Positions 1 through 64,000 of a stretch of 64,000 nucleotides of DNA are shown here, in pieces. The translations under genes were made by a program, and so were the position numbers. The DNA lies in the NCBI GenBank assembly GCA_002869165.1, contig PKTK01000001.1, forward strand, positions 29,006-93,005, given 5' to 3'. This DNA is from Candidatus Parcubacteria bacterium (GTDB lineage Bacteria > Patescibacteriota > Patescibacteriia > Patescibacteriales > UBA12075). Under the pieces are notes generated by a model. That model saw only the letters and a program-made list of their open reading frames with translations. It did no database searches and was not told where the DNA came from. Numbering within the stretch: position 1 is the stretch's first letter; each line of letters starts with the position of its first letter.

Positions 1-2379
1 GACAGAATGAGTACGGCTGATATTTCTACTCTTTCACCAAGTAAGCTTATTAATGCACGACCAGTTATTTCAGTGGTAAAGGAATTTTTCATGTCATCTC
101 AACTTTCACAGTTCATGGACCAGACCAATCCATTAGCGGAACTTGAACACAAAAGAAGGCTTAGTGCTATGGGACCTGGTGGTCTAACTAGAGAAAGAGC
201 TGGTTTTGATGTTCGTGATGTACATTCAACTCACTATGGTAGAATTTGTCCGATTGCTACTCCCGAAGGACCAAACATTGGTCTAGTGGGTCACTTGGCT
301 TCATATTCTCGTTTGAATAAATATGGTTTTCTAGAAGCCCCATTTAGAAGAGCAATTAACAAAGTTTCTAATGATGGTGAAACAGGGATTAATCATATCG
401 CCTCAGAAGATGTAGAGGATGCAAATGGAAAAGTTATTATCAAGGCTGGCGAAAAATTGGACAAAAAGAATTTAAAAAAAGCAGCGGAAAATAAAGAACT
501 TGAATTTATCAAAGTAATACCACTTGTCACAGATGAAATCGTTTACATGGATGCTTTTGAAGAAGAGAAATATATTACTACCTCATCTGTAACTCCGGTA
601 GATGAAAATGGTAGATTCATGATTGATAGATGTGAAGTTAGAAAATACGGTAAGCCTGATGTTGGCACAATAGCTAATATTGATTTTGTTGGTGTAGCAG
701 CCAATCAAATCATTTCTATTGCTACATCTTTGATTCCTTTCATGGAACATGATGATGGTCAACGTGCTTTGATGGGGACAAACATGCAACGTCAAGCGGT
801 ACCGCTTGTAAGAGCTGAGTCTCCAATTGTAGGAACTGGTATTGAAGCAAGAGCTGCCATGGATTCAGGTCATGTTGTTTTGGCAGGAGATGATGGTGAA
901 GTAACCAAGGTAGACGCAAGTTCGATCACTATTAAAACAAAGAACGGTAAAAATTTAACATACGAACTCACAAAATATTTAAGATCAAATGCTTCAACTT
1001 GTATTAATCAAAAACCAACAGTTGATGTAGGTGACAAAGTTGAAAAGGGGCAGGTTATTTCTGATGGTCCTTCTATTGATAATGGTGAACTTGGCCTGGG
1101 TAAAAATGCTTTGGTAGCTTTTATGACTTGGGAAGGATTTAACTATGAGGACGCAATCATTATTTCAGAAAGACTTGTTAGAGATGATGTTTATTCATCT
1201 ATTCACATTGAAGATTATACAATTGATGTTCGTGACACCAAGCTTGGTCCTGAACTTGTAACCAGCGATATTCCAAATATTGGTGAAGAAAAATTAAAAG
1301 ATTTAGACGAAAAAGGTATTATTAGAATTGGAGCAGAGGTTTCCTCAGGTGATATTTTGGTTGGTAAGATTACTCCAAAAGGTGAGACTGAATTGAGCGC
1401 TGAAGAAAAATTACTTCGAGCTATCTTTGGCGAAAAAGCAAAAGATGTTAGAGATTCATCACTATATTTAGAGCACGGTGAATACGGTAAGGTAGTTGAT
1501 GTTAAGATTTTCTCTCGAGAGGATGGTGACAAACTTTCAGCTGGAGTTCTACAATCAATCCAAGTTACGGTTGCTAACCTTAGAAAGATTCAGTCAGGAG
1601 ATAAGATGGCTGGTAGACACGGAAACAAAGGGGTTATTTCTAAAATCGTCCCAGTTGAAGATATGCCATATTTAGAAGACGGTACACCTATCGATATTAT
1701 CCTTTCACCACTTGGTATTATATCTCGTATGAATCTAGGGCAACTTCTAGAGACTCATTTGGGTTTTGCAGCAAAAAAACTTGGCTACAAGGTTGCTACC
1801 CCGGTGCTTAATGGCTTAACCGAGAATCAGATCAAAGAAGAATTAAAGAAAGCTGGGCTTCCTGAAAATGGTAAAGTAACTTTGTTTGATGGAAAAACAG
1901 GCGAGAAGTTTGATAATCCAGTAACAGTAGGATATAAGTACATGCTTAAACTTAACCATATGGTTGATGATAAGATCCACCAAAGATCAATTGGCCCATA
2001 CTCATTAATCACCCAACAACCTTTGGGTGGTAAAGCTCAGTTTGGTGGACAAAGATTTGGAGAGATGGAAGTTTGGGCACTTGAAGCGTATGGAGCTAGC
2101 CATACTCTACAAGAGATATTGACCATTAAGTCAGATGATGTTGCTGGTCGAAGCAAGGCTTATGAATCAATTATTAAAGGTGAGCCAATTAAAAAGCTTA
2201 ATGTTCCAGAATCATTTAATGTGTTAGTTAGAGAGCTAAAAGGTCTTTGTTTGGATGTAGAATTGCTTGGCGGACAAAAAGATATTAAAGAAGATGAAGA
2301 AAAATCAGTTGAAGACAATAAGACAGAAGTGAAAGAGACAGAGGATAAGAAAGACGAAGGAAAGAAAAATGAAGAATAA
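1..2379 (+). CDS. rpoB: DNA-directed RNA polymerase beta subunit, C-terminal ~790 aa (5' end lies outside the window)
   Basis: Frame is open from base 1. Motifs [37 protein letters not shown] and KSDDVAGR are present. Acidic/Lys-rich C-terminal tail. Confidence 0.97.
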
Positions 2380-2531
2380 TTAATTATTTAATAATTTTTA
2401 AAATATCAAATCCTAAGCGCTAAATCCTAAATAAATAAAATTACCAAAATTCAAAAGTTTTAAACATTTAAAAATTTGAATTTTCAAAATTGTTTAGAGT
2501 TTAAATATTAGAGATTGGAAATTAAATAAAT

Positions 2532-3683
2532 ATGTTAAATCCAATAAAAACAACAGACTTTGATGCTATTAGACTCAAACTAGCATCACCTGATGAGATA
2601 AAAGAATGGTCTCATGGAGAAATTTTGCGACCAGAGACAGTTAATTATCGTACTCAAAAACCAGAAAAGGACGGTCTTTTCTGTGAAAAAATATTTGGCC
2701 CATCAAAAGATTGGGAATGTTATTGTGGTAAATATAAAAAAATTAGGTACAAAGGCATTGTATGTGACAAGTGTGGAGTTGAAGTTACTAGATCTATTGT
2801 TAGACGTGAAAGAATGGGGCATATTGAGCTAGTATCACCATGTACTCATATTTGGTTCCTAAGAGGACTTTCAAGTAAGATTGGTCTGATCTTTGGTCTT
2901 TCCATGCAAGCACTTGAAAAGGTTGTGTATTTTGCTAGTTTCATTGTTACAGATGTAAATGAAGAGTTAAGAGAAGCTACTCTAGAACAGATTAAAAATG
3001 AGTTTAAACAAAAGAAAAAACAAATTGAGTCAGAATTTACCAATCAATCAAAAGAGATCAAAAATAAAAAAGGTGCAATGATTAAAGAAGATAAGAGCGA
3101 GAAAGAAGTGGCTGAAGTTATTGAAAAGGAAGTTGAGATACTTGAAGGAGTAAAAGAGGAAAAATTAGCGAATTTGCAAGAAGCTTTTGATCAAGCACAA
3201 AGAGAGCTTAAGGACTTAAAACCTTTACTTATTATTTCAGAAAATGAATACCAAAATCTAAGTTTTAAATATGGACACATCTTCCAAGCAGGAATTGGAG
3301 CGGAAGCTATCAGACATTTACTTGAAAGAATAGATCTTGAAGAATCGATTAATCAAATGGAAGAAGAATTAGATGTAGTTATTGAAACGAAGAAAGAAAA
3401 GATTACTAGAAGACTTAAACTTTTTAAATCTTTGAAGGCAAACAATATCAGGCCTGAGTGGATGGTTCTTTCAACTATTCCTGTTATCCCTCCAGACCTA
3501 AGACCCATGGTAGCTTTGGATGGTGGACGTTTTGCTACTTCTGATCTTAATGATCTATATAGAAGAGTGATTAATAGAAATAATCGTCTAAAACAACTAA
3601 TTGATTTAAATGCTCCAGAGGTTATTAGAAGAAATGAAAAGCGTATGCTTCAAGAAGCAGTAGATGCTTTGATTGATAACTAA
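2532..3683 (+). CDS. rpoC: RNA polymerase beta-prime subunit, N-terminal segment ending at an in-frame TAA
   Basis: Zn-ribbon [23 protein letters not shown] and the conserved [12 protein letters not shown] just before the stop at 3681-3683. Confidence 0.93.
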
Positions 3684-3728
3684 GCAAGACATGGTAAAAC
3701 TGTAATTGCCTCAACAGGTCAAAAAAGA

Positions 3729-6521
3729 ATGCTTAAATCTTTGGCGGATTCCCTAAAAGGTAAACAGGGTCGTTTCCGTCAAAATTTGCTTGGTAAGCGT
3801 ATTGATTATTCAGGTCGTTCAGTTATTGTGGTTAACCCAAAACTTAGCTTAGACCAATGTTGTTTACCTAAGATTATGGCACTTGAACTATTCAAACCGT
3901 TTATCATTTCAAAATTAATTGAACAAGAACATGTACACAATGTTCGATCAGCTTCTAGATTTATTGAAGCAGGCAATGATGTGGTTTGGGATATTTTGGA
4001 AGATATTATTAAAGGAGCCTATGTTATGCTAAATCGTGCTCCTACTCTACATAGATTGGGTATCCAAGCTTTTAAGCCAACTTTGATTGAGGGTAAAGCA
4101 ATCCAGATTCATCCTTTGGTTTGTTCAGCCTTTAACGCTGACTTTGACGGTGACCAGATGGCGGTGCATGTACCTTTGACTAAAGAAGCTGTAAATGAAG
4201 CTGCTAATATAATGCTTTCAAGCAAGAATATTTTGAAACCAGCTACGGGTGATCCAGTTGTAGCTCCTGGTCAGGATATTGTTTGGGGAGCATATTATAT
4301 GACCGATGAGTTGAATAAGGATAAAGATGACAAAGATTTGAAAGTATTTTCATCTACCATGGAGGCAATTTATGCTTATGAGATGAAAAATATAGCTTTA
4401 CAAGATCCAATCATGGCAAAAATTGAAGGCCAAGGTATAATCCGAACTACAGTTGGAAGAATTATTTTTAATGATATTTTACCTGAGAAGTTAAGATACG
4501 TAAACAAAGTTCTTTTGAAGGGTGACTTAAAAAGACTTGTTAGACAATGTTATAGGTATTATTCTCAAGAAGAAACAGTTGAATTCATTGATAATCTAAA
4601 AAAGAGAGCCTTTGCTTATATTACCAAGTCAGGACTTTCTTGGGGTATGGGTGATCTGCCAAAATTTGAAGAAAAAGATAAATTGATTGCTGATACGCAA
4701 AAGATGGTAGAAGAAATTCAAGAGCAATATGAAGATGGTTTGTTAACTGATACAGAAAGATATGCCAAAGTGATTGAGCTTTGGACAAATGTAAAAGAAA
4801 AAGTCACTGATATTTGCAAAAAGGGTCTACCAGTTGATGGACCAGTTTATTCTATGATCGAATCTGGTGCTCGTGGATCATGGGCTCAGCTTACTCAGAT
4901 TTTGGGTATGAAGGGTTTGGTAACCTCTCCAAGCGGTGATATTATCGAGTTGCCAGTAAAAGGAAATTTTAAAAAAGGTTTTGGAGTTCTTGAATACTTC
5001 ATTTCTACTCACGGTGTTCGTAAGGGTTTGTCTGATACAGCTCTTAGAACTGCTAATGCTGGATATTTAACTAGACGTCTAGTTGATGTTTCTCAGGATG
5101 TTATAGTTACTGATGAAGATTGTGGCGATGAGGAAGGCACATTGATTACCAAAAAGGAAGCAGATGAAATTGGTTATTCTATGTTAGATAGAATTTTGGG
5201 TAGATATATGGCCAAAGACTTAAAAAATGTCAAAGGAAAAGTATTAGCAAAAGCAGGAGATCTTATTACCGAGGATATTGCTGATGAAATAAAAGACGAA
5301 GAAATTGAAGAAGCATCTATTAGATCCGTCCTTAGTTGTAAAATTGCTAGAGGTGTCTGTAAAAAATGTTATGGTTGGGATCTTGGATATAATAAACCAG
5401 TTAAGATTGGAACAGCTGTTGGTGTAATTGCTGCTCAATCAATTGGTGAGCCCGGTACCCAGCTAACTATGAGAACTTTCCATACTGGTGGTGTAGCCGG
5501 TGCTGATGATATTACTCAAGGGCTTCCTCGTGTTGAAGAAATTTTTGAAGCCCGTCCGCCAAAGAGAAAAGCTCTTATTGCAGATGTGGCTGGAAAAGTA
5601 AAGATTGAGGTTGCTGAAAGAAATATTGAAGACGAGAAAGGCAAAACTCTCATAGTCAGTCCACAAAGCAAGATTTTGAGCATTGGCTTTAAAGGTGAGT
5701 CAAGTGATAAATATTACTTTTCAGAATTGATAAAAGAGACAAATCTAAAAAATACAGAAAAAGGTAATAAGAAGAAAAAATTAACCAAGAAAGATATCAA
5801 GGTTCAAGTAAAGGATGGTGACAAAGTAAAAGCCAAAGATGTAATTATCAAGATTGGTACAGAAGCAATTGAGGCTACAAAAGGCGGCGAGGTGTCAATA
5901 GATGATAAGGGTGTTAAAGTAAGTTATAAGAAGAATAATGTAAAAGAATTTATTGTTCCTAAGGGTATATCTATTTTAGTACAAGATGGTGAAGAGGTAG
6001 AGAAGGGAGATCAACTCACAGATGGTTCTATGGATTTACAGCAGCTTTTTTCTCTTAGAGGTAAACTTGAGACTCAGAAATACATTATCAAAGAAATTCA
6101 AACAGTGTATTCATCACAAGGACAACCCTTGAATGACAAACACGTGGAAGTTGTCGCTAGACAAATGTTTTCTAGATTTTTGGTGATTAATCCAGGCGAT
6201 ACTCAGGTTCTACCTGGCGAAATTGTTGAGAATTCAGTTATCGAAAGAGCTAATTCTGAACTTGATGCTAAAGGCAAGAAAGTTGAAGCTGACCGATTGT
6301 TGCTTGGTATTACTAAGGCATCGCTTACAACTGACTCATTCCTTTCTGCTGCATCTTTTCAAGAAACAGCTAGAGTATTGATTGAAGCAGCGGTTAGCGG
6401 AAAAGTAGATTACCTAGAAGGATTAAAAGAAAATGTTATAATTGGTCGTTTGATTCCTTCTGGAACTGGTTACCAGGGAAAACAAGAGAGAGCAGATTAT
6501 TCTGTGGACATCGAAGAATAA
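3729..6521 (+). CDS. rpoC: RNA polymerase beta-prime subunit, C-terminal segment (same frame as 2532..3683; homology resumes at 3684)
   Basis: KGKQGRFRQNLLGKRIDYSGRSVIVV, catalytic NADFDGDQMAVH, and trigger-loop/bridge regions. Codons 3684-3728 read ARHGKTVIASTGQKR with no stop. Confidence 0.93.
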   Translation: MLKSLADSLKGKQGRFRQNLLGKRIDYSGRSVIVVNPKLSLDQCCLPKIMALELFKPFIISKLIEQEHVHNVRSASRFIEAGNDVVWDILEDIIKGAYVMLNRAPTLHRLGIQAFKPTLIEGKAIQIHPLVCSAFNADFDGDQMAVHVPLTKEAVNEAANIMLSSKNILKPATGDPVVAPGQDIVWGAYYMTDELNKDKDDKDLKVFSSTMEAIYAYEMKNIALQDPIMAKIEGQGIIRTTVGRIIFNDILPEKLRYVNKVLLKGDLKRLVRQCYRYYSQEETVEFIDNLKKRAFAYITKSGLSWGMGDLPKFEEKDKLIADTQKMVEEIQEQYEDGLLTDTERYAKVIELWTNVKEKVTDICKKGLPVDGPVYSMIESGARGSWAQLTQILGMKGLVTSPSGDIIELPVKGNFKKGFGVLEYFISTHGVRKGLSDTALRTANAGYLTRRLVDVSQDVIVTDEDCGDEEGTLITKKEADEIGYSMLDRILGRYMAKDLKNVKGKVLAKAGDLITEDIADEIKDEEIEEASIRSVLSCKIARGVCKKCYGWDLGYNKPVKIGTAVGVIAAQSIGEPGTQLTMRTFHTGGVAGADDITQGLPRVEEIFEARPPKRKALIADVAGKVKIEVAERNIEDEKGKTLIVSPQSKILSIGFKGESSDKYYFSELIKETNLKNTEKGNKKKKLTKKDIKVQVKDGDKVKAKDVIIKIGTEAIEATKGGEVSIDDKGVKVSYKKNNVKEFIVPKGISILVQDGEEVEKGDQLTDGSMDLQQLFSLRGKLETQKYIIKEIQTVYSSQGQPLNDKHVEVVARQMFSRFLVINPGDTQVLPGEIVENSVIERANSELDAKGKKVEADRLLLGITKASLTTDSFLSAASFQETARVLIEAAVSGKVDYLEGLKENVIIGRLIPSGTGYQGKQERADYSVDIEE

Positions 6522-6542
6522 GACTATTTAAATAATAAAAAA

Positions 6543-6573
6543 ACAGAGCGCAGCAAAGCGCTCTGTTTTTTTA
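6543..6573 (+). terminator. Intrinsic terminator after rpoC
   Basis: acagagcgc / gcgctctgt stem followed by a T7 run. Confidence 0.85.
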
Positions 6574-6643
6574 TTATAAAGATTTCATTTACCTTTAATT
6601 TTTATTTAGTATTATATGAATATACTAAAATAAAATAAAAAGT

Positions 6644-6829
6644 ATGGAAGGAGAAAAAACAAAAGAGATACTTAAATATTCTTGGCGATGTGTAAAGTGC
6701 AACAACCATTTTGCAAATATTGAAAATATAAACGGTCAGATAATAGTAGAAAAGAAGTGTAGTAAATGCAAAAGCATAAACAAATTAATGTTACTTAACA
6801 ATGAAATAAGAATAAAATATGACACATGA
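6644..6829 (+). CDS. Small CxxC...CxxC zinc-ribbon protein, hypothetical
   Basis: 61-aa ORF with CVKC and CSKC pairs. No recognisable family. Confidence 0.35.
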   Translation: MEGEKTKEILKYSWRCVKCNNHFANIENINGQIIVEKKCSKCKSINKLMLLNNEIRIKYDT

Positions 6830-7119
6830 ATTACTGTAATTCGTATCGGGCATTAAAGTTTTTATACAAACATCCACGCCCTTAAATCAAAGTTATATTT
6901 GGCTTGTTTTAAGGGTGTTTTTTATTTGAAAATTAAATATTTATTAAAACAAAAAAATTATGCGAACAATTATAAAGGTCGATTTAAATAATTGTTACTT
7001 AATTAATATTGAAAATTAGTTGATCTTTTAAAAATAGAAATAAAAATAAAAAAAGTAATTATTAGAATTAATAAATTTGTTAAAAATATATAAATGTATT
7101 TAACAAAAAAAATAAACGT

Positions 7120-7851
7120 ATGAAAAAAATATTAACAATAGCAACCTTAGTTTTTCTATTTAGCTTGACAGTTACCCCTGCTTTAGCTGATGGAAATGAC
7201 ACGGTTTTAAACGAAAATTCAGCTGAAGTTATGAACGGTTCAATGGTAATGACCAATACTGGAGATAATTGGGCTGATGGCTCATATGGTGGTGAAGGAG
7301 GAAATGGAGGGGACATCAGAAATGGTAGTAGATCAAGAGATTACCATGGAGAAGTTCAATTATTGGGACCTGGACCAATGTTTTTTGATGGTGAAGATGG
7401 AGATGTAGAGGATTCAACCACAGGAAATGGTGGCGCTGGTGGAGATGCAGCTGAAGGAGGCACTGTGATCACTGGTGATGCTCATGCTGATTTGAGTGTA
7501 AGAAACGTAGTGAATAGTAATGATACTGAGATAAATCGATGTGCATGTGATGAAGACAATGATGATGGCAATACTAGAGTAAGAAATATTAACTTAGCCT
7601 TTTTAGGCAGCGGAGAATTTATAGCAGCTAATACTGGCTCAAATGATGCTGAAGGCTCTTATGGCGGTGAAGGTGGAAATGCCGGTGATATTTCAAATAG
7701 AGGTGAAGGAGATGTTGAGGACTCAACAACAGGCTCAGGTGCTAGAGGTGGAGCTGGCGCGGCTGGTGGTCTAGTTCAAAGTGGAGCTTCAACTGCTACA
7801 AGCGCTTTAGTAGATAGAATAAACGAAAACGTAACAAGAATAATGAGGTAA
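7120..7851 (+). CDS. Secreted Gly/Asp-rich repeat protein (paralogue of 7904..9049)
   Basis: Signal peptide ending in ALA-DG. Two repeats of NTGxNxAxGSYGGEGGNxGD...GDVEDSTTGxGGxGG, an RCAC motif, and a RINENVTRIMR C-terminus. Confidence 0.8.
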   Translation: MKKILTIATLVFLFSLTVTPALADGNDTVLNENSAEVMNGSMVMTNTGDNWADGSYGGEGGNGGDIRNGSRSRDYHGEVQLLGPGPMFFDGEDGDVEDSTTGNGGAGGDAAEGGTVITGDAHADLSVRNVVNSNDTEINRCACDEDNDDGNTRVRNINLAFLGSGEFIAANTGSNDAEGSYGGEGGNAGDISNRGEGDVEDSTTGSGARGGAGAAGGLVQSGASTATSALVDRINENVTRIMR

Positions 7852-7854
7852 TAT

Positions 7855-7892
7855 TAGAAGGGTCTATTCTTTTAAAAGAATAGACCCTTCTA
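7855..7892. terminator. Perfect 19-bp-arm palindrome between the two Gly-rich genes (hairpin, possible terminator)
   Basis: tagaagggtctattctttt / aaaagaatagacccttcta. No clear T-run follows. Confidence 0.45.
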
Positions 7893-7903
7893 AATAAAAA
7901 CAT

Positions 7904-9049
7904 ATGAAAAAAATAATTAAAATTGTATCTATCTTTAGCATGACTGCTATTGCTTTAGCTCTTCCATTTTATGCTTTTGCCGCTACTACTGATTGGGCTA
8001 GTTCTGTAACTAGTTTTAGTCAGGGAATGCAAAAGGGCGGAGCAGCTGTTGATGCTGGAAGATCAGACCCTAATGAAGCATTGGGTGCAAACGATGGTGT
8101 CTTTGTTTCACTTGGTTATGGAGGAGAATTAGTTCTCGAATTTCCCACCAAGGGAATGGGTAGTCTCATGATTGCAAGTTATGAGGTAACTGGTGGAACA
8201 TACCCAGAAGAAACAGCTGATGTTTATGTTAGTTCTGATGGTATTAGTTGGGACTTTGTAGGATCCGCTAGTAACGAAATGGGCGAAGATGATGGCATTA
8301 CTGAGATTGATGTAGTAGATGATATATGTATCAAATGGGTAAAATTAGTTGATACAACTGATGAAGCTCTACATAACGATTCTTCTGATGCTTATGATGT
8401 TGATGCTGTAAGTCTTACTTATGATGAAGAGTGTATTGAAGAAGAGAGAGGCAGTGATGGTAATGACACAGTGACAAATAACAATAGCGCTATGGTTAGC
8501 AACAATATTGTAATTGGAGCTAATACTGGTGGAAATTGGGCAGGAGGTTCTTATGGCGGTGAAGGCGGTGATGGTGGTGATGTTGTTAATGGTGATGATG
8601 GTGATGTAGAAGATTCAAACACTGGCAGAGGTGGAGCAGGTGGAGACGCTGCTGAAGGCGGCACCATAATTAGCGGTGATATTAGCATGGATTTAGAAGT
8701 AACTAATCGAGTTAATTATAATCTAACTGAAATTGATCGATGTGCTTGTAGCGGTGAAGGTGATGGCGATGTTCGAGTCAGGAACATTAATAGTGCATTG
8801 GTGGCCAATTCTACTTTAGCTATGGCTAATACGGGTCTAAACGATGCCGAAGGTTCTTATGGCGGTGAAGGTGGAGACGGTGGTGATATCATAAATAATG
8901 AAGATGGTGATGTAGAAGATTCAAACACTGGCAATGGTGGAAATGCTGGCGCCGGTGGAGCTGGAGGTTTTGTACAAACTGGTAACTCTGAAGTTAGAAC
9001 AAGCCTTGTAAATAGAATCAATGAAAATATCACTCGAATTATGAGATAG
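7904..9049 (+). CDS. Secreted protein: N-terminal beta-sandwich-like domain plus Gly/Asp-rich repeats
   Basis: Signal peptide. Same GSYGGEGGDGGD / GDVEDSNTG repeats, RCAC motif and RINENITRIMR C-terminus as 7120..7851. Confidence 0.8.
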   Translation: MKKIIKIVSIFSMTAIALALPFYAFAATTDWASSVTSFSQGMQKGGAAVDAGRSDPNEALGANDGVFVSLGYGGELVLEFPTKGMGSLMIASYEVTGGTYPEETADVYVSSDGISWDFVGSASNEMGEDDGITEIDVVDDICIKWVKLVDTTDEALHNDSSDAYDVDAVSLTYDEECIEEERGSDGNDTVTNNNSAMVSNNIVIGANTGGNWAGGSYGGEGGDGGDVVNGDDGDVEDSNTGRGGAGGDAAEGGTIISGDISMDLEVTNRVNYNLTEIDRCACSGEGDGDVRVRNINSALVANSTLAMANTGLNDAEGSYGGEGGDGGDIINNEDGDVEDSNTGNGGNAGAGGAGGFVQTGNSEVRTSLVNRINENITRIMR

Positions 9050-9133
9050 ATAGTCAGTTAAAAAGGTTTTTTAATAAACCTTTTTCTGGCCAGGGCTCGG
9101 AATAAAAGTTGCGGGCCTTGGTTAGTAAAAAAT

Positions 9134-9811
9134 ATGGATAAAATAATCATTATAACAATTTTAAATTTATTAATTTTACCAAATATTGCTTTGGCTGATA
9201 TTGTGGTGGAGAATTCGAACTCTAGCACAGTAACAAATAGCCTTGAGATTGTTGTTGATTCTGGTTCTAATATTAGCCAAAATAATTTTGAAGGAGAAAC
9301 TTCTGTAGATTTGAATATTGAAACTATTGTAAATGGTGAAAAGTTGATAGATAAAAAAATAATAGAAAGTAGTGAGGATGGGATTGATCTAAGCTATAAA
9401 AGCAGTTTAGAGATAAATCATGACAGTGAACCTCAAATAGAAGAAGAATTAATTATTCAGCCAACAGAAGATAACCAAGATCTAGATCAAAAGCCATCTT
9501 TAGAAGATGAGCCTAAGGTTTCGAGTGACACCGCTTCTCAAGTAAGTAGTAAAGAAGTTGTTCCTTTAATAATAAAAGAGAACGTATCAGAAGAAACGGT
9601 CGTAACAGAGACTGCTAATGAAGAAGAAGTGAATGTTGAAACAGCGGAGCCTCATGTTTGCGATTTTACTTGCAGTAGCGCAGAGAATGAAAACAAAGCA
9701 GAAGAAACACAAGCAGAGCCCAAAACCGAAACAAACAATTTTAATATACTAGTAACAATAGCTAATTATTTTGTGAATATTTTTTCAAAGTTTGTTAAAA
9801 TCTTCACCTAA
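9134..9811 (+). CDS. Secreted acidic protein, hypothetical
   Basis: Signal peptide. The N-terminal NSNSSTVTNSLEIVVDSGSN motif is shared with neighbouring genes. Glu-rich low-complexity middle region. Confidence 0.6.
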   Translation: MDKIIIITILNLLILPNIALADIVVENSNSSTVTNSLEIVVDSGSNISQNNFEGETSVDLNIETIVNGEKLIDKKIIESSEDGIDLSYKSSLEINHDSEPQIEEELIIQPTEDNQDLDQKPSLEDEPKVSSDTASQVSSKEVVPLIIKENVSEETVVTETANEEEVNVETAEPHVCDFTCSSAENENKAEETQAEPKTETNNFNILVTIANYFVNIFSKFVKIFT

Positions 9812-9826
9812 TAAAAAAATAAATAT

Positions 9827-12799
9827 ATGTGTTTCCAAAAAATTAAAATATTATTTTACCTCATGGCTCTTTTTGTTTATTCTTTTGCTTATCCGGGCTT
9901 AGTAATTGCCCAGGAAGTCGAAGAACCACAAGCAGAAATAACTGTAGTAGAAACCGGTGATATTGAAGCTAATGTAGACAATGTGAATAATGTAAATGAG
10001 AACGACACTGAAGAAACATCAGGCACAGGAGGTGATCAAAATTTGGGAACAATGAATCAAAACGACTCAGATATTGAAAATAATACATCAGGTGATCTGG
10101 AAAGTGGAGAGAATGAAATTAATAATTCTGATGGCGCTAGTTTGATTGATACAGGAGATGTACAAGCAGATGTATTAACTGAAAATCAGACTAATGCAAA
10201 TTTTGTTGATTCAAGTTGTGGTGATGATTGCCCAGCTACTAGCAGTGATGAAGTACTTAAAGAGGGCACTACTTCGTCTTCTGAGAATGCCATCGATCAA
10301 GCTTCTACAACTGTAAATAATTTAAATAATGCTATCACATCCAATGATGTGGATTTGTCATTGGGTAGTGGCGATAATTCAATAAACGGAGGAGAAGATG
10401 CAACGATTGTAACTGGTGATGTGGGGATAATCAATATAATCATTAATTATATAAATACTAATTTTTTTGGAACAGGCAAGGAATATTTTATAAATGTTTT
10501 TAATTCAGTAGCAGGATCAATTGACTTGAGTGCATTTGGAATTGGTGAAGAGGAAGGTGATGAATGTAGTGGTGAAAACTGTACTTTGAATGTAAACAAT
10601 GATAACGATGCTACTATAGATAATAACATCGTAATTGATGTAAAGACTGGTGCTAATATGATTTCCTCAACCAGTGGAGAAGCCTATATTGAAACTGGCG
10701 ATATAAATGTGGTAAATGATGTTCTAAATATTGCCAATCTAAATGTAACTGGTGATGATTGGTTTTTTGCAGTGGTTAATATTTTTGGTGAACTTGAAGG
10801 CGATATTATTTTGCCAGCAGTTTCTGAGGATGAAGAAGTAGCAAGCACTGAAAATGTTTTGGAGGAAGCTGTAAAAAATGCCAGCACAACAGACAAACAA
10901 TTCGTAGTAGCAAATGAGAATGCAGCCAATGTTTTAAATAATATTGTTATAAACACTGAAACTGGTTCAAATACTCTAGCTAGTGCAACAGAAAGTGTGA
11001 TAGTGACCGGAGATACAGAAATAAATAATAATCTATTCAATCTAATAAATTACAATATTACAGGTAATTCCTGGAAGTTTGCGCGGGTAAATGTCTTTGG
11101 TAATTGGGAGGGCTTCATACAGGGATTACCTGATACTTATTCTTATATTGAAGATGAAAATGGAATTACGATCTATAATAGTTTTTTGGATGACTTTAGC
11201 GTCAGTTCAAAAGACTATGTTCGTTTTATAGTAGGAAATAACAATGAAGCTACGACCACAAATAATATTGAAATTAATGCAACAACAGGGGAGAATTCTA
11301 TTTTGGATAATATGGGTATATCAGCAATTGTAAGTGGAGGCATTAGCATTGCCAATAATTTACTTAATTTTATCAATTCTAATTTTTCTGGTGAGAACTG
11401 GGAATTTTCCATGGTAAATGTTTTTGGAGATTGGCAGGGTAATCTTTCTTTTGGACAACCTGATTTATGGATAGTTGAATCGATTGATAAAACAACTGCA
11501 GTAGCGGGAGATTATGTGACTTATACTTTTTTGTTTGGAAACAAAGGAGATGCTACTGCCCACGATGTGGAATTGAATGATTTTATAAATGACGCTTTTA
11601 TAAATATTATTGGTTCTCAAACTGAGGATTATGAAAATGGCGTCTTGAGTTTGCCACTCGGTGATATTCCGCCAAATACTCAAGGGTCGATGTCATATAC
11701 TGTGCAGGTAAAGCCAAGTTTATCTTCGGCAGAGGAGACAGTTGTCAATGAAGTTTATATAAACGGAATTGATAACGAAAGAGATTACACTAACAATAGA
11801 AGTGGTGTGCAATTCTTGGCAACCTCACTTAGTGCTAGTGAGGCAGGCGCCAGTAGCGCTAGCAGCGGAGGATCGGGCAATAGAGCAGTATTTCATCCAA
11901 ATTTTTCAATAATTAAAAGCAATAATTCAAGTAGTGAAGTAAAACCAGGTGATACAGTTGATTTTAAGATAGTTATTCAAAATATCGGTAATGAAGATGC
12001 CTTTGATGTGTTAGTTTTGGATGTTTTGAAACGAAAGGATACTGAAGAAGAAATTAGTAGTAAGGTTTGGGATTTAAATACTGTTCAAGATAGAGAGGAA
12101 ATTGTAATTGAATATTCCCTTGAGATCAAAGAAGATCTAAGTAGTGGAGTTTATGTAAATGAAGTTATGGTAGAAGGTTGGGATGATGCTTCAAAAATAT
12201 GGATTACAGCGGTAGCTTCATCAAAGATAAAAGTTGATAATGATAGTAGTGAGCCAGTGGTCTTGGGAGTCGAGGGTAAAGCTGACCTAAGCGCTAGAAA
12301 AATTTGGCCAAATGATTCATTTCGTCCAGGGGACGAGTTCGATTATAGCGTGATAGTTAAGAATAATGGAAATATTGATGCTGTTGATGTTCAATTAACT
12401 GAGATTTTACCTGATGATATTAAATTTGTAGATTTTGGCTCAAGTGAGCAGACTTTGTATCTTGGGAATTTAGGTCCAGGCATAGAAACATCCGTAGTCT
12501 TAAAAGCCAAGGTTTTAGATTATGCAAATACTGGAGAATATGAATCGGATAGCTTTATTAGATCATATAATGACAAAGAAATAAAAATTGTCGAGAGTCT
12601 AATTATTGAAGAGATTTTGGCAGATGTAGAAGTTGCAGAAATCACCGAATATTCCAGTGATGAATTATTGAGCCCAACGGGCTTTTCTATTAAAGAGTTT
12701 GTGCTATTGATAAGTTTGTTTATAGCTTTGTATTTCTTCTCTTATAAATTAAAACAAAAGTACTTACTCAGAAAAAATGAATTTATTATAAGGCCTTGA
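9827..12799 (+). CDS. 990-aa cell-surface protein with beta-helix-like repeats, DUF11-type repeats and a C-terminal sortase-type sorting signal
   Basis: Signal peptide. Repeats NNIVIxxxTGxN...TGDxxxxNxxxNxxNxNxTGxxWxFxxVNxFGxWxG. DUF11-like GDxVxYxxxxxNxGxxxAxDV seen three times. C-terminal LSPTG, then a hydrophobic helix, then a KLKQKYLLRK tail. Confidence 0.8.
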   Translation: MCFQKIKILFYLMALFVYSFAYPGLVIAQEVEEPQAEITVVETGDIEANVDNVNNVNENDTEETSGTGGDQNLGTMNQNDSDIENNTSGDLESGENEINNSDGASLIDTGDVQADVLTENQTNANFVDSSCGDDCPATSSDEVLKEGTTSSSENAIDQASTTVNNLNNAITSNDVDLSLGSGDNSINGGEDATIVTGDVGIINIIINYINTNFFGTGKEYFINVFNSVAGSIDLSAFGIGEEEGDECSGENCTLNVNNDNDATIDNNIVIDVKTGANMISSTSGEAYIETGDINVVNDVLNIANLNVTGDDWFFAVVNIFGELEGDIILPAVSEDEEVASTENVLEEAVKNASTTDKQFVVANENAANVLNNIVINTETGSNTLASATESVIVTGDTEINNNLFNLINYNITGNSWKFARVNVFGNWEGFIQGLPDTYSYIEDENGITIYNSFLDDFSVSSKDYVRFIVGNNNEATTTNNIEINATTGENSILDNMGISAIVSGGISIANNLLNFINSNFSGENWEFSMVNVFGDWQGNLSFGQPDLWIVESIDKTTAVAGDYVTYTFLFGNKGDATAHDVELNDFINDAFINIIGSQTEDYENGVLSLPLGDIPPNTQGSMSYTVQVKPSLSSAEETVVNEVYINGIDNERDYTNNRSGVQFLATSLSASEAGASSASSGGSGNRAVFHPNFSIIKSNNSSSEVKPGDTVDFKIVIQNIGNEDAFDVLVLDVLKRKDTEEEISSKVWDLNTVQDREEIVIEYSLEIKEDLSSGVYVNEVMVEGWDDASKIWITAVASSKIKVDNDSSEPVVLGVEGKADLSARKIWPNDSFRPGDEFDYSVIVKNNGNIDAVDVQLTEILPDDIKFVDFGSSEQTLYLGNLGPGIETSVVLKAKVLDYANTGEYESDSFIRSYNDKEIKIVESLIIEEILADVEVAEITEYSSDELLSPTGFSIKEFVLLISLFIALYFFSYKLKQKYLLRKNEFIIRP

Positions 12800-12825
12800 C
12801 ACCCTATGGGGGTGTATGATATATT
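12796..12825 (+). promoter_or_regulatory. Promoter with embedded GC palindrome (operator candidate) upstream of the peroxiredoxin gene
   Basis: TTGACAcccTATGGgggtgtaTGaTATATT. The ACACCC/GGGTGT inverted repeat lies between the -35 and the extended -10. Confidence 0.6.
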
Positions 12826-12867
12826 GTTATTAAATTAATATTTATTAACAATTAGATTTATAAATTT

Positions 12868-13524
12868 ATGGAAAATGAAACAAGACAAGGTTTACCACTT
12901 TTAGGAGAAGCAATTCCCGAAATGGAAGTGGTAACAACTCATGGCGTAAAAAATATCCCAGGAGATTATAAGGGGAAATGGTTGGTTCTATTTTCTCATC
13001 CAGCTGATTTTACTCCAGTTTGTACAACAGAGTTCGTGGCCTTTAACAGGCGTTATGATGAATTTCAAAAATTAAACACAGAGTTATTGGGCTTATCAAT
13101 TGACCAAGTATTTTCACACATTAAATGGACTCAGTGGATAAAAGACAATCTAGATGAAGAAATAAAGTTTCCAATAATAGCCGATGATATGGGAAATGTT
13201 GCCAAACAATTAGGAATGGTACATCCTGGCAAGGGGACCAATACGGTTAGAGCTGTATTTATCATCGATGCTAAGGGATTACTTAGAACAGTGATGTATT
13301 ATCCTCAAGAAATTGGAAGAAATATGGATGAAATCCTAAGAGCAATCAAAGCCTTGCAATTATCTGATGAAAAAGGAGTAGCGGTCCCAGCTGGTTGGCC
13401 AAACAACGAACTTATTAGTGACGAAGTAATTATACCGCCAGCCAAGACCGAAGAAGATGCTGAAAAAAGAAAAGGGCAAGATGGCTGTTATGATTGGTGG
13501 TTTTGTCACAAAAAAGCCGATTAG
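12868..13524 (+). CDS. Peroxiredoxin (1-Cys/Prx6-like)
   Basis: [14 protein letters not shown] active-site motif and typical length (218 aa). Confidence 0.9.
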
Positions 13525-13570
13525 TTTTTTAGAATTAAGAATTATGAATTAAGATTTAAGAATAATAAAA

Positions 13571-13597
13571 GAAGAGCACAATGCTCTTCTTTTTTTA
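13571..13597 (+). terminator. Intrinsic terminator after the peroxiredoxin gene
   Basis: gaagagc / gctcttc stem plus a T-run. Confidence 0.8.
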
Positions 13598-13610
13598 TAT
13601 TTCGTCTTTT

Positions 13611-13737
13611 TGTCATTCCCGCTCCTCCTCTGTCATTCCCGCCTGTCCCGTCTTCTTGCGGGGGCGAGCGAAGCGAGAGAAGGGAATCTCGTGAGTACTA
13701 GAAAAACATGAGATTTCTGCTTTCGCAGGAATGACAG
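13611..13737. repeat. GC-rich palindromic (MITE/REP-like) element, tgtcattcc(c/t)gc family
   Basis: tgtcattcccgc occurs twice in forward orientation, and gcaggaatgaca in inverted orientation at 13725-13736. Related copies at 52996-53025 and 60542-60619. Confidence 0.6.
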
Positions 13738-13795
13738 AAATGTATTTAATAATAGTGAAAAATAGTCAAATGTGCAGACTAAAACAACATAGTTC

Positions 13796-13825
13796 TTGAC
13801 ACCCCCAGGGGGTGTATGATAAAAT
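13796..13825 (+). promoter_or_regulatory. Second copy of the promoter/operator upstream of the membrane transporter
   Basis: TTGACAcccccAgggggtgtaTGaTAAAAT, with perfect 8-bp arms ACACCCCC/GGGGGTGT. Confidence 0.6.
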
Positions 13826-13894
13826 GGTTGTTAGTTAATAAATAATATTAATATATATTTAAATATATATTTAAATATATATTTTTTAAAAAAA

Positions 13895-15061
13895 ATGAGA
13901 AAAGAAATGCTGAAAAAATTCAGCCCACTTATTTGGCTATCTTCTCTGGGAGCAGGAGGTATCTCTGTGATATTCTTTGCTTTTTTAAATTACACCATTC
14001 CTCATGGAAAGGGACTTATTAATATCAGTCAGATTCACTCTGCTTATAGCGGTTTAGCCCTGGCTGGTTTTATGTTTTTAGAGGCCTTGATGGTTGTTTT
14101 TATTTTGCTTCACTTTGCTTTAACTTTGCAGTTAATCCCAAAGCTATTAGCTTGGATAAAAACTCCTTATTATAAAGAATTACTTGACAATCCATTAGCA
14201 AATGCAGCGATTTTAGCTCCATTTATTTCTATAACAATGAGTATGAATGTTTTGATTGGTCCTATTAGATATTTATTTGTTCCTTTAGCTGAAAATTTGC
14301 AGTCCATGATGTTGCCAGGATTTTTGGTCTGGTCTTTGATTTGGATTGCTTTAATGCGTATGGAAATTAAACTACTAAAGATATCTTTTGAAAAAGGTTT
14401 TGACGTTGACAAGGTTAATTTTGGTTGGTTGCTTCACCCCTTTGCTTTAGGAATGCTTTCTGTGACTGGTGCTGGCATTGCAGCAATGGCAAGTAATATT
14501 GTTTTAGCCAATACAGCCTTTTTCATGTTGCTTGTATCTGGTTCAATGGGTTTATTTTTATTGTTAGTTAAATCTGTTGCAATATTCAAAAGCCACTTTG
14601 CTAGCGATGGTTTGCCTGCCAAGCAGTTTTTACCATCACTTTTAATAATTGTGCCCAACATAACATTGTATGCAATTACTTTTTTTAGAGTAGGGCATTT
14701 TCTTGAACACCACCATGGTGCACAGCTTGGCTCTTATTTTTTTGTAGTGATGACTTTGGCTTTTGCCTTTGAGACCTGGTATTTGATGTTTGGTTTAGCT
14801 TTGTTAAAGGATTATTTTACAACTCATATGAAAACAGAATATCATGTTTCACAGTGGGGACTAGTTTGCCCATTTGTGGCATACGCTGTTCTTGGATCAT
14901 TTGTGTATAATTTATTTTTGCCTTATACTTTATTTTTCTGGTTTATTTTAGCTGTAACTGCTTTTACAATTTCTCTATTTTTCTTTATTTTGTTCAAGCA
15001 ATATTTATGTCTAAAAAGTGCAAAGAGCTCAGCAAATGAACCAAAGTTAATGTGCGCATAG
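13895..15061 (+). CDS. Polytopic membrane transporter, possibly TDT/TehA-SLAC1-like
   Basis: About 10 predicted TM helices. N-terminal LGAGGISV-type motif. Family assignment is tentative. Confidence 0.4.
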   Translation: MRKEMLKKFSPLIWLSSLGAGGISVIFFAFLNYTIPHGKGLINISQIHSAYSGLALAGFMFLEALMVVFILLHFALTLQLIPKLLAWIKTPYYKELLDNPLANAAILAPFISITMSMNVLIGPIRYLFVPLAENLQSMMLPGFLVWSLIWIALMRMEIKLLKISFEKGFDVDKVNFGWLLHPFALGMLSVTGAGIAAMASNIVLANTAFFMLLVSGSMGLFLLLVKSVAIFKSHFASDGLPAKQFLPSLLIIVPNITLYAITFFRVGHFLEHHHGAQLGSYFFVVMTLAFAFETWYLMFGLALLKDYFTTHMKTEYHVSQWGLVCPFVAYAVLGSFVYNLFLPYTLFFWFILAVTAFTISLFFFILFKQYLCLKSAKSSANEPKLMCA

Positions 15062-15151
15062 AGTTTTAATGCCAATTTTTAAAAAGAATATATCACAGTT
15101 ATATATTCTTTTTTTATATGTTTAGACTCTTAATTATGATATAATTTATTT

Positions 15152-15739
15152 ATGATAGATAAATATTTCACAAGTAATAAAGAATGGAGTGATATTACCA
15201 TTAATAATGGTGGGCTTAAAGATAAAAAAATCAAAAACCTTAAATTTTATAATTCAAAGTTAAGCGCTTTGTCTTTGAATGGCTTGGAGTTGATAGATTT
15301 TGAATTTCTTGGATCAAAAATTGATAAATTGGATTTTTCAAACACTTCTTTGGAAAAAGCCTATTTGAAAAATTCTCTTTTTGAGAATTCCAAGGCCACT
15401 GGTTTGAATTTGGCAGAATCAGAAATGAAAGGTTTAGAAATTAATAATTGCAAAATTGATTTAGCTAATTTTAGATATGCAAATTTTGATGATGTAGTTT
15501 TTGATAATTGTATATTGATTGGGAGTGATTTTCAGGCTGCTAATCTTAAAAATGTAGTTTTTAGAAGTTGCAATTTGAGTGATGTGGATTTTTCTCAGGC
15601 AATAATGAAAAAAGTAGATATTAGGCATTCTCTTATTTTGGGTATGAAAATAGCCCCAGAGAATTTTAGGGAATTAACCGTTGATCCAAATCAAGCAGGT
15701 ATTTTAGCATCTGTGATGGGGTTAAATGTAAAAAATTAA
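15152..15739 (+). CDS. Pentapeptide-repeat protein
   Basis: Runs of A(D/N)Lxx pentapeptides, e.g. ANLKNVVFRSCNLSDVDFSQA. Confidence 0.8.
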   Translation: MIDKYFTSNKEWSDITINNGGLKDKKIKNLKFYNSKLSALSLNGLELIDFEFLGSKIDKLDFSNTSLEKAYLKNSLFENSKATGLNLAESEMKGLEINNCKIDLANFRYANFDDVVFDNCILIGSDFQAANLKNVVFRSCNLSDVDFSQAIMKKVDIRHSLILGMKIAPENFRELTVDPNQAGILASVMGLNVKN

Positions 15740-15886
15740 ATAATATTAGCAAAATATTTATTATATAGTATTTTTTTTATTATGCTTGACTTCTAGTGTA
15801 AAATATATTACTATATCTATGTAAATATTATTAAATATAAGGCGATTTTTAACAGACAAAAGGTCTGTTTTTCGTTATTACATTGT

Positions 15887-16042
15887 ATGTCACAAGATAA
15901 CATGATAAAATTAGAGTGTACAGAATGTAAAAGAGTGAACTATTTTTCAAGAAAGAATAAGAAAACCTTGAAAGAAAGACTTAACATGAAGAAACACTGT
16001 AAATTCTGTAATAAACACACTGATCATAAAGAGACTAAATAA
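15887..16042 (+). CDS. rpmG: 50S ribosomal protein L33 (below the ORF-track size cutoff)
   Basis: [51 protein letters not shown]. Two CxxC pairs and the L33 signature. The start could instead be at 15902. Confidence 0.85.
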
Positions 16043-16083
16043 TTCTTTAGTTTTTGTTGTCTCTTTAGAGATAGCAATATATT

Positions 16084-16470
16084 ATGGCCAATAATAATAA
16101 AACAAGATACATATTCCTTATTTTAGTTTCTTGTTTTTTAATTTCAGGATGTGTGAGTTTAAAAGATATAGATTCCCAAATTGGTAAGGTGATTGAATAT
16201 ACCGAGCCAGAAGGGGTGGTGACTAAAGACAAACAAGACGGCTCTAGTGAAGTTATTGAATTAGTTGATCCTCAATCTTTGAGCAAAGAGGCCAAAGAAA
16301 AAATTGATGTTTGGTTAAATGATAATGGCTATAATAGATACGGAGACCCTGTAGATACTTTTTATACAGGTGGAACCCCATTGTTTGATGAAGCAAGTGG
16401 AGAGGCAATTGAAAGGTTTGAGTACATTATTAAGAAACATCCTGACATAATGGATAAAATAAATAAATAA
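16084..16470 (+). CDS. Lipoprotein, hypothetical
   Basis: Lipobox LISGC after a hydrophobic N-terminus. Confidence 0.6.
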   Translation: MANNNKTRYIFLILVSCFLISGCVSLKDIDSQIGKVIEYTEPEGVVTKDKQDGSSEVIELVDPQSLSKEAKEKIDVWLNDNGYNRYGDPVDTFYTGGTPLFDEASGEAIERFEYIIKKHPDIMDKINK

Positions 16471-16471
16471 T

Positions 16472-17554
16472 ATGGCTAATAAAAATATACTTTCTAGAGT
16501 TTTTTTACTAGGAGTCTTGGCTCTTGTCTTGTTTGCATGTTTTTCTATTTTTAAATCTTTTATTGGAGAATTTTTGATAGCAACTATTTTGGTAACAACT
16601 TTTTATGGTTTTTATGAAAAGGTTGTGAAATTATTTAGAGGCAAGAGAATGTTAGCTTCATTGGCGGTTTGTCTATTGATCATTATTTTGATTATTGGTC
16701 CTCTTGCTAATATGGTTGCTTATTCAGCTCAGAGGTTGGTCAATGCCTATAGTAAGACGGAGATTTATTTCAATCATGATAATTTGGAAATGATGGTAGA
16801 GAAAATGGTTGAGAGTCCGATTTTAGCAAATGTATTGTTTTTTATAGACAATAAAAATGAAATGAAAATTTATCTTCTTGATAAGATTGATATTTTGAGA
16901 GATTGGTTACTTAGTGGAGCTATGAATGATGTGTTGATTGCTAATTCAACAAGCATTTTAGCAGGAACAGCGAATACTTTAGCTTCGGTTGTGATAGTGA
17001 TATTTTGTATGTTCTTTTTCTTTATTGATGGAGAAAAAATGCTTGATAAAATAAAATATTGGACACCTTTACCAAATAAATACGACAAAGCATTATTTCA
17101 AAAATTCAGAGATGTGAGCTATTCAACATTGTTTGCTACTTTTGTTACAGGTATTGCTCAGGGTGTAATTGGTGCTATTGGATTTTTAATAGTTGGTTTT
17201 CCAATATTTTTCGCTTCCATCGCCATGGCTTTTGCTTCCATTATTCCATATGTAGGTACAGCTTTGGTCTGGGTTCCAGTTTCCATATTTTTACTTGTTA
17301 CTGGTCAGATTTGGCAAGGAGTATTTATGCTTATTTGGGGAACGGTGGTAATTGGAAATTCTGATAATATCTTACGAGCATATCTCATAAAAGATAAAGC
17401 TGAAGTTCATCCATTATTCGTTTTTTTCTCAATTATCGGCGGTTTGAGCTTGTTCGGTTTTTGGGGAATTGTCTATGGACCACTCATAATTTCTTTAGCA
17501 GTAACAGTAATGCATATTTACGAACTTGAGTATAAAGATGTACTAGAGAAGTAA
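16472..17554 (+). CDS. AI-2E family (PerM/UPF0118) transporter
   Basis: Eight-TM pattern, with the conserved IPYVGTALVWVP and DNILRAYL regions. Confidence 0.8.
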   Translation: MANKNILSRVFLLGVLALVLFACFSIFKSFIGEFLIATILVTTFYGFYEKVVKLFRGKRMLASLAVCLLIIILIIGPLANMVAYSAQRLVNAYSKTEIYFNHDNLEMMVEKMVESPILANVLFFIDNKNEMKIYLLDKIDILRDWLLSGAMNDVLIANSTSILAGTANTLASVVIVIFCMFFFFIDGEKMLDKIKYWTPLPNKYDKALFQKFRDVSYSTLFATFVTGIAQGVIGAIGFLIVGFPIFFASIAMAFASIIPYVGTALVWVPVSIFLLVTGQIWQGVFMLIWGTVVIGNSDNILRAYLIKDKAEVHPLFVFFSIIGGLSLFGFWGIVYGPLIISLAVTVMHIYELEYKDVLEK

Positions 17555-17620
17555 GCTTTTATTATTCATCGGAAGCAGGAAAATAGAAAGAGTGTATTAA
17601 ATAATCAAATATTTAAATAA

Positions 17621-17692
17621 GCGGGCGTGGTGTCAACGGTAGCACAGGGGTCTCCAAAACCTCTTGTCTGGGTTCGAATCCTAGCGCCCGTG
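17621..17692 (+). tRNA. trnW: tRNA-Trp (anticodon CCA)
   Basis: Cloverleaf folded by hand: acceptor GCGGGCG/CGCCCGT, anticodon stem GGGGT/ACCTC, loop CTCCAAA, T-arm CTGGG-TTCGAAT-CCTAG, discriminator G. CCA is not encoded. Confidence 0.85.
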
Positions 17693-17862
17693 CAAAATAA
17701 ATAAACATCCTAATTTAAGGATGTTTATTTATTTTATTCGAGTCGTTAGTGTGAGAATCCATAAGTGGATAGAGTAAATGGTATTTTAAGAAAAGTAGCT
17801 TGGAAGAAAAAGCATTAATTATAAATAAAAACGTATTCGATTGGGGAAACACCCGATAGGTA

Positions 17863-17886
17863 TTCGAATCCTAGCGCCCGTGCAAA
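17863..17886 (+). repeat. Exact 24-nt direct repeat of the tRNA-Trp 3' end (att-type repeat)
   Basis: ttcgaatcctagcgcccgtgcaaa is identical to 17673-17696. It is followed by its own terminator-like hairpin. Confidence 0.85.
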
Positions 17887-17945
17887 TCATAAAATATCGC
17901 TATAATTAGCGATATTTTTAGTTACTATCACCATTGTTCCTAAGT

Positions 17946-17974
17946 TTGACAAGTCGATCGTTTTATGATAAATT
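17946..17974 (+). promoter_or_regulatory. Promoter of the peptide/rSAM cassette
   Basis: TTGACA, 17-nt spacer, then TGaTAAATT. Confidence 0.5.
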
Positions 17975-18130
17975 AAAAAATTATAAATAGATTTTATAAT
18001 ACTAGGTCTTTGAAATTTTAAGTGAAATTAGTGGAAGATAAATTTCGATATTTATCTTTTGTTGTAAAAAACCGTAGAAGGATTATGATGTTTTTCTTCT
18101 ACAAAATACTAATTAAAGGAGGAAGTGGAA

Positions 18131-18223
18131 ATGAAAAAGTTTCGCATTATTAATCGTGGTAATCGTTGCGTTGTTATTCTGACAAAAGAATCGCAGGGCA
18201 CAATGTATTACAGAGGACAGTAA
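18131..18223 (+). CDS. 30-aa candidate RiPP precursor peptide (not in the ORF track)
   Basis: MKKFRIINRGNRCVVILTKESQGTMYYRGQ. Strong RBS aaaggagg 8 nt upstream. An attenuator hairpin follows, then the rSAM gene. Confidence 0.5.
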   Translation: MKKFRIINRGNRCVVILTKESQGTMYYRGQ

Positions 18224-18235
18224 ACCAATAACCGG

Positions 18236-18267
18236 ACGGGGAGAGAATTTTTCTTTCCCCGTTTTTT
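18236..18267 (+). terminator. Hairpin plus T-run between the peptide and the rSAM gene (partial terminator/attenuator)
   Basis: acggggagag / ctttccccgt stem followed by T6. Confidence 0.6.
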
Positions 18268-18285
18268 AAAAGGGGGCACACAATT

Positions 18286-19719
18286 ATGACAACCGTAGCG
18301 TTGACAGAAAAACCATCAATTTATCATCGAGAAGAAGCTTCGGTTGTAATTTTCCCGACACAACCGTATTGGTTTTCAGCAACACAGGAAATTGAACAAA
18401 TTCTTGATGCGTTTAGTCTTAATAAGTCAGAGGAGATTATAAGCAAAATATCGGAAACATTTTGTATAAAGCAGGAAGAGGCAAAGGAAACCTATTTATC
18501 AATTGAAGAATTGTTATATTCTTCGGGAGTTTTAATTAAAAATGGACAAATATTAAAACCTCACGAGTTTTCTCCAGATTTTCAGGTTAATGATGTTGAA
18601 AATGTTATGGTTATAGCAACAACTCAAGAGTGTAACTTGTCTTGTCCGATGTGTTATGCGATGGCAAGTAAGAAAATGTTCAATGAGATGAACACACAAG
18701 AAATCAAAAGCATTGTCGATCAACTTGTTCGCATGCCTTGGGAAAATCGTATTTCTCGTGTCGCCCTGACTGGAGGCGAATTGTTTATGCGCCCCGATGC
18801 GATTGAATTAATTGAATATGTTCATCAGCAAGGTTTTTTTGTTCAAGTCAATACTAACGCTACTACATTGTCCACTAAACAAATCAAGAGATTATCTGCG
18901 CTTCCACAATTAAAAATGTAAGTTTCTTTAGACGGTTGTCAGGCTACTTCTCACGAGTTTATTAGGGGATCTGGTACATTTGGCATAACTATTGATACCA
19001 TTCGTTCGCTTTGCGAACAAGGAGTTTCGGTTGCTATTAACATGTTTGTTCATGCTGGTAATTTGAATGAGATTAAAGAAACTTTGCTACTCGCCGACAA
19101 TCTTGGCGTATCTGGGTTTAATTGTTTGAACATGATGAATGTTGGTCGAGGCAATAGTAAAAAAACAAAAGAAACTCTTGTCGGAGTTTCATTAAAAGAT
19201 TTTTATCGCACAGTTTTTGAAGCGATACGTTATGATGTTCAGTTGCAAAAGTTGATGATCAATTCAACATTTGCAAATCAAATAATGTGCATTGCAGGCG
19301 GAGTAAAGAGTCACAGTTGCGGTATCGGTACAAATCGGGCAGTATACGTAAAAGCTGATGGTACACTTTATCCATGTGCTGACACATCTTTGCCAGCATT
19401 TTGTTTGGGAAATTTGCGAGAAGATAAATTACTTGATATTTGGGATAATTCTACGTTGCTAAAAAATTTGCGGTCTTTGAATATTGATAATTTGAATTCC
19501 AGATGTTCTGCATGTGATGTCCGATATCAGTGTGCAGGCAATTGTCGAGGGGAGAATTACCAAACAACTGGTGATATCCAAAGCCCGCATTTTAAGTGTG
19601 AAGAGATTCATGACTCCATTCTTGAATTAATGTGGATTCTAACGGAGGAACCAGATATTTTTAAGATAAAAGTTGATGAGCTTTATGACAAAGTCAGTAC
19701 TCATGCTTCAATGGCTTAA
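18286..19719 (+). CDS. Radical SAM/SPASM peptide-maturase-like enzyme with N-terminal PqqD/RRE-like domain, interrupted by an in-frame TAA at 18919-18921
   Basis: CNLSCPMCY (CX3CX2C) motif. After the stop the frame continues as VSLDGCQATSHEFIRGSGTF. C-terminal SPASM cysteines CGIGTNRAVYVKADGTLYPC and CSACDVRYQCAGNC. ORFs 18286..18921 and 19042..19719 share one frame. Confidence 0.8.
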
Positions 19720-19746
19720 AAATATATCAAAAATTAAATCAAGTAT

Positions 19747-19784
19747 CCGCTTAGATTGTTTACACAGTCTAAGCGGTTTTTTTT
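19747..19784. terminator. Bidirectional terminator between the convergent rSAM and methyltransferase genes
   Basis: ccgcttaga / tctaagcgg stem followed by T8. Confidence 0.75.
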
Positions 19785-20461
19785 ACTATCATAATTAAAC
19801 GAGGGCTATTAATTGAATAGTCACTAAAATTATAATCACCAATAATTAATTTAATTGATAGGCTTGCTAGTTTAAACCATTCTTCCCACATCATTAAAAC
19901 GGGATATTGAACACGAATACCAGTTTTTTTATCGATTAATTCCAATTTTTTTACATCAAATTTGTAATTTGATTTTGGATTATTTTGTAAATAGAATAAG
20001 ATCCGGAAAAAATTATCAGTATCTAAAAGCAGTGAGCCACCAATTTTTAAGTTTTTGCTAATTGATAAGATTGATTTAGGTATATTAATGCCTGCTAAGT
20101 CTGAAAAAAACCAAAAAGCTTTACTATACTTATCTTGTAAATTTAATTTTTCAATGTTTGCATTGTAATAATTTGGAATGACTATTTCTTGCGCTTTTGC
20201 ATTTTTTTTGGCAATATTGAGTAAGTGTTGCGAGAAGTCAACTCCGTCAACCTTATATCCTTTTTTTGCCAAAGTATTTGTATGACGCCCTTGTCCGCAA
20301 GCTATATCTAAAATATTATCTGTTTTTTTTAGATTAAGAGCTTTTACAAGAAATTTGATATCCTTGTTGATGTTTGCAGATTTCAAAAAAGATTCATGAT
20401 CTTTTAAATAATCTCCTTTTTCTCCATAATATAGAGATAGCCGCTTTTTTGTATTTGACAT
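19769..20461 (-). CDS. Class I SAM-dependent methyltransferase
   Basis: Motif I ILDIACGQGRHT and an overall Rossmann-fold pattern. Confidence 0.75.
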   Translation of the reverse strand: MSNTKKRLSLYYGEKGDYLKDHESFLKSANINKDIKFLVKALNLKKTDNILDIACGQGRHTNTLAKKGYKVDGVDFSQHLLNIAKKNAKAQEIVIPNYYNANIEKLNLQDKYSKAFWFFSDLAGINIPKSILSISKNLKIGGSLLLDTDNFFRILFYLQNNPKSNYKFDVKKLELIDKKTGIRVQYPVLMMWEEWFKLASLSIKLIIGDYNFSDYSINSPRLIMIVKKTA

Positions 20462-20802
20462 ATTTATTGATGATTTAAATAATTTATCTATACTAGTTGA
20501 TTATAATATATATTATAATCATTAATGTCTATAATTACAAATAAATATGCATATCAGAAAAATTTTGAACGGAATATTGTGTTTTTTGAAATTTTATATA
20601 TTATTATTAACTTTTTTCAATAATGTTGGGATATAAATATCTTTTGAATTAATAATTTCAGTTCTAACACTGTCCACGATCCCGTGCAAATGAAACAACT
20701 GGCTTTTCGCCAGTTTTTTTATTTGGATGAGTGGTAGGTAGAGAAGATACTTTGATTATACATTTCAAAACTATAAAATAATAATATATATTAAAATCAA
20801 TA

Positions 20803-22518
20803 TTAAAATATACCCTTCGTTAATACTTGAGGGAGTGGGAGTTCCCTCCCTTCGATTCCTACCGCCCGTGCACTTAAGGATTTAGCTTTGATTAAATCCG
20901 AAGAAACCTCGAAAGGTAGTGACAATTTAGGGGTTCCATTAACTATTTCTTGATAGGTTGGCATACCATCGAAAACGAACTCGAAAAGGGTTCGTTTTTC
21001 GTTTACATTTTCGCTATCTTTAAGCATTTCTCCTGGGTGTTCCATTATATTTTTGGCGTATTTTATAAAAGCTCTAATGTCATCTTCTGATATTTCTACT
21101 TTTGTTCTTTGTTTTGTAGCATTTTTAATTTGAAATTCAATTTTTTCAATTTTTTCTTCAAGCATAATTTTTGCTGTGTCACTTTTTGTTGTTAGTAGTG
21201 TGTCCAGTGCTTGAGCTTGCTCAATTTTTAGTTGCGAAACATTATTACTAATTTGTGCGGAATATAATGTTATCTCTTTTTGTCTTTTTCGGTATTTCAA
21301 AATTAGCTCTTCTTCAAGTAGTTTTAGAAATTTGGGACGGAATTTAATACTATAAATATATTTTTCGATATTACTTTCAAAGTCTTTTTTGCTATATCCA
21401 TGATATTCGTGATTTCTTGAGCAGTGGTATGTTGGAAATCTACGACCAGTTTTACCTTTGGGGGAGCTAGCCAAGAAAGGTTTATTACATTTTTCACATA
21501 ATACAAATTTGTAGGGAAAGAGTGGGTTATGTTTGCTTCTTTTCAATCTGATTTTATTTGATTGTTGATTATATAAAATTTCAAACTCATTTTCCGCAGT
21601 TTCTTTAATCAAAACCTTTCCTCTGTTAGCTTTGTTGAAAGTTTCGATACTAATCAATCCATCGAATTTTGCTCTGACAGGTTTGTTTGCCATTTTATGC
21701 GAAATGATTCCACAATATATTGGTCTTTGAACTATGGATTGAAGTTGTTTTATGGTTAACAATTTACCACCTCTTTTACCAATAGGTTTATCTTGTGCCT
21801 TGTTCCATTTAATTCTTTCTATACTCTTAAACCCTAAAGCATTTATTTTATCAACTATCTTTTGGTCTTCATAGTTTCCACTTGCTCTCATTTCAAACAT
21901 TTTTATGTAGAATTGCGCTCTTTCAGTATTTTGCACAAGAATACTTTTTTTCTTACCACCGAAGCGCATTTTTTTAATAATAAACCCATCAGGGTTATGG
22001 CCAATATGGAAACCCTCTCGAACCAGCTCAATTTCACGCCCAATTGTTCTAGTTAAAATATCTCTTACTTCTTGTTTTTTATTTTCTGCCATTACTACCT
22101 CAGTTGTGTCGCTTGAAGAATACCTGCTCCAGTCATATTCGACACCTAAATGTTCAAGGGCATTTCTTTGAGGTTGAATAATACCCATACTGTCAATCAG
22201 TTCGACTTTATATTCTCTTAACTCCTTTTTGATTTGTTCATATTTTCCAGTGCCCGCCCTTGTTATTCTGCCAATTTCTCTAACTATTAGGTAATCTACT
22301 TTACCAGAGTTTTGTTTTAAGAATTTCATTATCTCTCCATCAAAAATTTGTCTATATCCTTTTCTTCCAGAGAAAGGTTCTTTGTATACTTTAATTATTT
22401 CCCAGTCGTTGTTTTCAGCTATGTTTCGGCAAATATTTTCTTGAGCATCAAGGCTCTCTCCTTGTTGTGATTGGGTTGGAGTTGAAACCCTGCAATAGAT
22501 GATGCATTTTTTTGACAT
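20803..22518 (-). CDS. Large serine recombinase (integrase)
   Basis: N-terminal resolvase domain IIYCRVSTPTQ..GESLDAQ, a recombinase domain, a Zn ribbon CEKCNKPF...YHC, and a coiled-coil C-terminus. Confidence 0.9.
   Translation of the reverse strand: MSKKCIIYCRVSTPTQSQQGESLDAQENICRNIAENNDWEIIKVYKEPFSGRKGYRQIFDGEIMKFLKQNSGKVDYLIVREIGRITRAGTGKYEQIKKELREYKVELIDSMGIIQPQRNALEHLGVEYDWSRYSSSDTTEVVMAENKKQEVRDILTRTIGREIELVREGFHIGHNPDGFIIKKMRFGGKKKSILVQNTERAQFYIKMFEMRASGNYEDQKIVDKINALGFKSIERIKWNKAQDKPIGKRGGKLLTIKQLQSIVQRPIYCGIISHKMANKPVRAKFDGLISIETFNKANRGKVLIKETAENEFEILYNQQSNKIRLKRSKHNPLFPYKFVLCEKCNKPFLASSPKGKTGRRFPTYHCSRNHEYHGYSKKDFESNIEKYIYSIKFRPKFLKLLEEELILKYRKRQKEITLYSAQISNNVSQLKIEQAQALDTLLTTKSDTAKIMLEEKIEKIEFQIKNATKQRTKVEISEDDIRAFIKYAKNIMEHPGEMLKDSENVNEKRTLFEFVFDGMPTYQEIVNGTPKLSLPFEVSSDLIKAKSLSARAVGIEGRELPLPQVLTKGIF
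20851..20872 (+). repeat. Diverged copy (20/22) of the tRNA-Trp 3' end, lying inside the recombinase gene 3' end
   Basis: ttcgaTtcctaCcgcccgtgca versus ttcgaatcctagcgcccgtgca. A further degenerate copy ends in cccgtgcaaa at 20681-20690. Confidence 0.7.
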
Positions 22519-22640
22519 ATATTTATTATAAAAATTAGTAAAATAAAGGGAGCAGTAACCTGCTCGAACCCAACATCCTCACGAAGAGTTGTTGAAGCGG
22601 TACTGCTCCCATATATCAAAACGACAATGAGTCGCTATGA

Positions 22641-22931
22641 CTAAAATAAATCTTCGTGAATTATTGATGTTGGGTTCAAGTTAATAGTAACAAATAAAGT
22701 GATTTTTATCAATTTTGTACTATTGTTATTTTTCTTTTTTTCTACCCACTTATCAAATATAACATCTGCACATCCTTCGAGTACGTAATGCAATGATTTG
22801 ATATCCTCGTCAGAAAGGGATTTTCCCTCAGAGCCGAGTATGCTTCTGATTTTTGATATCGACATCATGATTGTGAGGTTAAATTTGTAGTTTTTTTCAA
22901 AGGTAGAGTGGACTTTTTTCCATTTACCCAA
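22641..22931 (-). CDS. Hypothetical small protein of the mobile element (true start possibly at the internal MMSISK)
   Basis: ORF only. Overlaps the next gene. Confidence 0.35.
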   Translation of the reverse strand: MGKWKKVHSTFEKNYKFNLTIMMSISKIRSILGSEGKSLSDEDIKSLHYVLEGCADVIFDKWVEKKKNNNSTKLIKITLFVTINLNPTSIIHEDLF

Positions 22932-23254
22932 ACAGGACGTCTATTTGCCCATAATTTTTGATGAGCAGGACTTTTCCCGTTCCTGTAGGGGTAAAGTGGG
23001 CAGTCACTAAAACTACATTGTCTGACATCTTGTGCGCTACCTTCCCCACAATCCAGGCAACGCGTCTTTATCTTTTTTATAACGGACCCCTTTATTGTTT
23101 TTCTACCCATTCGAAACGGGTACAGTGAACAGGAACCGCTAGTGCACTTGTTAATCGCCTTGGTACTGCCGTTACAGCACCAAAGACAGTATTGCCTAAC
23201 ACTTTTCGTGGGTGGAAGAATGTTAGTTTGTTCCTTTTTGGTCTCTTCGGTCAT
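22865..23254 (-). CDS. Cys-rich protein with duplicated C..C..x..C....C.LYP(F/Y)R.G(R/K) module
   Basis: QYCLWCCNGSTKAINKCTSGSCSLYPFRMGR and TRCLDCGEGSAQDVRQCSFSDCPLYPYRNGK. Start taken at MTEETKK. Confidence 0.55.
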   Translation of the reverse strand: MTEETKKEQTNILPPTKSVRQYCLWCCNGSTKAINKCTSGSCSLYPFRMGRKTIKGSVIKKIKTRCLDCGEGSAQDVRQCSFSDCPLYPYRNGKSPAHQKLWANRRPVWVNGKKSTLPLKKTTNLTSQS

Positions 23255-24323
23255 AGTAATACTTCGATAAATCAATTGGTTGAAATTCTTTTAGTTGTTT
23301 TTCAATTTCAACCAAGAAATTATCATTATTATTTATTATTGTTTTATTTAGTTTGTTTATATCTACTTTGATTCTTTGCCACCTACCTTGCGGATAACTT
23401 TCTTTGAGTTGACTTGCAAGACCGCCTATTCCGTCTTCGCTATTTATAATTGTGAGTAAGCCAGTCAAATAAATAGCCTTCTTCATTTTTGGCTTCATGG
23501 CTAAAATAATATTTTTTAATGTATTCAGAGTAGTGTCTTGTGTAATTGGTGGGCGCCCCTTAATTACGTAGTCATTCCAAAAGGTTAGTACAACTAATTT
23601 ACAGAGTTGTTCGTTAAATACATCTCTTAGTATTGGGTTTTTCTGATATCCAAGTCTTTTAAGTATTGAATTTAACTTTCTCTTTTTAATTAACCTTGCC
23701 TCAATGCGAAGAATATTTATATTTGGTAAGGCTATTTTGGGCTTAAGTTTATCAATTGAACGTATTTTTGATTTCACCATGTCAGCCATTTTGTCGTACA
23801 ATACCAATTCATGGCTAGAGGCGTGAAATTGTAATGACTCACCGTTATTTGTATAACTTTTTCGATTGACATCAAGTCTCATAGGGTTTTCGTTTTTGCT
23901 CAGCTCCCTGATTATTTCTTGTGGTTTTATATTTTTCAAAAAAATATTTTTTGATGCATGCAGAGATATAACATCTGCGTTTATTAAGTTTTTACTGTTT
24001 ACTATCACCCCCATCTCATTTAACCTTGTAATTAACTTACGTATTAAATCTTCAAAATAAGTGTTATCAAGTTCGCTTAAATTTTCCCCGAAGATTATTT
24101 TGGGGGCAGAAAATTCTACTATCAAATTATAATTCCGTCCTTGTTTACAGATTGTGACTTTCGGGTAATAGTAAAATAACTTTTTACTCCTTGCATAAGT
24201 ATTTATATAGGAATAGTAACCAGCAGGATTATTCTCCATTGCTAGTTTAGTGGTGTTGAAAGACATATAATCCGAAACAATGTATTTGTCTCTTGATATT
24301 AAAATTTTGATTGTATCTATCAT
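23223..24323 (-). CDS. Putative replication initiator (phage gpII/CRI-like), tentative
   Basis: LIVEFSAPKIIFGENLSEL resembles the Kf-x-G-x-N motif of gpII-type Rep proteins. Start taken at MIDTIKIL. No search was run. Confidence 0.35.
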   Translation of the reverse strand: MIDTIKILISRDKYIVSDYMSFNTTKLAMENNPAGYYSYINTYARSKKLFYYYPKVTICKQGRNYNLIVEFSAPKIIFGENLSELDNTYFEDLIRKLITRLNEMGVIVNSKNLINADVISLHASKNIFLKNIKPQEIIRELSKNENPMRLDVNRKSYTNNGESLQFHASSHELVLYDKMADMVKSKIRSIDKLKPKIALPNINILRIEARLIKKRKLNSILKRLGYQKNPILRDVFNEQLCKLVVLTFWNDYVIKGRPPITQDTTLNTLKNIILAMKPKMKKAIYLTGLLTIINSEDGIGGLASQLKESYPQGRWQRIKVDINKLNKTIINNNDNFLVEIEKQLKEFQPIDLSKYYYDRRDQKGTN

Positions 24324-24452
24324 TTTCGTAAAAATAAAAATGCCATCGTGGGGACAATGACGTTCGGTAAACGTCACCAGATATAAATATCTGACACGAA
24401 AGCATTTTTATTTACCGAATGTTTTTTGTACTTTATTTTTCTTCAAGCAAAC

Positions 24453-24517
24453 AAAAAAGCCCGAAGAAAAAACACTTAGGCAGTATGATTTTGCCTAATT
24501 CTACTTTTTCTTCGGGC
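24453..24517 (-). terminator. Long hairpin terminator downstream of 24671..25306
   Basis: gcccgaagaaaaa / tttttcttcgggc arms with an inner hairpin, and a T-run on the minus strand. Confidence 0.7.
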
Positions 24518-24670
24518 TATTGCCCGTAATAAATACTTCTTAGATTAAATTGTTACTTTCATTATAGCACAAGTCCCTTTTTCGTTTACGGACGGTCCTG
24601 ACTTCCTGATAATTCTCGCAGAACTGCGGGTGTTTCAGAAGAACATAAATCATAAATAATGTGGCTTTGT

Positions 24671-25306
24671 CTAAATATTGTGGTTAAGAAGCATTGCGTG
24701 TGCACTAGCTAATGCTTCTTTGTTGTTGAACACCTCCTTCTGCCAAGCTTCATATTCACTCATAAGGACTTGTCCTTTTCGGGTGGGGTGCCCCGCATGG
24801 TACATACGTTGAATTTGCTCACGCTTATTGGCTAGCTTAGTCAGCTTGTGCATGATATATACCAAGCCATTCAAGCTTTGTTTATTTATTCTAGTACTTT
24901 CATAAGTGATACGGGAGCAAGTACGACACTTAAATGAATTTTGGCCTTTTGTTAGGTACAAAACTGAAGCATTACGTCCGCATCCACATTCGAAATAGGG
25001 TCGGACACCAAAGGTTGCCACTGATTCACTCAGTATAATCTCTTGCTTAATATTTTGCCTGTTGGTATAGCTCAAAACTATCAGCTTGGGGGTATTGTTC
25101 AAATCAACATTGAAAATTAAGTTTAATCTCTCATTGTTCTTCTTAAGGTTTATATACCCAGAAGAGCCTACAAGCTCCCCAGCCTCACGACTTAAAAAAT
25201 ATAAGTTCTCATTTTTAATTTTATTGCTTGGAAGCAAAAGACCTCTGCCAAAGTGGGAGAGAGTTAATTTGAATGATTGTTCAGCTAAATATGTTTTTTG
25301 TTTCAT
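24671..25306 (-). CDS. Hypothetical protein with a CxC...CxxC zinc-ribbon-like centre
   Basis: FECGCGRNASVLYL...FKCRTCSRITY. No family recognised. Confidence 0.5.
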   Translation of the reverse strand: MKQKTYLAEQSFKLTLSHFGRGLLLPSNKIKNENLYFLSREAGELVGSSGYINLKKNNERLNLIFNVDLNNTPKLIVLSYTNRQNIKQEIILSESVATFGVRPYFECGCGRNASVLYLTKGQNSFKCRTCSRITYESTRINKQSLNGLVYIMHKLTKLANKREQIQRMYHAGHPTRKGQVLMSEYEAWQKEVFNNKEALASAHAMLLNHNI

Positions 25307-25400
25307 AGTGCATGGAATATTTTTGTTATATATATCTTAACACAAGTCCCTATTGTTAGATTAAAAAACAAGGTTCGGAAATCTGAAAAACATTGAAAAT

Positions 25401-25528
25401 TTATGTCGAAATTAGATGATTTGGTGAATTTTTTTGATAATTTTTAATAAAAACGACATTTTTTATGTCGAAATATCGTTACTTTTTGTCTTTTGCGTAA
25501 ACAAAATGACAATAAAATAGTCGAAAAT
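25401..25528. repeat. Iteron-like short repeats in the divergent intergenic region of the element
   Basis: ttatgtcgaaat at 25401 and 25463, and tagtcgaaaat at 25518. A cgacat/atgtcg palindrome lies at 25453-25470. Confidence 0.45.
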
Positions 25529-25895
25529 ACAAGAAAATTCTTAGAAAAATTACAAAAACACCTAAAAGCGACAGTCCCTAGCCACTGCACTGTTAGTGAA
25601 TTCTTAAAGTTTTCACGAGCGTGCGTGAGTACCTAACGTACCACCTTAATTGAACCATTGGAGTCCCAACCAGAACACCCCCCCCAATCGAATTCGCTAT
25701 TCTACAACCTTACTGCTACCACTTAACTTGAGCTGACTGTATGCACTTACCATAAGATGTCAAGTACAGCTATTATCATCGAGTCATAAATATTAAATCA
25801 ATCTTAAAACATTTCTTTTGATTGATTTTTTTATTAACTAATTTATGACCCGAGTAAGTCGATAAACTGCTTTTTTATTATTAAGTAAAAAACTT

Positions 25896-26177
25896 ATGAA
25901 ATCATCTTATCGCAACAGCGAGAAAACCCGTGAATTGGTTAAGGCTCAGCTCGAAGAAAGATTCGGTCCTGAGATTGCCAGTTCATACGACCCATTCACT
26001 AATGTTATGACAATGCGTGATTGGAATAAGTACGGCTACAGGATTAAGAAAGGCGAGAAAGCCTTGAAGTCCGTAACCATGGTTGAGAAAAAGGACCAGA
26101 ATGGCGAAGTGATTAAACGCTATCCCAAGAGAGTCTGTCTCTTCCATGAAATCCAATGCGAAAAAGTCGGCAACTAA
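25896..26177 (+). CDS. Small protein with an ArdC-N-like ssDNA-binding motif, tentative
   Basis: MRDWNKYGYRIKKGEKAL resembles the W..lGr.VkKGEk motif. Confidence 0.3.
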   Translation: MKSSYRNSEKTRELVKAQLEERFGPEIASSYDPFTNVMTMRDWNKYGYRIKKGEKALKSVTMVEKKDQNGEVIKRYPKRVCLFHEIQCEKVGN

Positions 26178-26201
26178 GCCGACTTTTTCGTCTGTAATCA
26201 T

Positions 26202-26360
26202 ATGACTCAACTTTGTATAGATGACGCCTTTGAGTTTAATCGGCTCATGCGCCAACAAACATGCAATCATCTTTACTTGGATGTGCCGAGTATAGATTGG
26301 GAGCGTGACGAAATTTATCATTCTCGTATCTGTGTTAAATGCGGTTACGAAGAAATTTAA
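26202..26360 (+). CDS. 52-aa Cys-containing small ORF (not in the track)
   Basis: MTQLCIDDAF...RICVKCGYEEI. Fills the gap between two genes. Confidence 0.3.
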   Translation: MTQLCIDDAFEFNRLMRQQTCNHLYLDVPSIDWERDEIYHSRICVKCGYEEI

Positions 26361-26377
26361 TTTACTAAATCAAATTT

Positions 26378-27121
26378 ATGGAAATTCAAAACGAAGCAGT
26401 AACTCAACTGCACCAAGTCAAGCCAGTATTATCTTCACCACTTGTTATGCCAGTTGTTGATAATCATAAAATACTTGAGGCATGGCGCAACTTCAACGAG
26501 CTAAAGATGAAGCTCCTTGAAGACTCCGATTTTATAATCCTCAAGGGAGAAAAATATGCCAAGAAGTCAGCTTTCAGGAAATTGGCTTTTGCCTTCGGGA
26601 TATCGTGCGAAATCAAGAGGGAAGAGCGGGTAGAACTTGATGATGGCTATGCCTATGAAATCACCATGCGCTCCTCATCACCATCTGGGAGATTCATGAC
26701 CTCCGTGGCCAGTTGTCATTCCAACGAACGACATTTCAGCAAAGACTCTGATGTGAGAGCTATCGCCCAAACCAGGGCAACGAACCGAGCTGTGGCGGAC
26801 CTCATTGGCTGGAGCGCTCCAAGTGCAGAAGAGATGATGACTGAATTACCAGAGCCAGATGAAAGGCCTACTCATGAAGCTACTCCGAACAATTGGTTTG
26901 AAAAGATAATCAGTAATCCAGAAAATCGTCCAGTTCGCACCGAAGAGCAAATCGCAAGTCGACTGCTATCATCCAAACAACGTTCACTTCTCATCAGTCT
27001 TATCGGGGAGAAAATCCACGACCCAGAAGAGCGAGAGAATCAACTCGCCATGGTTGATAGTCTGAGTAAGGGAGAAGCTCATCAGCTCATCTCCGACATG
27101 TTAACTAAAAAATATAACTAA
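26378..27121 (+). CDS. Phage/plasmid-type protein, possibly a single-strand annealing (Rad52/ERF-like) protein
   Basis: KSAFRKLAFAFGIS and AIAQTRATNRAVADLIGW motifs. Assignment tentative. Confidence 0.3.
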   Translation: MEIQNEAVTQLHQVKPVLSSPLVMPVVDNHKILEAWRNFNELKMKLLEDSDFIILKGEKYAKKSAFRKLAFAFGISCEIKREERVELDDGYAYEITMRSSSPSGRFMTSVASCHSNERHFSKDSDVRAIAQTRATNRAVADLIGWSAPSAEEMMTELPEPDERPTHEATPNNWFEKIISNPENRPVRTEEQIASRLLSSKQRSLLISLIGEKIHDPEERENQLAMVDSLSKGEAHQLISDMLTKKYN

Positions 27122-27126
27122 ATAGA

Positions 27127-27160
27127 TTAAGGCAGTGGCTTTATTGCCACTGCCTTAATT
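27127..27160 (+). terminator. Hairpin terminator
   Basis: ttaaggcagtggc / gccactgccttaa 13-bp arms. Confidence 0.6.
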
Positions 27161-27174
27161 CTGTGTGAAAAAAT

Positions 27175-27339
27175 ATGATTGATTTAATTTGTTTTGTATT
27201 TGTGTGGCTTATAGCCATTATGCCTTTTCTTTGGTTGGCTCATAAAGAAGTAAAGGAGGAGGAAGAGAGGAGAGAGAAGTTTTTGGCTTTTCTTAGGCGG
27301 TTTAGGGATGGGCTTGAAAAGCAAAATCGTGGCAAGTAA
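27175..27339 (+). CDS. 54-aa single-TM small protein (not in the track)
   Basis: MIDLICFVFVWLIAIMPFLWLAHKEVKEEEERREKF... Confidence 0.3.
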   Translation: MIDLICFVFVWLIAIMPFLWLAHKEVKEEEERREKFLAFLRRFRDGLEKQNRGK

Positions 27340-27447
27340 TCTTAGCGATTTTATTTACGTTTTGCCTTGATTTTTTTTGTATAAAATGTTACTTTAAACT
27401 TGACAAGTTATTAGTTAAAGACCGTATTAGGATTTTATACGTATATT

Positions 27448-30111
27448 ATGAAAGATACATTATCTCGAAAAATTTATGCTCAAAAAATAGCCGATGAAAT
27501 AGTTGAAAAATATAATTCGGAAAAGAAAGCATGTGAATATGATGGATTAAATAAAACTTTACGCTATAAAAAGTGTAGAGACAATATGATTTTTGCAATT
27601 TCTGGAAAGTGGGGGGAGGGAAAGACAAGGTTATTGAATTTGATTGAAAAGCCTTTAAATGAGCAAGGTTTTAAAGTAATTTGGTTTAATCCCTGGAAAT
27701 ATTCGCAACAGGACATTACTTTAAAAAGGGCTTTTTTAAGTAAAATAAAGAAACGTCTGGATAAAAGTGTTGATTTGTCTGATTTGTATTACGACCGTAC
27801 CAAAACGACAATTAATCTAAAAAACATAGATTGGAAATTTATATTTTATTCAGTAGTTTTTGTTGTTTTATTATTGTCATTACTTCTAGTTTGTCTGATA
27901 TGGATTGGTATGCCAATGTTGAATTATACCGATGTAATTAGTTCTTTTTTTGGAAACAAAGTTTTTAATAGCCTTGTGTATGCATTACTTTTTACTATCT
28001 TTGTTCCAATATTGATGCAGATAATTGTGCAAAATAGAAGTAGCGCAAGCATTAGTACTGCAGAAGAGTTTGAAGATATATTTAATAAATTAATTAAAGG
28101 TGAAGAAAAGATAGTTTTTTTTATCGACGATTTAGATAGATGTAGTTCGAAAACATTAAAATTAATACTTGATTCAATAAAAACATTTTTTCTCCATGAC
28201 GAATGTTCCTATATTATTACAGGGGACCATACAGTAATTGAAAAATATGCGGCAAATGAGTTACAGTTAGACGAAGATTTATCTCCGCAGAAAAAAACAC
28301 AAGAAGGAAGGAGATTTCTGAAAAAATTATTTGACATATATTGGAGAATGCCACTTCCCACACCAGCGCAGTTTAATGTTTTTATTGATGAAGAACTTAA
28401 GACGGCAGGAATTGATTGGAGCGATGCCCAAAAGAATAATTTTAAAATATTTTTAACTGATGACAATTTATTTGAACGTAATCCGAGACATGTTAAACGA
28501 TTTATTACTAAAGTTCGATTTGCTATTGAGGGTGCAAAATTAATGTTAAAAGAAATTGACCAAATAAATAATCAAGACCCTAGCATGAAGGAGAAGGTGA
28601 GCTCGTATCAAGAAATTATTTCCCATCCAGACCTATTAGCAAAGATTTTATTAATTGAGGAGTTTTTTTATCCGATATATGAAAAATTAATTTTACATCC
28701 CGAAAACTTGATACACCACGAAAAATTAATTCGTAGATGTAATTCTATTAGTGATTTCAAAATTAACAATCAGAATTTATTTAGCATTTTAAATGGCGAT
28801 AGTATTACTTCTGACCAGCAAATAAAATTAACAATTGAATTAGAAACTTATCTTAATGTCTTAAAAAGACATCCAAAATTTACAGATGAATATAATTCAA
28901 CAATATTCGAGGTTGGTAACTTTTTGTCAATTTCAGGTTCTACTGGTTTACCAAGTTCAATTGGTCCTGATGAAACAGACTTTCTCGCATTCTTAAAGAA
29001 GGGTATGGCTTTTGAGAAGTTGGGTAAATTAGTCGAAGTTGCCAAGGAAGGAAAAAAAGAAGATTTTGTTCAGAAAGCGCTAGTTTGCTTCGAGTCAAGC
29101 GAGGACGAAACAGTACGATATAATATTCTTTTAGATGTCATGGCGTTTAGTGCTAGTCATGAAGAATGGATTGCGCGCCTTGATGAATGGTGGAGTAAAA
29201 TCAAGCTTTTATCTGAAGAAAAAAAAGGCGAAATAGTCAGTTTGTTTTTTAAAATATTATTGATAAAAAATCCAACAGGGTTAAAAAAAATAACTGAAGA
29301 AATGCCAGCCTACAAAGATAAAATTTTGGAAATGTTTAATTCTAATAATTTTGTAAATTCGTTGTCAAAAGAAGCTCATAAAGTGATAAAAGAATATTTA
29401 TTAGAATCAATACAAACAGATGAGCCAAGTGACTACATATTAGCGCTGAATAAATATTTTAATCTCCACGAGGATGATGATTTGCAAAAAGCGCTTGGTG
29501 AAGCGCAAGATGATTCTTCCTGGTGCATTAAGCTATTAAAAGCATTAAATGAAAAAAAAATTGACAACGGTCGGATGTATAAGCAGATAATTAAAAATAC
29601 AAAACCATTTTTAGAAGAATTTGAAAATCTTCAATGGGTAATAGAAAATAAAGAACTATTTAAAAACAATGGTCTGCTAATTTACGCAAACGAAAAAATT
29701 ACAAATCAAACTCAACAAAACAATGAGCTATTGGAGTTAGCTCAAAAACAAGAGGAATTGGAAATGGCTGACAGTATAAAAATGAATATAAAAAATAAAA
29801 TCATTGGTAAGCTTGGTAGTGTTGATAATTTTAATGATTTTAATACAGAATTTATTAAAAATTTACTATCAAAAAATAGTAGAATCGACCTTTTAAAGAA
29901 TTATTTAATTTACTATACAGATAATAAAAAAACTACCGAACAAAGAAAGGCAATGCATGAATATTTAAATAAAAATAATAATTTATGGTTAGATATTGAC
30001 ATAACATTAATCAGGCCAGATTTAAATAAATTTAAAAAAGCAAATTTACAAAGAAATCACGAATTAATTCAAGCAAGAAAAGATGTTTTACAGTCATGGG
30101 GATTAAGTTGA
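27448..30111 (+). CDS. KAP-family P-loop NTPase (887 aa)
   Basis: Walker A GKWGEGKT, two TM helices inserted in the NTPase domain, and Walker B IVFFIDDLDRC. Confidence 0.8.
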   Translation: MKDTLSRKIYAQKIADEIVEKYNSEKKACEYDGLNKTLRYKKCRDNMIFAISGKWGEGKTRLLNLIEKPLNEQGFKVIWFNPWKYSQQDITLKRAFLSKIKKRLDKSVDLSDLYYDRTKTTINLKNIDWKFIFYSVVFVVLLLSLLLVCLIWIGMPMLNYTDVISSFFGNKVFNSLVYALLFTIFVPILMQIIVQNRSSASISTAEEFEDIFNKLIKGEEKIVFFIDDLDRCSSKTLKLILDSIKTFFLHDECSYIITGDHTVIEKYAANELQLDEDLSPQKKTQEGRRFLKKLFDIYWRMPLPTPAQFNVFIDEELKTAGIDWSDAQKNNFKIFLTDDNLFERNPRHVKRFITKVRFAIEGAKLMLKEIDQINNQDPSMKEKVSSYQEIISHPDLLAKILLIEEFFYPIYEKLILHPENLIHHEKLIRRCNSISDFKINNQNLFSILNGDSITSDQQIKLTIELETYLNVLKRHPKFTDEYNSTIFEVGNFLSISGSTGLPSSIGPDETDFLAFLKKGMAFEKLGKLVEVAKEGKKEDFVQKALVCFESSEDETVRYNILLDVMAFSASHEEWIARLDEWWSKIKLLSEEKKGEIVSLFFKILLIKNPTGLKKITEEMPAYKDKILEMFNSNNFVNSLSKEAHKVIKEYLLESIQTDEPSDYILALNKYFNLHEDDDLQKALGEAQDDSSWCIKLLKALNEKKIDNGRMYKQIIKNTKPFLEEFENLQWVIENKELFKNNGLLIYANEKITNQTQQNNELLELAQKQEELEMADSIKMNIKNKIIGKLGSVDNFNDFNTEFIKNLLSKNSRIDLLKNYLIYYTDNKKTTEQRKAMHEYLNKNNNLWLDIDITLIRPDLNKFKKANLQRNHELIQARKDVLQSWGLS

Positions 30112-30156
30112 TTAGTGCACTATTAAAAGAAAAGTTATAATTTTTAAAATATATTT

Positions 30157-30669
30157 ATGATTTTTATACCAGGTTGGTTAATCTCAATATTTACTTTTCC
30201 AGGTGTGATTATTCATGAATGGTCACATAAGAAATTTTGTGACTGGACTGGAGTCAAGGTTAACAAGGTGGTTTATTTTCGTTTTGGTAATCCTGCAGGG
30301 TATGTGCTTCATGATAAACCAACAACTTATAAACAGACATTTTATATTTCAGCTGGACCTTTGTTTTTAAATTCGGTTTTAACATTGATTTTTGGTTACT
30401 TAGCTAGTCAAACATACATTGATAGTGGTTTATATTTTATTTTTTTGTGGATAGCTATATCGGCTGGTATGCACGCATTTCCGAGTGACCATGATGGTAA
30501 GAATATTGTAACAGAGAGCAAAAACTCTTTGAAAGAAGGCGGTACTTTTATACATTATTTAGCATATCCATTTTATTGGATTCTTTGGATAGCTAATAAA
30601 TTAAGATTTTTCTGGTTTGATTTAGTTTACGCTATTATGTTGGTTTATGCAGTAGGTGGCTTGCAATAA
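30157..30669 (+). CDS. Membrane protein with an HExxH motif (DUF3267-like putative zincin)
   Basis: IIHEWSHKKF followed by several TM helices. Confidence 0.45.
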   Translation: MIFIPGWLISIFTFPGVIIHEWSHKKFCDWTGVKVNKVVYFRFGNPAGYVLHDKPTTYKQTFYISAGPLFLNSVLTLIFGYLASQTYIDSGLYFIFLWIAISAGMHAFPSDHDGKNIVTESKNSLKEGGTFIHYLAYPFYWILWIANKLRFFWFDLVYAIMLVYAVGGLQ

Positions 30670-30682
30670 TATTTTATTTTTT

Positions 30683-31405
30683 ATGTCTAGAAGAAAAGGC
30701 AAAGAATTAGAAGATTTACTAAGTGGACTGGGAGGCCTAGCCTTCCTTGGCTTGTTTGGTTTATGGTTCACAAATCGTAGTAAGTTTTATATTTACATAT
30801 CCGTGATTGTTGTGGTAATTATTATTGCTATTGTTGTAATAATTAAAATCAAGAAGCATAGGTTTGATAATATTGGTAGTTGGCACTCAGGCAAGGGGTT
30901 AATAAAGGAGCTACAATCAATGCACCCGAATGACTTTGAAGAGTATATCGCTGATTTATACAGAAGACTTGGCTACACCACTGAAGTAGTGGGAGGTTCA
31001 CATGATGGTGGAATCGATGTCATTGTCACCAAGGACGGAATTAAACATTATATTCAGTGTAAGAAATATATTTCTTCAAAGGTAGGAGTGAGTGAGGTCA
31101 GAGATTTCTATGGAGCTATGGCAGGGAAGTTGTCGAGTGGAAAAGGTATTTTTATAACTACCAACATATTTACAACAGAGGCAGAACAATTTGCCAGTGA
31201 TAAGCCAATTGAGTTGATTGATGGAGATAGGCTATTAAGACTGATTAAGCAAACCAAGAAAGATAAAGAAGAAATAGTTGTTAAAGATGATGATAAGTGT
31301 CTAAAGTGTGGCGGTAACTTGATTGAGAAGAGTGGTAAGTATGGAAAGTTTTTGGGATGTTCAAACTACCCTAAGTGCAGGTTTACTAAAAACATTAGTA
31401 TTTAG
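30683..31405 (+). CDS. Membrane-anchored Mrr-type restriction endonuclease domain protein with a C-terminal topoisomerase-type zinc ribbon
   Basis: FEEYIADLYRRLGY...HDGGIDVIV...IQCKKY (Mrr_cat-like) and CLKCGGNL...GCSNYPKCRF. Start taken at MSRRKGK. Confidence 0.75.
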   Translation: MSRRKGKELEDLLSGLGGLAFLGLFGLWFTNRSKFYIYISVIVVVIIIAIVVIIKIKKHRFDNIGSWHSGKGLIKELQSMHPNDFEEYIADLYRRLGYTTEVVGGSHDGGIDVIVTKDGIKHYIQCKKYISSKVGVSEVRDFYGAMAGKLSSGKGIFITTNIFTTEAEQFASDKPIELIDGDRLLRLIKQTKKDKEEIVVKDDDKCLKCGGNLIEKSGKYGKFLGCSNYPKCRFTKNISI

Positions 31406-31426
31406 AAATATTTTATATAAATAAAC

Positions 31427-31930
31427 ATGAGTGATAAAATAAAAATAATCAAATGCCGTGATGTACACGGCAAAGAGAGCGAATTGCCAATAAGCAAATT
31501 TAAGTTTCGCCCCTCTGTCTATGGGGTGTTGATTGAGGGTGATAAAATTCTTCTATCACGTCAATGGGATGGTTATGATTTTCCTGGAGGTGGGATTGAG
31601 ATTGACGAGACTATTGAAGAGGCTCTCAAGAGAGAGTTTGTGGAAGAAACCGGCATTCAAGTTGAGCCAATAATGCCTATCCACACAGAGACAGATTTTT
31701 TTAATCCCGATTATACCGATAAGTACAAAGGACAATATTGGAATTGTATAATGATTTATTATCTGGTGAAAAAAGTCGGCGGTGAACTGACAAAAGATAA
31801 TTTGTGTGATACTGAGCAAGAGTATGCTGATATGCCCGAGTGGATTGATATTAGTAAAATAGAGAAACTAAAATTTTTTAATTCAGTTGATAGTGCAGCT
31901 GTTATTAAAAAGGCAAGCAGTTTATTATAA
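31427..31930 (+). CDS. Nudix hydrolase
   Basis: Nudix box GGGIEIDETIEEALKREFVEETGI. Confidence 0.85.
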   Translation: MSDKIKIIKCRDVHGKESELPISKFKFRPSVYGVLIEGDKILLSRQWDGYDFPGGGIEIDETIEEALKREFVEETGIQVEPIMPIHTETDFFNPDYTDKYKGQYWNCIMIYYLVKKVGGELTKDNLCDTEQEYADMPEWIDISKIEKLKFFNSVDSAAVIKKASSLL

Positions 31931-31952
31931 AAAATAGAGAACAAGAATACAT

Positions 31953-31980
31953 AAATACGGTTTTTTGCCGTATTTATTTT
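31953..31980 (+). terminator. Intrinsic terminator
   Basis: aaatacgg / ccgtattt stem with a T-rich tail. Confidence 0.65.
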
Positions 31981-31991
31981 ATTTTATAAAT

Positions 31992-32020
31992 TTGACTTTT
32001 ATCAATTATCATGTTATATT
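31992..32020 (+). promoter_or_regulatory. Promoter of the kinase-dehydrogenase-aminotransferase-Nudix operon
   Basis: TTGACT, 17-nt spacer, TATATT, about 70 nt upstream of 32089. Confidence 0.5.
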
Positions 32021-32088
32021 TCAATGTTCTTTGAAAATTTATTCATTACTGAAATTTTAGTAAAAACCTTATAAATGGAGGCAATATC

Positions 32089-32748
32089 ATGAGTGGATTA
32101 TTGATAGTATTTGAAGGGCAGGATGGGGCAGGGAAATCCACTCTTTTAACTCTGACTGCTGAGCAGTTGAGTAAAGATGGATATCCCGTAGTTCTGGTGC
32201 CAGAGTTTTCTTCGAATGTATTGGGAGAATACTTTAAGAAAATTTTGGAAGAAAATAAATTCTTGCGACTTAATACTTTAGACCCGAGTGCATTCACGGA
32301 AACAATGTATGTAATATCTGATTTGTACTCTCAGGATGAGTTAGAAATTCAACCTGCCATAAAAAGCGGAAAAATCGTTTTGAAAGAAAGGCACATCGAT
32401 TCTATTTTGGCTTGCCAGATACCGAAAATCATGGATGATTATTCGGGGGAAAAAGAAGATTTGCTTTTGCCTTGGCTTAACAGCGTTGCAAAGTATTTAA
32501 CTGGGCCAAGTCTGAGAATCTTTTTAGAGGTTGAAAAAGATTTGCTCCAAGAAAGAATTATTGAGCGAGGCGAATCAGTCTCTAAGAAAGACTTAATTGT
32601 TTTTGATAGACGTCAAGAGATTTATAACCAATTATTGAAAAAAGATAATAATTGGTTGCGATTGCCAAATAACAGTGATGTAAAATCGGCTATATCTTTA
32701 GTGGTTAAAGCAATTAAAAAACAATACGACATTTTGTCGGACAGATAA
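32089..32748 (+). CDS. Thymidylate-kinase-family nucleotide kinase
   Basis: IVFEGQDGAGKST P-loop, an ERH (DRY-like) motif, TMK-like length. RBS ggagg upstream. Confidence 0.75.
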   Translation: MSGLLIVFEGQDGAGKSTLLTLTAEQLSKDGYPVVLVPEFSSNVLGEYFKKILEENKFLRLNTLDPSAFTETMYVISDLYSQDELEIQPAIKSGKIVLKERHIDSILACQIPKIMDDYSGEKEDLLLPWLNSVAKYLTGPSLRIFLEVEKDLLQERIIERGESVSKKDLIVFDRRQEIYNQLLKKDNNWLRLPNNSDVKSAISLVVKAIKKQYDILSDR

Positions 32749-32758
32749 GGAGGCTATC

Positions 32759-33778
32759 ATGAAACTAAGAACTGTTATAATCGGATTAGGAAAGCAAATA
32801 GTTGAAGACCATTTGCCCGCGGCAGTAGAGAGTGAAAACTATGAAGTATTGGCAGTATGCGATACAAACCCTGAAAGAGTCAATGCTTGTTGCGAAAAAT
32901 TTCATCTCGAAGGTTTTTCGGATATTGATTCCATGCTTCAAAAGATTAAATGTGATGTTGCTATCGTTGCGGTCCCTCATAATCAGTATCTTCCTGTAAT
33001 TACTAAATTAACTGAAAAAGGAATTCACGTAATTAAAGAAAAGCCTTTTTCAACTTGTCGTGAAGAAGCCCTTATGATTCATCGGTTAGTTTCTGAAAAA
33101 AAACTTTTTCTTGGGGTAACTCTTCAAAGAAGATTCAATCCAATTTTCCAAGCCTTTCATCAGCTCAAAAAAAGGATTGGAAAAATTTATTCGATTGAAG
33201 GTTCTTATGTTATGAACATTGCTCATCTTGATGAGGGTTGGAGAGCATCAAAAGATTTCGCTGGTGGTGGCGTTTTGATTGACATGGGATATCACTTCGT
33301 AGATTTGCTGGTTTGGTATATGGGCCTACCAACAAGTGTAACCGCCCGACTTTCCAGAGGAAATCGTATTGGGCAGAAATATGATGTTGAGGATACAGTC
33401 AATTTACTTTTTGATTACTCGACGGGTAATCATGACGAAAAGGTAGTTGGGAATTTTATTATTTCCAGAGTGTATCCGCAAAAATCCGAAAAACTCACAG
33501 TCCTGGGTTCAAAAGGTATTATCGCAATCGAAAGAGGGAAAATCCAAAGACTAGATGCCAATGGAAATGAAATTGAGACTTTGGAAAGGAAAGGTGGATG
33601 GCCTTCAGCAGCTATTGACCAACTGGACTATTTTGCTGATATTATCAAAAGTAGACAGTTTGCTGGAGTTTATGATTATCGTGAACATTTCAAACACATT
33701 GCGATAATTGATGCTGCCTATGAATCTGACAAGAAGTCCATTTCTTGCAACCCGAGTGATTTTTTAATCACAGAATAA
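32759..33778 (+). CDS. Gfo/Idh/MocA-family NAD(P)-dependent oxidoreductase
   Basis: N-terminal Rossmann VIIGLGKQ, an EKP motif (VIKEKPF), and a C-terminal alpha/beta domain. RBS aaggagg upstream. Confidence 0.85.
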   Translation: MKLRTVIIGLGKQIVEDHLPAAVESENYEVLAVCDTNPERVNACCEKFHLEGFSDIDSMLQKIKCDVAIVAVPHNQYLPVITKLTEKGIHVIKEKPFSTCREEALMIHRLVSEKKLFLGVTLQRRFNPIFQAFHQLKKRIGKIYSIEGSYVMNIAHLDEGWRASKDFAGGGVLIDMGYHFVDLLVWYMGLPTSVTARLSRGNRIGQKYDVEDTVNLLFDYSTGNHDEKVVGNFIISRVYPQKSEKLTVLGSKGIIAIERGKIQRLDANGNEIETLERKGGWPSAAIDQLDYFADIIKSRQFAGVYDYREHFKHIAIIDAAYESDKKSISCNPSDFLITE

Positions 33779-33798
33779 TTCCGACTAGGAGATACATC

Positions 33799-35058
33799 AT
33801 GAAATATAAACTTGCATTATTTGGTGGTCAAAAAACAATTTTGCCAGAAAAGGCAAGATTTAATTGGCCAGTTATTACTGACGAGGTTGAGGCTGTGGTT
33901 ATGAAACAGCTTCATGAAAGTGTTTCAATCTATAATCGTTCTGGGATATTTGAAGAATTTGAAAACAATTTCGCCGATTACCATGGCAGAAAAAAGGGAT
34001 TGCTTTTCAATTCGGGAACCAGCGCGATTTATTCAATGTTCGAGGGTATTGGGCTCGGACCAGGTGATGAGGTTATTTGTCCTACATATACTTTATTTGC
34101 AACAGTCAGTCCTATGATGATGACTGGTGCGAGGCCAGTATTTTGTGATTGTCGGGAAGATGGAAATATCAATCCTGACGAAATAGTTAAAAAAATTACA
34201 GCGAAAACAAAAGCTGTGATTGTCACTCATATGTGGGGCATTCCTTGCCAAATGGATGTCATTAGTGAAATATGTTCACAGCATAAGCTTGCCTTGCTTG
34301 AGGACTGTTCGCATGCGCATGGTGCATCATATCAGGGCAGGAAAGTTGGTACATTCGGTAGTGCTGCCGCGTGGAGTTTGCAAGGTCAAAAAATAATCTC
34401 TGGTGGTGAAGGCGGTATTATGTTAACTGATACAGACAGCATATATAATCGTGCTTTGCTTCTTGGTCATTACAACAAGAGATGTAAACAGGAGATTCCG
34501 GAGAGTTTTCAGCTCTCTGGTTTTTCTCAGACTGGTTTTGGACAGAAGTTCAGAGCGCACCCTTTGGCTATTGCTATGGCAAATCAACAATTTTCACATC
34601 TTGATGAATGGGTTTGCCAGAAGTCACAATTTGCTAAACAGTATATTGCGGAACTTGGGAGTTGCAGATTTTTAACAATGCCACAATTTCATGATTCTCA
34701 GCCGAGTTGGTATGCCTTTGTTATGCAGTATAATGAGGCCAGCGCAAATGGAGTAAAAATCGAAAAGTTTGTCGAGGCTTTGCAAGCTGAGGGTTTAAGT
34801 GAAGTGGATATGCCAGGTTCGACTTGTCCTATCCATAATCTTCCGCTTTTCGTAGCTCCTGAGCAGGTATTTCCAAGGTTGTACGAGAATAAGCAGACCA
34901 ACATCTCTGACTTCCCGATTGCTGAAAAATTTTATAATTTGGCAATCAAGATACCTGTCTGGGCATTTCCGCAAGACGCCGAAGTGGTAGTTGCATATAT
35001 CAAGGGTTTTCAAAAAGTGATAAGCGTTGTTGAAAATGAACCAAAGACGCTTACTTAA
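33799..35058 (+). CDS. DegT/DnrJ/EryC1/StrS-family PLP-dependent aminotransferase
   Basis: LLEDCSHAHGA...AWSLQGQKIISGGEGG (catalytic Lys region). Confidence 0.85.
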   Translation: MKYKLALFGGQKTILPEKARFNWPVITDEVEAVVMKQLHESVSIYNRSGIFEEFENNFADYHGRKKGLLFNSGTSAIYSMFEGIGLGPGDEVICPTYTLFATVSPMMMTGARPVFCDCREDGNINPDEIVKKITAKTKAVIVTHMWGIPCQMDVISEICSQHKLALLEDCSHAHGASYQGRKVGTFGSAAAWSLQGQKIISGGEGGIMLTDTDSIYNRALLLGHYNKRCKQEIPESFQLSGFSQTGFGQKFRAHPLAIAMANQQFSHLDEWVCQKSQFAKQYIAELGSCRFLTMPQFHDSQPSWYAFVMQYNEASANGVKIEKFVEALQAEGLSEVDMPGSTCPIHNLPLFVAPEQVFPRLYENKQTNISDFPIAEKFYNLAIKIPVWAFPQDAEVVVAYIKGFQKVISVVENEPKTLT

Positions 35059-35126
35059 TCAGGGCATAGGTTTACTTCTCCGAAAAATGATGATATATTG
35101 AGTCCAAGATAAATAAGGAGATAAAT

Positions 35127-35588
35127 ATGCCAAATAAAATAAAACCTGGCTTAGTCGAAGAGCTAAATAGAAAGCTGAAGGAAGATGGAATCCAAAAGGT
35201 AGTTGTGGGTGGTATTGTTTTTTCGGGAGAAAAAGAAGTGCTCTTGCTTGAAAGATTGCCAAACGAATTCAAAGATAGTCTAGTTGAACTTCCCAGTGGC
35301 ACTATTGAGACAGGGGAATCAATTGAAGATGCTTTGCATCGAGAGGTAAAAGAGGAAACTGGACTTGAAGTGTTGGATATTATTAAGTATGTCGGCTATT
35401 TTGACTACTTATCTTCGTCAGGGAAAAAAGTAAGACAGTTGAATTTTGTAATAAGTGTTAATTCTGACGATGTTAAAGTTAACCCCACTGAGCATGTGCG
35501 CTTTTTACGTGTTAATCCCAACAACCAAGAATTTCAATTACTAAACATTTCTAATGAAACAAAGGAGGTAATACTTAATTGTTTATAA
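35127..35588 (+). CDS. Nudix hydrolase (second copy, last gene of the operon)
   Basis: Nudix box GTIETGESIEDALHREVKEETGL. RBS aaggag upstream. Confidence 0.85.
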   Translation: MPNKIKPGLVEELNRKLKEDGIQKVVVGGIVFSGEKEVLLLERLPNEFKDSLVELPSGTIETGESIEDALHREVKEETGLEVLDIIKYVGYFDYLSSSGKKVRQLNFVISVNSDDVKVNPTEHVRFLRVNPNNQEFQLLNISNETKEVILNCL

Positions 35589-35610
35589 TTGACGGAGTTC
35601 CGTCGATGAA

Positions 35611-35642
35611 CCGCCTATCTGAAAAGATTAGGCGGTTTTTTA
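35611..35642 (+). terminator. Intrinsic terminator of the operon
   Basis: ccgccta / taggcgg stem followed by T7. Confidence 0.75.
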
Positions 35643-35677
35643 TATGCAATTTGCCGTTTTTACAGCCCCAAACACAC

Positions 35678-35818
35678 ATTTCCAGTCCAGAATCATCCGT
35701 TCAATCTGGTTCCACTCAAAATTAAGCGTGCGTGCATATTAAAAAATCTGCTGATGTCAGCAGATTTTTTGTGTTCGCGAGAGGTGGCAATGGAACACTT
35801 CTGTGTTATGATAATGAT
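35678..35818 (+). repeat. Intergenic module R1 (conserved ~65 nt, tctgctga/tcagcaga hairpin with T-run, ~45-nt conserved tail)
   Basis: Aligns with 36361-36500, sharing atttccagtc, gttcca, cgtg.gtgcatat, the hairpin, and caatggaacactt.tgtg. Confidence 0.7.
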
Positions 35819-36337
35819 ATGTTAACAAAAAAACAAAAAGAATGGATCAATCTTCTTTCAGATGATGATGAAGTTGAAATTATTCCGTACGATAAAAGAA
35901 GCAAGGAAATATTTAAAAGAGTGAAAGAAGAGATTAAAATCAATATTGGTGATGAAACAAGAGTGGAGGAGCGTGGGTCTACTAGTCTTGGTATTGCAGG
36001 ACAAAATGAGATTGATGTCTATGTTCCGATATCGCCTGATATTTTTTATTCAAAAACGCTGGTTCCAGAATTAACCAAGATATACGGTTTGCCTAAGAGC
36101 ATTCATAAAACAAGAATACGTTTTCAATTCATTGATGACGGGAAAAAGATTGATATATTTCTAATTGACGAAGAAAGTGCTGAATGGATAAATGGAGTGA
36201 AATTTGAAAACTATTTAAAAACTCATCAAGAGGCCTTGAAAGAGTATAAAAAATTAAAACACGCCTGTAATGGGCTTTCTACAAGAAAGTTTTATGAGAA
36301 AAAAGTAGCATTTATAAATGATATTTTATCTCGTTAA
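35819..36337 (+). CDS. GrpB-like nucleotidyltransferase-fold protein
   Basis: ERGSTSLGIAGQNEIDVYV and FENYLKTHQEALKEYKKLK resemble GrpB/UPF0157. The track start at 35732 runs through the hairpin, so the start is taken at MLTKKQ. Confidence 0.55.
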   Translation: MLTKKQKEWINLLSDDDEVEIIPYDKRSKEIFKRVKEEIKINIGDETRVEERGSTSLGIAGQNEIDVYVPISPDIFYSKTLVPELTKIYGLPKSIHKTRIRFQFIDDGKKIDIFLIDEESAEWINGVKFENYLKTHQEALKEYKKLKHACNGLSTRKFYEKKVAFINDILSR

Positions 36338-36360
36338 TAAAGTTTTAAATTGCAATTTGT

Positions 36361-36500
36361 ATTTCCAGTCTAATATTATTCTTTCTAAATAGTTCCAACT
36401 AAACATACTATCGTGTGCATATAAAAAAATCTGCTGACATCAGCAGATTTTTTGTGTTCGAGATAGATGACAATGGAACACTTTTGTGATAATATTTAGA
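36361..36500 (+). repeat. Intergenic module R2
   Basis: See R1. The hairpin is at 36423-36453. Confidence 0.7.
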
Positions 36501-36519
36501 TATAATATATATTTTATAT

Positions 36520-37725
36520 ATGAAGAATAATTTTGAAATAATTAATCAAGAAGCTGATAGAAGGAGGAAAAAAGCTGAGAATGAAAATAAATTGAGTATT
36601 TCTCACTGGAAGGGGGAATTGCACTCGCACACAAAAACTGACATTAGTAAGCCTGAATTACCAAATGATATTGTTGAACATCGAAAGGGGAGTAATTGTG
36701 GCAGTATACCACTTGAGGCGCTTTTAAGTTACCATAATCAGGAAATGAAGAATGAATTTATTGCTATTACAGAACATTCTCGTGATGGAAATACAGAGAA
36801 AGCAATAAATGGGATGACTGATTGGTTTATGGGAATGTATTTAAGTAATGTCATCTGGCTTCAGGAAAATTTTTCAAAAAATAAAGAAAGTTTATCTGAA
36901 GATGATTTAGAAAAAATAAAAAAAACAGCAAATGAAAAAGCTAAAGAAGTTGCGCTGTATGGTGATGAACGAATACAAGTGATATTAAATGATATAGAAA
37001 AAGTCTCTAAATCCACAGATATAAAAGTTTTTAAGGGTGTCGAGGCAAGTTTGATGCCCGATGGAAGTTTGGATACTGAGATGGTTGAAAGAGGAGAGTT
37101 TGATATGGTGAACTGTTCGATACATCCAGATATTGATAAAGAAAAATTTCAGCCGATCATTAGTAGTTCTGAAAAATACTCAGATCTAATTTTAAAAGGA
37201 ACAGAGAATGAAAAAGTGAATATTTTGTCTCATATTGGAAGTGGTCTTAGCAAGGGAGTGGCTGAAAATTTAAGATGGGGAGAATTTGCGGAAAAAGCCA
37301 TAAAAAACAAAGTCGCAATTGAGATTAATTTAAAGAAATTGATAACATTTATTTATGAAGAGGTATTAGATTATGAAAAATATCCCAAGGACAGCATAGA
37401 GTATAGAGAAGTGTTACAGTCTAAGCTAAGAGAATTAATACCTATACTGAGCTCAGAAAATATACGAAATCAGTTAAAGCCATATTTTTCACAAGGCTTG
37501 AAAATCGCCATTAACACCGATGAGCATAAAAATAAATTTATTGATTCAACTACCGATAAGAAAGGCACAGAATACAGTTTTAAACCAAGAGATTTGAGAT
37601 TTTGGAGATCAATGAAAATAGTTGAAGAATATTTTAATAAAATATTTTCTGAGTTGGGAGTCAAAAAAGAAAATATTATAAATACATTTACAAAAGAAGA
37701 ACTAGAGGAGTTTTTTAAGAAATAG
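36520..37725 (+). CDS. PHP-domain-like phosphoesterase
   Basis: WKGELHSHTKTD at the N-terminus (PHP motif I), with later His/Asp clusters (ITEHS, NCSIHPD, NTDEH). Confidence 0.5.
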   Translation: MKNNFEIINQEADRRRKKAENENKLSISHWKGELHSHTKTDISKPELPNDIVEHRKGSNCGSIPLEALLSYHNQEMKNEFIAITEHSRDGNTEKAINGMTDWFMGMYLSNVIWLQENFSKNKESLSEDDLEKIKKTANEKAKEVALYGDERIQVILNDIEKVSKSTDIKVFKGVEASLMPDGSLDTEMVERGEFDMVNCSIHPDIDKEKFQPIISSSEKYSDLILKGTENEKVNILSHIGSGLSKGVAENLRWGEFAEKAIKNKVAIEINLKKLITFIYEEVLDYEKYPKDSIEYREVLQSKLRELIPILSSENIRNQLKPYFSQGLKIAINTDEHKNKFIDSTTDKKGTEYSFKPRDLRFWRSMKIVEEYFNKIFSELGVKKENIINTFTKEELEEFFKK

Positions 37726-37768
37726 TATTTGAAATATTTTGAATATTATACTTCCATAGCGGTATAAA

Positions 37769-37807
37769 TTTCTCTAAATAGTTCCAAGTAAATATACTAT
37801 CGTGTGC
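37769..37807 (+). repeat. Intergenic module R3 (partial, no hairpin)
   Basis: tttctctaaatagttccaagtaaatatactatcgtgtgc matches about 85% of 36380-36418. Confidence 0.6.
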
Positions 37808-38366
37808 GGGTGAAAAACGATTTAATATTAGGTAAGTTTTTTATTGGAGGAGAATGTGAATAGTATTATTTCAAAAAATTTGATATAATATAAGTATGGT
37901 AATAGACATAGAATTAACAGTAAATCGTTTTGGATTTGGTAAAATTAATGAGAATAAATTTCAGTTTTTTTTTCTTCGCTTTTCCAAATGGCAAGTCCCA
38001 GGCAAACATTCCATTTCATTTGAAATAAATTGGCGGGATAAAAAATAATATAACCAAGTTTATCTTACATGGTGGCGAGAAAGACACTCTCAATAAATAA
38101 AATGAAGCATTTTTATATAGGAATTCGAATAGCTTAACCTGATAGAATATTTAAGACAAAAAAAATTGAATTGAATTTTTGTGCGATTTATAAAACCAGT
38201 TAGTCAAGAAAGATCATAGAAAATTTATTTAAAAATAATAAATTACAAATATTATTTAGAATTTGGCGGATTAGTTGCTTTTAAAATTTTTTGTTTTGTA
38301 AATATTAAAAAAAATGTTATAATATAAATATAATAAATTTTATAAATTTTAATATTTAAAAAAAAT

Positions 38367-39338
38367 ATGAGAATGAGAATTACAATTTTAGCAAAATTAA
38401 TCTTTCTTCTTTTGCTTTTAACAATTCTACCTTTATCTATTCTTGGCTATGTGGCGATAAACGATGCTAAGAATTTGGGGTTGGAGGCAGCAAATGATGC
38501 TAAGGTTATGGGCGACCGAGTAGTTGAAGACAGTGTTCAGTCTTTAAACAATCTCGGAGAAATTATAATTGAAAATCAAGCAATTTTAACCAAGAAATTA
38601 CTTGATCAGTACATTGAAAACAATCCAGATGTCACATTGGATGACTTGGTAGCCAGTGAAGAGTTTCAATCATTGGGTATACAGCCTGTAGGCGAAAAAG
38701 GCTATACCGTGGTTGTACAAGTTGATAACCAAAGAATGTTAGCCCATCCCAACGAAGCTTTGCTTGGGAAGGTTATGCTTGATTCTTTAAGAGGTAATAC
38801 AAAAATGGATGATTGGTGGAGGGTGGTTGAAACGACTTACAACAACCCCCTAAAAGATAGTTTTGGATATTATAAGTGGCCGGAAGCAGACGATACTTAT
38901 AGCGAAAAATATCAATATTTAACAGTTTTAGATAATAAAGTTGAAGATAAATATATTTCTGTATCTGCTACTACTTATGTTAGTGAGTTTACTGAACCAG
39001 TAGAGCAAACAAAGATTAAAATAAAAGATTCTCTTGATAATACCTTAGCATCAATCCAAAGTGCAACTAATGGATTAAGTACTCAAAACACAATTCTTTT
39101 TATTACTTTAATTTCTGTTTTTGTTGTTATTATCGTTAGTATAATTTTTGCACGTAGTTTAACAAAACCACTAAAAGAGTTAACCAAAGTTGGAAATAAG
39201 TTATCAGAAGGAGATTTAAGCGTTAAAGTTCCAGAGATTAAAACCAATGATGAAATAAAAGATCTATCAGAAAGCTTTAAGAGTGCTTTAGCAGCTATTT
39301 CATTTTTGATTGGTGAATCAAAAAATAAGAATAAATAA
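38367..39338 (+). CDS. Membrane sensor-like protein: TM, extracytoplasmic domain, TM, HAMP, with no output domain
   Basis: Two TM segments and a HAMP-like TKPLKELTKVGNKLSEGDLSVKVPEIKTNDEIKDLSESF at the C-terminus. Confidence 0.65.
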   Translation: MRMRITILAKLIFLLLLLTILPLSILGYVAINDAKNLGLEAANDAKVMGDRVVEDSVQSLNNLGEIIIENQAILTKKLLDQYIENNPDVTLDDLVASEEFQSLGIQPVGEKGYTVVVQVDNQRMLAHPNEALLGKVMLDSLRGNTKMDDWWRVVETTYNNPLKDSFGYYKWPEADDTYSEKYQYLTVLDNKVEDKYISVSATTYVSEFTEPVEQTKIKIKDSLDNTLASIQSATNGLSTQNTILFITLISVFVVIIVSIIFARSLTKPLKELTKVGNKLSEGDLSVKVPEIKTNDEIKDLSESFKSALAAISFLIGESKNKNK

Positions 39339-39356
39339 TTAGATAATATAAAATAT

Positions 39357-39524
39357 ATGGGACAAGCATTAAATAATTATTTTCTTAAAGCAAAGGAAAA
39401 GGGTGGTTTGCAAGCACAAGTTAAGTTAGCCATGATTACAAAGATGAGTAGTGATGACGCAATACAAGCCCCTGATTCTGAAGAAAATATCAAGCTTTTT
39501 GAAGATGCTATAAAAAAAATCTAG
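39357..39524 (+). CDS. 55-aa helical small protein (not in the track), in the same frame as 38367..39338
   Basis: MGQALNNYFLKAKEKGGLQAQVKLAMITKMSSDDAIQAPDSEENIKLFEDAIKKI. Confidence 0.35.
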   Translation: MGQALNNYFLKAKEKGGLQAQVKLAMITKMSSDDAIQAPDSEENIKLFEDAIKKI

Positions 39525-40065
39525 ACCTTTTGTTTTCTTAGTGATAAGGATATTTAGTATATTAAAAATATCAACTAATTATGGTTGATATTTTTTTTAT
39601 AAAAAATAGGGTTAGGAGCTGATAATTTATAAAGATTACATCTATCCTTTTTTACTTTATTAGATATTTGTTATAAGTTTGGTTCTAATAATATTCTCTA
39701 TTTCGTAGGTATATAAATTTTATTTGATTTACTAAATTCAGTTCTAAGCTTCTCTACGAGCTCTTGCGGAAAAAAAATTACAGCTAAAATAGTTTTGATT
39801 TTGTTATAAATTATTGTAAGTCCAAGTTTTATTGTTATCTAGATTAAAAATTCACAATGGGAAAACCCACAAAAAACTGCTATAATTATAATATAATAAT
39901 AAAACTATATAGAAGAAAAAAGATATTCTAAAGGCAGGGCTAGTAAATATATAAGTGACTGTCTGCGGGATTTTTTGAGTGTAATAAAGGAGGAAGAATT
40001 TTGTTTTTAGCTAGTACAGATGAGGCAATAAACATGTTAAGTAAATAATTATTAATTGAATATAT

Positions 40066-40908
40066 ATGAAAAAAACGTTTTTATTTCTATTTATTACTGC
40101 TGTTATACCTATGATGGCTGCTTGTTCTGTCTCCGTTATTTTAACTCCAGACGAAGAAATCCAAAAAGCAGTCAAAGAAAATGATCCGAGTATTTGTGCC
40201 AAGATAGAGGATGAAGATCAGGGCAAGACTCAAAAAAGAAGGGATCGTTGTTATGAGGAGATTGCCATAGAATATAATAACCCGATGAACTGTATGGAGA
40301 TCCAAGATCAGGCCAGGCAAGATAATTGTGACAAGGCTATTGCTATTACCAACAAAGAGCCGGATCTATGTGAAGTTATTGATGATGTTTGGAAAAAGAA
40401 TGATTGCTTTATGCAGGTTGCCGAGGTAAAAGAAGACCCATTGATTTGCGGGAAGATAGATGATAACAACAGAAACAAGAGTATGTGTTATTCTAAAGTA
40501 GCTGTTGCTAGGAAGAATCAGGAAATTTGCGGAAACATAGATAAAGAGTCTGAAAAATTGGGTTGTATTGCGGATGTAGCAAGTGTAAAAGAAGATTTGG
40601 AGCTATGCGAAACATTGAAAGAATATGATTCAACGTATTATTCATGTACCTCGGCCATTGCTAGTAAGCAAAATAATCCTGATCTTTGTAATAATCTGGC
40701 GGTTACCAAATCTAGAAACTATAAGAACGCTTGTTTTGAAGATACAGCTATAATGGCCAAGGATTACAAAACTTGTGAACTTATAGAGGACACTGATGAC
40801 CGTGACTCTTGTTTGAGTAAAATCGGAAGGAACAACAAAATCCCAGAAGCTTGTGAGAAAATAACTGATGAAAAAAGGAAGGAGATCTGTTCGCGTTTGG
40901 CTAAATAG
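40066..40908 (+). CDS. Lipoprotein built of ~35-aa two-Cys repeats (family member A)
   Basis: Lipobox MMAAC. Repeats DPxxCxxIxDxxxxxxC(Y/F)xxxAxxxxD. Confidence 0.75.
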   Translation: MKKTFLFLFITAVIPMMAACSVSVILTPDEEIQKAVKENDPSICAKIEDEDQGKTQKRRDRCYEEIAIEYNNPMNCMEIQDQARQDNCDKAIAITNKEPDLCEVIDDVWKKNDCFMQVAEVKEDPLICGKIDDNNRNKSMCYSKVAVARKNQEICGNIDKESEKLGCIADVASVKEDLELCETLKEYDSTYYSCTSAIASKQNNPDLCNNLAVTKSRNYKNACFEDTAIMAKDYKTCELIEDTDDRDSCLSKIGRNNKIPEACEKITDEKRKEICSRLAK

Positions 40909-40996
40909 TCTTTATAAAAAACTCTTTACTATCTTTGCAGTCTAGAGAGATATGTGAGTTTGTATTAAAAAATATCGAATTTCTTTAGAAAATTGA

Positions 40997-41025
40997 TTGA
41001 CTTATAAGTCTTGCGGGTGTAGAAT
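40997..41025 (+). promoter_or_regulatory. Promoter of leader copy 1
   Basis: TTGACT, 17-nt spacer, TAGAAT. Confidence 0.55.
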
Positions 41026-41048
41026 AGAGGCGTAAATAAAATAAATTT

Positions 41049-41096
41049 ATGTTTAATAAACCTCTAATCCACATCGTTAAAAATACTAAGGACTAA
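41049..41096 (+). CDS. 15-codon leader ORF, copy 1 (MFNKPLIHIVKNTKD)
   Basis: Same length, frame and stop as copy 2 at 46919. The stop lies 5 nt before the terminator stem. No obvious SD. Confidence 0.4.
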   Translation: MFNKPLIHIVKNTKD

Positions 41097-41101
41097 CAAG
41101 T

Positions 41102-41129
41102 GGCCGCCTTTTTTTGGGCGGTTTTTTTT
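41102..41129 (+). terminator. Intrinsic terminator/attenuator after leader copy 1
   Basis: ggccgcc / ggcgg(tt) stem followed by T8. Confidence 0.7.
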
Positions 41130-41188
41130 ATTATTAGGAAAATAGATTTATATATTTATGCTAATAAAAAATTATTAATTGAACATAT

Positions 41189-42334
41189 ATGAAAAAAATA
41201 TTTTTGATTTTATTTATAATTATTTTCATGCCTTTGCTTTCGGGCTGTTCACTACTTGATTTTTTCTATGATCAGGAAGTGCAGGAGAAGGTCAATACTG
41301 GAGATCCGAGTAGTTGTAAAGATTTGGAGACTGGTGAACAGCAGAGTAATTGCTATGGAGATATTGCCGAGGACAAAGATGATATTAGGGTTTGTGGGAT
41401 GATGGATCGGGACTATGATCAGGATGAATGTCGGTTTAAGATTATCAAGAAACAGTCTGATCCAGATATGTGTTCAAATCTGGTGACAGTCAGGAGCAAT
41501 GCCGATTGTTACTTTTATTTTGCTCAAGAAAATGAAGATGATAAATTGTGTGATCTGATTGCAGGAGATGACACCAAGGCTGGAGAATGTTTCAAAGGTA
41601 TTGCGCTTAAGAAAAATGATGAAAAAATTTGTTTGGGTATCGTGAAACCTTATCTTCTCAAGAGCTGTGTTATGAGTATTGCCTTGAACAAAAAGGATTC
41701 TAAGATTTGTGAAAATATTGAAAATGAATATGACAGGGAGACTTGTATCAAAAGAGTAGCAGAAGAAGCCGGAGATATCACAGCATGTGCGAAACTGAAT
41801 AATCAAGATGCCAAAGACGAGTGTATCTTGTCCTTCGCTACCAAATTCAACGATGATGATATGTGCGAAGAGATCAAAAATAAGATCACCAAGGATCAGT
41901 GCTGGTTCAAAGTAGCGAGGGATATAGGGGACGAAAGTATTTGTGATAGGATGATTGACGATGGGCAGGCAATAGGATGTTTTAGTGCTTTGGCAAAAGT
42001 GAAAAATAATATAGAGCTTTGCTTCGAGATCGATCAGTCCAATAATATGTTCGGCGCTTGTGTAGAGGAGATAGCGAAGCTCAACAAAGACTCAAAATAT
42101 TGCAACGAAATCAAAGACGATAAAGTTGCTTATGGGTGTTATTATAAAACAGCTCTGGAAGCTGGTGATGCAAGTCATTGTCAGTGGATAGAGAGTAACG
42201 GGACTAGAGACAAGTGCTATCACAATGTAGCCGTGACCAAAAAAGATACAGCAGTGTGTATCAATATCCAGGACGAGCATGAGAAGAATAATTGTGAAAA
42301 CTATACGGAGCTCAATGAGTTGCAGGGCAATTAG
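41189..42334 (+). CDS. Two-Cys-repeat lipoprotein (family member B)
   Basis: Lipobox LLSGC. Ten or so repeats of the same motif. Confidence 0.75.
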   Translation: MKKIFLILFIIIFMPLLSGCSLLDFFYDQEVQEKVNTGDPSSCKDLETGEQQSNCYGDIAEDKDDIRVCGMMDRDYDQDECRFKIIKKQSDPDMCSNLVTVRSNADCYFYFAQENEDDKLCDLIAGDDTKAGECFKGIALKKNDEKICLGIVKPYLLKSCVMSIALNKKDSKICENIENEYDRETCIKRVAEEAGDITACAKLNNQDAKDECILSFATKFNDDDMCEEIKNKITKDQCWFKVARDIGDESICDRMIDDGQAIGCFSALAKVKNNIELCFEIDQSNNMFGACVEEIAKLNKDSKYCNEIKDDKVAYGCYYKTALEAGDASHCQWIESNGTRDKCYHNVAVTKKDTAVCINIQDEHEKNNCENYTELNELQGN

Positions 42335-42377
42335 TAAAAAGGGATGCTAAATTTATACTAGTATATAATTTAAAATT

Positions 42378-44615
42378 ATGAAAAATAAATCTGGAAGTAA
42401 AAAAATATCAATTGGCTTGATTGTTTTGCTCTTTATTATTTCTTTTGGACCAAGACAGCTTAGTGCTTTGAGTTTTGAAAAAAAAGAGACAGTCATAAGC
42501 CCAATTGAATTTGATACCAAGAAGGATTTACTTCCAATTTTGCCGGAAGAGGAAGAGGAAACACCCGGGATCAAGGTGATAGCCACATCAACTACAAATA
42601 CTGAGGAGGAAGAGGTGAGCGATGAAAGAGACAGGACAAATGAAACCGAGACTGGAGTGAGCGAAGAATTGATTATTCCTAGTGCTGGCCTAGGCACAAA
42701 AATTGACAAAGATGAAAGCCCTGAAGTGACAGAGGAGATACCTCCACTTGATTTGAATGAATATGAGAAAGTAGAGAATTTAAATAAAGATGATGATGAC
42801 AAGAATAACGAAGGCCTTGGTCTTGTGGAGCCAGAAGATAGTAAGGAAATAGAAGTGAGTGAGAGTGCCAAGCAGATTGATGTTAGTAAAATACTAGAAG
42901 ATGTTGGAGCGAAACTGGAGGTGTGTAATCTTGATAATGGTTGTTCGGGGGATATGGGAGTAAATCATTGGATGATGGAGGCAGAAATTTATAATGACGA
43001 TAAGAAAAAAGAATTTAGATTTGCAACAGATGACGCAGAAATAAAGCAAGGTATATTACAAATATCATATTTTTCATTTGCTACTGAAAATCCACAGATC
43101 ATATATAGCGGTGCTATAGATAGAGGGGTAAATAATTTTGATTTTGGTATTTTGTCTTCTTCTAATGTCCTAGATGATAAGATAAAAGATGAGCTAAAAA
43201 GTAACACAGCTACGGTAGCAGTGGAGATTGAAACGAAGGAGAAGTCTAGTACTATATCAAAAATAAAGAATTTTTTTAGCAAAATATTTTCTTTTATCAA
43301 TAAGTCCTTCAAAAAAATTAACAATTTCTTTAGTGAGGCAAAGCCGGTTTTAGAACAAAAGAGTCCAATAGGAGACATGGTATATAATACTTACTATTTG
43401 AGGGTAATGCCAGTTAAGGATTCTGTAGTGGCTGGTAAGGCTAGTAATGAAGTTAAAGTATCACTCAAAGAACGACCCGAGCAGGCGGACGTTGAGATAT
43501 TTACTCCAGCCAAGTTGTATGAAGTAAAAATCATAGACTTCAAACCAATCAGAGCTTCTGAGCCTGGAGTTTGCAACGGTGCCATGATACTTGATACTGA
43601 CTGGGATGAATATACGGGAACTACTGTTATCAAACACAAAGCAGGAGAAAGGATTTGTCCCAAGGGCTACAAGGGGATAGGTGAACAGGCTTGGTATGAG
43701 TCACTGTGGAATTTTGCAAAGTCAGGGATGAACTGGGTTTCTGAGGCTTACAATCAACTCAAAGCATCTGTTGTGGATGGACTTGCTGGACTGGCCTGTG
43801 GCGGGGACGATGATTGTCGGATGGCAATCAGCGCCGGACTTGATATTGGTCTCGCGGCCATGGGTGTGCCACCAAGTATTACAAATTTTGATGAATTGGT
43901 TGATGGTGGTTTTGACTATCTTGCAGCTGAGATCGCATCACAAGCCGGATGTCCTGACGTGGTTTGTAAGGAAAAAATCAAAAACGAACTTAGAAATATA
44001 TTGGAAAAGCAAAAAAATACCAATCCAAATTGTAAAGGAGAAGAGGAGGCTCACAATGATGGGCTAGAACCACTATTTTTACCAGCTGGAGTAAAGGCAC
44101 ACCTTGATCCTTTGGGGACATATAGACAGGCTGAGATTACCTTGGAAGTAACTAGGACAGAAGCAGATGGTTCAAGCCTAATGGGAGCTCCTTATAAGTT
44201 GCAGTTAAACAATTATGCCTACAATGATGGACTGATCGGTTCCTCCATACACAATATTCCTCCCTACGGAGCCAGCGTGGAAATCACCAAAGCCCTGGAG
44301 GGAAAAATGTTTGAATCAAAAACTATTATACTTACTGAAATGCAAAAAGGTGAGAAGATGAACATCCCTATCTTGCTTACACCTAGCGAGTATTGGATAC
44401 CAGAGCACAAAGAAGCAATGCAAGGCTGGTCTACTGTTACCTACAAGGACGGTATCCCTCAGTATCAGTACGACGACTGGTGGAAATTTTATTATGAAGC
44501 TAGTCTAAGTTTTGGTGCCTACATAGACGGATGTTTGGAAAACTACGGAGCTTCTGACTGTATCATAAGCTCAGATTATTTGAGTGTGGATCTGCCAGGT
44601 ACTCTCAATCCATAA
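42378..44615 (+). CDS. 745-aa secreted/anchored protein, no recognisable domain
   Basis: N-terminal hydrophobic segment, an acidic linker, and a Cys-containing C-terminal half. Starts 43 nt after 41189..42334. Confidence 0.65.
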   Translation: MKNKSGSKKISIGLIVLLFIISFGPRQLSALSFEKKETVISPIEFDTKKDLLPILPEEEEETPGIKVIATSTTNTEEEEVSDERDRTNETETGVSEELIIPSAGLGTKIDKDESPEVTEEIPPLDLNEYEKVENLNKDDDDKNNEGLGLVEPEDSKEIEVSESAKQIDVSKILEDVGAKLEVCNLDNGCSGDMGVNHWMMEAEIYNDDKKKEFRFATDDAEIKQGILQISYFSFATENPQIIYSGAIDRGVNNFDFGILSSSNVLDDKIKDELKSNTATVAVEIETKEKSSTISKIKNFFSKIFSFINKSFKKINNFFSEAKPVLEQKSPIGDMVYNTYYLRVMPVKDSVVAGKASNEVKVSLKERPEQADVEIFTPAKLYEVKIIDFKPIRASEPGVCNGAMILDTDWDEYTGTTVIKHKAGERICPKGYKGIGEQAWYESLWNFAKSGMNWVSEAYNQLKASVVDGLAGLACGGDDDCRMAISAGLDIGLAAMGVPPSITNFDELVDGGFDYLAAEIASQAGCPDVVCKEKIKNELRNILEKQKNTNPNCKGEEEAHNDGLEPLFLPAGVKAHLDPLGTYRQAEITLEVTRTEADGSSLMGAPYKLQLNNYAYNDGLIGSSIHNIPPYGASVEITKALEGKMFESKTIILTEMQKGEKMNIPILLTPSEYWIPEHKEAMQGWSTVTYKDGIPQYQYDDWWKFYYEASLSFGAYIDGCLENYGASDCIISSDYLSVDLPGTLNP

Positions 44616-44673
44616 AAAAATAAATCTTCAAAAGACTAAAGTTGATAAAAATATATTAAATAATATTAATAAT

Positions 44674-44859
44674 ATGAAAAAACAAATGCCCGGTTTTGTG
44701 CCGGTAAAATTTAATAAAGTAGGTAAATTTCTCTTGTTTCTGGCTGCTGGCTTGGTGGTGGTCGGAGTAGCTAGGCAATTTTATCCCTTGGTTTATATCG
44801 GCCTAGCTTTGGGTTTGCTTGCTTTGTATCTTATCTATGTTGTGCCGCGTGAAAAATAG
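44674..44859 (+). CDS. Small two-TM membrane protein
   Basis: MKKQMPGFVPVKFNKVGKFLLFLAAGLVVVGV...LGLLALYLIYVV. Start trimmed from the track ORF. Confidence 0.45.
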   Translation: MKKQMPGFVPVKFNKVGKFLLFLAAGLVVVGVARQFYPLVYIGLALGLLALYLIYVVPREK

Positions 44860-44906
44860 ATAAACTTAGATAAATAACTTAGAATAAAATTTCTCATGTA
44901 TATATT

Positions 44907-44935
44907 AAAATCTGCTGATATTAGCAGATTTTTTT
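44907..44935 (+). terminator. Terminator hairpin of the tctgct...agcaga type (third copy)
   Basis: aaaatctgctgatattagcagattttttt. Confidence 0.7.
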
Positions 44936-44965
44936 GTTAGCTAGAGTAGGGAATCGAGCTTAGTC

Positions 44966-45019
44966 TTGACAAAATGTAAAAAATACTTTACACTGATAAA
45001 TGTAAGGTATTTTTTACAT
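44966..45019 (+). promoter_or_regulatory. Promoter plus 13-bp inverted repeat (operator candidate) upstream of the DUF2178/HTH operon
   Basis: TTGACA at 44966. atgtaaaaaatac at 44974 pairs with gtattttttacat at 45007. Confidence 0.5.
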
Positions 45020-45034
45020 TAAATATTAAAAAAT

Positions 45035-45430
45035 ATGAATTATAAACAATATCAAATTATTAGAACATTAATTGGACTTTTGATTGCCACAATAGTTATG
45101 ATGGCAACCATTATAAATAATTTTCAATTAGCCCTGACTGGGATATTTATTGGAATTTTGTTTCTTTTTCTGGCCAAGAGCAAATTCAAAAAAGTAGTGG
45201 TAGATGAGAGAGTAATATCAGTTAGCGGAAAAGCAAGTCGAGCGACTTACTCTATCGTGACCATGTTTTTGGCATTCTTTGGACTCTTTTCAATATTTAC
45301 CGCCCGTGGACACGAAGACCTTTATCTTGAATCGCTTGGCATTGTATTTTGTTATATTTCTTTGCTTCTGATTACGGTTTATTCACTTTCTTATCATTAT
45401 TTCAATAAAAAATATGGGGCAGATGAATAA
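45035..45430 (+). CDS. DUF2178-like membrane protein
   Basis: Four TM helices. The classic arrangement is next to a small HTH regulator. Confidence 0.55.
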   Translation: MNYKQYQIIRTLIGLLIATIVMMATIINNFQLALTGIFIGILFLFLAKSKFKKVVVDERVISVSGKASRATYSIVTMFLAFFGLFSIFTARGHEDLYLESLGIVFCYISLLLITVYSLSYHYFNKKYGADE

Positions 45431-45617
45431 CAGAATAAAAAAATTTAGATCTGAGCATGATATGACCCAGGAAGAATTGGCAAATAAGTGCGACGTGACC
45501 AGACAAACTATAATAGCAGTTGAGAAAAATAAATATATTCCTTCTTTGGAATTGGCTTTTAAGATTGCTCTTATTTTTGATCAGCCAATTGAAAAAATTT
45601 TTATATATAATAAGTAA
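45414..45617 (+). CDS. XRE/Cro-type HTH transcriptional regulator (YozG-like)
   Basis: MTQEELANKCDVTRQTIIAVEKNKYIPSLELAFKIA. Confidence 0.85.
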   Translation: MGQMNNRIKKFRSEHDMTQEELANKCDVTRQTIIAVEKNKYIPSLELAFKIALIFDQPIEKIFIYNK

Positions 45618-45626
45618 AACAATAAT

Positions 45627-46034
45627 ATGGAAACCAAAACCTACAATATGAAATCCCATGCCAAATATAGATTTGTAATTGGTGGACTGTCTTTGTTATC
45701 AGGAATAATTCTTTTAATAACAAACCCGGGCTTAACATTGGGTAATATAATGATCCCAAATACTCTAGTCACATTGGGGATAATCCTGATTGCATTCGGA
45801 TTTAGAGGATATTTTTTTGTAAAAGAAATTAAATATGACGAACGAACTCAAATTATTGCTCTAAGGTCTTCAAAAGCGGTTTTATTAATAATAATCTATG
45901 CAGCTATGATAGCAATGCTAGCTGGCACAGTTCAAAAGATCCAAGTGGACTTGGCAACAGCTTCCGCAATAATCCTCTTTGGAACCATTATAAGCCACAA
46001 ACTTTTTCATATATATTATGACAAAAGAAACTAA
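45627..46034 (+). CDS. DUF2178-like membrane protein (second copy)
   Basis: Four TM helices, paralogous layout. Confidence 0.55.
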   Translation: METKTYNMKSHAKYRFVIGGLSLLSGIILLITNPGLTLGNIMIPNTLVTLGIILIAFGFRGYFFVKEIKYDERTQIIALRSSKAVLLIIIYAAMIAMLAGTVQKIQVDLATASAIILFGTIISHKLFHIYYDKRN

Positions 46035-46058
46035 TAAAAATTTTAATAGATTAATTAT

Positions 46059-46499
46059 ATGCGCAGTAAAACAAATGTCCTAGGGGTAAATAAAAGATTA
46101 TTTATTTACTTAGTCGGGATTGCTTTAACATTTTGTATCTTCATATTTCTTTTAAGCATCAATTTGATCGGCTATAGCGTAAAAGAAAAATGTAAAATTG
46201 CTCAAGATAAATACGCGGGCGATTGTGTGGAATCTTTGATTAGCTATCTGGATGATGAAAAAAATGGATATTATTCCCGTAATTCAGCAATTTGGGCACT
46301 TGGTCAATTGGGAGACGAGCGAGCAATGCCAGTCCTAAATAAATATCACACAGGCTATAATGGCGAAGTAATTAATAGAAGCGAAGCCTTGTCTCAATTA
46401 GAAATTGAAAGAGCGATTGGGTATATGGAAGGTAATTTAAATATAACAAAATTTTTTTGGTTGACTGAGGATGATATTGCCAGTAAAAAATCTGAATAA
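46059..46499 (+). CDS. Membrane-anchored HEAT-repeat protein
   Basis: N-terminal TM segment and the AIWALGQLGDERAMPVL HEAT/PBS-lyase-like repeat. Confidence 0.55.
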   Translation: MRSKTNVLGVNKRLFIYLVGIALTFCIFIFLLSINLIGYSVKEKCKIAQDKYAGDCVESLISYLDDEKNGYYSRNSAIWALGQLGDERAMPVLNKYHTGYNGEVINRSEALSQLEIERAIGYMEGNLNITKFFWLTEDDIASKKSE

Positions 46500-46663
46500 T
46501 GAGTAACTTTAAAAAGAAATAATTTTTATTTGTGTAATATTTTTATTCAATAATAATATTACAATTAATTGTATTTAAATATCCACTCGGTGTAATATTT
46601 AGCATTGCGAATGCCAACCTGATACCATTTAAAACTATTTTTGCTTGTATCAGGAAAACAACC

Positions 46664-46701
46664 AAGGCCAGGCCTCAAACCCTTTCGAGGCCTGGCCTTT
46701 T
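46664..46701 (+). terminator. GC-rich 13-bp-arm hairpin
   Basis: aaggccaggcctc / gaggcctggcctt followed by tttt. Confidence 0.5.
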
Positions 46702-46866
46702 GACAGTCTAGATTATGAACGCATCATCTACTAGCTTCAAGTCTGGATAGCAGAAATATACATTTAAATGTATATTTCTTTTTGGTTTGATAAATAATAG
46801 AGAAAATTGCATAATAAGTGTTTTGTTAGTGTTTGGGTAATTCTTGTCTAAAAAGGCCCATAAATA

Positions 46867-46895
46867 TTGACTATTTTATTGACTTGCTGTAAAAT
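46867..46895 (+). promoter_or_regulatory. Promoter of leader copy 2
   Basis: TTGACT, 17-nt spacer, TAAAAT. Confidence 0.55.
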
Positions 46896-46918
46896 AGAGG
46901 CGTATATTAAATAAAAAC

Positions 46919-46966
46919 ATGCTTAATAAAATTTTAATCTACATCGTCAAAAACCCTAACGACTAA
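46919..46966 (+). CDS. 15-codon leader ORF, copy 2 (MLNKILIYIVKNPND)
   Basis: See copy 1. Confidence 0.4.
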   Translation: MLNKILIYIVKNPND

Positions 46967-46971
46967 CAAGC

Positions 46972-46997
46972 GGCCGCCTATTTTGGGCGGTTTTTTT
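46972..46997 (+). terminator. Intrinsic terminator/attenuator after leader copy 2
   Basis: ggccgcc / ggcgg(tt) stem followed by T7. The PAAR gene starts 10 nt later. Confidence 0.7.
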
Positions 46998-47006
46998 ATT
47001 AAAACT

Positions 47007-48176
47007 ATGCCAAATACACACACTACTAAGAATACAGCACACATCTTAATCATATTTCTGTTTGCCATCTTCTTGAGCGGTTGTGGTATGTTCGACTTTT
47101 TAGATGCTGAGATGAACAAGGCTATAGAGAAGAAAAATCCAAAGTTGTGCTTGAAAATGACAGAAGACCAGGCTAGAAGAGAAAGATGCTTGAGTGCAGT
47201 AGCTGAGGTCAAAGAGGACGCGAGTGTTTGTGACATGATAGAGACAGAAAACGAAAAGGATAAGTGCTTCTCGGGCATTGCGATTAAAAAAGAAGATGCA
47301 AATATTTGCGGTAGTATATCGGGAGATAATAGAAAAGGGTCATGCTACAGCCAAATTGCTAAGAGCTCACAAAACGAAGAGCTTTGCGAAAAGATCCCAG
47401 GCAAAAGTATGGTCGGGGATTGCTTCCAGAGTATCGCTGTAGAGAAAAATGATGAAAATATTTGTGCACGGATCAAGGACACATTTTCTGGTCCTCGATG
47501 TTTCGTATTGCTAGCAAAGCAAAAAGTGGATGTATCAATTTGTGACAAGATCGAAGGTCGGGACTCTCATGTGAGTGACTGTATCCAGGGAGTAGCAGAG
47601 CAGAAGAACGACGAATCACTTTGCGCGCAAATAGAGAAATCAACTTACAGCGATAGTTGCTACGCCAGCTTAGCCTCGCTAAAACAGGACGCCTCGATAT
47701 GTGCTAGTATCGAACAAGAGAGAAAAAGAAATTCTTGTTATGAAAACCTCGAAGCTAGCCCCGAGGCTCTAGCAGAAGAAGAACAGGCTGAAGAAGAGGG
47801 AGATGAAAAATACGGCATCATCGAAAAGGACGGGAAAGTGTATATAAAATCAAAACCTGGAGAGGTTCTCAGTATAAGTAGCAGTGATTTGCCAGACTGG
47901 GCAAATGCCCAAATGGTAGTGGTGGGGGCAAGTGCTGTTTGTGTTGGCCCACCAAGTACAATTAGCTCGGGAGACTCCAATGTTCTTCTCAATGGACTGC
48001 CAGTAGCGAGAAAAGGCGATGAAACTTCTCACGGAGGGAGTATAACAGAGGGTTCTGACAAAATATTTATAAACGGAGTCCCAGCCGCCTTTGTCGGCGC
48101 ACAAACAGTCTGCCCCATGGTAAGCCCAGGCCCAGTCCCGCATGTGGGTGGACCTATATCAAATAATGGTTATTAA
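47007..48176 (+). CDS. Two-Cys-repeat lipoprotein with a C-terminal PAAR-like domain (family member C)
   Basis: Lipobox FLSGC, then the same Cys repeats, then an acidic linker. The C-terminus reads VCVGPPSTISSGDSNVLLNGLPVARKGDETSHGGSITEGSDKIFINGVPAAFVGAQTVCP. The track start at 46983 lies inside the terminator. Confidence 0.75.
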   Translation: MPNTHTTKNTAHILIIFLFAIFLSGCGMFDFLDAEMNKAIEKKNPKLCLKMTEDQARRERCLSAVAEVKEDASVCDMIETENEKDKCFSGIAIKKEDANICGSISGDNRKGSCYSQIAKSSQNEELCEKIPGKSMVGDCFQSIAVEKNDENICARIKDTFSGPRCFVLLAKQKVDVSICDKIEGRDSHVSDCIQGVAEQKNDESLCAQIEKSTYSDSCYASLASLKQDASICASIEQERKRNSCYENLEASPEALAEEEQAEEEGDEKYGIIEKDGKVYIKSKPGEVLSISSSDLPDWANAQMVVVGASAVCVGPPSTISSGDSNVLLNGLPVARKGDETSHGGSITEGSDKIFINGVPAAFVGAQTVCPMVSPGPVPHVGGPISNNGY

Positions 48177-48451
48177 TCTATAGTGGGGGGTGAAACTGGT
48201 TTTGGAGAGGTTTGATTTATTTGATGATAGGTGTTTTTTATGATATAGGTATGAGTAATGTTAAAACACAAGATCTGACATCTGTTAATCAAGAACATTA
48301 TAATTCTAGACCTGACACTTATTTGAATGAGGAGATTAAGAAACAATTAGGTAAAATTGAGTTTAAAATTTAGAAAATGACTTATCCACTTTGTTTTTCT
48401 GACATAGGGAAAACGTTAAAATTAATAAATTTTATAAATATAATCAATTAT

Positions 48452-48838
48452 ATGAAAATAGAAAATAAAGAGAAGCCCACTAAAGAAATAATGGATAAAT
48501 ATTGTAATAAAATAGAACAATACTTATCTGCTCATGGGGTAAAAATAAAAATTGAGTTATACGATATACCGAGTGAAATGGTTGTTAGTGTTGGTGGATC
48601 AATGATCAAAAAAAAGTTGATTTGGATTAAACAAGTTCAAATAAATAGTCAAGCTACAGGTGATATGTCAGTAAAATTACACAGAAGAAGCCTTACAGAT
48701 GATATTACAGAACATGACATATGGAGGGATGCCTGGTATATTCAAGAGCAGATATATAAAAAATTAGGCATAGTTCCAGATATTAATAACAAAGAAGAAG
48801 GGTATTGGCATCTATGGGAACAAAAATATAAAGTATAA
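48452..48838 (+). CDS. Hypothetical protein, first gene of the TIR operon
   Basis: ORF only. Ends 11 nt before the TIR gene. Start taken at MKIENKEK. Confidence 0.45.
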   Translation: MKIENKEKPTKEIMDKYCNKIEQYLSAHGVKIKIELYDIPSEMVVSVGGSMIKKKLIWIKQVQINSQATGDMSVKLHRRSLTDDITEHDIWRDAWYIQEQIYKKLGIVPDINNKEEGYWHLWEQKYKV

Positions 48839-48849
48839 TGTTTTGATAT

Positions 48850-49728
48850 ATGAGTGCAAAAAAATACAAAGTAGCACTTTCTTTCGCTGGTGAACAAAGG
48901 GATTATGTAGAAAAGGTTGCTAATAGTTTGAAAGAAAAGGGGGTCGATTTTTTCTATGATAGGAACAATGAGATAGAAATGTGGGGAGGAAGTTTAGTGG
49001 AATACTTTGAGAAAGTATTTAAGAATGAGTCTGATTATATAGTGTTGTTTTTGTCAAAAGAGTATGCAGAAAAAGCGTGGCCAAGCTTTGAGCGTGAGGT
49101 TGCTTTGGGACGTTGGATATTTGAAAAAAGATGTATCTTTCCTGTACGATTTGACAAGACAGAAATTCCAGGTTTACCGGACACAATTTCTTATTTGAAC
49201 ATAAAAAATCTTTCACCTGAGGAGTTGGCAGATGCAATTATGACAAAGATTGGAATTAAGTATGACACTGCAAAAGAAAAAACCATGCAAACAGAAAAAT
49301 CAGTCGATTTTAGAGTGCCAAAAAAGAAAGTTAATATAAATCCATACAAGGAACGTAATAATTTTATTGCATTTGTAACAAAAGAGTTGGAGCGTAGATG
49401 TGAAGTAGTGGATGGATTAGATTTTTATAGTGAGGATGTTGGTGATAAGGTAAGCGTCAGAATATTAAGCCAAGGTGATGATTTGTACTCCATTGATATT
49501 CATAAGAATGGCTTATCGAATGATAATGGAGTATCTTTTTCATATGGTCAGGGGAGTTTACAAGCAAGCGGGTTTAATGCGCATGGAAATTTTGAATGGG
49601 ATACGGAGAAAGAGGAAGTTGTTTTGAACTACACTAATTTCAGTGTCTTTAAAAACGGAGAAGAGAAGATAACTTTTTTAGAGTATTGTGATCAGGTTTG
49701 GGACACAATAATTGAATTACTTGAGTAA
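48850..49728 (+). CDS. TIR-domain protein with an unknown ~150-aa C-terminal domain
   Basis: KVALSFAGEQRDYVEKVANSLKEKGVDFFYD...VLFLSKEYAEKAWPSFEREVA matches the bacterial TIR pattern. Confidence 0.7.
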   Translation: MSAKKYKVALSFAGEQRDYVEKVANSLKEKGVDFFYDRNNEIEMWGGSLVEYFEKVFKNESDYIVLFLSKEYAEKAWPSFEREVALGRWIFEKRCIFPVRFDKTEIPGLPDTISYLNIKNLSPEELADAIMTKIGIKYDTAKEKTMQTEKSVDFRVPKKKVNINPYKERNNFIAFVTKELERRCEVVDGLDFYSEDVGDKVSVRILSQGDDLYSIDIHKNGLSNDNGVSFSYGQGSLQASGFNAHGNFEWDTEKEEVVLNYTNFSVFKNGEEKITFLEYCDQVWDTIIELLE

Positions 49729-49732
49729 GTAT

Positions 49733-50656
49733 ATGAAATTTTCAAAAGAGTTTAAAATTATATATTGGTTAGTATTAGTAGTATAATTGTCTGGCTATAT
49801 AGTTTTTAGATTTGTTAATAGCTCTTTTGATAATTCAAATAATATTGATTCGCTTGTTTTGATCTTTTGGTTTGCATTAATTGTTTTTCCTCTTATTAAA
49901 GAAATTAATATATTAGGAGTAAGTTTTAAAAGGGAGATTGAGGACGTTAAAAGAGAAGTGCGAGATTCTGTAAATAATTTAAAAATGGATTTAAGAAATA
50001 ATGTAAATGTAAATCCAAATATAAATATCTATTCTCAAAAAGCAAGTGATGATGAAAAGGAAGCAAAAATAAAAGAAGATATATTGGAAGAAATTACAAC
50101 CGAGGCAAAAAATGAGGTTGATTGTGATGATAAGCTTGATATTACTGAAAAGGTTATGGTTAGGATAGGTGAAAAGGAAGATAAAGCAAAAGGCAAGTTT
50201 TTTGACAAGGATAGATACGATAAAATAAAAATGACAGAAGACTTGATTATGGGGTACTTAAATGATAGGTACGGTGAGAAATTTGCTCCATATGTAAAAC
50301 TAGAAACATCAACAGGAAAAAAATTAATAGTAGACGGTGCAGTATTTGAAGATGGTCAGTTTACTAAATTTATCGAGATCAAATTAATTTCTGGAAAGGG
50401 ATTTGATAATTTTAAGTACATTGCGGGGAGATATTTAAGAAAGCTTAACAATTTTGGTTTAAAGGTGCCTATGTTGTTTTTACTAGTATCTGAATCTATA
50501 GACGAAATTAAAGCGCTTGAAATAAAAGATGATTTAAATTTCTTATGTTATACAAATAGAACTGGACGAGGAGATAAATTTAATGTTGTAGATATCGAAT
50601 TTTTTAAATTAGATGGTGAAAAAATTATTAAAGTTGAACCAAAATCAAAAAAATGA
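49733..50656 (+). CDS. TM, coiled-coil and PD-(D/E)xK-like nuclease-fold protein, with an in-frame TAA at 49784-49786
   Basis: ATG lies 4 nt after the TIR stop. MKFSKEFKIIYWLVLVV-TAA-LSGYIVFRFV reads as one TM helix. The C-terminus carries IVDGAV...FIEIKL (D...ExK). Confidence 0.55.
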
Positions 50657-50773
50657 ATAATTGAAAAAAAACAAGATTAGAGGATATTGCCAAGGCTATA
50701 GACATTTTACACAGGACACCGCCATTAAAAAAAGGAAAAACAGAGCTAGGCTCCGTTCTCCCCATGTTTTAGC

Positions 50774-50917
50774 TTATTTTTTCTTTCTCCTGTTTGGAGT
50801 TTGAGACAGCGCGCTTCCAGCCGCTGTTTTTGATTTGCGACTAGTACGTTTGTCTCGGAGTACGTTACTAGAAGCGCTTGCAGCACGTTTGCTAGTAACT
50901 TTTTTTGAATTTTTCAC
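50774..50917 (-). CDS. 47-aa basic Ser/Ala-rich small protein (GTG start), tentative
   Basis: KNSKKVTSKRAASASSNVLRDKRTSRKSKTAAGSALSQTPNRRKKK. G/C-richer than its surroundings. Confidence 0.3.
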   Translation of the reverse strand: MKNSKKVTSKRAASASSNVLRDKRTSRKSKTAAGSALSQTPNRRKKK

Positions 50918-51050
50918 TCTGTTTTTGTTTTGGTAATCTAACACCCTAGCCTCAAGATTGGTTTATTAACTCGTCACCAGGGAACGATAGACGCGTCTTA
51001 AGTTCATTTTAACAAAATCGTGCTACAGTGTCAATATTATTTACACACAG

Positions 51051-51079
51051 TTGACAAAAATATTTACAGTTGCTATAAT
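51051..51079 (+). promoter_or_regulatory. Consensus sigma70-type promoter of the TA operon
   Basis: TTGACA, 17-nt spacer, TATAAT. Confidence 0.7.
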
Positions 51080-51101
51080 TTGGGTAATTAAAGAAATATA
51101 T

Positions 51102-51794
51102 ATGATAAAAGCTAAATTTATAGAAAAATTGAGAATTAAGAATGATTTAAGTAAGGCAGAAGTTGCTAATGTAATAGGAGTTTCTCGTCCTACTTATATG
51201 CAGATAGAGAAGGGGGCAAGGGAATTGACCGTTTCTGAGGCTAGCAAATTAGCTAAGCTTTTTGATATTGATTTGAATGATTTGCTTTTAAGTAAAGAAT
51301 CCTCTAGGCAAGTAGTTATAGAGAAGGATAATTCAGATACTAAAAAATCTGATATTAAGATTCGCATACAAGAAAAAGATATAGAGAAGTTTAAACAGGT
51401 TTTTTTGTATATTATTTCCAAAGTTGGGGCTAAGCCAAATGTTGGGCAGACTGTGATCTATAAGTTGCTTTATTTTATAGACTTTGATTTCTATGAGAAA
51501 TACGAGAAAAACTTGATGGGGCTTAGATATATCAAGAATCATTATGGCCCTACTCCGGTTGAGTTCAAAACAGTAGTTGACGAAATGGAGCGAGAAGGTG
51601 ATATTGAGAGAGTGAAGTCTAAACATTTCCAATATGAACAGAAGAAATATTTGCCAGTTGTTGCACCTGATATAAGTGCTTTGTCAGCTGAGGAGATTAA
51701 GCATATCGATGAAGTAATTGCGAAGTATTCTTCAAAAACCGCAAAAGAACTAAGTGATTATTCTCATAGTGATACTCCTTGGATGATACATTAG
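51102..51794 (+). CDS. XRE-HTH plus DUF4065/Panacea-domain antitoxin (PanA-like), ending at an in-frame TAG; the frame continues to 51875
   Basis: HTH region SKAEVANVIGVSRPTYMQIEKG and Panacea-like region VIYKLLYFIDFDFYEKYEKNLMGLRYIKNHYGPTP. After the TAG, NGEEISYESVFYR... runs on to overlap the toxin start. Confidence 0.75.
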   Translation: MIKAKFIEKLRIKNDLSKAEVANVIGVSRPTYMQIEKGARELTVSEASKLAKLFDIDLNDLLLSKESSRQVVIEKDNSDTKKSDIKIRIQEKDIEKFKQVFLYIISKVGAKPNVGQTVIYKLLYFIDFDFYEKYEKNLMGLRYIKNHYGPTPVEFKTVVDEMEREGDIERVKSKHFQYEQKKYLPVVAPDISALSAEEIKHIDEVIAKYSSKTAKELSDYSHSDTPWMIH

Positions 51795-51864
51795 AACGGA
51801 GAAGAAATAAGTTACGAATCAGTTTTCTATCGTGACGATGATCATTCCGTAAGAGATTACGAGG

Positions 51865-52212
51865 ATGAAATTTAATGAGACTAACGAATTCAAAAAAGAC
51901 TACAAAAAGCTTTCAAAGAAATTTAGAACTTTGAAGAAGGATTTGGATACATTCATTAAACTTTTGAAGATAAATCCTCGGGGAAATAGTCGACATTTTG
52001 TCAGTCTTACGGAAACAGATGTTTGTGTTGTGATAAAGGCTAGATTGTTTTGTCAAAGTCTTAAGGGTAAATCATTGCGAATCGTGTATGCTTATAACAA
52101 AAGCAGTGAAGAGTTTGATTTGATTAAGATAGATTTTATAGAAGTGTTTTTCAAAGGTGATAAGGCAAGGGAAGATAAAAAAAGAATTATAAACTATATA
52201 GATAGCAAATAA
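51865..52212 (+). CDS. RelE/ParE-superfamily toxin
   Basis: FKKDYKKLSKKF...LRIVYAY...FFKGDKAREDKKRI pattern. Confidence 0.6.
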   Translation: MKFNETNEFKKDYKKLSKKFRTLKKDLDTFIKLLKINPRGNSRHFVSLTETDVCVVIKARLFCQSLKGKSLRIVYAYNKSSEEFDLIKIDFIEVFFKGDKAREDKKRIINYIDSK

Positions 52213-52214
52213 AT

Positions 52215-52237
52215 ACGTCTAAGAGGGACGTTTTTTT
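52215..52237 (+). terminator. Short terminator after the toxin gene
   Basis: acgtc / gacgt stem followed by T7. Confidence 0.5.
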
Positions 52238-52260
52238 GCCTTAATAATGGGGAAGGAATT

Positions 52261-52980
52261 ATGAAAATTTTAAATATAAAAAAGAAGAAGCAAGTGCAAG
52301 TTATTGGAAGATTTTTTTTGATATTTTTTGTTCCGGTATGTTTATATTTTTTTGTTTGTTTTTATGTTTTTTCAGCATTTTATTATTCTAAAGTGGATTT
52401 ACAGACTGATATGGAAAATAAGTGGTCAGATAATTCTGAAGTATACAAAGCAGCCTCTGGTAACTTGGATGAAAGTTTAAAAATAAAAAAAGACAATATA
52501 AAGAAAGTTTGTGGACTTCTTGGTGAAAGCTCCTTCTTTGTGAAGTATAAACTTACAGCCAGGAATAAGGTCTATTTAACTATCGAGGAATTAAAACAAG
52601 GGAGAATTTCAATGTTAAAAAAGATACCTATATCGGTTGGTATTGATTCAGATGGTTATGATTTTGTTATCATACCCCCAAGTGAAAAAGTTGTTTTAGA
52701 GAAAGATTTTAATATTAAAAACCTAGACTTAATTTTTAATAACAATGAAGTTGGGTACAATTATGGGGACAACAAATCTGTTTTTGATAGATATGTGAAT
52801 ATAGTGAATGCAGAAGGAAGACAATTTAAATATAAAATAAACGGGAGAGTTTATTTGTCCATGACACCGATAACTAGTACAACATTGATGCTTCCGTTTT
52901 TTATTTTTATAGCTTGGATCGGTTTTTTGAAAGTTTGTCAGGAGTCTTTAAAAATGTACAAAGAAGGTATATTTAAATAG
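52261..52980 (+). CDS. Hypothetical membrane protein (N- and C-terminal TM segments)
   Basis: ORF with hydrophobic ends. No family recognised. Confidence 0.5.
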   Translation: MKILNIKKKKQVQVIGRFFLIFFVPVCLYFFVCFYVFSAFYYSKVDLQTDMENKWSDNSEVYKAASGNLDESLKIKKDNIKKVCGLLGESSFFVKYKLTARNKVYLTIEELKQGRISMLKKIPISVGIDSDGYDFVIIPPSEKVVLEKDFNIKNLDLIFNNNEVGYNYGDNKSVFDRYVNIVNAEGRQFKYKINGRVYLSMTPITSTTLMLPFFIFIAWIGFLKVCQESLKMYKEGIFK

Positions 52981-53125
52981 TTGTGGCAAGTTTTCTGGAT
53001 TCCTATCTTCGCAGGAATGACAGGGGTGAGATATTAATGTAGAAATCGCCATAATAGGCGATTTTTGTTATAATTAGATTATGATAATAATTAAAAAAGA
53101 AATATACATTTAAATATACATTTTT

Positions 53126-53296
53126 ATGCGTAGAAAAGTTGAAGAACAAAATGTTCGTAAAATTTATAGGCACGGTGATAGTCGTGCTGTGACCTTGCCA
53201 GCCGAAATCCTCCGTGAGCTTGGGTGGCGGGATAATCAAAAAGTAGTCGCAAAGAAATATGGAAAGGGGATTTTGATCACGGATTGGGAGGAGTAG
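53126..53296 (+). CDS. AbrB/SpoVT-MazE-type small DNA-binding protein, 56 aa (not in the track)
   Basis: MRRKVEEQNVRKIYRHGDSRAVTLPAEILRELGWRDNQKVVAKKYGKGILITDWEE. Confidence 0.6.
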   Translation: MRRKVEEQNVRKIYRHGDSRAVTLPAEILRELGWRDNQKVVAKKYGKGILITDWEE

Positions 53297-53493
53297 GACA
53301 GTTTGGTGTGACTATCAGACTGCTTCGCTGAGTTTATGTTTGCGAAGGCGGGTGCTCGCAATAACAGGAGAGAGGATTGGGAAGAATAGTCATAAATTCT
53401 CTTTCCTGGCTATCGTTCACCCCCCCCCGCATGAAGACGGGGTAGGCAGGGATGATAAGAAGGGGGAGTTATATAATAAATTTCTTATTAAAT

Positions 53494-54438
53494 ATGGAAA
53501 AGTTAAATATAGTAGGTCAAAATTTAGATCAATCTGATATCGATGCAGCTAGTGATTATATTAAAGGAGAGAGAAAGAGACTTACAGGTGCTAGAATTGA
53601 GGGGTCATATGAAAAAGAGGATTCTGATAAGGAGATAATTAATTTTGCTAATAATTTATTGAATAGCGAATTAAGTGAGCTTGGAGAGGCAGAGCTAGAG
53701 GATTTGGAAAATAAAGTATATTTATTTCCAGATAATAAATTTCGGGAGATCTTTGATGGTGCCGATCGTGCATTGTATGACAGTATAAATGACTCAATTG
53801 CTATAAATCTTGATGAAAATATTGATGATCTAGACTATTTGTCTAAGATTCTACATGAAGCTATTCATAAGTGTTCTTATAATAAATTTTTTTTGGATAA
53901 AGAGGATAATCATATTGCTGTTGCTAGAAGTGGTTATAAAAATAGTTCTCAAAAAGAAGGGGTATATTTTCGTGGTTTCAATGAAGTTGTTACCGAGAAG
54001 ATGAACCAAGATATTATGGAAAAAAATTGGGATGCTATAGTTAGTAAGCTGAATTTGAATGATGATATCATAGCTGCCTATAGAGAACGTAGATTGGATT
54101 ATCATGATTATATTGATGTAGTGGATGGTCTTGTAAATAAAATTGCTGATAAAAAAAGTGAAAGCAGTGAGAAAATATGGTTAAATATTAAAAAGGGTTA
54201 TTTAAATGGAGAGATGATGCATCTGCGAGAAATTGAAAAGGAATTTGGTCCTGGAGCATTGAGGTTTTTGTCATTGATGACCGAAAATCCAGATAATTTA
54301 GCTCATGAAGAATTGATGTTAAATATTAAAGGTTTTTTTGATACAGATGATCAAGATGAAAAAAATAAGTATGCACAGAAATTATTACCAAACAATGAGT
54401 ATAATAAATATTTAAACACGGTGACTCGCGTGCTGTGA
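53494..54438 (+). CDS. Hypothetical protein with an HExxH motif (ILHEAIHK)
   Basis: ORF only. Its last 7 codons run out of frame into the AbrB-gene fragment. Confidence 0.5.
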   Translation: MEKLNIVGQNLDQSDIDAASDYIKGERKRLTGARIEGSYEKEDSDKEIINFANNLLNSELSELGEAELEDLENKVYLFPDNKFREIFDGADRALYDSINDSIAINLDENIDDLDYLSKILHEAIHKCSYNKFFLDKEDNHIAVARSGYKNSSQKEGVYFRGFNEVVTEKMNQDIMEKNWDAIVSKLNLNDDIIAAYRERRLDYHDYIDVVDGLVNKIADKKSESSEKIWLNIKKGYLNGEMMHLREIEKEFGPGALRFLSLMTENPDNLAHEELMLNIKGFFDTDDQDEKNKYAQKLLPNNEYNKYLNTVTRVL

Positions 54439-54542
54439 CCTTGCCAGCAGAGCTCCTCCGTGAGCTTGGGTGGCGGGATAATCAGAAGGTTGTGGCGAAG
54501 AAATATGGAAAGGGGATTTTGATCACGGATTGGGAGGAGTAG
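54417..54542 (+). pseudogene. 5'-truncated second copy of the AbrB-type gene
   Basis: Encodes HGDSRAVTLPAELLRELGWRDNQKVVAKKYGKGILITDWEE with no start codon. It is part of the 144-nt repeat 53171-53314 / 54417-54560. Confidence 0.65.
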
Positions 54543-54810
54543 GACAGTTTGGTGTGACTAGGGCGCTTCAACAAATTATAAATAAAAATAAGTATTTACT
54601 TTCTGATACTGGAGGTAATATGAGTAAAAGTTTTTTATATTATCTTATTAAAAGAAAGGTTAAATGATCTAGACTGGAGAGAAAAGTAGGAATTGGTTGT
54701 TGAGAGAAAAAGAGGAAGAGTGTTTATCCGGAATTTACGGAAGAAATGGGGGGGGTGTTAAGTGGATTAAAATTTCAAAATATATAACTCAGCTTCGATA
54801 AAAGTCTAAT

Positions 54811-54843
54811 AAAAAAAACCGGGAGGATGTTGTTTCCTCCCGG
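54811..54843 (-). terminator. Intrinsic terminator of the minus-strand lipoprotein operon
   Basis: ccgggagga / tcctcccgg stem with a T8 run on the minus strand. Confidence 0.8.
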
Positions 54844-54870
54844 CTTTAATGCAGGTAAATAATTTCTGCA

Positions 54871-55134
54871 TTAGTTCCGGGCTTTATTTTCAAGCTTTTC
54901 CAAAGATTTTTCAGCTTCCTTGCGAAGATAATCTGCTTCCTTGTTCTTGTAGCTTGATTTTATCTCTGGTTTTTTGTTAACAGCTGGTGGTGGGACCGGA
55001 GGGGCTTTTTTAATATCCCACACTTCTTCGATTTTCGTGGTTCTGCGATAGGTGTCCGAATGCTTTTGTCCGCACGCACCTAGCAAAATCACGATTGACA
55101 GTGACAATACCAGATATAGACTAAACTTTCGCAT
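54871..55134 (-). CDS. Small lipoprotein
   Basis: Lipobox LLGAC. Confidence 0.65.
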   Translation of the reverse strand: MRKFSLYLVLSLSIVILLGACGQKHSDTYRRTTKIEEVWDIKKAPPVPPPAVNKKPEIKSSYKNKEADYLRKEAEKSLEKLENKARN

Positions 55135-55137
55135 ATA

Positions 55138-55884
55138 TCACTCCTTTGGTTTGTCGGTTGATTTAACGGCTTTTGCTTTGGCTGATTGTTCGGGTGTTAC
55201 TTCAACGATTTTTACAAGTTCCTTGGTTTCCGGATCCTGGAAATACTTTGCTCCAGACTCTTTTTTGTATTGACCTAGTTCGATTGATCCTGGGTACTTC
55301 CGATTGTCGTCCGCTTTCTTTTGCAGAGCTTTCGTGGATTCTTCTCCAATCTTGCGCTGAAGCGCTGCTGAATGGTTGCCCAGGCTTGATGATATGGCAT
55401 CGGCAACCATTTTCTGTCCATCAACGTTTTTTACTCCAACCAGAACATAGACAGTGCCATTCCTGCTTGTGGCGTGACCGAGCGTTGGGCAGTCTGAAAA
55501 ATTTACTTCAGAATACTGAATTGAAGTATCGGTAAAGTACATGTCGGCAATTTTCTGATCCACACCGTAGGTTGCGAGGAAATATTTTACTTCACGCAAT
55601 ATTTCAACTCTCATTCTTGTGGCCAAATTATTGCGAGCTTTCATGGCAGCCATATCTATGTCATGAAAGCTACCGAGCGCTGATTGATTGGTTTGTCCGA
55701 TTGCCGTAAAAGGATATCCATCGACTTTAATTGCGTCGGGATTACTGTACAAGCATACCCAGGCCGGAGCTGCTTGCGGTTGAGATTGGTTCTGGGTATC
55801 CGGAAAAACACAGCTTGCAAAGTTGGTTCTTGCAAACCCCGCTACAAAAATTACTGCCAAAATCATAGTTATTGCACGTTTCAT
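55138..55884 (-). CDS. LPP20-family-like lipoprotein
   Basis: Start at MKRAITMIL with RBS ggaggtg. Signal peptide ending in ASC. An AAMKARNNLATRMRVEI-type LPP20 core. Confidence 0.6.
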   Translation of the reverse strand: MKRAITMILAVIFVAGFARTNFASCVFPDTQNQSQPQAAPAWVCLYSNPDAIKVDGYPFTAIGQTNQSALGSFHDIDMAAMKARNNLATRMRVEILREVKYFLATYGVDQKIADMYFTDTSIQYSEVNFSDCPTLGHATSRNGTVYVLVGVKNVDGQKMVADAISSSLGNHSAALQRKIGEESTKALQKKADDNRKYPGSIELGQYKKESGAKYFQDPETKELVKIVEVTPEQSAKAKAVKSTDKPKE

Positions 55885-55904
55885 GATACACCTCCATTTT
55901 TTTA

Positions 55905-57521
55905 TCAATCTAAGAAAAGCCTGACTTTTTCTCTTCTAAAAGTTTCGCAATTTCGAAAACCAACTTGTGGATAATACCCTTCTTCAACAACACAACAGAG
56001 TAAATAGTCTTGAAAAATAAGCCAGTACTTCCCATATTTTTGATGTATAAGACCCCCAAAAAAAGAAGCTTCTTCTTTTTCATAACTACCAAAACGTTGT
56101 TGGGCTTCTTGGATTGTCATTCCGATCCTAAGATACTTATTAAAGGCTTTTTCTCTCTCAAGTGCGTGCTGGGCTTCATTAAGCTTCTCACTGATATCAT
56201 ACATATTACCATCAATGTATTTCCTATTTTTATTTACCTCCTCTATGAAGTCTTCGGCTTTGTTGATTAGCGACTCAACTTTATCATGATTGTTCATATT
56301 TGCCATGGCTGATTCAAGATAATCCCATGCCTTATTATACAAGTAGTTATTACGTTCTTTTATTTTTTTTATCTCCGATAAGATCTCCTTTTTGGTATTA
56401 TCATATTTTGAATAATAATAGTAATATGACTCTTGAACTAGCCTTGGTTCAGGCTTGAAAACTTCAAAATCAACTTTTTTAAGCGTTTCAAATGCCTTGG
56501 CAATACTTGATAATCTCTCTTCCTCACTTTTGTAAGTGATTTGGGCTTCAGCGGCGTATTTTTCCGCCTCATCAAGAATGAGTTTTTCGGGTTGTTGCTT
56601 TGCGGTATTGATGATCAAACTTCTTACTCTGTCATACTTGGAAAAGTAATAGGAATAAGACTCTTGAACTAGCCTTGGTTCAGGCTTGAAAACTTCAAAA
56701 TCAACTTTTTTAAGCGTTTCAAATGCCTTGGCAATACTTGATAATCTCTCTTCCTCACTTTTGTAAGTGATTTGGGCTTCAGCGGCGTATTTTTCCGCCT
56801 CATCAAGAATGAGTTTTTCCGCACTTTGAAATTTGGTGTTGACTATCAAGTCTCTTATATTTGCATATTTAGAAAAATAATAGTCATAACCACTTTCGGT
56901 TAAACCCGATGAAGTTAGAACATAAAAGTTGATGCCCTTGATTATTTGCATCGCATTTAAGATTTTGTCTATTTTTTCTCCATAAGACAAATATCCGTGT
57001 TGAGAAGATATCGCACATTCCTCAGCGGTATCAAGGGCTCGCTTTTCTTTAATTTGCTCAGAAATAAACGCTTCGATATTACTCTTTTCGACAGTAACTC
57101 GAACCCAAACAGTGCATGAATCTTGATCAACCCACTGCCCTTGCAAAATTATACCCTTTAAAAGTACCTTGGTATAATGCTTGCTTAGTTTTTTCATTTC
57201 GTCAGCGCTAAGTTTATTGTCGCTTACAGAGACATAGTGCGAAATAGATATTTCTACCATTGTCTCTATTGATTGAGCTACTTTTTCTACCGCTGCGTTA
57301 TAGGCACTGTCAACTTGGTCCTGAAAACCATTTTTACTTTTATGGGACATTCCGACACCCTCATATACACTTGTATCGTAAAGGCCATAATTTTTAACCC
57401 AATCTGGAGCAGGAACCTGTTCATAGAAATCGCAATCATATTGGATACTACCATCATCTTTGGCACAGGCTGAAACCAGTGTCATTAATATTATTGTAAA
57501 GATCAGTGTTTTTGAATTCAC
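55905..57521 (-). CDS. Lipoprotein: N-terminal LPP20-like domain, 77-aa tandem repeat, C-terminal SmpA/BamE-like region
   Basis: GTG start with RBS gggagg. Lipobox LVSAC. PAPDWV...YEGVGMS motif. An exact internal duplication. Confidence 0.65.
   Translation of the reverse strand: MNSKTLIFTIILMTLVSACAKDDGSIQYDCDFYEQVPAPDWVKNYGLYDTSVYEGVGMSHKSKNGFQDQVDSAYNAAVEKVAQSIETMVEISISHYVSVSDNKLSADEMKKLSKHYTKVLLKGIILQGQWVDQDSCTVWVRVTVEKSNIEAFISEQIKEKRALDTAEECAISSQHGYLSYGEKIDKILNAMQIIKGINFYVLTSSGLTESGYDYYFSKYANIRDLIVNTKFQSAEKLILDEAEKYAAEAQITYKSEEERLSSIAKAFETLKKVDFEVFKPEPRLVQESYSYYFSKYDRVRSLIINTAKQQPEKLILDEAEKYAAEAQITYKSEEERLSSIAKAFETLKKVDFEVFKPEPRLVQESYYYYYSKYDNTKKEILSEIKKIKERNNYLYNKAWDYLESAMANMNNHDKVESLINKAEDFIEEVNKNRKYIDGNMYDISEKLNEAQHALEREKAFNKYLRIGMTIQEAQQRFGSYEKEEASFFGGLIHQKYGKYWLIFQDYLLCCVVEEGYYPQVGFRNCETFRREKVRLFLD
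56428..56819. repeat. Tandem duplication inside the lipoprotein gene: two identical 161-bp blocks, period 231 bp
   Basis: 56428-56588 is identical to 56659-56819. Confidence 0.9.
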
Positions 57522-57652
57522 TTTATACCTCCCGATTATACCTTTAATATTAAAAAATTATTAAAATCAAAAACATTATTAATATTAAAACTTACTATAA
57601 AAAACAATTATTGTCAACAACTAATTATCAAAAATAATAAAACAAAGAATCT

Positions 57653-58291
57653 TTGCCATATTTGGTTGTAGTAGTAGATGAACTTGGGGATTTGATGTCA
57701 GCAGCAAAGAAAGAAGCTGAAAGTGCCATTATCAGACTGGGTCAAAAATCAAGAGCGGCAGGTATTCATTTGGTTTTGGCAACTCAAAGGCCAAGTGTAG
57801 ATATATTATCTGGACTTATCAAAGCTAATATGCCAGCCAGGGCTGCTTTTTCTGTAACAAGTTCGGTTAATTCTAAAACAATCCTAGATTTCACTGGAGC
57901 TGAAAAATTGATGGGTCAAGGCGATATGTTATATATTAATTCAGCTATGAGCAAGCCAATACGTATACAAGGAGCTTTTGTTTCAAAAGAAGAAATAAAA
58001 GAAGTTGTAAAATACACTAAAAAGAAAGCAGGTAAGGCAAGCTATGAAGAGAGTTTTGAAAATAATACTCAAAGCGATTATAGCTTGGGATATGAAGATG
58101 AGGGGGATGTTATGATGGAAGAAGCCAAAAAACTCATACTTGAAACAACTAAAGCATCAACCTCAATGCTCCAATCCCGTCTTGGCATAGGTTACCCAAG
58201 AGCAAACAGAATATTAGACAAGCTAGAAAAGCAGGGAATAGTAGGTCCTAGTATCCAGAATAAACCGAGGGAGGTTTTTGTTAATAAATAA
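57653..58291 (+). pseudogene. ftsK: FtsK/SpoIIIE C-terminal fragment (from Walker B to the gamma domain); the 5' two-thirds are missing
   Basis: Begins at LPYLVVVVDELGDLM and contains ATQRPSVDILSGLIKANMPARAAFSVTS and the winged-helix SMLQSRLGIGYPRANRILDKLE. Two stop codons lie directly upstream in frame. Confidence 0.8.
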
Positions 58292-58690
58292 GCTAATGTT
58301 TAGTGATTGGAAGTAATAGGATTATGTGTTGTGGCAATCAGATTGCTTCGCTCTGCTTCCTTTCAAGGCAGGTACAGCGCAATGACAAAAAAAGGATTAT
58401 GATTGACGATTGGGGAGGCTAATGAAATTTTTAAAATGCAGTATATCTGCATTTTTTAATTTATTATTAATAATTTTTTTGTATATTTAAAATACAATAA
58501 TATCTTGGCAAGGTTGTGTGTAATAGAATAATTACTAAATATTAATATTGTCTTTGTACCATTATTCACTAAAGACAAGCGTAAAAGTATGAGAAACACA
58601 ACTAAAGCAATAGCACTATTTTTAATTTTAGTGTTTTTTTTGTTTGAGTAAATACTATGTTTTTTAAGGAAATTTTAGTATAATATTAAT

Positions 58691-59611
58691 ATGCCTAAAA
58701 TAATCAAAGAAAAAATAAAGATTGGTATATCAGCATGCAATTTCGGTGCTTTGACAAGATACAATCGAAAAGGTTGGGATAAACTGGAGTCATTAGGGAG
58801 AGAAAAAGACGCATTTATTTGGACACCTGTTTGTCCTGAAGTGATGTCAGGTCTTGGCGTCCCAAGACTTCCTATGAAATTAGTTGATGGAAATGGTGAT
58901 GATTTTTGGCAAACTAAAGCCAGAATGAAAAATAGAAAAGGAGAGAATGTAAGCACCCAAGTTAGAAAAGGAGCGCAAATGGCTATGGATAATTTGAAAA
59001 ACGCACAAATTGAAGCATTTGTTTTCATGGAGGGAAGCCCAAGTTGTGGGGTATATCGAACAACTCTAAAAAATAAAAGACTGGGAAAACCACCAGGAGT
59101 TTTTGGTTCACTTCTTCTTGAAGAAGATATTTTTTTGATACCTGCACTGGACTTGGATAGTCCTGTAAAGTGGTGGGATTGGAGAAGGAGGCTGCATATG
59201 TTTGTTTGGTTGAAAAGAGAAGAGCTGAATTCAAAAAAGCAAATCATAGATATGTGGCATGACTTTAAGTTTGTTTGCCAGGAAATAGATAGGGCAAAAG
59301 CTGATGAGATTGGTAGAACTATAGCTACAATGCCCAAAAAATATTCAATCAAATTTGCAAATGATATCAAGTCAAGTATCTTGAAGCTTCTGCGTAGACC
59401 ATCTAGTATAAAAAGGATAAAAGCAAATGCAGAAAAGCAGATGGCGCATTACAATAAGCATATGGGGCTAAAGTTTGAAACAAAAATGCCATCCACTGAA
59501 TCAGCCAAAAGAAAATTTTTTGAAAAATTAATAAGTTTAGAAAAAGAAGCTATAAATAATAAAATTAATATTGGAATTGTTCCCGTTTTGTATCGGGAAG
59601 ATTCCAGATGA
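58691..59611 (+). CDS. DUF523 (TudS-like Fe-S) plus DUF1722 (YbgA-like) fusion protein
   Basis: ISACNFG, PVCPEV and GSPSCG cysteine motifs, with a helical C-terminal half. Confidence 0.6.
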   Translation: MPKIIKEKIKIGISACNFGALTRYNRKGWDKLESLGREKDAFIWTPVCPEVMSGLGVPRLPMKLVDGNGDDFWQTKARMKNRKGENVSTQVRKGAQMAMDNLKNAQIEAFVFMEGSPSCGVYRTTLKNKRLGKPPGVFGSLLLEEDIFLIPALDLDSPVKWWDWRRRLHMFVWLKREELNSKKQIIDMWHDFKFVCQEIDRAKADEIGRTIATMPKKYSIKFANDIKSSILKLLRRPSSIKRIKANAEKQMAHYNKHMGLKFETKMPSTESAKRKFFEKLISLEKEAINNKINIGIVPVLYREDSR

Positions 59612-59618
59612 AAAACAT

Positions 59619-60020
59619 ATGATTCCACAAATTATTAAATTATATCTTATTTCTGTCCCGGTTTTCTTTGCCATTGATTTGCTTTGGCTTGGGGTAGTGG
59701 CTAGAAGTTTTTATGTAAAGTACTTAGGAGAAATGCTCAAGAGTCCGCCAAACTGGACTGCCGCTGTTATCTTCTATCTACTTTTCTTGCTTGGTTTGGT
59801 TGTTTTCGTTATTGAACCAGCAGTTGCAAAAGATTCTTTGAAATACGCCTTGTTTATGGGCGCATTTTTTGGATTTATCACTTATATGACTTATGATTTG
59901 ACCAATTTAGCTACCCTAAAGAACTGGCCAATTGAGATAGTGATAGTTGATATTATATGGGGAGCAGTATTGTCTATGTCGGTCTCAGCAGTTACTTTTT
60001 ATTTATTTAAAATATTTTAA
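59619..60020 (+). CDS. DUF2177-like membrane protein
   Basis: Four TM helices. Start taken at MIPQIIKLY. Confidence 0.5.
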   Translation: MIPQIIKLYLISVPVFFAIDLLWLGVVARSFYVKYLGEMLKSPPNWTAAVIFYLLFLLGLVVFVIEPAVAKDSLKYALFMGAFFGFITYMTYDLTNLATLKNWPIEIVIVDIIWGAVLSMSVSAVTFYLFKIF

Positions 60021-60024
60021 AATT

Positions 60025-60495
60025 ATGAAATATCTTCAAGCAATTTTGTTTATAATTGCAAGCCAAATGGCTGGTATTATTGGTACAGTTTTTACAAGCA
60101 AGGCAATACCAACTTGGTATGCAGGAGTTAATAAGCCATCATTCAATCCACCAAATTGGATATTTGGTCCAGTTTGGGTCACTCTTTATACCATGATGGG
60201 GATAGCTGCCTATCTAGTTTGGAAAGATTGGGCAAACAACGCCGTTGCAAAATACGCTACCATTTTATTTTTTGTGCATTTAGCCTTCAATGCTTTGTGG
60301 TCCATACTTTTCTTTGGACTCAAAAATCCGATGCTAGCCTTTTTTGAGATAATTGTGCTATGGTTGATGATTGTCGCACTTATTGTTATGTATTATCAGA
60401 TTAATAAAACAGCTAGCTATTTACTTGTTCCTTACTTGTTGTGGGTAAGTTTTGCAAGCGTACTTAATTTCTATATTTGGAGACTTAATATGTAG
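60025..60495 (+). CDS. tspO: TspO/MBR tryptophan-rich sensory protein
   Basis: WYAGVNKPSFNPPNWIFGPVWVTLYTMMGIAAYLVW and five TM helices. Confidence 0.85.
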   Translation: MKYLQAILFIIASQMAGIIGTVFTSKAIPTWYAGVNKPSFNPPNWIFGPVWVTLYTMMGIAAYLVWKDWANNAVAKYATILFFVHLAFNALWSILFFGLKNPMLAFFEIIVLWLMIVALIVMYYQINKTASYLLVPYLLWVSFASVLNFYIWRLNM

Positions 60496-60541
60496 ATTTT
60501 TTGTGCTTTAGTGTAGCTTATTTTGCCTCTGGCAACTCACC

Positions 60542-60619
60542 TTGTCATTCCTGCGGAGGCAGGAACCCAGACATACCAGACTTATATTTTCTAGATTCCT
60601 GCCTCCGCAGGAATGACAA
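60542..60619. repeat. Perfect 24-bp-arm palindrome of the tgtcattcctgc family
   Basis: ttgtcattcctgcggaggcaggaa, a 30-nt spacer, then ttcctgcctccgcaggaatgacaa. Confidence 0.85.
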
Positions 60620-60625
60620 AGATAA

Positions 60626-61393
60626 ATGAATTATATAGATGTTACAATTTGTCAGTTGTTCGCACTACTACTCTTTGTGCATTTGTTTTTTTTGATCGGC
60701 ACTAGAAAAAAAAGAAATGACATTGCTGATGTTGCTTGGGGACTTGGCTTTGTGTTGCTTGCTGTAGTAGGCACAATACATAATCCAAATACAAAAACTA
60801 TTATAGTATTAGTTTTGCTTATGTTTTGGGGATTCAGACTGGCTAGGCATATATTTAATAGATTCAGAAGCCACAAAGAAGAGGATATGAGATATCAAGA
60901 ATTCAGAAAAGCTTGGGGCTCTAGACAGGTTTTGGGAGCTTATTTCAAAGTATATTTACTCCAAGGTTTTAGTTTGATCTTAGTTGCTATGCCGATTTTA
61001 GTGCTTGCGAGATTTTCAGACAATAGCTTCAGTTTTATAAACATGATTGGGGTGGCGCTGTGGTTGTTTGGTTTTGTTTTTGAAGTAGTGGCAGACAAAC
61101 AGTTAAAGGATTTTGTAAAAGACAAGAAGCCCGGTCAGATTATGAAAAACGGTTTGTGGAGTTATTAACGACATCCAAACTATTTTGGTGAGGCTGTTAT
61201 TTGGTGGGGGATATTTTTAATCAGCTGGGGAACGCCCTACTTCTACATTGGCCTCATCGGACCCATCACCATAACCTTGCTGCTTCGTTTTGTCTCTGGT
61301 GTACCGATGGCTGAAGCTAGGTACAATGACAATCCGGAGTTTATTGAATACAAGAAAAACACCCCAGCTTTTATTCCTAATTTTTTTAAATGA
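60626..61393 (+). CDS. DUF1295/steroid-reductase-like membrane protein, interrupted by an in-frame TAA at 61166-61168
   Basis: [22 protein letters not shown]. The family motif is normally W.[10 protein letters not shown]. The frame stays open to the TGA at 61391-61393. Confidence 0.75.
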
Positions 61394-62673
61394 TAATTAT
61401 GAACAACATAAATAAGTCCCTTGATTCAACTGGGTCTGTTTCTTCAGTAAAGAAATTGGCCATAGTAGGCTCAGGAATTTCAGCGATGACTGTTGCGTAT
61501 TATTTGAGAGAAAAGTATGAGATTAGCATTTTTGATAAGAATGATTATCTTGGAGGACATACTCATACTCATAAAATATCTGAAGCAGGAAAAGATTTTA
61601 CAATAGATACAGGCTTCATTGTTTTTAATGAAGCAACATATCCAAATTTATTAAAGCTTTTTACTGAACTAGGCGTTGAGGCCAGGAAAAGTGATATGTC
61701 TTTTGCGGTTTCAAATCTAAACACGGGTCTTGAATATGCCGGCACCAGTTTAAAAACACTTTTTGCACAAAAGAAGAATATTGTATCTATAAAGTATTGG
61801 AAGTTTTTATTCGATATTAAAAAGTTTTTTAAAAACGCTCTTCGAGATTATGATAGTTTGAGCGATAGCAATGAAAGCATAGAGGACTATTGCAAGAGAA
61901 TAGGACTATCTAGATTTTTTTTGGATAATTATTTAGCGCCTATGTCAGCTGCGGTTTGGTCAGTGCCACAAAGAGAAGTCGGGGGATTTCCTATTGCTTT
62001 GCTTATTCCTTTTTTTTATAATCATGGCCTTCTAAGCATGGATGGTCAGCATCAATGGTATACTGTTAAGGGTGGGTCTAATACATATATAAAAAAAATA
62101 TTAGAAAAAGGAAATTTTGATATTCATTTAAATGAGAAAGTAAAGCAGGCAAGTGATGATGAGGGAAGGGTTGTGTTAAAGACAGAAAAATCAGAATATA
62201 TATTTGATAAGGTAGTGCTTGCAAGTCATTCTGATGAAAGCTTGCTGATAGCTGATAATTTAGAAGATAGGAAAAAAGAGCTTCTTTCTAAGTTTGAATA
62301 CAACAAGAATATTGCAGTACTGCATAGTGATGAACGTCTCATGCCAAAATGCAGAAATGTCTGGTCTGCCTGGAATCAAGTAATAAAAGAAAAAGCTTCT
62401 ACTCTATATTGGGTAAATAAGCTTCAAGATATTCCAGTGAAAAAAAATTATTTTATTTCAATAAATCCATTTCGTGAAATTGATGAAAATAAAATACTAA
62501 AAAAGATAGAGTATTATCATCCTCATTTTACTGTGGAAAATTTCGCCTTACAAGAAAAACTATCTGAACTAAACAAAAATACAAACATCTTTTTCGCTGG
62601 AGCATATTTCAAATATGGTTTTCATGAAGACGGGCATGTATCTGGTTTAGAAGTTGTAAAACTGCTTTCATAA
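61390..62673 (+). CDS. NAD/FAD-binding amine-oxidase-like oxidoreductase
   Basis: KLAIVGSGISAMTVAYYL dinucleotide-binding motif. Conserved partner of DUF1365 and cfa. Confidence 0.75.
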   Translation: MIIMNNINKSLDSTGSVSSVKKLAIVGSGISAMTVAYYLREKYEISIFDKNDYLGGHTHTHKISEAGKDFTIDTGFIVFNEATYPNLLKLFTELGVEARKSDMSFAVSNLNTGLEYAGTSLKTLFAQKKNIVSIKYWKFLFDIKKFFKNALRDYDSLSDSNESIEDYCKRIGLSRFFLDNYLAPMSAAVWSVPQREVGGFPIALLIPFFYNHGLLSMDGQHQWYTVKGGSNTYIKKILEKGNFDIHLNEKVKQASDDEGRVVLKTEKSEYIFDKVVLASHSDESLLIADNLEDRKKELLSKFEYNKNIAVLHSDERLMPKCRNVWSAWNQVIKEKASTLYWVNKLQDIPVKKNYFISINPFREIDENKILKKIEYYHPHFTVENFALQEKLSELNKNTNIFFAGAYFKYGFHEDGHVSGLEVVKLLS

Positions 62674-62674
62674 T

Positions 62675-63520
62675 ATGAACTCAAAAATTTATACAGCAAA
62701 ATTAAAACACAAAAGAATCAAGCCAAAAGAAAATAGCTTTGAGTACAATGCCTATATGTTTTATCTTGATCTAGATGACCTAGATGATCTGGACAAGGAA
62801 TTGAAATTTTTTTCAAAAAACAAATTCAATCTTTTTAGCTTTTATGATAAAGATCATTTTAGATTTATTGAAATGGAAAAAAGTCAGAGAGATGTTATTA
62901 TGCAAGAAAAAATCATTTTAAATCGGGAGTCTTATAGGGATTTAAATACAAGAGAGCGTATAAGAAAAATGATTAGATCGCTTAACCTAGGTTTTGAGCC
63001 TGACAAGATTTTTCTTTTGACTAGTTTGCGTATTCTCGGATATGTTTTTAACCCAGTAAGTTTTTATTATGTATTTGATTCAAGTAAAAAACTTAGAGTA
63101 CTAGTTTCGGAAGTTCATAATACATTTTATGACCAAAAAATGTTTTATTCGGAAATTCAAGATAAAGGACAAAAAATTTTTGAAGCCAAACAAGACAAAA
63201 ATTTTTATATTTCGCCCTTTACGAGTTTAGATAATAAGCTCCATTGGCGTTTTAATAATCCGGGCAAAGAGATGATCATGATGATTGATTCAATGAAAAA
63301 TGGAGAGCTTGAGCTAGCAACAAGTCTGGTGGGTGAAGAAAAAAATCTAAATAATAAAAATCTATTTATACTTTTTCTTAGATATCCGCTCTACACTTTG
63401 ATGGTAATGATTAGAATACACTTACAAGCCCTGAAGTTGTGGCTCAAAAAGACTCCCTTTAATTCAAAGGTTGAATCAGATAAATATTTGATAGACAAAA
63501 TAAAAAATAAAAAAGTATGA
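62675..63520 (+). CDS. DUF1365 protein
   Basis: KIYTAKLKHKRIKPKENSFEYNAYMFYLDLDDL N-terminal pattern. Confidence 0.7.
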   Translation: MNSKIYTAKLKHKRIKPKENSFEYNAYMFYLDLDDLDDLDKELKFFSKNKFNLFSFYDKDHFRFIEMEKSQRDVIMQEKIILNRESYRDLNTRERIRKMIRSLNLGFEPDKIFLLTSLRILGYVFNPVSFYYVFDSSKKLRVLVSEVHNTFYDQKMFYSEIQDKGQKIFEAKQDKNFYISPFTSLDNKLHWRFNNPGKEMIMMIDSMKNGELELATSLVGEEKNLNNKNLFILFLRYPLYTLMVMIRIHLQALKLWLKKTPFNSKVESDKYLIDKIKNKKV

Positions 63521-64000
63521 ATATATTTAAAACCATAATTTTTAAATATTTTAGAGATGCCAAGCTAAAAGGTTCAATAAAATTTTTGCATAAGAACAAA
63601 CAAGAAGTAGTATTTGGCGATGATTTTACCCAGAGTGTGGTCGTGAATGTTTTAGATGATAGATTTTATAGAAGAATAGTTTTGAATGGAGATATTGGGC
63701 TCGGAGAAGCGTATTTTCTAAAATATTTCGAGACTGATGACCTTGTCAGTCTTTTTGAGTGGTTTATTTTAAACAAAGAAGAGCTACCTGGTTTCAATTC
63801 AAAGGAAAAGAAATTTAAGCTTTTTGAGTGGAGTAATGCTGTTTTGCGCATCTATCACAAACTTAATAAAAATACCAAGAAAGGTTCGAAGAAAAATATA
63901 AAGTATCATTATGATGTATCAAATGATTTTTATAAGCTCTGGCTGGATAAAACCATGACTTATTCGTCAGCTGTTTTTGAGGGATCAATGAATTTGGAAG
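63517..64000 (+). CDS. cfa: Cyclopropane-fatty-acyl-phospholipid synthase-like methyltransferase (3' end outside the window)
   Basis: ATGA start/stop overlap with the previous gene. GDIGLGEAYF and HYDVSNDFYKLWLDKTMTYSSAVF motifs. Confidence 0.8.
   Translation, partial: MNIFKTIIFKYFRDAKLKGSIKFLHKNKQEVVFGDDFTQSVVVNVLDDRFYRRIVLNGDIGLGEAYFLKYFETDDLVSLFEWFILNKEELPGFNSKEKKFKLFEWSNAVLRIYHKLNKNTKKGSKKNIKYHYDVSNDFYKLWLDKTMTYSSAVFEGSMNLE

Follow-up and report, generated by a model that had tools for sequence, protein, structure and literature searches.

A private in-frame stop codon in rpoC of a Parcubacteria metagenome-assembled genome, a probable consensus error of the G:C>T:A class

Within rpoC, the gene encoding the beta-prime subunit of RNA polymerase, a Parcubacteria contig carries an in-frame TAA codon, which raises the question of whether the stop belongs to the organism or only to its assembled sequence. 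In the 64,000-bp stretch of DNA analysed here (hereafter, the window), the TAA is read at positions 3681-3683, and the ORFs on either side of it, 2532..3683 (383 aa) and 3729..6521 (930 aa), lie in the same frame, with the translation of 2532..6521 giving a single beta-prime sequence with one internal stop. The identity of the gene was examined at several levels. The translation contains NADFDGDQMAVH and, within it, the catalytic NADFDGD motif; the full set of beta-prime domains (PF04997, PF00623, PF04983, PF05000, and PF04998) was found, in order, on near-identical intact proteins; beta-prime chains in the PDB match the translation with E about 1e-112; and, among database proteins, the best matches come from Parcubacteria/Patescibacteria MAGs and are again beta-prime subunits. 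The 930-aa ORF is identical to NCBI PLX27631.1 (P0121), from a “Candidatus Parcubacteria bacterium” MAG with a contig of 584,723 bp, and therefore the stop is present in the deposited public record.

The original prediction for this locus was that an in-frame stop splits rpoC in its rudder region, in place of a Ser or Gly codon and with neither a frameshift nor a new start codon or ribosome-binding site before position 3729. This description of the site proved accurate. In a comparison with solved structures, the interrupted residue aligns with G310 of E. coli beta-prime, the G of DNGRRGR, a position at which the rudder begins, far ahead of the catalytic motif. The 15 codons from the stop to the ATG at 3729 carry on the conserved beta-prime sequence, and this ATG is the codon for a conserved internal Met, that of QKRMLKSL, which is present in every relative read; no GGAGG-like motif precedes the ATG. 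Four explanations had been offered for the stop, namely a consensus or assembly error, read-through or suppression, a genuinely split beta-prime, and a non-viable variant captured in the assembly, and these are weighed below.

The organism uses the standard bacterial code, with TAA as its main terminator. Among the 49 ORFs of at least 150 aa in the window (G+C 34%), TAG ends 12 and TGA 8, with TAA ending the remaining 29, and the only RNA gene in the window is a tRNA-Trp with anticodon CCA, with no other tRNA. An alternative genetic code was therefore rejected, as all three stops end long ORFs and the tRNA-Trp has the ordinary anticodon just named. A frameshift or an intein- or intron-like insertion was likewise rejected, given the gap-free alignment to intact alleles described below. 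The same counts bear on whether this particular TAA is decoded, through programmed read-through, a suppressor tRNA, or codon reassignment. The frame does stay open past the stop, as decoding would have it, but the codon is the one that terminates most of the long ORFs, with TAG and TGA also serving as stops, the tRNA-Trp is the only tRNA in the window, and the stop is conserved neither in the same strain nor in relatives. In addition, a G follows the TAA, and in E. coli termination at UAAG is efficient. With TAA the commonest terminator and the stop private to one assembly, the earlier suggestion of read-through or suppression finds no support, and we give it next to no credence.

The most direct evidence comes from other assemblies of the same strain. 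Two of them span the site, JGI 3300007102 (contig Ga0102541_1201516) and ENA ERZ794999 (NODE_58, coverage 24), and their DNA is 99.9-100% identical to the window, with window positions 1..16521 aligning to both contigs without a gap. At base 3682 the window has A, where JGI and ENA both have C, and the difference between them is thus TCA>TAA, or, read on the minus strand, G>T in the context 5'-TGA-3'. A sense codon, and specifically a Ser codon, is therefore found at 3681-3683 at the level of independent assemblies, in agreement with the anticipated Ser or Gly. Both sibling assemblies encode an intact beta-prime of 1329 aa (P0001 in JGI, P0123 in ENA), and both proteins read ...ALIDNSARHGK..., with Ser at the position of the stop in the window; from 3684 to 3860 the DNA is the same as in these intact alleles. 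The joined translation of the window is 99.6-99.8% identical to P0001 and P0123, with five residue differences from P0001, and the 90% cluster of P0001 includes both the 1329-aa ENA protein and the 930-aa P0121. Exact DNA pattern scans of the site in which the variable base was given as N returned no match in the genome_contigs and metagenome_contigs collections, and neither did exact look-ups in the contig index of the 383-aa ORF, the 930-aa ORF, and the ORF at 60626.

Comparison with the closest rpoC genes, which the original prediction had proposed as a check, points the same way. Ser follows ...EAVDALxDN in 100 of the 101 close relatives with this motif, the exception having Ala. Across the 75 GTDB species-representative genomes with the motif, the codon is a sense codon in every case (Ser in 39, Gly in 25, Asn in 10, and Ala in 1), and none of the 75 has a stop there. 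The protein-based scan of GTDB representatives recovered other species only, at a best-segment identity of no more than 75%. The best 120 database matches are all full length, at about 1300-1350 aa, except for those truncated by a contig end.

These comparisons bear on the possibility that beta-prime is genuinely split, with a 383-aa N-terminal part and a 930-aa C-terminal part starting at ATG 3729 forming an active enzyme minus 15 rudder residues. Natural split beta-prime subunits do exist, and the cyanobacterial gamma subunit is among our PDB matches; moreover, E. coli RNA polymerase that has been artificially split, or from which the rudder has been deleted, assembles in vitro. In cyanobacterial and plastid rpoC1/rpoC2 (gamma and beta-prime) and in archaeal A'/A'', two polypeptides follow in the same order, as would hold here. 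However, the natural splits are kept across whole lineages, lie after NADFDGD, and give each part its own start, with a cyanobacterial gamma subunit of about 624 aa, whereas the present break precedes NADFDGD, at the equivalent of E. coli G310, occurs in a single assembly, and would cost 15 conserved residues. The split is not conserved even within the strain, with TCA in two same-strain assemblies and a sense codon in all relatives, and the surrounding DNA is that of the intact alleles, so that no start site or ribosome-binding site has evolved. The same class of error also breaks three other genes in the window. A genuinely split beta-prime thus fails on conservation, on position, and on the lack of an evolved start, and we regard it as barely conceivable.

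In our expanded comparison of the window with same-strain sequences, further contigs were included from Logan SRR5894289 and SRR5894287 and from ENA ERZ794998, together with more JGI and ENA contig parts, such that positions 1..56499 (56.5 kb) were covered. Over the 16.5 kb aligned among the window, JGI, and ENA, there are 17 differences, all of them G>T or C>A, of which 12 are private to the window, five to JGI, and none to ENA. Over the whole of 1..56499, the window-specific differences number 35 (19 G>T, 15 C>A, and one G>C), and they include no transition and no indel, apart from one gap at the extreme end of one alignment. Their polarity was set by at least two other assemblies for 28 of the 35 and against a Logan contig only for the other seven. 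The density of G:C>T:A changes is about 0.6 per kb, which corresponds to 1.8 per 1000 G:C pairs.

The window-specific changes bear no mark of selection. The 28 G:C>T:A changes in coding sequence comprise four nonsense, three synonymous, and 21 missense changes, and random G:C>T:A hits in the same ORFs would be expected to yield 3.5, 2.8, and 21.7, respectively (chi-square p = 0.95), which shows that selection has not acted on them, not even at invariant positions such as Gly444 of beta-prime. In a living population, by contrast, nonsense and missense changes would be underrepresented among real polymorphisms, most of all in rpoC. The sequence context of the changes is also far from random: a 3' purine lies beside 31 of the 34 changed guanines, compared with 54% of all G sites (p = 3e-6). 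The commonest context of a changed guanine is TGA, and because this is the complement of TCA, the change TCA>TAA recurs.

The window is not alone in carrying such changes. Over about 44 kb, JGI shows 11 differences of its own, every one G:C>T:A and none in common with the window, and not one transition occurs among the 46 differences of the window and JGI taken together. By comparison, no private difference was found over 37 kb of ENA ERZ794999 or in those parts of Logan SRR5894289 where a third assembly lets polarity be judged. It is worth noting that two contigs of ENA ERZ794998 (L004 and L008, coverage about 3) carry five private differences of mixed kinds (G>T, T>A, A>G, G>C, and C>A), four of which lie about 100 bp or less from a contig end; errors of this pattern are ordinary at low coverage, and they contrast with the single-class spectrum of the window.

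Four of the window-private changes fall in rpoC (3682, 3861, 5732, and 5939), and four of the 35 create premature stops, each in a different gene and three of them by TCA>TAA (Table 1). The radical-SAM/SPASM gene appears in the window as two ORFs, 18286..18921 (211 aa) and 19042..19719 (225 aa), and also carries G335C and E387D from the same error class; it is intact in a Logan SRR5894289 contig (L003, 1909..3342), the sole assembly that sets the polarity there. The change at 49785 lies in codon 25 of the window ORF 49712..50656, a gene that is called as 49733..50656 in the other assemblies. JGI shows a parallel case in the neighboring rpoB gene, in which a JGI-private TCA>TAA on Ga0102541_1201516 (L001, 6840-6842), upstream of the start of the window, splits the product into 148 and 933 aa, whereas rpoB of ENA ERZ794999 is intact at 1150 aa. 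Thus, two essential RNA polymerase genes, rpoC in the window and rpoB in JGI, appear split in different assemblies, and both are intact in the third.

Table 1. Coordinates in the window of rpoC, of private changes and the genes they alter, and of neighboring features.
Feature	Position	Strand	Observation
rpoB, 3' part	7..2379	+	Intact in the window
rpoC (RNA polymerase beta-prime)	2532..6521	+	One gene, 1329 codons after error correction
Premature TAA in rpoC	3681..3683	+	Base 3682 is A here, C (TCA, Ser384) in other assemblies
Change in rpoC	3861	+	G>T, GGT>TGT, Gly444Cys; Gly in 121/122 relatives
Change in rpoC	5732	+	C>A, Ile, synonymous; third assembly (Logan SRR5894289) agrees
Change in rpoC	5939	+	G>T, Lys1136Asn; third assembly (Logan SRR5894289) agrees
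Example window-specific sites	3861, 9655, 11808, 28544, 43575, 52510		
Radical-SAM/SPASM gene, 477 aa	18286..19719	+	Stop at 18919..18921, TCA>TAA at 18920
Large serine recombinase	20803..22518	minus	Pfam on sibling contigs
KAP NTPase	27448..30111		Pfam on sibling contigs
Mrr-type nuclease	30656..31405		Pfam on sibling contigs
TIR_2-domain protein	48850..49728		Pfam on sibling contigs
Stop in 307-aa gene	49784..49786	+	TCA>TAA at 49785; JGI and ENA both C
Stop in HTH/SocA_Panacea-domain gene	51792..51794	+	GAG>TAG truncation; gene ends at 51875 in other assemblies

Several other features of the window were noted. Gene clusters that resemble mobile elements or defence systems lie at about 19.7-31.5 kb and 45-55 kb, as judged from precomputed Pfam annotation of sibling contigs, and the HTH/SocA_Panacea gene and a MazE-like antitoxin belong to the same clusters; it is possible that they form an integrated island in a small CPR genome. 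Two direct repeats of 91 bp, 87% identical, lie at 8545..8635 and 8851..8941 inside ORF 7904..9049 (381 aa, without a Pfam hit), which suggests an internally repeated protein domain. At 58675..60495, the ORFs 58691..59611, 59571..60020, and 59947..60495, together with the minus-strand ORF 58675..59370, overlap in different frames, and this region may be another disrupted gene.

Of the explanations offered for the stop, a consensus or assembly error is strongly supported, as the stop is private to one assembly and is one of 35 unselected changes, 34 of them G:C>T:A. We consider it probable, at roughly 0.85, that the TAA is a C>A error in the consensus caused by 8-oxoguanine (8-oxoG) and not the codon of the organism, the real codon being TCA (Ser384). 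The observations are those expected of 8-oxoG: changes almost exclusively of the G:C>T:A class (34/35 in the window and 11/11 in JGI), variants that the assemblies do not share, and no imprint of selection. We infer that guanines in the template would have been oxidised to 8-oxoG during extraction, heating, or shearing, or in DNA that was already damaged, and that 8-oxoG would then have paired with A in a copying step. If few template molecules were available per site, whether through low input, jackpots in amplification, or thin local coverage, the wrongly copied base could become the majority call and so enter the consensus. One-electron oxidation of DNA falls preferentially on a G that is the 5' base of a GG or GA step, and the 3'-purine preference of the changed guanines fits this. 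The context reported for shearing artefacts, CCG>CAG, differs from the NGA/NGG preference here.

Precedents for such errors are available, and one of them also sets a limit. C>A/G>T artefacts have been traced to DNA oxidation during acoustic shearing (Costello et al., 2013; PMC3616734); in those deep human data their allele fractions were low, and at such fractions these classical artefacts normally would not reach a consensus. Arbeithuber et al. (2016; PMC5144678) showed that templates containing 8-oxoG are amplified with good efficiency, yielding G>T and, less often, G>C changes, that heat incubation raises G>T, and that after single-template “jackpot” amplification a lesion can no longer be told from a true variant. 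The presence of the errors in the consensus implies few independent templates per site; this condition is an assumption of our explanation, and it sits oddly with a contig of 584 kb. Overall, the changes in the window resemble known 8-oxoG artefacts in being almost all G:C>T:A, on both strands, with minor G>C, private, and unselected, but they differ in lying in the consensus of a MAG, at the density given above, and in their G-then-purine context. A literature search on the run, sample, and protein accessions returned no relevant paper.

A technical error of another kind, from base calling, polishing, or the assembler and not from oxidised guanine, would also leave the stop private to one assembly. 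However, none of the common platform or polishing errors known to us gives G:C>T:A only, on both strands, without indels, and with a preference for a 3' purine. The lone G>C in the window, moreover, fits the minor product of 8-oxoG chemistry (Arbeithuber et al., 2016; PMC5144678). Such an error is therefore an unlikely source of the stop.

The non-viable variant of the original prediction would correspond to genuine changes that arose in vivo, in a strain whose 8-oxoG repair (MutY/MutM type) is defective; the MAG would then represent a clonal lineage of that strain, or its dead or relic DNA, and the accumulated G:C>T:A changes would include a lethal or near-lethal nonsense mutation in rpoC. 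Loss of MutY or MutM in bacteria gives the same G:C>T:A spectrum, and changes that stand at the consensus level in a long contig would be natural in such a lineage. Mutators of the GO system (MutM/MutY/MutT) share with the present data the origin of G:C>T:A in unrepaired 8-oxoG, but a living mutator would show purifying selection and shared ancestry, whereas here the changes are in random-hit proportions and the sets do not overlap. Selection is wholly absent: four nonsense changes, including the one in rpoC, fall in 56 kb, a rate that would put about 40 on the 585-kb contig. In addition, JGI carries changes of this class independently, in a set without overlap that has its own nonsense change in rpoB; with nothing shared and no transition, the pattern is star-like, as for independent artefacts; and the best-covered assembly has no private changes in the 37 kb compared. 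We therefore consider a mutator origin quite improbable. A Parcubacteria sub-lineage that lives without 8-oxoG repair, and that survives the nonsense mutation in rpoC through low-level read-through or two beta-prime fragments, is highly improbable.

The consequences extend beyond rpoC. Consensus errors of the G:C>T:A class are present in the deposited Parcubacteria MAG and, less markedly, in the JGI assembly, which is a warning about data quality. If the rate in the window holds over the 584,723-bp contig, roughly 350 bases would be wrong and about 40 premature stops false. Split genes, pseudogene counts, calls of missing functions, and amino-acid variants taken from the record would accordingly be inflated. 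Such errors are easy to overlook, as the contigs remain long and gap-free, but a simple means of detection is to ask whether all differences from sibling assemblies fall in one transversion class. In the organism itself, rpoC is intact and unremarkable, and the stop forms no part of its biology.

Follow-up and report, generated by a model that had tools for sequence, protein, structure and literature searches.

The five in-frame stop codons that interrupt otherwise intact genes in this stretch of DNA are the visible part of 38 substitutions that are private to one assembly and bear no sign of selection. Most likely, these stops represent sequence noise rather than recoding, read-through or gene decay. 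The changes are confined to the assembly, almost uniform in spectrum, dependent on sequence context and indifferent to coding consequence, and a like effect occurs in a second assembly of the same strain. We infer that the lesion is oxidised guanine (8-oxoG) and that the changes arose in vitro or were otherwise non-heritable.

The window, that is, the whole stretch of DNA analysed here, covers 64 kb of a public MAG deposited at NCBI as Candidatus Parcubacteria bacterium (locus-tag prefix C0583) and lies on a 584.7-kb contig; its genes include two NUDIX genes. It was compared with public assemblies of the same strain: JGI 3300007102, ENA ERZ794999 (coverage 24x), contigs of ENA ERZ794998 (roughly 3x) and Logan SRR5894289, with ENA ERZ794999 and Logan SRR5894289 possibly derived from one read set and hence perhaps not mutually independent. 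Identity between the window and the sister assemblies was 99.90-99.97% and no rearrangements were found; against JGI, there were no indels over 63.8 kb. Private substitutions were counted over 63,763 compared bases, and 35 of the 38 could be polarised by at least two sister assemblies, the other three (position 61167 among them) by a single one.

The initial annotation had described five genes, each with a single stop and no frameshift and with coding sequence resuming behind it, in core and island genes alike. All of this was confirmed. The interrupted genes are as follows:

2532-6521, + strand: rpoC; TAA at 3681-3683, S384* by C>A at 3682, ancestral codon TCA
18286-19719, + strand: radical-SAM/SPASM gene; TAA at 18919-18921, S212* by C>A at 18920, ancestral codon TCA
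49733-50656, + strand: gene with a hydrophobic N-terminus; TAA at 49784-49786, S18* by C>A at 49785, ancestral codon TCA
51102-51875, + strand: HTH + SocA_Panacea antitoxin; TAG at 51792-51794, E231* by G>T at 51792, ancestral codon GAG
60626-61393, + strand: DUF1295 gene; TAA at 61166-61168, S181* by C>A at 61167, ancestral codon TCA

In the sister assemblies, four of the five sites carry TCA (Ser) and the fifth GAG (Glu), and each of these genes is called at its full length. The single change from TCA to TAA proposed earlier thus accounts for four stops, the fifth being GAG>TAG. In rpoC, the stop (...ALIDN*ARHGK...) precedes the NADFDGD active-site motif; position 3682 is C in both JGI and ENA ERZ794999, where RpoC is called as 1329 aa, and of 66 relatives, 37 have Ser at residue 384 and none has a stop there. 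The same two assemblies have C at 18920 (...LPQLKM*VSLDG...), with the gene called as 477 aa and matching Radical_SAM and SPASM in Pfam when its uninterrupted sister version is used. They also have C at 49785, inside MKFSKEFKIIYWLVLVV*LSGYIVFRFV, and call this gene as 307 aa. It directly follows a TIR gene (TIR_2 in Pfam, sister version), and its product is a membrane protein to which Pfam assigned no family above threshold; its earlier labelling as a nuclease is therefore not borne out. For the antitoxin, the frame beyond the TAG runs to 51875 and overlaps the next ORF, which starts at 51865, as had been proposed; JGI and ENA ERZ794999 have G at 51792, call the gene as 257 aa (HTH_3 and SocA_Panacea in the sister version) and keep the overlap at 51865. 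The DUF1295 site was polarised against JGI only, in which contig Ga0102541_1231305 has C at 61167 and a gene of 255 aa; the Pfam match spans residues 21-246 and includes the stop site.

The stops are accompanied by 33 other private substitutions of like kind, spanning 3861-63900:

G>T: 3861, 5939, 9655, 11808, 14041, 15820, 16167, 17787, 19288, 19446, 28544, 28738, 41347, 44077, 48320, 49140, 52510 and 55276
C>A: 5732, 9858, 12530, 15740, 24430, 34095, 38799, 43575, 43881, 48738, 52126, 54650, 63368 and 63900
G>C: 33259

Of all 38, a single one is G>C and the other 37 are G:C>T:A, with neither transitions nor indels among them. If transitions made up half of natural SNPs, the probability of seeing none in 38 would be 4e-12. 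The protein variants specific to the window occur in the NCBI record only, among about 15 billion proteins. Spacing along the window is Poisson-like (variance/mean about 1, p=0.39). The coding effects comprise 23 missense, 4 synonymous, 5 nonsense and 6 intergenic changes, to be compared with 26.0, 3.4, 4.2 and 4.4, respectively, under a uniform random G>T/C>A model and with 22.5, 4.5, 6.7 and 4.3 under a context-weighted one. Since the observed classes are close to random expectation, no purifying selection is apparent, rpoC included. Besides S384*, RpoC carries G444C and K1136N, of which G444C (G>T at 3861) falls within the invariant QCGLP motif, at a residue that is Gly in all 74 relatives where the motif was found. 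Five interrupted genes among the 65 of the window are indeed far more than a healthy genome should contain, as had been pointed out, but the number is what would be expected (4.2 to 6.7 nonsense changes) given 38 private substitutions that are mostly G:C>T:A.

A similar pattern was observed elsewhere. JGI has 12 private changes, all G:C>T:A. Ten of them lie at positions where the window is ancestral:

G:C>T:A private to JGI: 2572, 5476, 6901, 9263, 14464, 25407, 30776, 39169, 47921 and 50490

The remaining two lie just upstream of the window, and one of these is a stop in rpoB, S149* (TCA>TAA). Over 5.3 kb, the ENA ERZ794998 contigs contributed a C>A and a G>C, and no private changes were found in ENA ERZ794999 or Logan SRR5894289. 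No derived allele is common to any two of the window, JGI and ENA ERZ794998, so that the differences radiate as a pure star from two central assemblies.

The sequence context is strongly biased. In 43 of 47 cases, the base 3' of the affected G is a purine. Read on the C strand, the affected base is preceded by T 28 times (15.9 expected), by C 15 times (9.3), by A 3 times (12.2) and by G once (9.6), a departure from expectation with p=5e-6. T[C>A]N is the most favoured context and C[C>A]N ranks second. CCG>CAG shows no enrichment (1 observed, 0.93 expected). A purine 3' of the affected G fits reported preferences of guanine oxidation, in which GG contexts of low ionisation potential are favoured and GC contexts disfavoured (PMC11666792) and G is the preferred 3' neighbour of 8-oxoG (PMC6974700). 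There was no overall strand bias between G>T and C>A (p=0.40). An unexplained interaction of context with strand was noticed post hoc, most of the GG hits lying on the + strand and most of the GA hits on the - strand (p about 1e-3).

On the basis of these results, we consider it highly probable that the private changes are damage or error of the 8-oxoG type fixed in a single MAG assembly and not heritable variants of a living lineage. Oxidised guanine would pair with adenine and so generate G:C>T:A transversions, preferentially at guanines with a 3' purine and at random as to coding consequence. Most plausibly, template DNA would have been oxidised and then copied from few effective template molecules, as in whole-genome amplification or a very-low-input library. 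The need for this additional condition counts against the explanation: a 585-kb contig implies good coverage, at which library oxidation artefacts, normally of low allele fraction, should be outvoted. About one-eighth of G>T/C>A changes in AT-rich coding sequence would create a stop (TCA>TAA, GAR>TAR, GGA>TGA), which would be why five genes appear interrupted in a consensus with about 6 private substitutions per 10 kb relative to assemblies of the same strain.

C>A/G>T changes from guanine oxidation during sample preparation are a documented artefact (Costello et al., 2013; PMC3616734), and G>C is described as accompanying oxidative G>T errors (PMC8748355). The changes reported here resemble this Illumina 8-oxoG artefact in being almost exclusively C>A/G>T, G>C being occasional, blind to function and private to one library or assembly, and broadly also in depending on neighbouring bases. 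The artefact of Costello et al. (PMC3616734), however, has a low allele fraction among the reads and peaks at CCG>CAG, whereas here the changes are fixed in the assembly consensus and CCG is not enriched.

The strongest competitor, which nevertheless appears unlikely, is that the mutations are real and arose in vivo, in a population or dominant sub-lineage lacking 8-oxoG repair (the GO system, MutY/MutM) or under strong oxidative stress, with nonsense alleles tolerated through polyploidy, recency or dead cells. The 98% share of G:C>T:A and the T/C-flanked context suit MutY/MUTYH-type signatures equally well, which have A or T beside the mutated C (PMC6974700), and dominance of G:C>T:A is likewise the mark of GO-system mutators (in humans MUTYH, signatures 18/36). 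The similar spectrum in two assemblies could also be accommodated, and a contig of such length suggests that most reads carried the variant bases. Moreover, the interaction of context with strand counts against in-vitro damage, because damage fixed in vitro should be strand-symmetric, and such an asymmetry is easier to imagine in a cell; if the changes did arise in vivo, GG on the leading or sense strand and GA on the other would point to an effect of replication or transcription. On the other hand, G>T and C>A show no strand bias overall, and nonsense and missense changes stand at neutral expectation. Unlike the products of a mutator, the changes are neither inherited nor common to assemblies (the pure star), nor filtered by selection: RpoC is cut before its active site and, independently, RpoB is truncated in JGI, both of which would be lethal if heritable. 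A related proposal, that lesions or mutations formed in vivo through ineffective 8-oxoG repair or strong oxidative stress while RNA polymerase nonsense alleles were sheltered by multiple genome copies or came from dying cells, is likewise unlikely.

Two other explanations are both very improbable. Patescibacteria genomes are reduced, and ordinary pseudogenisation or decay of a reduced symbiont genome could be suspected where 5 of 65 genes are interrupted. Such decay would give frameshifts, deletions and mixed substitutions, but the private changes contain no indel and no transition, the essential rpoC is affected, and intact alleles exist in assemblies of 99.9% identity. Equally doubtful is a purely computational artefact without chemical damage, introduced at base calling, error correction or assembly (for example, cross-talk between the G/T and A/C channels). 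The single G>C apart, all differences before polarisation fell within the G<->T and A<->C classes, and the assemblies came from different pipelines, both of which could be read in this way. After polarisation by a third assembly, however, all changes were directional, G>T or C>A and never T>G or A>C, and the strong dependence on a 3' purine matches guanine chemistry; coverage would also outvote miscalls just as it would damage.

Finally, the stops might be decoded, TAA and TAG being read through or suppressed by a suppressor tRNA, an altered release factor or partial reassignment in this lineage of Patescibacteria. Candidate-phyla bacteria and phages are known to reassign or suppress stop codons (genetic codes 4, 25 and 15), and some related candidate phyla have reassigned UGA. 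The present case resembles these in that stops stand in frame at conserved, residue-bearing positions of homologues in an AT-rich Patescibacteria genome, with no frameshift and with conserved sequence after each. It differs in that TAA is the main terminator of the lineage, ending 37 of 64 window genes (TAG ends 16 and TGA 11, so that all three terminate genes here, as the initial annotation had it), and the window has a single tRNA, Trp-CCA, and no suppressor tRNA. With TCA or GAG at all five sites in the same strain, no stop at RpoC position 384 in any of the 66 relatives and 33 non-stop changes of like chemistry alongside, decoding is extremely unlikely. The initial annotation was right to regard wholesale reassignment as improbable, whereas its suggestions of suppressor tRNAs, read-through, release-factor change or an unhealthy genome gain no support, sense codons in sister genomes being the very observation that it had named as telling against them; its overall interpretation is thus supported in part.

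These results remove a tempting false lead, namely the seeming recoding or read-through of TAA and TAG in a candidate-phyla bacterium. They also reveal that a public, highly contiguous MAG contains consensus errors of one chemical type at about 6e-4 per base, a rate at which about 8% of its genes are broken and roughly one gene in three gains missense changes, and that a second public assembly of the strain has a like problem at a lower rate. Such errors inflate pseudogene counts, may mislead inference of the genetic code, and distort dN/dS and analyses of strain variation. They can be detected by comparing near-identical assemblies and tabulating the substitution spectrum.

Translation of the window, which is AT-rich (~34% GC) and gene-dense, confirmed the five interruptions described in the initial annotation: each locus has one in-frame stop, and the same frame is conserved beyond it.

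Interrupted genes of the window, with the corresponding codon in other assemblies of the same strain (sisters)
3681: TAA in rpoC; S384*, C>A, sisters TCA
18919: TAA in a radical-SAM/SPASM gene; S212*, C>A, sisters TCA
49784: TAA in the gene after the TIR-domain gene; S18*, C>A, sisters TCA
51792: TAG in an HTH + SocA_Panacea antitoxin gene; E231*, G>T, sisters GAG
61166: TAA in a DUF1295 gene; S181*, C>A, sisters TCA

When all six frames were scanned for long open stretches (minimum 25 codons) interrupted by a single stop, four of the five genes were recovered, along with ordinary gene junctions; the stop at 49784 was missed because only 17 codons lie 5' of it. RpoC position 384 was surveyed across 80 relatives at species level (Patescibacteria/Parcubacteria, with RpoC identities of up to 75%): Ser (37), Gly (19), Asn (9) and Ala (1) were found, and a stop in none.

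Several other features were observed in the window. Its island genes, listed below, are likely defence and toxin-antitoxin genes.

Island-like and repeated features of the window
20803-31405 and 48377-52980: island-like content
Island genes: a 571-aa serine recombinase (Resolvase), an 887-aa KAP-family NTPase and an Mrr-like restriction endonuclease
Island genes: a TIR_2-domain protein followed by a 307-aa membrane protein that has no Pfam family, so that the earlier 'nuclease' label is unsupported
Island genes: the HTH-Panacea antitoxin and a 115-aa partner without a family
53160-53314 and 54406-54560: two ~155-nt direct copies (90% identical) flanking the gene at 53494-54438, the first overlapping a small MazE-like ORF (53126-53296); they may reflect duplication of an antitoxin gene or be the termini of an inserted element
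56401-56862: a 231-nt (77-codon) unit duplicated in tandem, 89% identity, within a 538-aa ORF on the minus strand (55905-57521)

Sister assemblies were retrieved by exact-protein look-ups using unaffected window proteins.

Same-strain assemblies compared with the window
JGI metagenome 3300007102: contig Ga0102541_1201516 (window 1-56,499) and contig Ga0102541_1231305 (window 56,737-64,000)
ENA ERZ794999: NODE_58, 151 kb, coverage 24
Logan SRR5894289: same-strain assembly
ENA ERZ794998: short contigs, coverage ~3

The window and its sisters were colinear, with 99.90-99.97% identity. The sole indel among the assemblies lies in an intergenic poly-G tract (54747-54755): ENA ERZ794999 has G9 where the window and JGI have G8, which could reflect either slippage during assembly or true variation in homopolymer length. 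The 231-nt repeat is where the JGI contigs and the ENA contig stop; short-read assemblies thus break there, whereas the window's assembly crosses it. In the sisters, all five genes were called at full length, encoding 1329 aa for RpoC, 477 aa for the radical-SAM/SPASM protein, 307 aa for the membrane protein, 257 aa for the Panacea antitoxin (whose gene overlaps the next one) and 255 aa for the DUF1295 protein. Sense codons occupy all five sites there (TCA, TCA, TCA, GAG and TCA, respectively).

Among ~15 billion proteins, window-specific variants were present in only one NCBI record, the 584,723 bp contig of the Candidatus Parcubacteria bacterium MAG with locus-tag prefix C0583. Exact look-ups returned no match for the truncated DUF1295 product or for 62675-63520 in its window form, with L232I; this fits private variants that are missing from the index of contigs, although four further variant proteins are represented, in their NCBI versions, in the exact-sequence collection. 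Exact-pattern scans of genome and metagenome contig collections gave no match to the rpoC and DUF1295 sites with either allele, and the strain seems to be absent from these collections. Searching the literature for the accessions of these runs, assemblies, samples and proteins turned up no relevant paper.

The window differed from all sisters at 38 positions (63,763 bases compared), comprising 19 G>T, 18 C>A and one G>C, with neither transitions nor indels. Thirty-five of these could be polarised by at least two sisters, namely JGI plus ENA ERZ794999 or Logan, the latter two of which may share reads. If half of natural SNPs are transitions, the probability of observing none in 38 is 4e-12. Another 12 changes are private to the JGI assembly, 10 of them within the window and 2 just upstream of it, and every one is G>T or C>A. 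One of them, TCA>TAA (S149*), splits rpoB into 148 and 933 aa at a site ~630 bases before the window begins (1468-1470 in sequence L001, equivalent to 2728-2730 in L092); an intact 1150-aa rpoB is present in ENA ERZ794999. ENA ERZ794999 and Logan had no private substitutions, and in 5.3 kb of the ENA ERZ794998 contigs (~3x) there were two, a C>A and a G>C. No derived allele was common to any two assemblies, no overall strand bias was observed between G>T and C>A (p=0.40), and the events were Poisson-like, without clustering along the window.

Adenine opposite 8-oxoguanine leads to G:C>T:A changes, and oxidised guanine is also known to yield G>C, less often (PMC3616734; PMC8748355). In the 47 polarised in-window events, the mutated C was preceded on its 5' side by T in 28, C in 15, A in 3 and G in 1 (expected 15.9, 9.3, 12.2 and 9.6, respectively; p=5e-6); that is, a purine lay 3' of the hit guanine in 43 of the 47. 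Oxidation has been reported to prefer a G located 3' of 8-oxoG (PMC6974700), and to favour the low-ionisation-potential contexts TGG/AGG over TGC/AGC (PMC11666792). The observed 3'-purine bias fits these preferences. The artefact hotspot of Costello et al., CCG>CAG, was not enriched here (observed 1, expected 0.93). Hits on the plus (sense, G-rich) strand fell at GG (13) and GA (9), whereas those on the minus strand fell at GA (19) and rarely at GG (2), with a GA:GG site ratio of ~1.7 on either strand. The GA strand asymmetry gave p=0.0013 in a post hoc test, picked after seeing the data, on a small sample. This unexplained strand-by-context interaction accounts for the fact that four of the five window stops and the JGI rpoB stop are TCA>TAA, and that GAA>TAA was never seen although its target codons are ~3 times as numerous (964 GAA versus 325 TCA).

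We also analyzed the coding effects by reverting the 38 changes and then applying every possible G>T/C>A change to this ancestral sequence, in which none of 65 genes had an internal stop. The expected fractions were 68% missense, 9% synonymous, 11% nonsense and 12% intergenic.

Observed changes, with uniform and context-weighted expectations
Missense: 23 observed; 26.0 and 22.5 expected
Synonymous: 4 observed; 3.4 and 4.5 expected
Nonsense: 5 observed; 4.2 and 6.7 expected
Intergenic: 6 observed; 4.4 and 4.3 expected

Five stops are thus the number to be expected from 38 hits of this type in the absence of selection. RpoC carries three of the changes: S384* (with the NADFDGD catalytic motif downstream of it), G444C (within the QCGLP motif, at a Gly invariant in 74 of 74 relatives) and K1136N. 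Together, these could not be borne by a living lineage, and the independent rpoB truncation in JGI makes the same point.

On the basis of these results, the stops are the nonsense members of a set of oxidation-type substitutions that are private to the assembly and unselected. It is very probable that these substitutions are not heritable, but entered the consensus as fixed damage or error. How they got there is the weak point of this reading. Ordinary library oxidation errors have a low allele fraction and should be outvoted by coverage, and the 585-kb contig implies good coverage; we therefore infer that few effective template molecules, for example, after whole-genome amplification of low biomass, might have let the errors into the consensus. 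An origin in vivo, from a mutator or oxidative stress, appears improbable, considering that some hits would be lethal, that the class ratios are neutral and that derived alleles form a star-like pattern, unshared between assemblies. Two NUDIX hydrolase genes in the window (31427-31930 and 35127-35588), either of which may be a MutT-type 8-oxo-dGTPase, would bear only on this rival. Low-coverage consensus alone is hard to square with the 585-kb contig. Cross-talk between the G/T and A/C channels was rejected as the changes are strictly directional once polarised, N-to-A conversion by read-format tools as all four bases would be affected, and pseudogenisation or gene decay given the lack of indels and transitions. 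Codon reassignment or suppression disagrees with the sense codons in sisters, with TAA as the main terminator (37 of the 64 genes whose 3' end lies in the window, versus 16 TAG and 11 TGA) and with the lack of a suppressor tRNA within the window, where Trp-CCA is the sole tRNA. Selenocysteine or pyrrolysine would need other codons (four of the five are TAA), and sisters have Ser or Glu.

The five stops observed initially are confirmed in this sequence, whereas a biological significance for them is not supported. Apart from a quality warning on a public MAG, they offer nothing new.

What the first reader, a model, noticed from the sequence alone, without database searches (positions are those of the whole stretch)
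32089..35588. Kinase / dehydrogenase / aminotransferase / Nudix operon resembling the early steps of 3'-amino-3'-deoxynucleotide synthesis, inside a defence-type island
Four tightly packed genes with gaps of 10, 20 and 68 nt, each with its own strong RBS. The operon has its own promoter (31992-32020) and terminator (35611-35642). The genes encode a thymidylate-kinase-family P-loop kinase, a Gfo/Idh/MocA oxidoreductase, a DegT-family PLP aminotransferase and a Nudix hydrolase. An oxidoreductase plus DegT aminotransferase is the standard way to turn a C-OH into C-NH2 on a nucleotide-linked sugar (WbpB/WbpE, NtdC/NtdA, RifL/RifK). Here there is no glycosyltransferase, acetyltransferase, epimerase or polymerase/flippase partner. 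The partners are instead a nucleotide kinase and Nudix enzymes. As I recall, the same trio (NAD dehydrogenase Pur10, aminotransferase Pur4, Nudix Pur7) makes 3'-amino-3'-dATP/dAMP in puromycin biosynthesis. Nucleotide kinases also accompany prokaryotic viperins that make chain-terminator nucleotides. The operon is visibly G/C-richer than its surroundings. Its neighbours are a KAP NTPase, an Mrr-type nuclease, another Nudix, a GrpB nucleotidyltransferase-fold protein and a PHP phosphoesterase, which could play the Pur3-like dephosphorylation role. Hypothesis: the operon produces a 3'-amino (or other amino-modified) nucleotide acting as an antiviral chain terminator or antibiotic, with a Nudix enzyme for processing or self-protection.
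Basis: partly seen in the sequence, partly recalled or inferred. Interest (0 to 1): 0.85.

Follow-up and report, generated by a model that had tools for sequence, protein, structure and literature searches.

The report
Kinase-linked 3'-aminonucleotide synthesis operon
A four-gene operon in an ultra-small (Parcubacteria) bacterium is a new, kinase-equipped version of the enzyme set that makes 3'-amino-3'-deoxy nucleosides such as the puromycin core and the RNA chain terminator aminodeoxyguanosine, and the same module proves to be widespread in ultra-small bacteria and archaea.

Summary
In detail: four intact, tightly packed genes (TMK-fold kinase, Gfo/Idh/MocA dehydrogenase, DegT aminotransferase, Nudix) with SD sites, a promoter-like site and a strong terminator, in a Candidatus Parcubacteria genome. 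The dehydrogenase-aminotransferase-Nudix core is homologous to, and in the same order as, adgB-C-D of Photorhabdus (pur10/pur4/pur7 homologues). That cluster yields 3'-amino-3'-deoxyguanosine when expressed in E. coli. I anchored the link with the published adg primers. Across 69 non-redundant loci the core is nearly invariant and glycosyltransferases are not linked (3 of 148 neighbours). In some loci the Nudix is replaced by a CYTH triphosphatase or joined by MazG. In others the dehydrogenase is replaced by, or the aminotransferase is fused to, a MoaA/viperin-like radical-SAM enzyme. These swaps point to a nucleoside triphosphate substrate. The kinase belongs to a small clade (50 proteins found) that sits beside the cassette in every case examined. 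The CPR version lacks the phosphatase and exporter of the antibiotic clusters. It often carries a GreA-like factor instead. The product, its base and its role (defence or antibiotic) are not shown. The PHP, GrpB, KAP and Mrr neighbours are not conserved partners. Verdict: new variant of a known kind.

The parts
31992..32020 (+). sigma-70-type promoter-like site of the operon (TTGACT-17-TATATT, extended TG)
   Evidence: sequence. It lies just downstream of a hairpin plus T-run (31951-31977) that ends the upstream gene.
32089..32748 (+). Thymidylate-kinase-fold NMP kinase belonging to a small clade dedicated to this cassette
   Evidence: Pfam PF02223 3.9e-20, below the TIGR00041 dTMP-kinase cutoff (71.4 vs 83.25). 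Only 50 homologues were found among 5.8e9 proteins, and 5 of 5 looked up lie next to DH-AT(-Nudix). The AF2 model has pLDDT 90 and its top 50 PDB neighbours are all TMKs. The P-loop, ERH (DRY) motif and LID arginines are invariant, while the acceptor-pocket residues are changed.
32759..33778 (+). Gfo/Idh/MocA NAD-dependent dehydrogenase, counterpart of AdgB/Pur10 (proposed nucleotide 3'-dehydrogenase)
   Evidence: Pfam. It is 37.5% identical to the DH of the Streptomyces sp. 769 plasmid cassette and 27% to the Pantoea carbekii Adg-type DH. The Adg-type DH scores 96 bits against it but at most 48 bits against any solved structure. It lies upstream of the AT in 55 of 69 non-redundant loci.
33799..35058 (+). 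DegT-family PLP aminotransferase, counterpart of AdgC/Pur4
   Evidence: Pfam 4.7e-70. It is 40% identical (309 bits) to the Adg-type AT, against 145 bits for the best solved sugar or inosose aminotransferase. It is 100% identical to a Candidatus Parcubacteria protein. Fusions exist with the DH (P0106) and with a radical-SAM domain (L103).
35127..35588 (+). Nudix hydrolase, counterpart of AdgD/Pur7 (proposed amino-NTP to amino-NMP + PPi)
   Evidence: Pfam 7.6e-17, with an intact Nudix box. It is 41% identical to the Streptomyces cassette Nudix, 34% to the Pantoea one and 43% to the Photorhabdus one, and shares an N-terminal ..DGIxKxVVGG extension. It lies directly after the AT in 57 of 69 loci.
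35608..35641 (+). intrinsic terminator of the operon
   Evidence: -17.9 kcal/mol, z -3.8, followed by U6.
31427..31930 (+). second Nudix gene; possible accessory, membership uncertain
   Evidence: It has its own terminator and appears co-transcribed with the KAP/DUF3267/Mrr genes. However, a 40%-identical orthologue follows the cassette Nudix in L042, and second Nudix genes flank the cassette in about 17 loci.

Best explanation
The operon makes an amino-deoxy ribonucleotide, most likely 3'-amino-3'-deoxy, by the Pur10/Pur4/Pur7 (AdgB/AdgC/AdgD) route. The Gfo/Idh/MocA enzyme oxidises the 3'-OH of a nucleoside triphosphate with NAD+. The DegT enzyme transaminates the 3'-ketone. The Nudix enzyme removes pyrophosphate, turning the toxic amino-NTP into the amino-NMP. 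The fourth gene is a thymidylate-kinase-fold NMP kinase found essentially only with this cassette. It either feeds the pathway (NMP to NDP, then NTP, as proposed for viperin-associated kinases) or re-phosphorylates the amino-NMP. This version has no Pur3/AdgE-type monophosphatase and no exporter, so the product is probably kept as a nucleotide inside the cell and not secreted as a nucleoside. Such 3'-amino-NTPs are known RNA chain terminators and NTP mimics. What is shown: homology, conserved order, dedicated linkage of the kinase, and intact catalytic motifs. What is inferred: the substrate class, the 3' regiochemistry, the order of steps, the kinase's acceptor and the biological role.
For: (1) Anchor. 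adgB-E are reported as homologues of pur10/4/7/3 and give 3'-amino-3'-deoxyguanosine in E. coli. ADG-TP is incorporated into RNA and stops transcription (PMC9239236). [quoted passage not shown]
(2) Both published adg primers map onto the Photorhabdus kayaii locus L015. That locus has MFS, DH, AT, Nudix and IMPase genes.
(3) The L015 AT is 73% identical to that of the Pantoea carbekii plasmid cluster DH-AT-Nudix-IMPase. The window proteins match this cluster in the same order at 40% (AT), 27% (DH) and 34% (Nudix), and match a Streptomyces plasmid cassette at 40%, 37.5% and 41%.
(4) These scores exceed those to any solved sugar or inosose enzyme: AT 309 vs 145-151 bits, and Adg-type DH 96 vs 48 bits or less.
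(5) Among 69 non-redundant loci, DH is present in 55, Nudix or CYTH in 59 and a TMK-family kinase in 23, the kinase occupying two different positions.
(6) The kinase clade has only 50 members found, and 5 of 5 looked up are cassette-linked.
(7) Non-orthologous replacements point to an NTP. CYTH (3e-12 to NE1496) sits in the Nudix slot. MazG lies beside the cassette. A MoaA-like (2e-40) and viperin-like (9e-22) radical-SAM enzyme replaces the DH or is fused to the AT.
(8) There is no glycan linkage: GT families occur in 3 of 148 neighbours.
Against: No product has been measured for this clade. The window DH is about as similar to WlbA, a UDP-GlcNAcA 3-dehydrogenase (88 bits), as to the Adg-type DH (92-96 bits). 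At 40% AT identity a change of substrate is possible. I could not obtain the Pur10/Pur4/Pur7 sequences, so the link to puromycin rests on the ADG paper's statement. A kinase and a Nudix in one operon look futile unless they are regulated or act on different species. An amidinotransferase in four loci also fits an aminocyclitol-type logic. The 2' versus 3' regiochemistry is inferred only from homology and from MoaA's known H-3' abstraction.
Confidence: 0.68

Rival explanations
1. NDP-sugar 3-amination. The dehydrogenase and aminotransferase act on UDP-glucose or UDP-GlcNAc(A), as WbpB/WbpE, GnnA/GnnB or RifL/RifK do. The Nudix then cleaves the NDP-amino-sugar to release an amino-sugar phosphate (a kanosamine-type product).
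For: The closest solved dehydrogenases are 3q2i and 3q2k (5e-24, 4e-20), which I recall as WlbA. The top NCBIfam hit is UDP-GlcNAc 3-dehydrogenase (1.6e-22). The AT hits sugar-nucleotide aminotransferases at about 1e-40. NCBI names the AT 'cell wall biogenesis protein'. Pur10 itself resembles RifL.
Against: All NCBIfam scores are far below the equivalog cutoffs (80 vs 450; 179 vs 423). Glycosyltransferases occur in only 3 of 148 neighbours, and no acetyltransferase, flippase or polymerase recurs. The dedicated partner is a TMK-fold NMP kinase. CYTH, MazG and a MoaA-like radical-SAM enzyme replace or join cassette members. The validated Adg cluster is the nearer relative.
Confidence: 0.1
2. Aminocyclitol pathway of the streptidine type. 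An inositol is oxidised (StrI-like), transaminated (StsC-like), phosphorylated by the kinase and, in some lineages, amidinated (StrB1-like).
For: The DH hits inositol 2-dehydrogenase IolG (1.3e-20), and the AT hits glutamine:scyllo-inosose aminotransferases (about 1e-37 to 1e-39). A true amidinotransferase (StrB1 3e-54, SxtG 7e-59) is linked to the kinase-bearing cassette in 4 loci. The Adg/Pur clusters use an IMPase-family phosphatase, as StrO is.
Against: It gives no role to the near-universal Nudix, or to CYTH and MazG. The kinase has a thymidylate-kinase fold, not an APH-type inosamine kinase fold. The MoaA/viperin-like radical-SAM replacement points to an NTP. The nearest validated relative makes an aminonucleoside.
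Confidence: 0.06
3. The enzymes work on a nucleotide, but the product differs from the Adg/Pur case. It could carry a 2'-amino group, or be only an intermediate that is elaborated further (amidinated or aminoacylated) into a larger metabolite.
For: The regiochemistry is not tested. Accessory genes vary: an amidinotransferase in 4 loci; tRNA-synthetase genes next to the cassette in L007, L009, L107 and 4 metagenomic loci; and a thymidine phosphorylase with GTs in a Streptomyces BGC. From my own knowledge, 2'-amino-2'-deoxy purine nucleosides are natural products whose pathway also starts with a Nudix enzyme.
Against: The window operon carries none of these tailoring genes. Homology and gene order match the 3'-amino system. 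From established enzymology, MoaA abstracts H-3'.
Confidence: 0.12

Closest known systems
adgA-E cluster of Photorhabdus luminescens (3'-amino-3'-deoxyguanosine, ADG; PMC9239236)
   Same: It has a Gfo/Idh/MocA dehydrogenase, a DegT aminotransferase and a Nudix in the same order. All three are homologous to the window proteins: AT 40-42%, Nudix 34-43%, DH 24-29%. It is compact and self-contained, with no glycan genes.
   Different: Adg has an IMPase-type monophosphatase (AdgE) and an MFS exporter (AdgA) and releases a nucleoside prodrug. The window operon has neither and instead carries a dedicated TMK-fold kinase. The host is a Parcubacteria (CPR) bacterium, not an enterobacterium. The base specificity is unknown.
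pur10/pur4/pur7/pur3 of the puromycin cluster (also ata of A201A and cst of cystocin; PMC11641026)
   Same: The same enzyme trio and proposed chemistry: NAD-dependent ATP 3'-dehydrogenase, aminotransferase, and a Nudix that yields NMP + PPi.
   Different: The Pur, Ata and Cst clusters continue with a phosphatase, methyltransferases, an aminoacyl-nucleoside synthetase, resistance genes and efflux genes. None of these is present here. I could not compare directly with the Pur sequences because they were not obtainable with these tools.
Prokaryotic viperins with associated nucleotide kinases (pVip/VakA)
   Same: The logic is a small module that turns an NTP into a 3'-modified chain-terminating nucleotide, accompanied by an NMP kinase. 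The window kinase hits the PADLOC VakA model (2.6e-9). Variant cassettes use a viperin/MoaA-like radical-SAM enzyme.
   Different: The window operon has no radical-SAM enzyme. Its chemistry is oxidation followed by transamination, not dehydration. An anti-phage function has not been shown.
WbpB/WbpE (WlbA/WlbC), GnnA/GnnB, RifL/RifK and NtdC/NtdA sugar 3-amination pairs
   Same: The same two protein families and the same net reaction (C-OH to C=O to C-NH2). WlbA is the closest solved dehydrogenase.
   Different: Those pairs sit in glycan or antibiotic-sugar loci with glycosyltransferases, acetyltransferases or phosphatases. This cassette sits with Nudix, CYTH or MazG, a TMK-fold kinase and a GreA-like factor.

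Membership tests
Pur/Adg-type 3'-aminonucleoside cassette | DegT aminotransferase orthologous to AdgC/Pur4 | tested here: met
   It is 40% identical (309 bits) to the Adg-type AT (Pantoea carbekii, itself 73% identical to the Photorhabdus adg locus AT). The best solved sugar or inosose aminotransferase scores 145-151 bits from either side. Pur4 itself was not available.
Pur/Adg-type 3'-aminonucleoside cassette | Gfo/Idh/MocA dehydrogenase orthologous to AdgB/Pur10 | tested here: inconclusive
   The Adg-type DH is closest to the window-type DH (96 bits vs 48 or less to the PDB). The window DH, however, is equally near WlbA (88 bits) and the Adg-type DH (92-96 bits). It scores 239 bits against the Streptomyces plasmid cassette DH.
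Pur/Adg-type 3'-aminonucleoside cassette | Nudix hydrolase immediately downstream of the aminotransferase, homologous to AdgD/Pur7 | tested here: met
   It has the same position and strand in 57 of 69 loci. It is 34-43% identical to Adg-type Nudix proteins, with a shared N-terminal extension and an intact Nudix box.
Pur/Adg-type 3'-aminonucleoside cassette | IMPase-family monophosphatase (Pur3/AdgE) that releases the nucleoside | tested here: not met
   No IMPase homologue lies near the window cassette. It occurs in only 3 of 69 non-redundant loci, all Enterobacterales. The nearby PHP-like gene is not conserved with the cassette.
Pur/Adg-type 3'-aminonucleoside cassette | Dedicated exporter (AdgA MFS / Pur8) | tested here: not met
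   There is no transporter in or next to the operon. An MFS is present in L015 and a small EamA in the Pectobacteriaceae locus.
Pur/Adg-type 3'-aminonucleoside cassette | Product is a 3'-amino-3'-deoxy nucleoside or nucleotide | not testable with these tools
   This needs expression plus LC-MS/NMR.
Housekeeping thymidylate kinase (Tmk) | Reaches the dTMP-kinase equivalog score and keeps the thymidylate-binding residues | tested here: not met
   TIGR00041 scores 71.4 bits against a cutoff of 83.25. In the alignment to S. aureus TMK, the positions of the stacking Phe, the base-contacting Arg and the Tyr next to the sugar read V, L (preceded by an invariant D) and an invariant C. The roles of those residues are from my memory of TMPK structures. 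The fold is TMK. The P-loop, ERH motif and LID arginines are invariant.
UDP-sugar 3-dehydrogenase/aminotransferase glycan pathway (WbpB/WbpE type) | Equivalog-level similarity and co-location with glycosyltransferase, acetyltransferase or flippase genes | tested here: not met
   NCBIfam scores are far below the cutoffs. GT families occur in 3 of 148 neighbours, and a seed screen found two marginal hits.
Known anti-phage defence systems (PADLOC 2.0) | System-level match of the component proteins | tested here: not met
   There are only single-protein, low-score hits: kinase to VakA 2.6e-9 and PDC-M51B 6e-9, Nudix to PDC-S07 4.5e-13. The DH and AT have no hits. Neighbourhoods are not consistently defence islands.
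Prokaryotic viperin system | Viperin-family radical-SAM enzyme | tested here: not met
   It is absent from the window operon. Variant cassettes (L097, L098, L103) carry a radical-SAM enzyme whose best matches are MoaA and then viperin, both below the cutoffs.

The most novel reading that the evidence does not exclude
The kinase-bearing cassette, which lacks a phosphatase and an exporter, is an intracellular chain-terminator system widespread in CPR bacteria and DPANN archaea. It builds a pool of 3'-amino-NMP kept safe by the Nudix. The dedicated TMK-fold kinase pushes that pool to the di- and triphosphate to poison an invading phage's (or a host cell's) RNA synthesis. The co-inherited GreA-like factor rescues the producer's own RNA polymerase by cleaving 3'-amino-terminated transcripts. 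This would be a viperin-like immune strategy built from oxidoreductase and transaminase chemistry, with a built-in transcript-repair immunity factor.
Probability: 0.2. Interest if true: 0.88.

Novelty: new variant of a known kind. Interest (0 to 1): 0.66.

Why it matters
3'-Amino-3'-deoxy nucleotides are potent terminators of RNA synthesis and mimics of ATP and GTP. Until now their biosynthesis has been tied to a few antibiotic clusters in actinomycetes and Photorhabdus. This analysis shows the same core is a mobile three-gene module spread through Patescibacteria, DPANN archaea and scattered other lineages. A large subset swaps the "dephosphorylate and export" genes for a dedicated NMP kinase and often a GreA-type factor. 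That suggests a second way of using these molecules, inside the cell, in organisms that depend on salvaged nucleotides and live attached to hosts. It gives testable predictions: the product on heterologous expression, kinase specificity for 3'-amino-NMPs, and Gre-mediated removal of 3'-amino termini. It also offers new enzymes, including radical-SAM and fused variants, for making modified nucleotides.

Tried and rejected
- An exact-match scan of genome contigs with the 25-nt adgB primer found nothing. The species representative differs by 3 mismatches, and the locus was recovered later through the Pantoea aminotransferase.
- Searching with the Pectobacteriaceae AT (P0089) to reach Photorhabdus failed. 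That protein belongs to the Patescibacteria-type clade.
- An exact look-up of the window AT in the contig index returned nothing.
- The viral contigs and phage collections hold no close relative of the AT (best 26% identity), so there is no evidence that the cassette is phage-borne.
- The Pur7 paper (PMC93979) is not held, and the Pur10/Pur4/Pur7 sequences could not be obtained.
- GrpB, PHP, KAP and Mrr used as seeds gave no hits in about 100 homologous loci, so I rejected them as partners.
- The PADLOC 'IetA' neighbour hit is an FtsH protease. The two 'pVip' hits in the census are a PFL-activating enzyme and an anSME-like maturase, that is, generic radical-SAM cross-hits.
- The serine recombinases near some cassettes are only distantly related to the window's recombinase.
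- No GreA-like or amidinotransferase gene lies in the window.
- I considered modelling the AT and searching afdb50 for Pur4 by name. I rejected this because closer CPR homologues would fill the list.

Full report
**1. Observation**

- Pfam assigns Thymidylate_kin (3.9e-20), GFO_IDH_MocA N and C domains, DegT_DnrJ_EryC1 (4.7e-70) and NUDIX (7.6e-17).
- None reaches an NCBIfam equivalog cutoff.
- Each gene has an SD sequence 6-8 nt upstream.
- A 10-of-12 promoter-like site with an extended TG sits at 31992-32020, just after a hairpin and T-run that end the upstream gene.
- A terminator at 35608-35641 folds at -17.9 kcal/mol (z -3.8) and is followed by U6.
- Catalytic motifs are intact in all four translations.
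- The GC excess is modest, and other parts of the window equal it.

The aminotransferase is 100% identical to a protein of a Candidatus Parcubacteria bacterium on a 584,723-bp contig, so the host is a CPR/Patescibacteria organism.

The surroundings support a variable or mobile region but do not prove a defence role. They comprise tRNA-Trp, a large serine recombinase, a KAP NTPase-DUF3267-Mrr-Nudix gene string, GrpB, a PHP-like protein, a PAAR protein and a TIR protein.

**2. The conserved unit**

Neighbourhoods of aminotransferase homologues show a three-gene core of dehydrogenase > aminotransferase > Nudix in very different settings. One lies between ndk and the ribosomal protein operon of another Patescibacteria genome. 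Another lies in a Pectobacteriaceae chromosome.

I surveyed about 100 loci: 80 metagenomic, 17 from species-representative genomes, plus plasmids. After removing loci whose aminotransferases are at least 90% identical, 69 remain:

| Feature near the aminotransferase | Loci (of 69) |
|---|---|
| Dehydrogenase | 55 |
| Nudix | 57 |
| Nudix or CYTH | 59 |
| TMK-family kinase | 23 |
| GreA/GreB-family protein | 16 |
| IMPase | 3 |

Many contigs are truncated, so these counts are lower bounds.

A census of 148 flanking proteins gave 195 Pfam families, none matched by more than three proteins. Group-1/4 glycosyltransferases account for 3 of 148. PADLOC hits are sparse, and a direct glycosyltransferase seed screen found only two marginal hits.

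The module is therefore self-contained. It is tied neither to glycan loci nor consistently to defence islands. GrpB, PHP, KAP and Mrr do not recur.

Source names show a patchy spread: Parcubacteria, Kaiserbacteria, Staskawiczbacteria, Gracilibacteria, Saccharimonadia, Woesearchaeota, Micrarchaeota, a Methanomethylicaceae archaeon, Holosporaceae, Dongiaceae, Bdellovibrionales, Planctomycetales, Pectobacteriaceae and Streptomyces.

**3. Link to a validated pathway**

A literature search for Pur10/Pur4/Pur7 led to the ADG paper (PMC9239236). In P. luminescens, adgB-E are homologues of pur10, pur4, pur7 and pur3. Expressing adgB-E in E. coli yields 3'-amino-3'-deoxyguanosine. Its triphosphate is incorporated into RNA and blocks elongation. 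[quoted passage not shown]

The chain of homology runs as follows:

- The plasmid collection holds a 6.3-kb plasmid of the stink-bug symbiont Ca. Pantoea carbekii that carries only repA plus DH-AT-Nudix-IMPase.
- Using its aminotransferase as a probe, I recovered a Photorhabdus kayaii locus (L015, AT 73% identical). Both published adg primers map onto it, the forward with 3 mismatches and the reverse with 1. It has an MFS gene upstream and Nudix and IMPase genes inside.
- The window proteins match the Pantoea cluster at 40% (AT), 27% (DH) and 34% (Nudix). They match a DH-AT-Nudix cassette on Streptomyces sp. 769 plasmid pSGZL at 40%, 37.5% and 41%, always in the same order.

Scores against solved structures are much lower:

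| Comparison | Bits |
|---|---|
| Window AT vs Adg-type AT | 309 |
| Window AT vs best solved AT | 145 |
| Adg-type AT vs best solved AT | 151 |
| Adg-type DH vs window DH | 96 |
| Adg-type DH vs best solved DH | 48 |
| Window DH vs WlbA (3q2i) | 88 |

The weak point is the last row. The window DH is as close to WlbA as to the Adg-type DH, so I call DH orthology inconclusive on sequence alone.

**4. Independent evidence for a nucleoside triphosphate substrate**

(a) The kinase
- A search of 5.8 billion proteins returned only 50 homologues, at 44-99% identity.
- Five with long contigs, chosen without regard to context, all lie beside DH-AT(-Nudix). Others share contigs with my aminotransferase hits.
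- The kinase occurs upstream of the DH or directly after the Nudix. A second TMK-family type occupies the post-Nudix slot in other loci.
- Its AF2 model (pLDDT 90) has only thymidylate kinases among its top 50 PDB neighbours.
- The P-loop, the ERH equivalent of DRY and two LID arginines are invariant.
- Positions that, as I recall from TMPK structures, contact the thymine and the sugar (Phe, Arg, Tyr in S. aureus TMK) read V, L (after an invariant D) and an invariant C.
- It is therefore probably an active NMP kinase with a non-thymidylate acceptor.

(b) The Nudix slot
- In five loci the slot holds a protein matching the CYTH/triphosphate-tunnel protein NE1496 (3e-12; Pfam CYTH 6e-5 on one member).
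- MazG-family pyrophosphohydrolases sit beside the cassette in L007, L097 and L108.

(c) The dehydrogenase slot
- In L097 and L098 the dehydrogenase is replaced by a radical-SAM enzyme. In L103 that domain is fused to the aminotransferase.
- Its best family matches are MoaA, the GTP 3',8-cyclase (2e-40, nearly full length), and then viperin (9e-22). Both are below the cutoffs.
- From established enzymology, MoaA binds GTP and abstracts H-3', and viperin acts on CTP.
- The aminotransferases in these loci are 47-53% identical to the window's.

(d) A dehydrogenase-aminotransferase fusion (P0106) also exists.

Together these observations are hard to reconcile with an NDP-sugar or cyclitol substrate.

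**5. Mechanism proposed**

An NTP is oxidised at C3' (DH, NAD+) and transaminated (AT, PLP) to the 3'-amino-NTP. The Nudix converts it to the amino-NMP + PPi, as reported for Pur7.

The kinase is the novel element, with two possible roles:
- It raises the supply of NDP and NTP, as has been suggested for viperin-associated kinases. The window kinase hits the PADLOC VakA model at 2.6e-9.
- It re-phosphorylates the amino-NMP.

The CPR-type cassettes lack the IMPase and exporter found in the Enterobacterales clusters. I therefore infer that the product stays inside the cell as a nucleotide. The base, the order of steps, the regiochemistry in this clade and the biological role are all inferred, not shown.

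**6. Rivals**

- NDP-sugar 3-amination (0.10).
- An aminocyclitol route (0.06). It is kept alive by a genuine amidinotransferase linked to the cassette in four loci.
- A differently modified or further elaborated nucleotide (0.12).

On the role, I see no basis for choosing between antiviral defence, antagonism of hosts or competitors, and precursor supply. The window and some loci (L097, L108, L109) have defence- or mobile-type neighbours. Others are housekeeping.

**7. Comparison, novelty and score**

The chemistry and the core trio are known (puromycin, A201A, cystocin, ADG). Searches of the held literature found no description of the following, although the library is incomplete:

- the wide distribution in CPR and DPANN lineages;
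- the dedicated TMK-fold kinase;
- the absence of a phosphatase and exporter;
- the GreA-like companion;
- the CYTH, MazG and radical-SAM replacements.

I rate it a new variant of a known kind, with interest 0.66. The most novel reading not excluded is an intracellular chain-terminator system with Gre-mediated self-rescue. I give it a probability of about 0.2.

Noticed in passing
L046 9016-9483 (-); also L039, L049-51, L054, L061-63, L066, L068, L071, L080, L082, L083, L085, L087-89, L101, L104, L106, L107 6733-7209, L109 9558-10115: A 155-aa GreA/GreB-family protein (PF01272 3e-14, PF03449 4e-5) lies next to the cassette in 16 of 69 non-redundant loci. It takes several orientations and positions, while the outer neighbours differ. 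Its coiled-coil tip motif ..AETFHDNFAYED.. is conserved. Because 3'-amino-NTPs terminate transcripts, it may rescue the producer's RNA polymerase. None lies in the window.
   Followed up: partly
L103 5503-7647; L097 5718-7013; L098 3228-4523: A radical-SAM enzyme most similar to MoaA (GTP 3',8-cyclase, 2e-40) and viperin (9e-22) replaces the NAD-dependent dehydrogenase. In L103 it is fused to the aminotransferase. L097 also carries MazG and CYTH upstream, with a STAND-like ATPase, a YafQ-like toxin, an HTH/M78 pair and a DNA methylase nearby.
   Followed up: partly
L070 3142-3657; L104 8187-8720; L106 8194-8739; L097 5076-5699; L098 2517-3221: A CYTH/triphosphate-tunnel protein (3e-12 to PDB 2fbl/3typ) sits where the Nudix normally is, a non-orthologous replacement of the pyrophosphatase step.
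   Followed up: yes
L106 3345-4439; also L019, L096, L104: A genuine amidinotransferase (SxtG 7e-59, HsvA, StrB1 3e-54) is linked to kinase-bearing cassettes in four loci, including a Woesearchaeota contig. This suggests some lineages convert the new amine to a guanidine.
   Followed up: partly
L008/L010 (NZ_CP010909.1, whole 6287-bp plasmid); L011-L014: Stink-bug gut symbionts (Ca. Pantoea carbekii, Plautia stali symbionts, Ca. Pantoea persica, Pantoea sp. Eser) carry an adgB-E-like cluster. In P. carbekii it is the only cargo of a 6.3-kb IncFII-type plasmid. This hints at aminonucleoside production in a defensive symbiosis.
   Followed up: no
L015 5448-8321 (Photorhabdus kayaii DSM 15194): The adg locus of this strain is about 570 bp shorter than the intact Pantoea and Cedecea clusters. 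The dehydrogenase ORF is truncated (199 aa) and the aminotransferase is N-terminally shortened (342 aa), so the cluster is probably inactivated there.
   Followed up: partly
L009 3411-6068 (alaS, Streptomyces plasmid pSGZL); L107 10301-12160 (AlaRS); L007 6782-9235; L063, L083, L030, L056 (class Ib TyrRS/TrpRS-like): Aminoacyl-tRNA synthetase genes lie next to the cassette in unrelated lineages, including an extra alaS on a Streptomyces plasmid. This could be coincidence, self-resistance, or aminoacylation of the 3'-amine as in puromycin-type compounds.
   Followed up: no
window 27448-31930: The KAP-family NTPase (weak QatA/PifA similarity), a DUF3267 zincin-like protein, an Mrr-type nuclease with a topoisomerase-type zinc ribbon and a second Nudix are packed as one apparent operon ending at the 31951-31977 hairpin. 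This may be a separate defence module.
   Followed up: no
window 18286-18921 and 19042-19719: A radical-SAM core and a SPASM domain lie on two adjacent ORFs just after tRNA-Trp. This is either a split or decayed maturase gene or a frameshift.
   Followed up: no
window 46983-48176 and 48850-49728: A PAAR-motif protein and a TIR-domain protein lie downstream of the operon in the same variable region.
   Followed up: no
P0106 (734 aa, metagenomic): A single polypeptide fuses the Gfo/Idh/MocA dehydrogenase to the cassette-type aminotransferase. This is consistent with channelling of an unstable keto intermediate.
   Followed up: no

What the first reader, a model, noticed from the sequence alone, without database searches (positions are those of the whole stretch)
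40997..41129. Conserved promoter, 15-codon leader ORF and terminator unit present twice, upstream of two Cys-repeat lipoprotein genes
Regions 40997-41129 and 46867-46997 align over about 130 nt. Each has TTGACT-17-TA(G/A)AAT, then a 15-codon ORF (MFNKPLIHIVKNTKD versus MLNKILIYIVKNPND), then TAA, then 5 nt later a ggccgcc/ggcgg terminator with a T-run, then the lipoprotein gene. ORF length, frame and stop are preserved. Of the eight nucleotide differences within the ORF, three are synonymous. A ribosome at the stop codon would cover the 5' arm of the terminator. This is therefore the geometry of a translation-coupled attenuator (tnaC/erm-leader-like logic), or alternatively a small secreted or regulatory peptide or an sRNA gene. 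No SD is visible, which weakens the coding interpretation.
Basis: seen in the sequence. Interest (0 to 1): 0.6.

Follow-up and report, generated by a model that had tools for sequence, protein, structure and literature searches.

The report
Duplicated promoter–leader–terminator module before lipoprotein genes
Two lipoprotein genes of an uncultured Parcubacteria bacterium are each preceded by the same ~135-base module (promoter, 15-codon mini-gene, transcription stop signal); it most likely acts as a switch that decides whether transcription continues into the gene, but it occurs only in this one organism and the mechanism cannot be settled from sequence alone.

Summary
Positions 40997-41129 and 46867-46997 share TTGACT-17-TA(G/A)AAT, a 15-codon ATG...TAA ORF, and 5 nt later a GC-rich hairpin (about -13 kcal/mol) with a 7-8 T run. 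The stretch from the -10 box to the T-run is 81-82% identical. The promoter spacer (5/17) and the flanks (22%) are at the random level (28%).

A covariance model finds only these two copies in the window. It finds none in 30 related loci, and collection scans found none either. The source is a Candidatus Parcubacteria MAG. The closest homologues of the lipoprotein genes elsewhere lack the module, and Rfam has no match.

Neither copy has another sigma-70-like promoter before its lipoprotein gene. In copy B the ATG lies 10 nt after the T-run, so that gene must be expressed by read-through. This favours a cis-acting attenuator.

The evidence for the ORF is mixed:
- A complete ORF this long appears in only 2.4% of shuffled leaders.
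- Nine random substitutions would keep it intact in about 20% of trials.
- Substitutions fall 5/1/3 by codon position, and the amino-acid identity is what neutral change predicts, so the peptide itself is not under selection.
- The missing SD is uninformative, because about 85% of genes here lack one.

Best guess (about 0.4): a pyrE-like attenuator in which a ribosome masks the terminator. The main rival (about 0.3) is a trans-acting sRNA gene. Interest is modest.

The parts
40997..41025 (+). Copy A promoter: -35 TTGACT (40997-41002), 17-nt spacer, -10 TAGAAT (41020-41025)
   Evidence: 10/12 match; the only sigma-70-like site in 40900-41200. The -35 is 6/6 and the -10 is 5/6 identical to copy B, while the spacer is 5/17.
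41026..41048 (+). Copy A discriminator and 5' leader. AGAGGCG follows the -10. The transcription start is inferred near 41032-41034. An A/U-rich stretch runs up to the ATG.
   Evidence: 18/23 identical to copy B. The start site is inferred from the usual -10 to +1 distance and was not measured.
41049..41096 (+). Copy A 15-codon ORF MFNKPLIHIVKNTKD, stop TAA at 41094-41096
41102..41129 (+). Copy A intrinsic terminator: GGCCGCC-U-rich loop-GGGCGG stem (8 pairs, 5 GC) followed by T8
   Evidence: Hairpin -13.0 kcal/mol, z = -3.0.
41189..42334 (+). Downstream gene A: Cys-repeat lipoprotein (lipobox LLSGC), 381 aa
   Evidence: family alignment, 26 invariant columns, mostly Cys. No Pfam hit.
46867..46895 (+). 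Copy B promoter: -35 TTGACT (46867-46872), 17-nt spacer, -10 TAAAAT (46890-46895). A second TTGACT lies at 46879.
46896..46918 (+). Copy B discriminator and 5' leader
46919..46966 (+). Copy B 15-codon ORF MLNKILIYIVKNPND, stop TAA at 46964-46966
46972..46997 (+). Copy B intrinsic terminator: 9-pair stem (5 GC), 3-nt loop, T7
   Evidence: Hairpin -12.7 kcal/mol.
47007..48176 (+). Downstream gene B: Cys-repeat lipoprotein (lipobox FLSGC) with a C-terminal PAAR domain, 389 aa. The ATG is 10 nt after the T-run.
   Evidence: P0001 is 100% identical to its C-terminal 255 aa (Candidatus Parcubacteria bacterium, C0583_00325). The gene call 16942-18111 in L029 corresponds to window 47007-48176.

Best explanation
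Each copy is a self-contained, promoter-proximal attenuator placed in front of a Cys-repeat lipoprotein gene.

Proposed mechanism:
1. Transcription starts a few bases after the conserved -10 box.
2. It runs through an unstructured A/U-rich leader of about 70 nt and meets a strong intrinsic terminator.
3. By default a terminated RNA of roughly 95 nt is made. The lipoprotein gene is expressed only by polymerases that read through.
4. Read-through is most likely set by translation of the 15-codon leader ORF. Its stop codon lies 5 nt before the hairpin. A ribosome that has kept pace with RNA polymerase and sits on the stop codon covers or unwinds the 5' arm (GGCCGCC) and prevents hairpin formation. 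A lagging or absent ribosome lets the terminator form.

This is the logic of the E. coli rph-pyrE and pyrBI attenuators. It needs no antiterminator helix.

Shown here: the conserved promoter hexamers, leader, ORF and terminator; the absence of another promoter; and the 10-nt gap in copy B.

Inferred: the transcription start site, termination efficiency, translation of the ORF, ribosome occlusion, and whatever signal is being sensed.

Probabilities: about 0.4 for a cis-acting attenuator of any kind, and about 0.25 for the ribosome-occlusion version specifically.
For: - Conservation follows the outline of a transcription unit. The -35 is 6/6 and the -10 is 5/6. The transcribed part is about 80% identical through to the T-run. 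The spacer is 5/17 and the upstream flank 22%, both at the random level of 28%.
- The hairpins are about -13 kcal/mol and are followed by T8 or T7.
- The module's own promoter is the only sigma-70-like site in the 300 nt before gene A. No such site lies between terminator and ATG in either copy.
- In copy B the ATG at 47007 is 10 nt after the T-run. It is the only in-frame start that gives a signal peptide with a lipobox.
- The ORF length, frame and stop, and the 5-nt distance from stop to stem, are identical in both copies.
- A complete ATG ORF of at least 15 codons occurs in 2.4% of shuffled leaders. Nine random substitutions leave it intact in about 20% of trials.
- Most genes here initiate without an SD, from A/T-rich upstream sequence like that before the leader ATG.
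- Precedent: moving the rph stop codon relative to the pyrE attenuator loop changes pyrE expression (PMC2784333).
Against: - There are only two copies, in one organism, so no covariation or codon-level test has any power.
- All three codon positions are about equally conserved (differences 5/1/3). This fits nucleotide-level constraint or a recent copy, and it gives no positive sign of translation.
- No conserved alternative structure exists. The whole-leader folds differ between the copies and are not better than shuffles (z = -1.4 and -0.5).
- Homologous lipoprotein genes in other genomes have no such leader.
- No physiological signal is apparent for lipoprotein or PAAR genes.
- Elsewhere in the window a gene start can follow a terminator within 30 nt (52215-52231 before the ATG at 52261). 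Close spacing alone is therefore not special.
- The ORF statistics are post hoc.
Confidence: 0.4

Rival explanations
1. Two paralogous genes for a trans-acting small RNA of roughly 95 nt. Each has its own promoter and a Rho-independent terminator. The unstructured, conserved body would pair with target mRNAs. The position next to lipoprotein genes would be incidental, or the lipoprotein genes would simply use terminator leakage.
For: - Discrete promoter-to-terminator conservation and strong terminators.
- Equal conservation at all codon positions, and amino-acid identity no higher than neutral expectation. This is what a non-coding RNA predicts.
- This lineage carries another conserved small promoter-to-terminator element without an ORF (class 2). 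Such RNA genes are therefore plausible here.
Against: - Copy B leaves no room for a separate promoter for its lipoprotein gene, and copy A has none detectable.
- A scan of 49 translation-initiation regions in the window found no pairing better than shuffled controls. The three lipoprotein genes were not among the top hits. This covers only about 10% of the genome.
- A 15-codon ORF ending 5 nt before the stem in both copies would then be coincidence (2.4% x about 20%).
Confidence: 0.3
2. A cis-acting attenuator that does not depend on translation. A sequence-specific single-stranded-RNA-binding protein, or another factor, would bind the conserved unstructured leader and promote or block termination. 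The ORF would be fortuitous.
For: - Nucleotide-level conservation of an unstructured leader at all codon positions.
- UAA triplets are about twice as frequent as composition predicts, and six are shared between the copies (read directly from the sequence).
- A CUAAC direct repeat lies just before the terminator in copy B.
- No riboswitch-like fold, and no Rfam match.
Against: - No regular repeat spacing of the TRAP or HutP kind.
- No candidate regulator gene identified next to either copy.
- This reading does not explain why the ORF is retained or where its stop sits.
Confidence: 0.12
3. A gene for a functional 15-residue peptide (secreted, regulatory or toxic) whose sequence matters.
For: - The ORF is present and retained in both copies.
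- The start context resembles ordinary genes of this genome.
- Shared core N-K-x-L-I-[HY]-I-V-K-N.
Against: - Five of 15 residues differ, including P/I and T/P.
- Differences fall 5/1/3 by codon position. An identity of 10/15 is reached in 32% of neutral simulations.
- No signal sequence and no hydrophobic span.
- No homologue could be sought, because the peptide is too short for the protein tools.
Confidence: 0.05
4. No dedicated regulatory function. An ordinary promoter and a terminator-like hairpin were copied from one paralogue's upstream region to the other by gene conversion or duplication and are drifting.
For: - 18% divergence spread evenly, with no codon bias.
- The module is absent from orthologues in other genomes, which suggests a recent, lineage-specific origin.
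Against: - The conserved block ends exactly at the -35 box and at the T-run, with random sequence outside it and in the spacer.
- The genes downstream are only 28-29% identical in protein, so the module was not carried along by a recent gene duplication.
- A strong terminator between a promoter and its only gene is costly unless it is used.
Confidence: 0.08

Closest known systems
E. coli rph-pyrE and pyrBI attenuators (transcription-translation coupling, UTP-sensitive)
   Same: - A translated ORF ends at or just before an intrinsic terminator that precedes the regulated gene.
- The leading ribosome itself prevents hairpin formation, so no antiterminator helix is required.
- The distance from stop codon to hairpin is critical (PMC2784333; the rest is established knowledge).
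- Here the stop lies 5 nt before the stem, and the hairpin loop is U-rich.
   Different: - The upstream ORF here is a 15-codon mini-ORF. In pyrE it is a full gene (rph), and in pyrBI a 44-codon leader that runs through the terminator.
- No U-rich pause tract precedes the hairpin.
- The regulated genes are lipoproteins, one with a PAAR domain, and not pyrimidine genes.
- Nothing has been shown experimentally.
Classical leader-peptide attenuators (trpL, hisL, pheL, ilv/leu leaders)
   Same: - Promoter, then a leader ORF of about 15 codons, then an intrinsic terminator, then the structural gene.
- pheL also has 15 codons (from memory).
   Different: - No conserved 1:2 / 2:3 / 3:4 alternative pairings.
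- No run of codons for a single amino acid.
- The downstream genes are not biosynthetic.
Ligand-dependent arrest-peptide leaders (ermCL, tnaC and similar)
   Same: A short upstream ORF whose ribosome controls downstream expression.
   Different: - Those systems act through a defined arrest motif. The output is a change in mRNA structure around the SD (erm) or blocked Rho loading (tnaC).
- Here there is no SD to unmask, no known arrest motif, and the terminator is intrinsic.
sRNAs made by premature termination in 5' leaders, and stand-alone Rho-independent sRNA genes
   Same: Own promoter, an unstructured conserved body, and a terminal GC hairpin with a U-tail. The predicted product is roughly 95 nt.
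   Different: - No target complementarity found.
- No Rfam family.
- A retained ORF ends at the hairpin.

Membership tests
Leader-peptide (trp-type) transcription attenuator | Short ORF between the promoter and an intrinsic terminator, upstream of the regulated gene | tested here: met
   a 15-codon ORF, then the terminator, then the lipoprotein gene, in both copies.
Leader-peptide (trp-type) transcription attenuator | Mutually exclusive antiterminator / anti-antiterminator helices that overlap the ORF | tested here: not met
   apart from the terminator, the predicted helices differ between the copies. For example, AGAGG:CCUCU forms in A only. The folds are not better than shuffles (z = -1.4 and -0.5).
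Leader-peptide (trp-type) transcription attenuator | Regulatory codons (a run of codons for the sensed amino acid) and a cognate biosynthetic operon downstream | tested here: not met
   The peptides MFNKPLIHIVKNTKD and MLNKILIYIVKNPND contain no such run. The downstream genes are lipoproteins.
pyrE/pyrBI-type coupling attenuator | The upstream ORF's stop lies close enough to the hairpin for a terminating ribosome to mask the 5' arm | tested here: met
   The stop ends 5 nt before the stem in both copies. That a ribosome reaches about 12-15 nt 3' of the A site is established knowledge and was not tested here.
pyrE/pyrBI-type coupling attenuator | Nucleotide-sensitive polymerase pausing (U-rich tract) before the terminator, and pyrimidine genes downstream | tested here: not met
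   The leader before the hairpin is A-rich. Only the hairpin loop is U-rich (U7 in A, UAUUUU in B). The downstream genes are unrelated to pyrimidine synthesis.
pyrE/pyrBI-type coupling attenuator | Read-through depends on translation of the upstream ORF | not testable with these tools
   Needs start and stop mutants in a coupled transcription-translation or reporter assay.
Trans-acting sRNA gene | Own promoter and Rho-independent terminator | tested here: met
Trans-acting sRNA gene | Complementarity to target mRNAs beyond chance | tested here: inconclusive
   the best duplex energies against 49 initiation regions are no better than for shuffled RNAs (21/30 and 29/30 shuffles do at least as well). 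Only about 10% of the genome was available.
Riboswitch or any Rfam family | Match to a curated covariance model, or a conserved aptamer fold | tested here: not met
   Searches (gathering thresholds, whole window; E <= 5, 39500-47100) gave no match at either copy. No conserved fold.
Patescibacteria 'class 2' small element (AGTTCTAAC-N7-ACGA-N-CCCGTGC plus terminator) | Detectable sequence homology to that element | tested here: not met
   an nhmmer profile of 30 class-2 copies recovers its two window copies (E = 8.5e-17 and 8.6e-11) and does not report 41020-41130 or 46890-46998 among the listed hits (E up to about 63); the module's model scores the class-2 copy at only 18 bits (E = 0.49).

The most novel reading that the evidence does not exclude
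A portable 'attenuator cassette' (promoter, mini-ORF, terminator) that a genome-reduced Parcubacteria symbiont has installed in front of different surface and attack genes: a Cys-repeat lipoprotein and a PAAR-tipped lipoprotein. It would couple their expression to the cell's transcription-translation coupling or nucleotide status. An example would be UTP-sensitive pausing in the U-rich hairpin loop of an organism that must scavenge nucleotides from a host. This would be the first described ribosome-mediated attenuator in the Candidate Phyla Radiation, and an antiterminator-free design outside pyrimidine metabolism.
Probability: 0.15. Interest if true: 0.6.

Novelty: new member of a known kind. 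Interest (0 to 1): 0.35.

Why it matters
Almost nothing is known about gene regulation in Patescibacteria (CPR). They are uncultured, have tiny genomes and, in this window, mostly lack Shine-Dalgarno sites. Full-text searches found no paper combining Patescibacteria with leader peptides and attenuation, and none combining Parcubacteria, PAAR and lipoprotein.

A conserved module running exactly from promoter to terminator is a concrete, experimentally tractable candidate for a regulatory element in such an organism. It is about 135 nt long and could be tested in vitro or in a surrogate host. It sits in front of genes that plausibly mediate contact with or attack on a host.

If it works by ribosome occlusion, it would show that coupling-based attenuation operates in CPR without SD-led initiation. 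If it is only an sRNA or a drifting duplicate, the finding is of local interest.

Tried and rejected
1. **Looking for more copies.**
   - Pattern searches in the window with mismatches found nothing beyond the two copies.
   - Covariance model R1, run with filters off on the window, scored the two copies at 143 and 136 bits and the next hit at 25.6 bits. It found no copy in 30 fetched loci. The two best weak hits were aligned and are unrelated.
   - Exact-pattern scans: metagenome contigs gave 23 hits, all chance matches in GC-rich DNA. Genome contigs gave 0 hits. Viral contigs gave 0 hits in three scans.
   - The source genome is not in the scanned DNA collections. Its 584,723-bp contig could not be read beyond the window. 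Look-ups of three window proteins (745 aa at 42378-44615, 281 aa at 62675-63520, 383 aa at 2532-3683) found no record.
2. **Orthologous comparison.**
   - Other assemblies of the same organism (L029-L031) are nearly identical and have no SNP in either module.
   - The nearest homologues of the 47007 gene (61-62% and 39-40% identity) have other upstream sequences.
   - The 381-aa lipoprotein gave no database hit on its own.
3. **Homology to the 'class 2' element** found upstream of the third paralogue. The idea came from a shared TTAATAAA..TCTAA stretch. The profile search rejected it.
4. **Riboswitch or known RNA family**: rejected.
5. **sRNA targets in the window**: nothing above shuffles (an earlier run, timed out).
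6. **An 'AATAAA' translation-initiation motif** shared by the leader ORF and real genes: not enriched beyond AT-richness (16% against 11%).
7. **A boxA-like reading of CUAACAAG and a mini-ykkC reading of ACGA loops**: considered from memory and dropped, because the flanking consensus is absent.
8. **In-frame fusion of the leader ORF with the lipoprotein gene**: excluded. The starts are 88 nt apart in copy B, which is not a multiple of three.

Full report
**What is there.** The window is bacterial. It carries rpoB and a split rpoC at 7-6521, is about 34% GC, and comes from an uncultured Candidatus Parcubacteria bacterium. The C-terminal 255 residues of the protein encoded at 47007-48176 are 100% identical to NCBI protein C0583_00325, which sits on a 584,723-bp contig. 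The same organism also occurs in three other assemblies.

Each has these elements:
- TTGACT, a 17-nt spacer, and TAGAAT (A) or TAAAAT (B).
- The conserved sequence AGAGGCGTA.
- An A/U-rich stretch.
- An ATG ORF of 15 codons ending in TAA.
- Five further bases.
- A GGCCGCC/GGGCGG hairpin of about -13 kcal/mol.
- A run of 8 (A) or 7 (B) T.

The only corrections are that the ORF has nine nucleotide differences in eight codons, and that gene B also ends in a PAAR domain.

**It is not chance, and it has the outline of a transcription unit.** Segment-by-segment identities:

| Segment | Identity between copies |
|---|---|
| 100 nt upstream | 22% |
| -35 hexamer | 6/6 |
| Promoter spacer | 5/17 |
| -10 hexamer | 5/6 |
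| 5' leader | 18/23 |
| ORF | 39/48 |
| 5' arm of the hairpin | 7/7 |

Random 100-nt pairs from the window average 27.7%. After the T-run, similarity stops within a few bases. The proteins encoded downstream are only 28-29% identical. The module was therefore not carried along by a recent gene duplication. Either it is under constraint, or it was copied as a discrete unit.

Copy B has two TTGACT hexamers 12 nt apart (46867 and 46879). This could reflect repair of promoter spacing after an indel. That is an inference only.

**How widespread it is.** A covariance model built from the two copies scores them at 143 and 136 bits. Nothing else in the window exceeds 25.6 bits with filters off.
- It finds nothing in five loci carrying homologous lipoprotein genes, or in 25 Patescibacteria loci.
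- Exact-pattern scans of the metagenome, genome and viral collections returned only chance hits or none.
- The closest homologues of gene B (61-62% identity, L027 and L028) and more distant ones (39-40%, L024 and L026) have different upstream regions.
- Rfam has no match at curated thresholds or at E <= 5.

As far as public data show, the module is specific to this organism. This means that no comparative test (covariation, dN/dS) has any power.

**Cis or trans?** In the 300 nt upstream of gene A, the module's promoter is the only sigma-70-like site. In copy B no such site lies between the terminator and the ATG. The ATG at 47007 is 10 nt after the T-run. It is the only start that yields a signal peptide with a lipobox, and an independent gene call in L029 agrees with it. 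Gene B must therefore be transcribed through the terminator, and gene A probably is too. This is the main argument for a cis-acting attenuator over a stand-alone sRNA gene.

One caution applies. In this compact genome another gene starts 30 nt after the terminator of the gene before it (52215-52231 before the ATG at 52261). Terminator read-through may therefore be common here.

**Is the ORF used?**

For:
- A complete ATG ORF of at least 15 codons appears in only 2.4% of shuffled leaders. Nine random substitutions would keep it intact in about 20% of trials.
- Its stop sits 5 nt before the stem in both copies.
- The missing SD is not evidence against translation. Only about 7 of 50 ORF starts in the window have an SD-like motif at a plausible distance. 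The sequence before the leader ATG looks like the sequence before ordinary genes, although no specific motif is enriched beyond AT-richness.

Against:
- The differences fall 5/1/3 on codon positions 1/2/3.
- Five of 15 residues differ, including P/I and T/P.
- An identity of 10/15 or better arises in 32% of neutral simulations.

The peptide sequence is therefore not under detectable selection. If the ORF matters, what matters is that it is translated. These statistics are post hoc and rest on two sequences.

**Structure.** Apart from the terminator, the predicted folds of the two leaders differ and are not better than shuffles. No conserved antiterminator exists, so a trp-type or erm-type mechanism is not supported and a riboswitch is unlikely.

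**Most likely mechanism.** With the stop codon in the A site, a ribosome protects roughly 12-15 nt downstream (established knowledge). That covers the GGCCGCC arm at +6 to +12 nt from the stop. When polymerase reaches the end of the T-run it is about 36-38 nt from the ribosomal P site, which is about the spacing of a closely coupled ribosome and polymerase (from memory, not tested). A tightly coupled ribosome would therefore block the hairpin and allow read-through. An uncoupled one would allow termination.

This matches the rph-pyrE and pyrBI attenuators, where the position of the upstream stop codon relative to the attenuator loop sets pyrE expression (PMC2784333). The signal being sensed is unknown. 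The U-rich hairpin loop invites a UTP-pausing idea, but nothing supports it.

I put a cis-acting attenuator of any kind at about 0.4, and this ribosome version at about 0.25.

**Rivals.**
- A trans-acting sRNA (about 0.3) explains the equal conservation of all codon positions. The lineage also has another ORF-less small promoter-to-terminator element. However, this reading leaves gene B without a promoter, and a target scan of 49 initiation regions found nothing above shuffles.
- A factor-dependent attenuator that does not use translation: about 0.12.
- A functional peptide: about 0.05.
- A drifting, functionless duplicate: about 0.08.

**The second element.** While fetching homologues I found a different conserved element upstream of the third paralogue (40066) and upstream of the L027, L028 and L035 homologues.
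- Its core is AGTTCTAAC-N7-ACGA-N-CCCGTGC, followed by a terminator of variable sequence.
- A genome scan found it in 25 stretches of Patescibacteria MAGs from several candidate phyla. It has no Rfam match.
- It has no detectable homology to the module studied here, so it does not serve as the 'ORF-less homologue' that would refute coding.

**Verdict.** This is a real, non-random, lineage-specific promoter-leader-terminator module. It is best read as a new member of the attenuator class, with the sRNA reading still open. Interest is modest (0.35). It is a neat, testable regulatory candidate in a poorly understood phylum, but it has only two copies in one uncultured genome, and its logic has clear precedents.

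Noticed in passing
window 20614-20725 (+) and 39694-39790 (+); L027 1560-1662; L028 1150-1222; L032-L056: A conserved 28-nt core, AGTTCTAAC-N7-ACGA-N-CCCGTGC, followed by a terminator hairpin of variable sequence and a T-run. In one subset a TTGG-N-ATATAAAT promoter-like box lies about 30 nt upstream. It occurs in 25 stretches of Patescibacteria MAGs (Moraniibacteriota, Falkowbacteria, Portnoybacteria, Parcubacteria and others). It has no Rfam match and no ATG ORF in the copies read (L027 and the 39694 copy). It is often a few kb downstream of tRNA-Trp on the same strand. It is a candidate unannotated CPR small RNA of about 80-130 nt..
   Followed up: partly
window 39878-40065: The third Cys-repeat lipoprotein paralogue (40066-40908) has a different upstream arrangement. 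It has TGCTATAAT near 39878 and a weak hairpin with a T-run at about 39942-39976. It then has a 15-codon TTG ORF (40001-40048, MFLASTDEAINMLSK if TTG is read as Met) behind a strong SD (AAAGGAGG, 39986-39993, 7-nt spacing). SDs are rare in this genome. The last 25 nt before the ATG and the signal peptide are 76% identical to those of gene 41189 (family D10).
   Followed up: partly
window 40066-40908, 41189-42334, 47007-48176; P0002-P0007, P0018, P0070-P0087: A family of lipoproteins with a repeated motif of about 36 residues (...C..I....(D)...C....A...D...C) and interchangeable C-terminal modules. The C-terminus is a PAAR domain in gene B and in P0004-P0007, and an unrelated ~250-aa domain in P0002 and P0003. 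Pfam has no model for the repeat region. Hits come from CPR and some 'archaeon' MAGs. The architecture resembles a polymorphic toxin. NCBI annotates gene B only from residue 135 onwards (P0001), and gene A gave no database hit.
   Followed up: partly
window 35678-35820, 36361-36503, 37739-37817, 44897-44934: A second family of conserved intergenic modules (76% identity over about 140 nt). It ends in the hairpin AAATCTGCTGAYRTYAGCAGATTT with T-runs on both strands. It lies downstream of the genes at 35127-35588, 35732-36337 and 36520-37725, and before the gene at 45035 (families D4, D5 and D12).
   Followed up: partly
window 13711-13741, 52997-53027, 60593-60623: A repeated short palindromic element, (A/G)GATTCCTnnCTyCGCAGGAATGACA, in intergenic positions. 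One copy lies directly before the ATG at 60626 (families D16 and D18).
   Followed up: no
window, all ORF starts; operon 32089-35588: About 85% of ORF starts lack any SD-like motif and are preceded by A/T-rich sequence, with T at -1 in 31 of 49. The four genes at 32089-35588 all have strong AGGAG sites at -12 to -9. These four are a thymidylate kinase, a GFO/IDH/MocA oxidoreductase, a DegT-type aminotransferase and a NUDIX protein. The contrast may mean a foreign origin or a different expression mode.
   Followed up: no
window 2532-3683 and 3729-6521: The RNA polymerase beta' subunit appears to be split into two ORFs separated by 45 nt. Only the second ORF (3729-6521) was scanned against Pfam, and it matches Rpb1 domains 2-5. 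The first ORF (2532-3683) was not scanned.
   Followed up: no
window versus L029, L030, L031: The window differs from three other assemblies of the same organism at 11-15 sites per 20.8 kb. Most are C/A or G/T differences in which the window carries A or T. This looks more like damage or error in one assembly than like real polymorphism.
   Followed up: no
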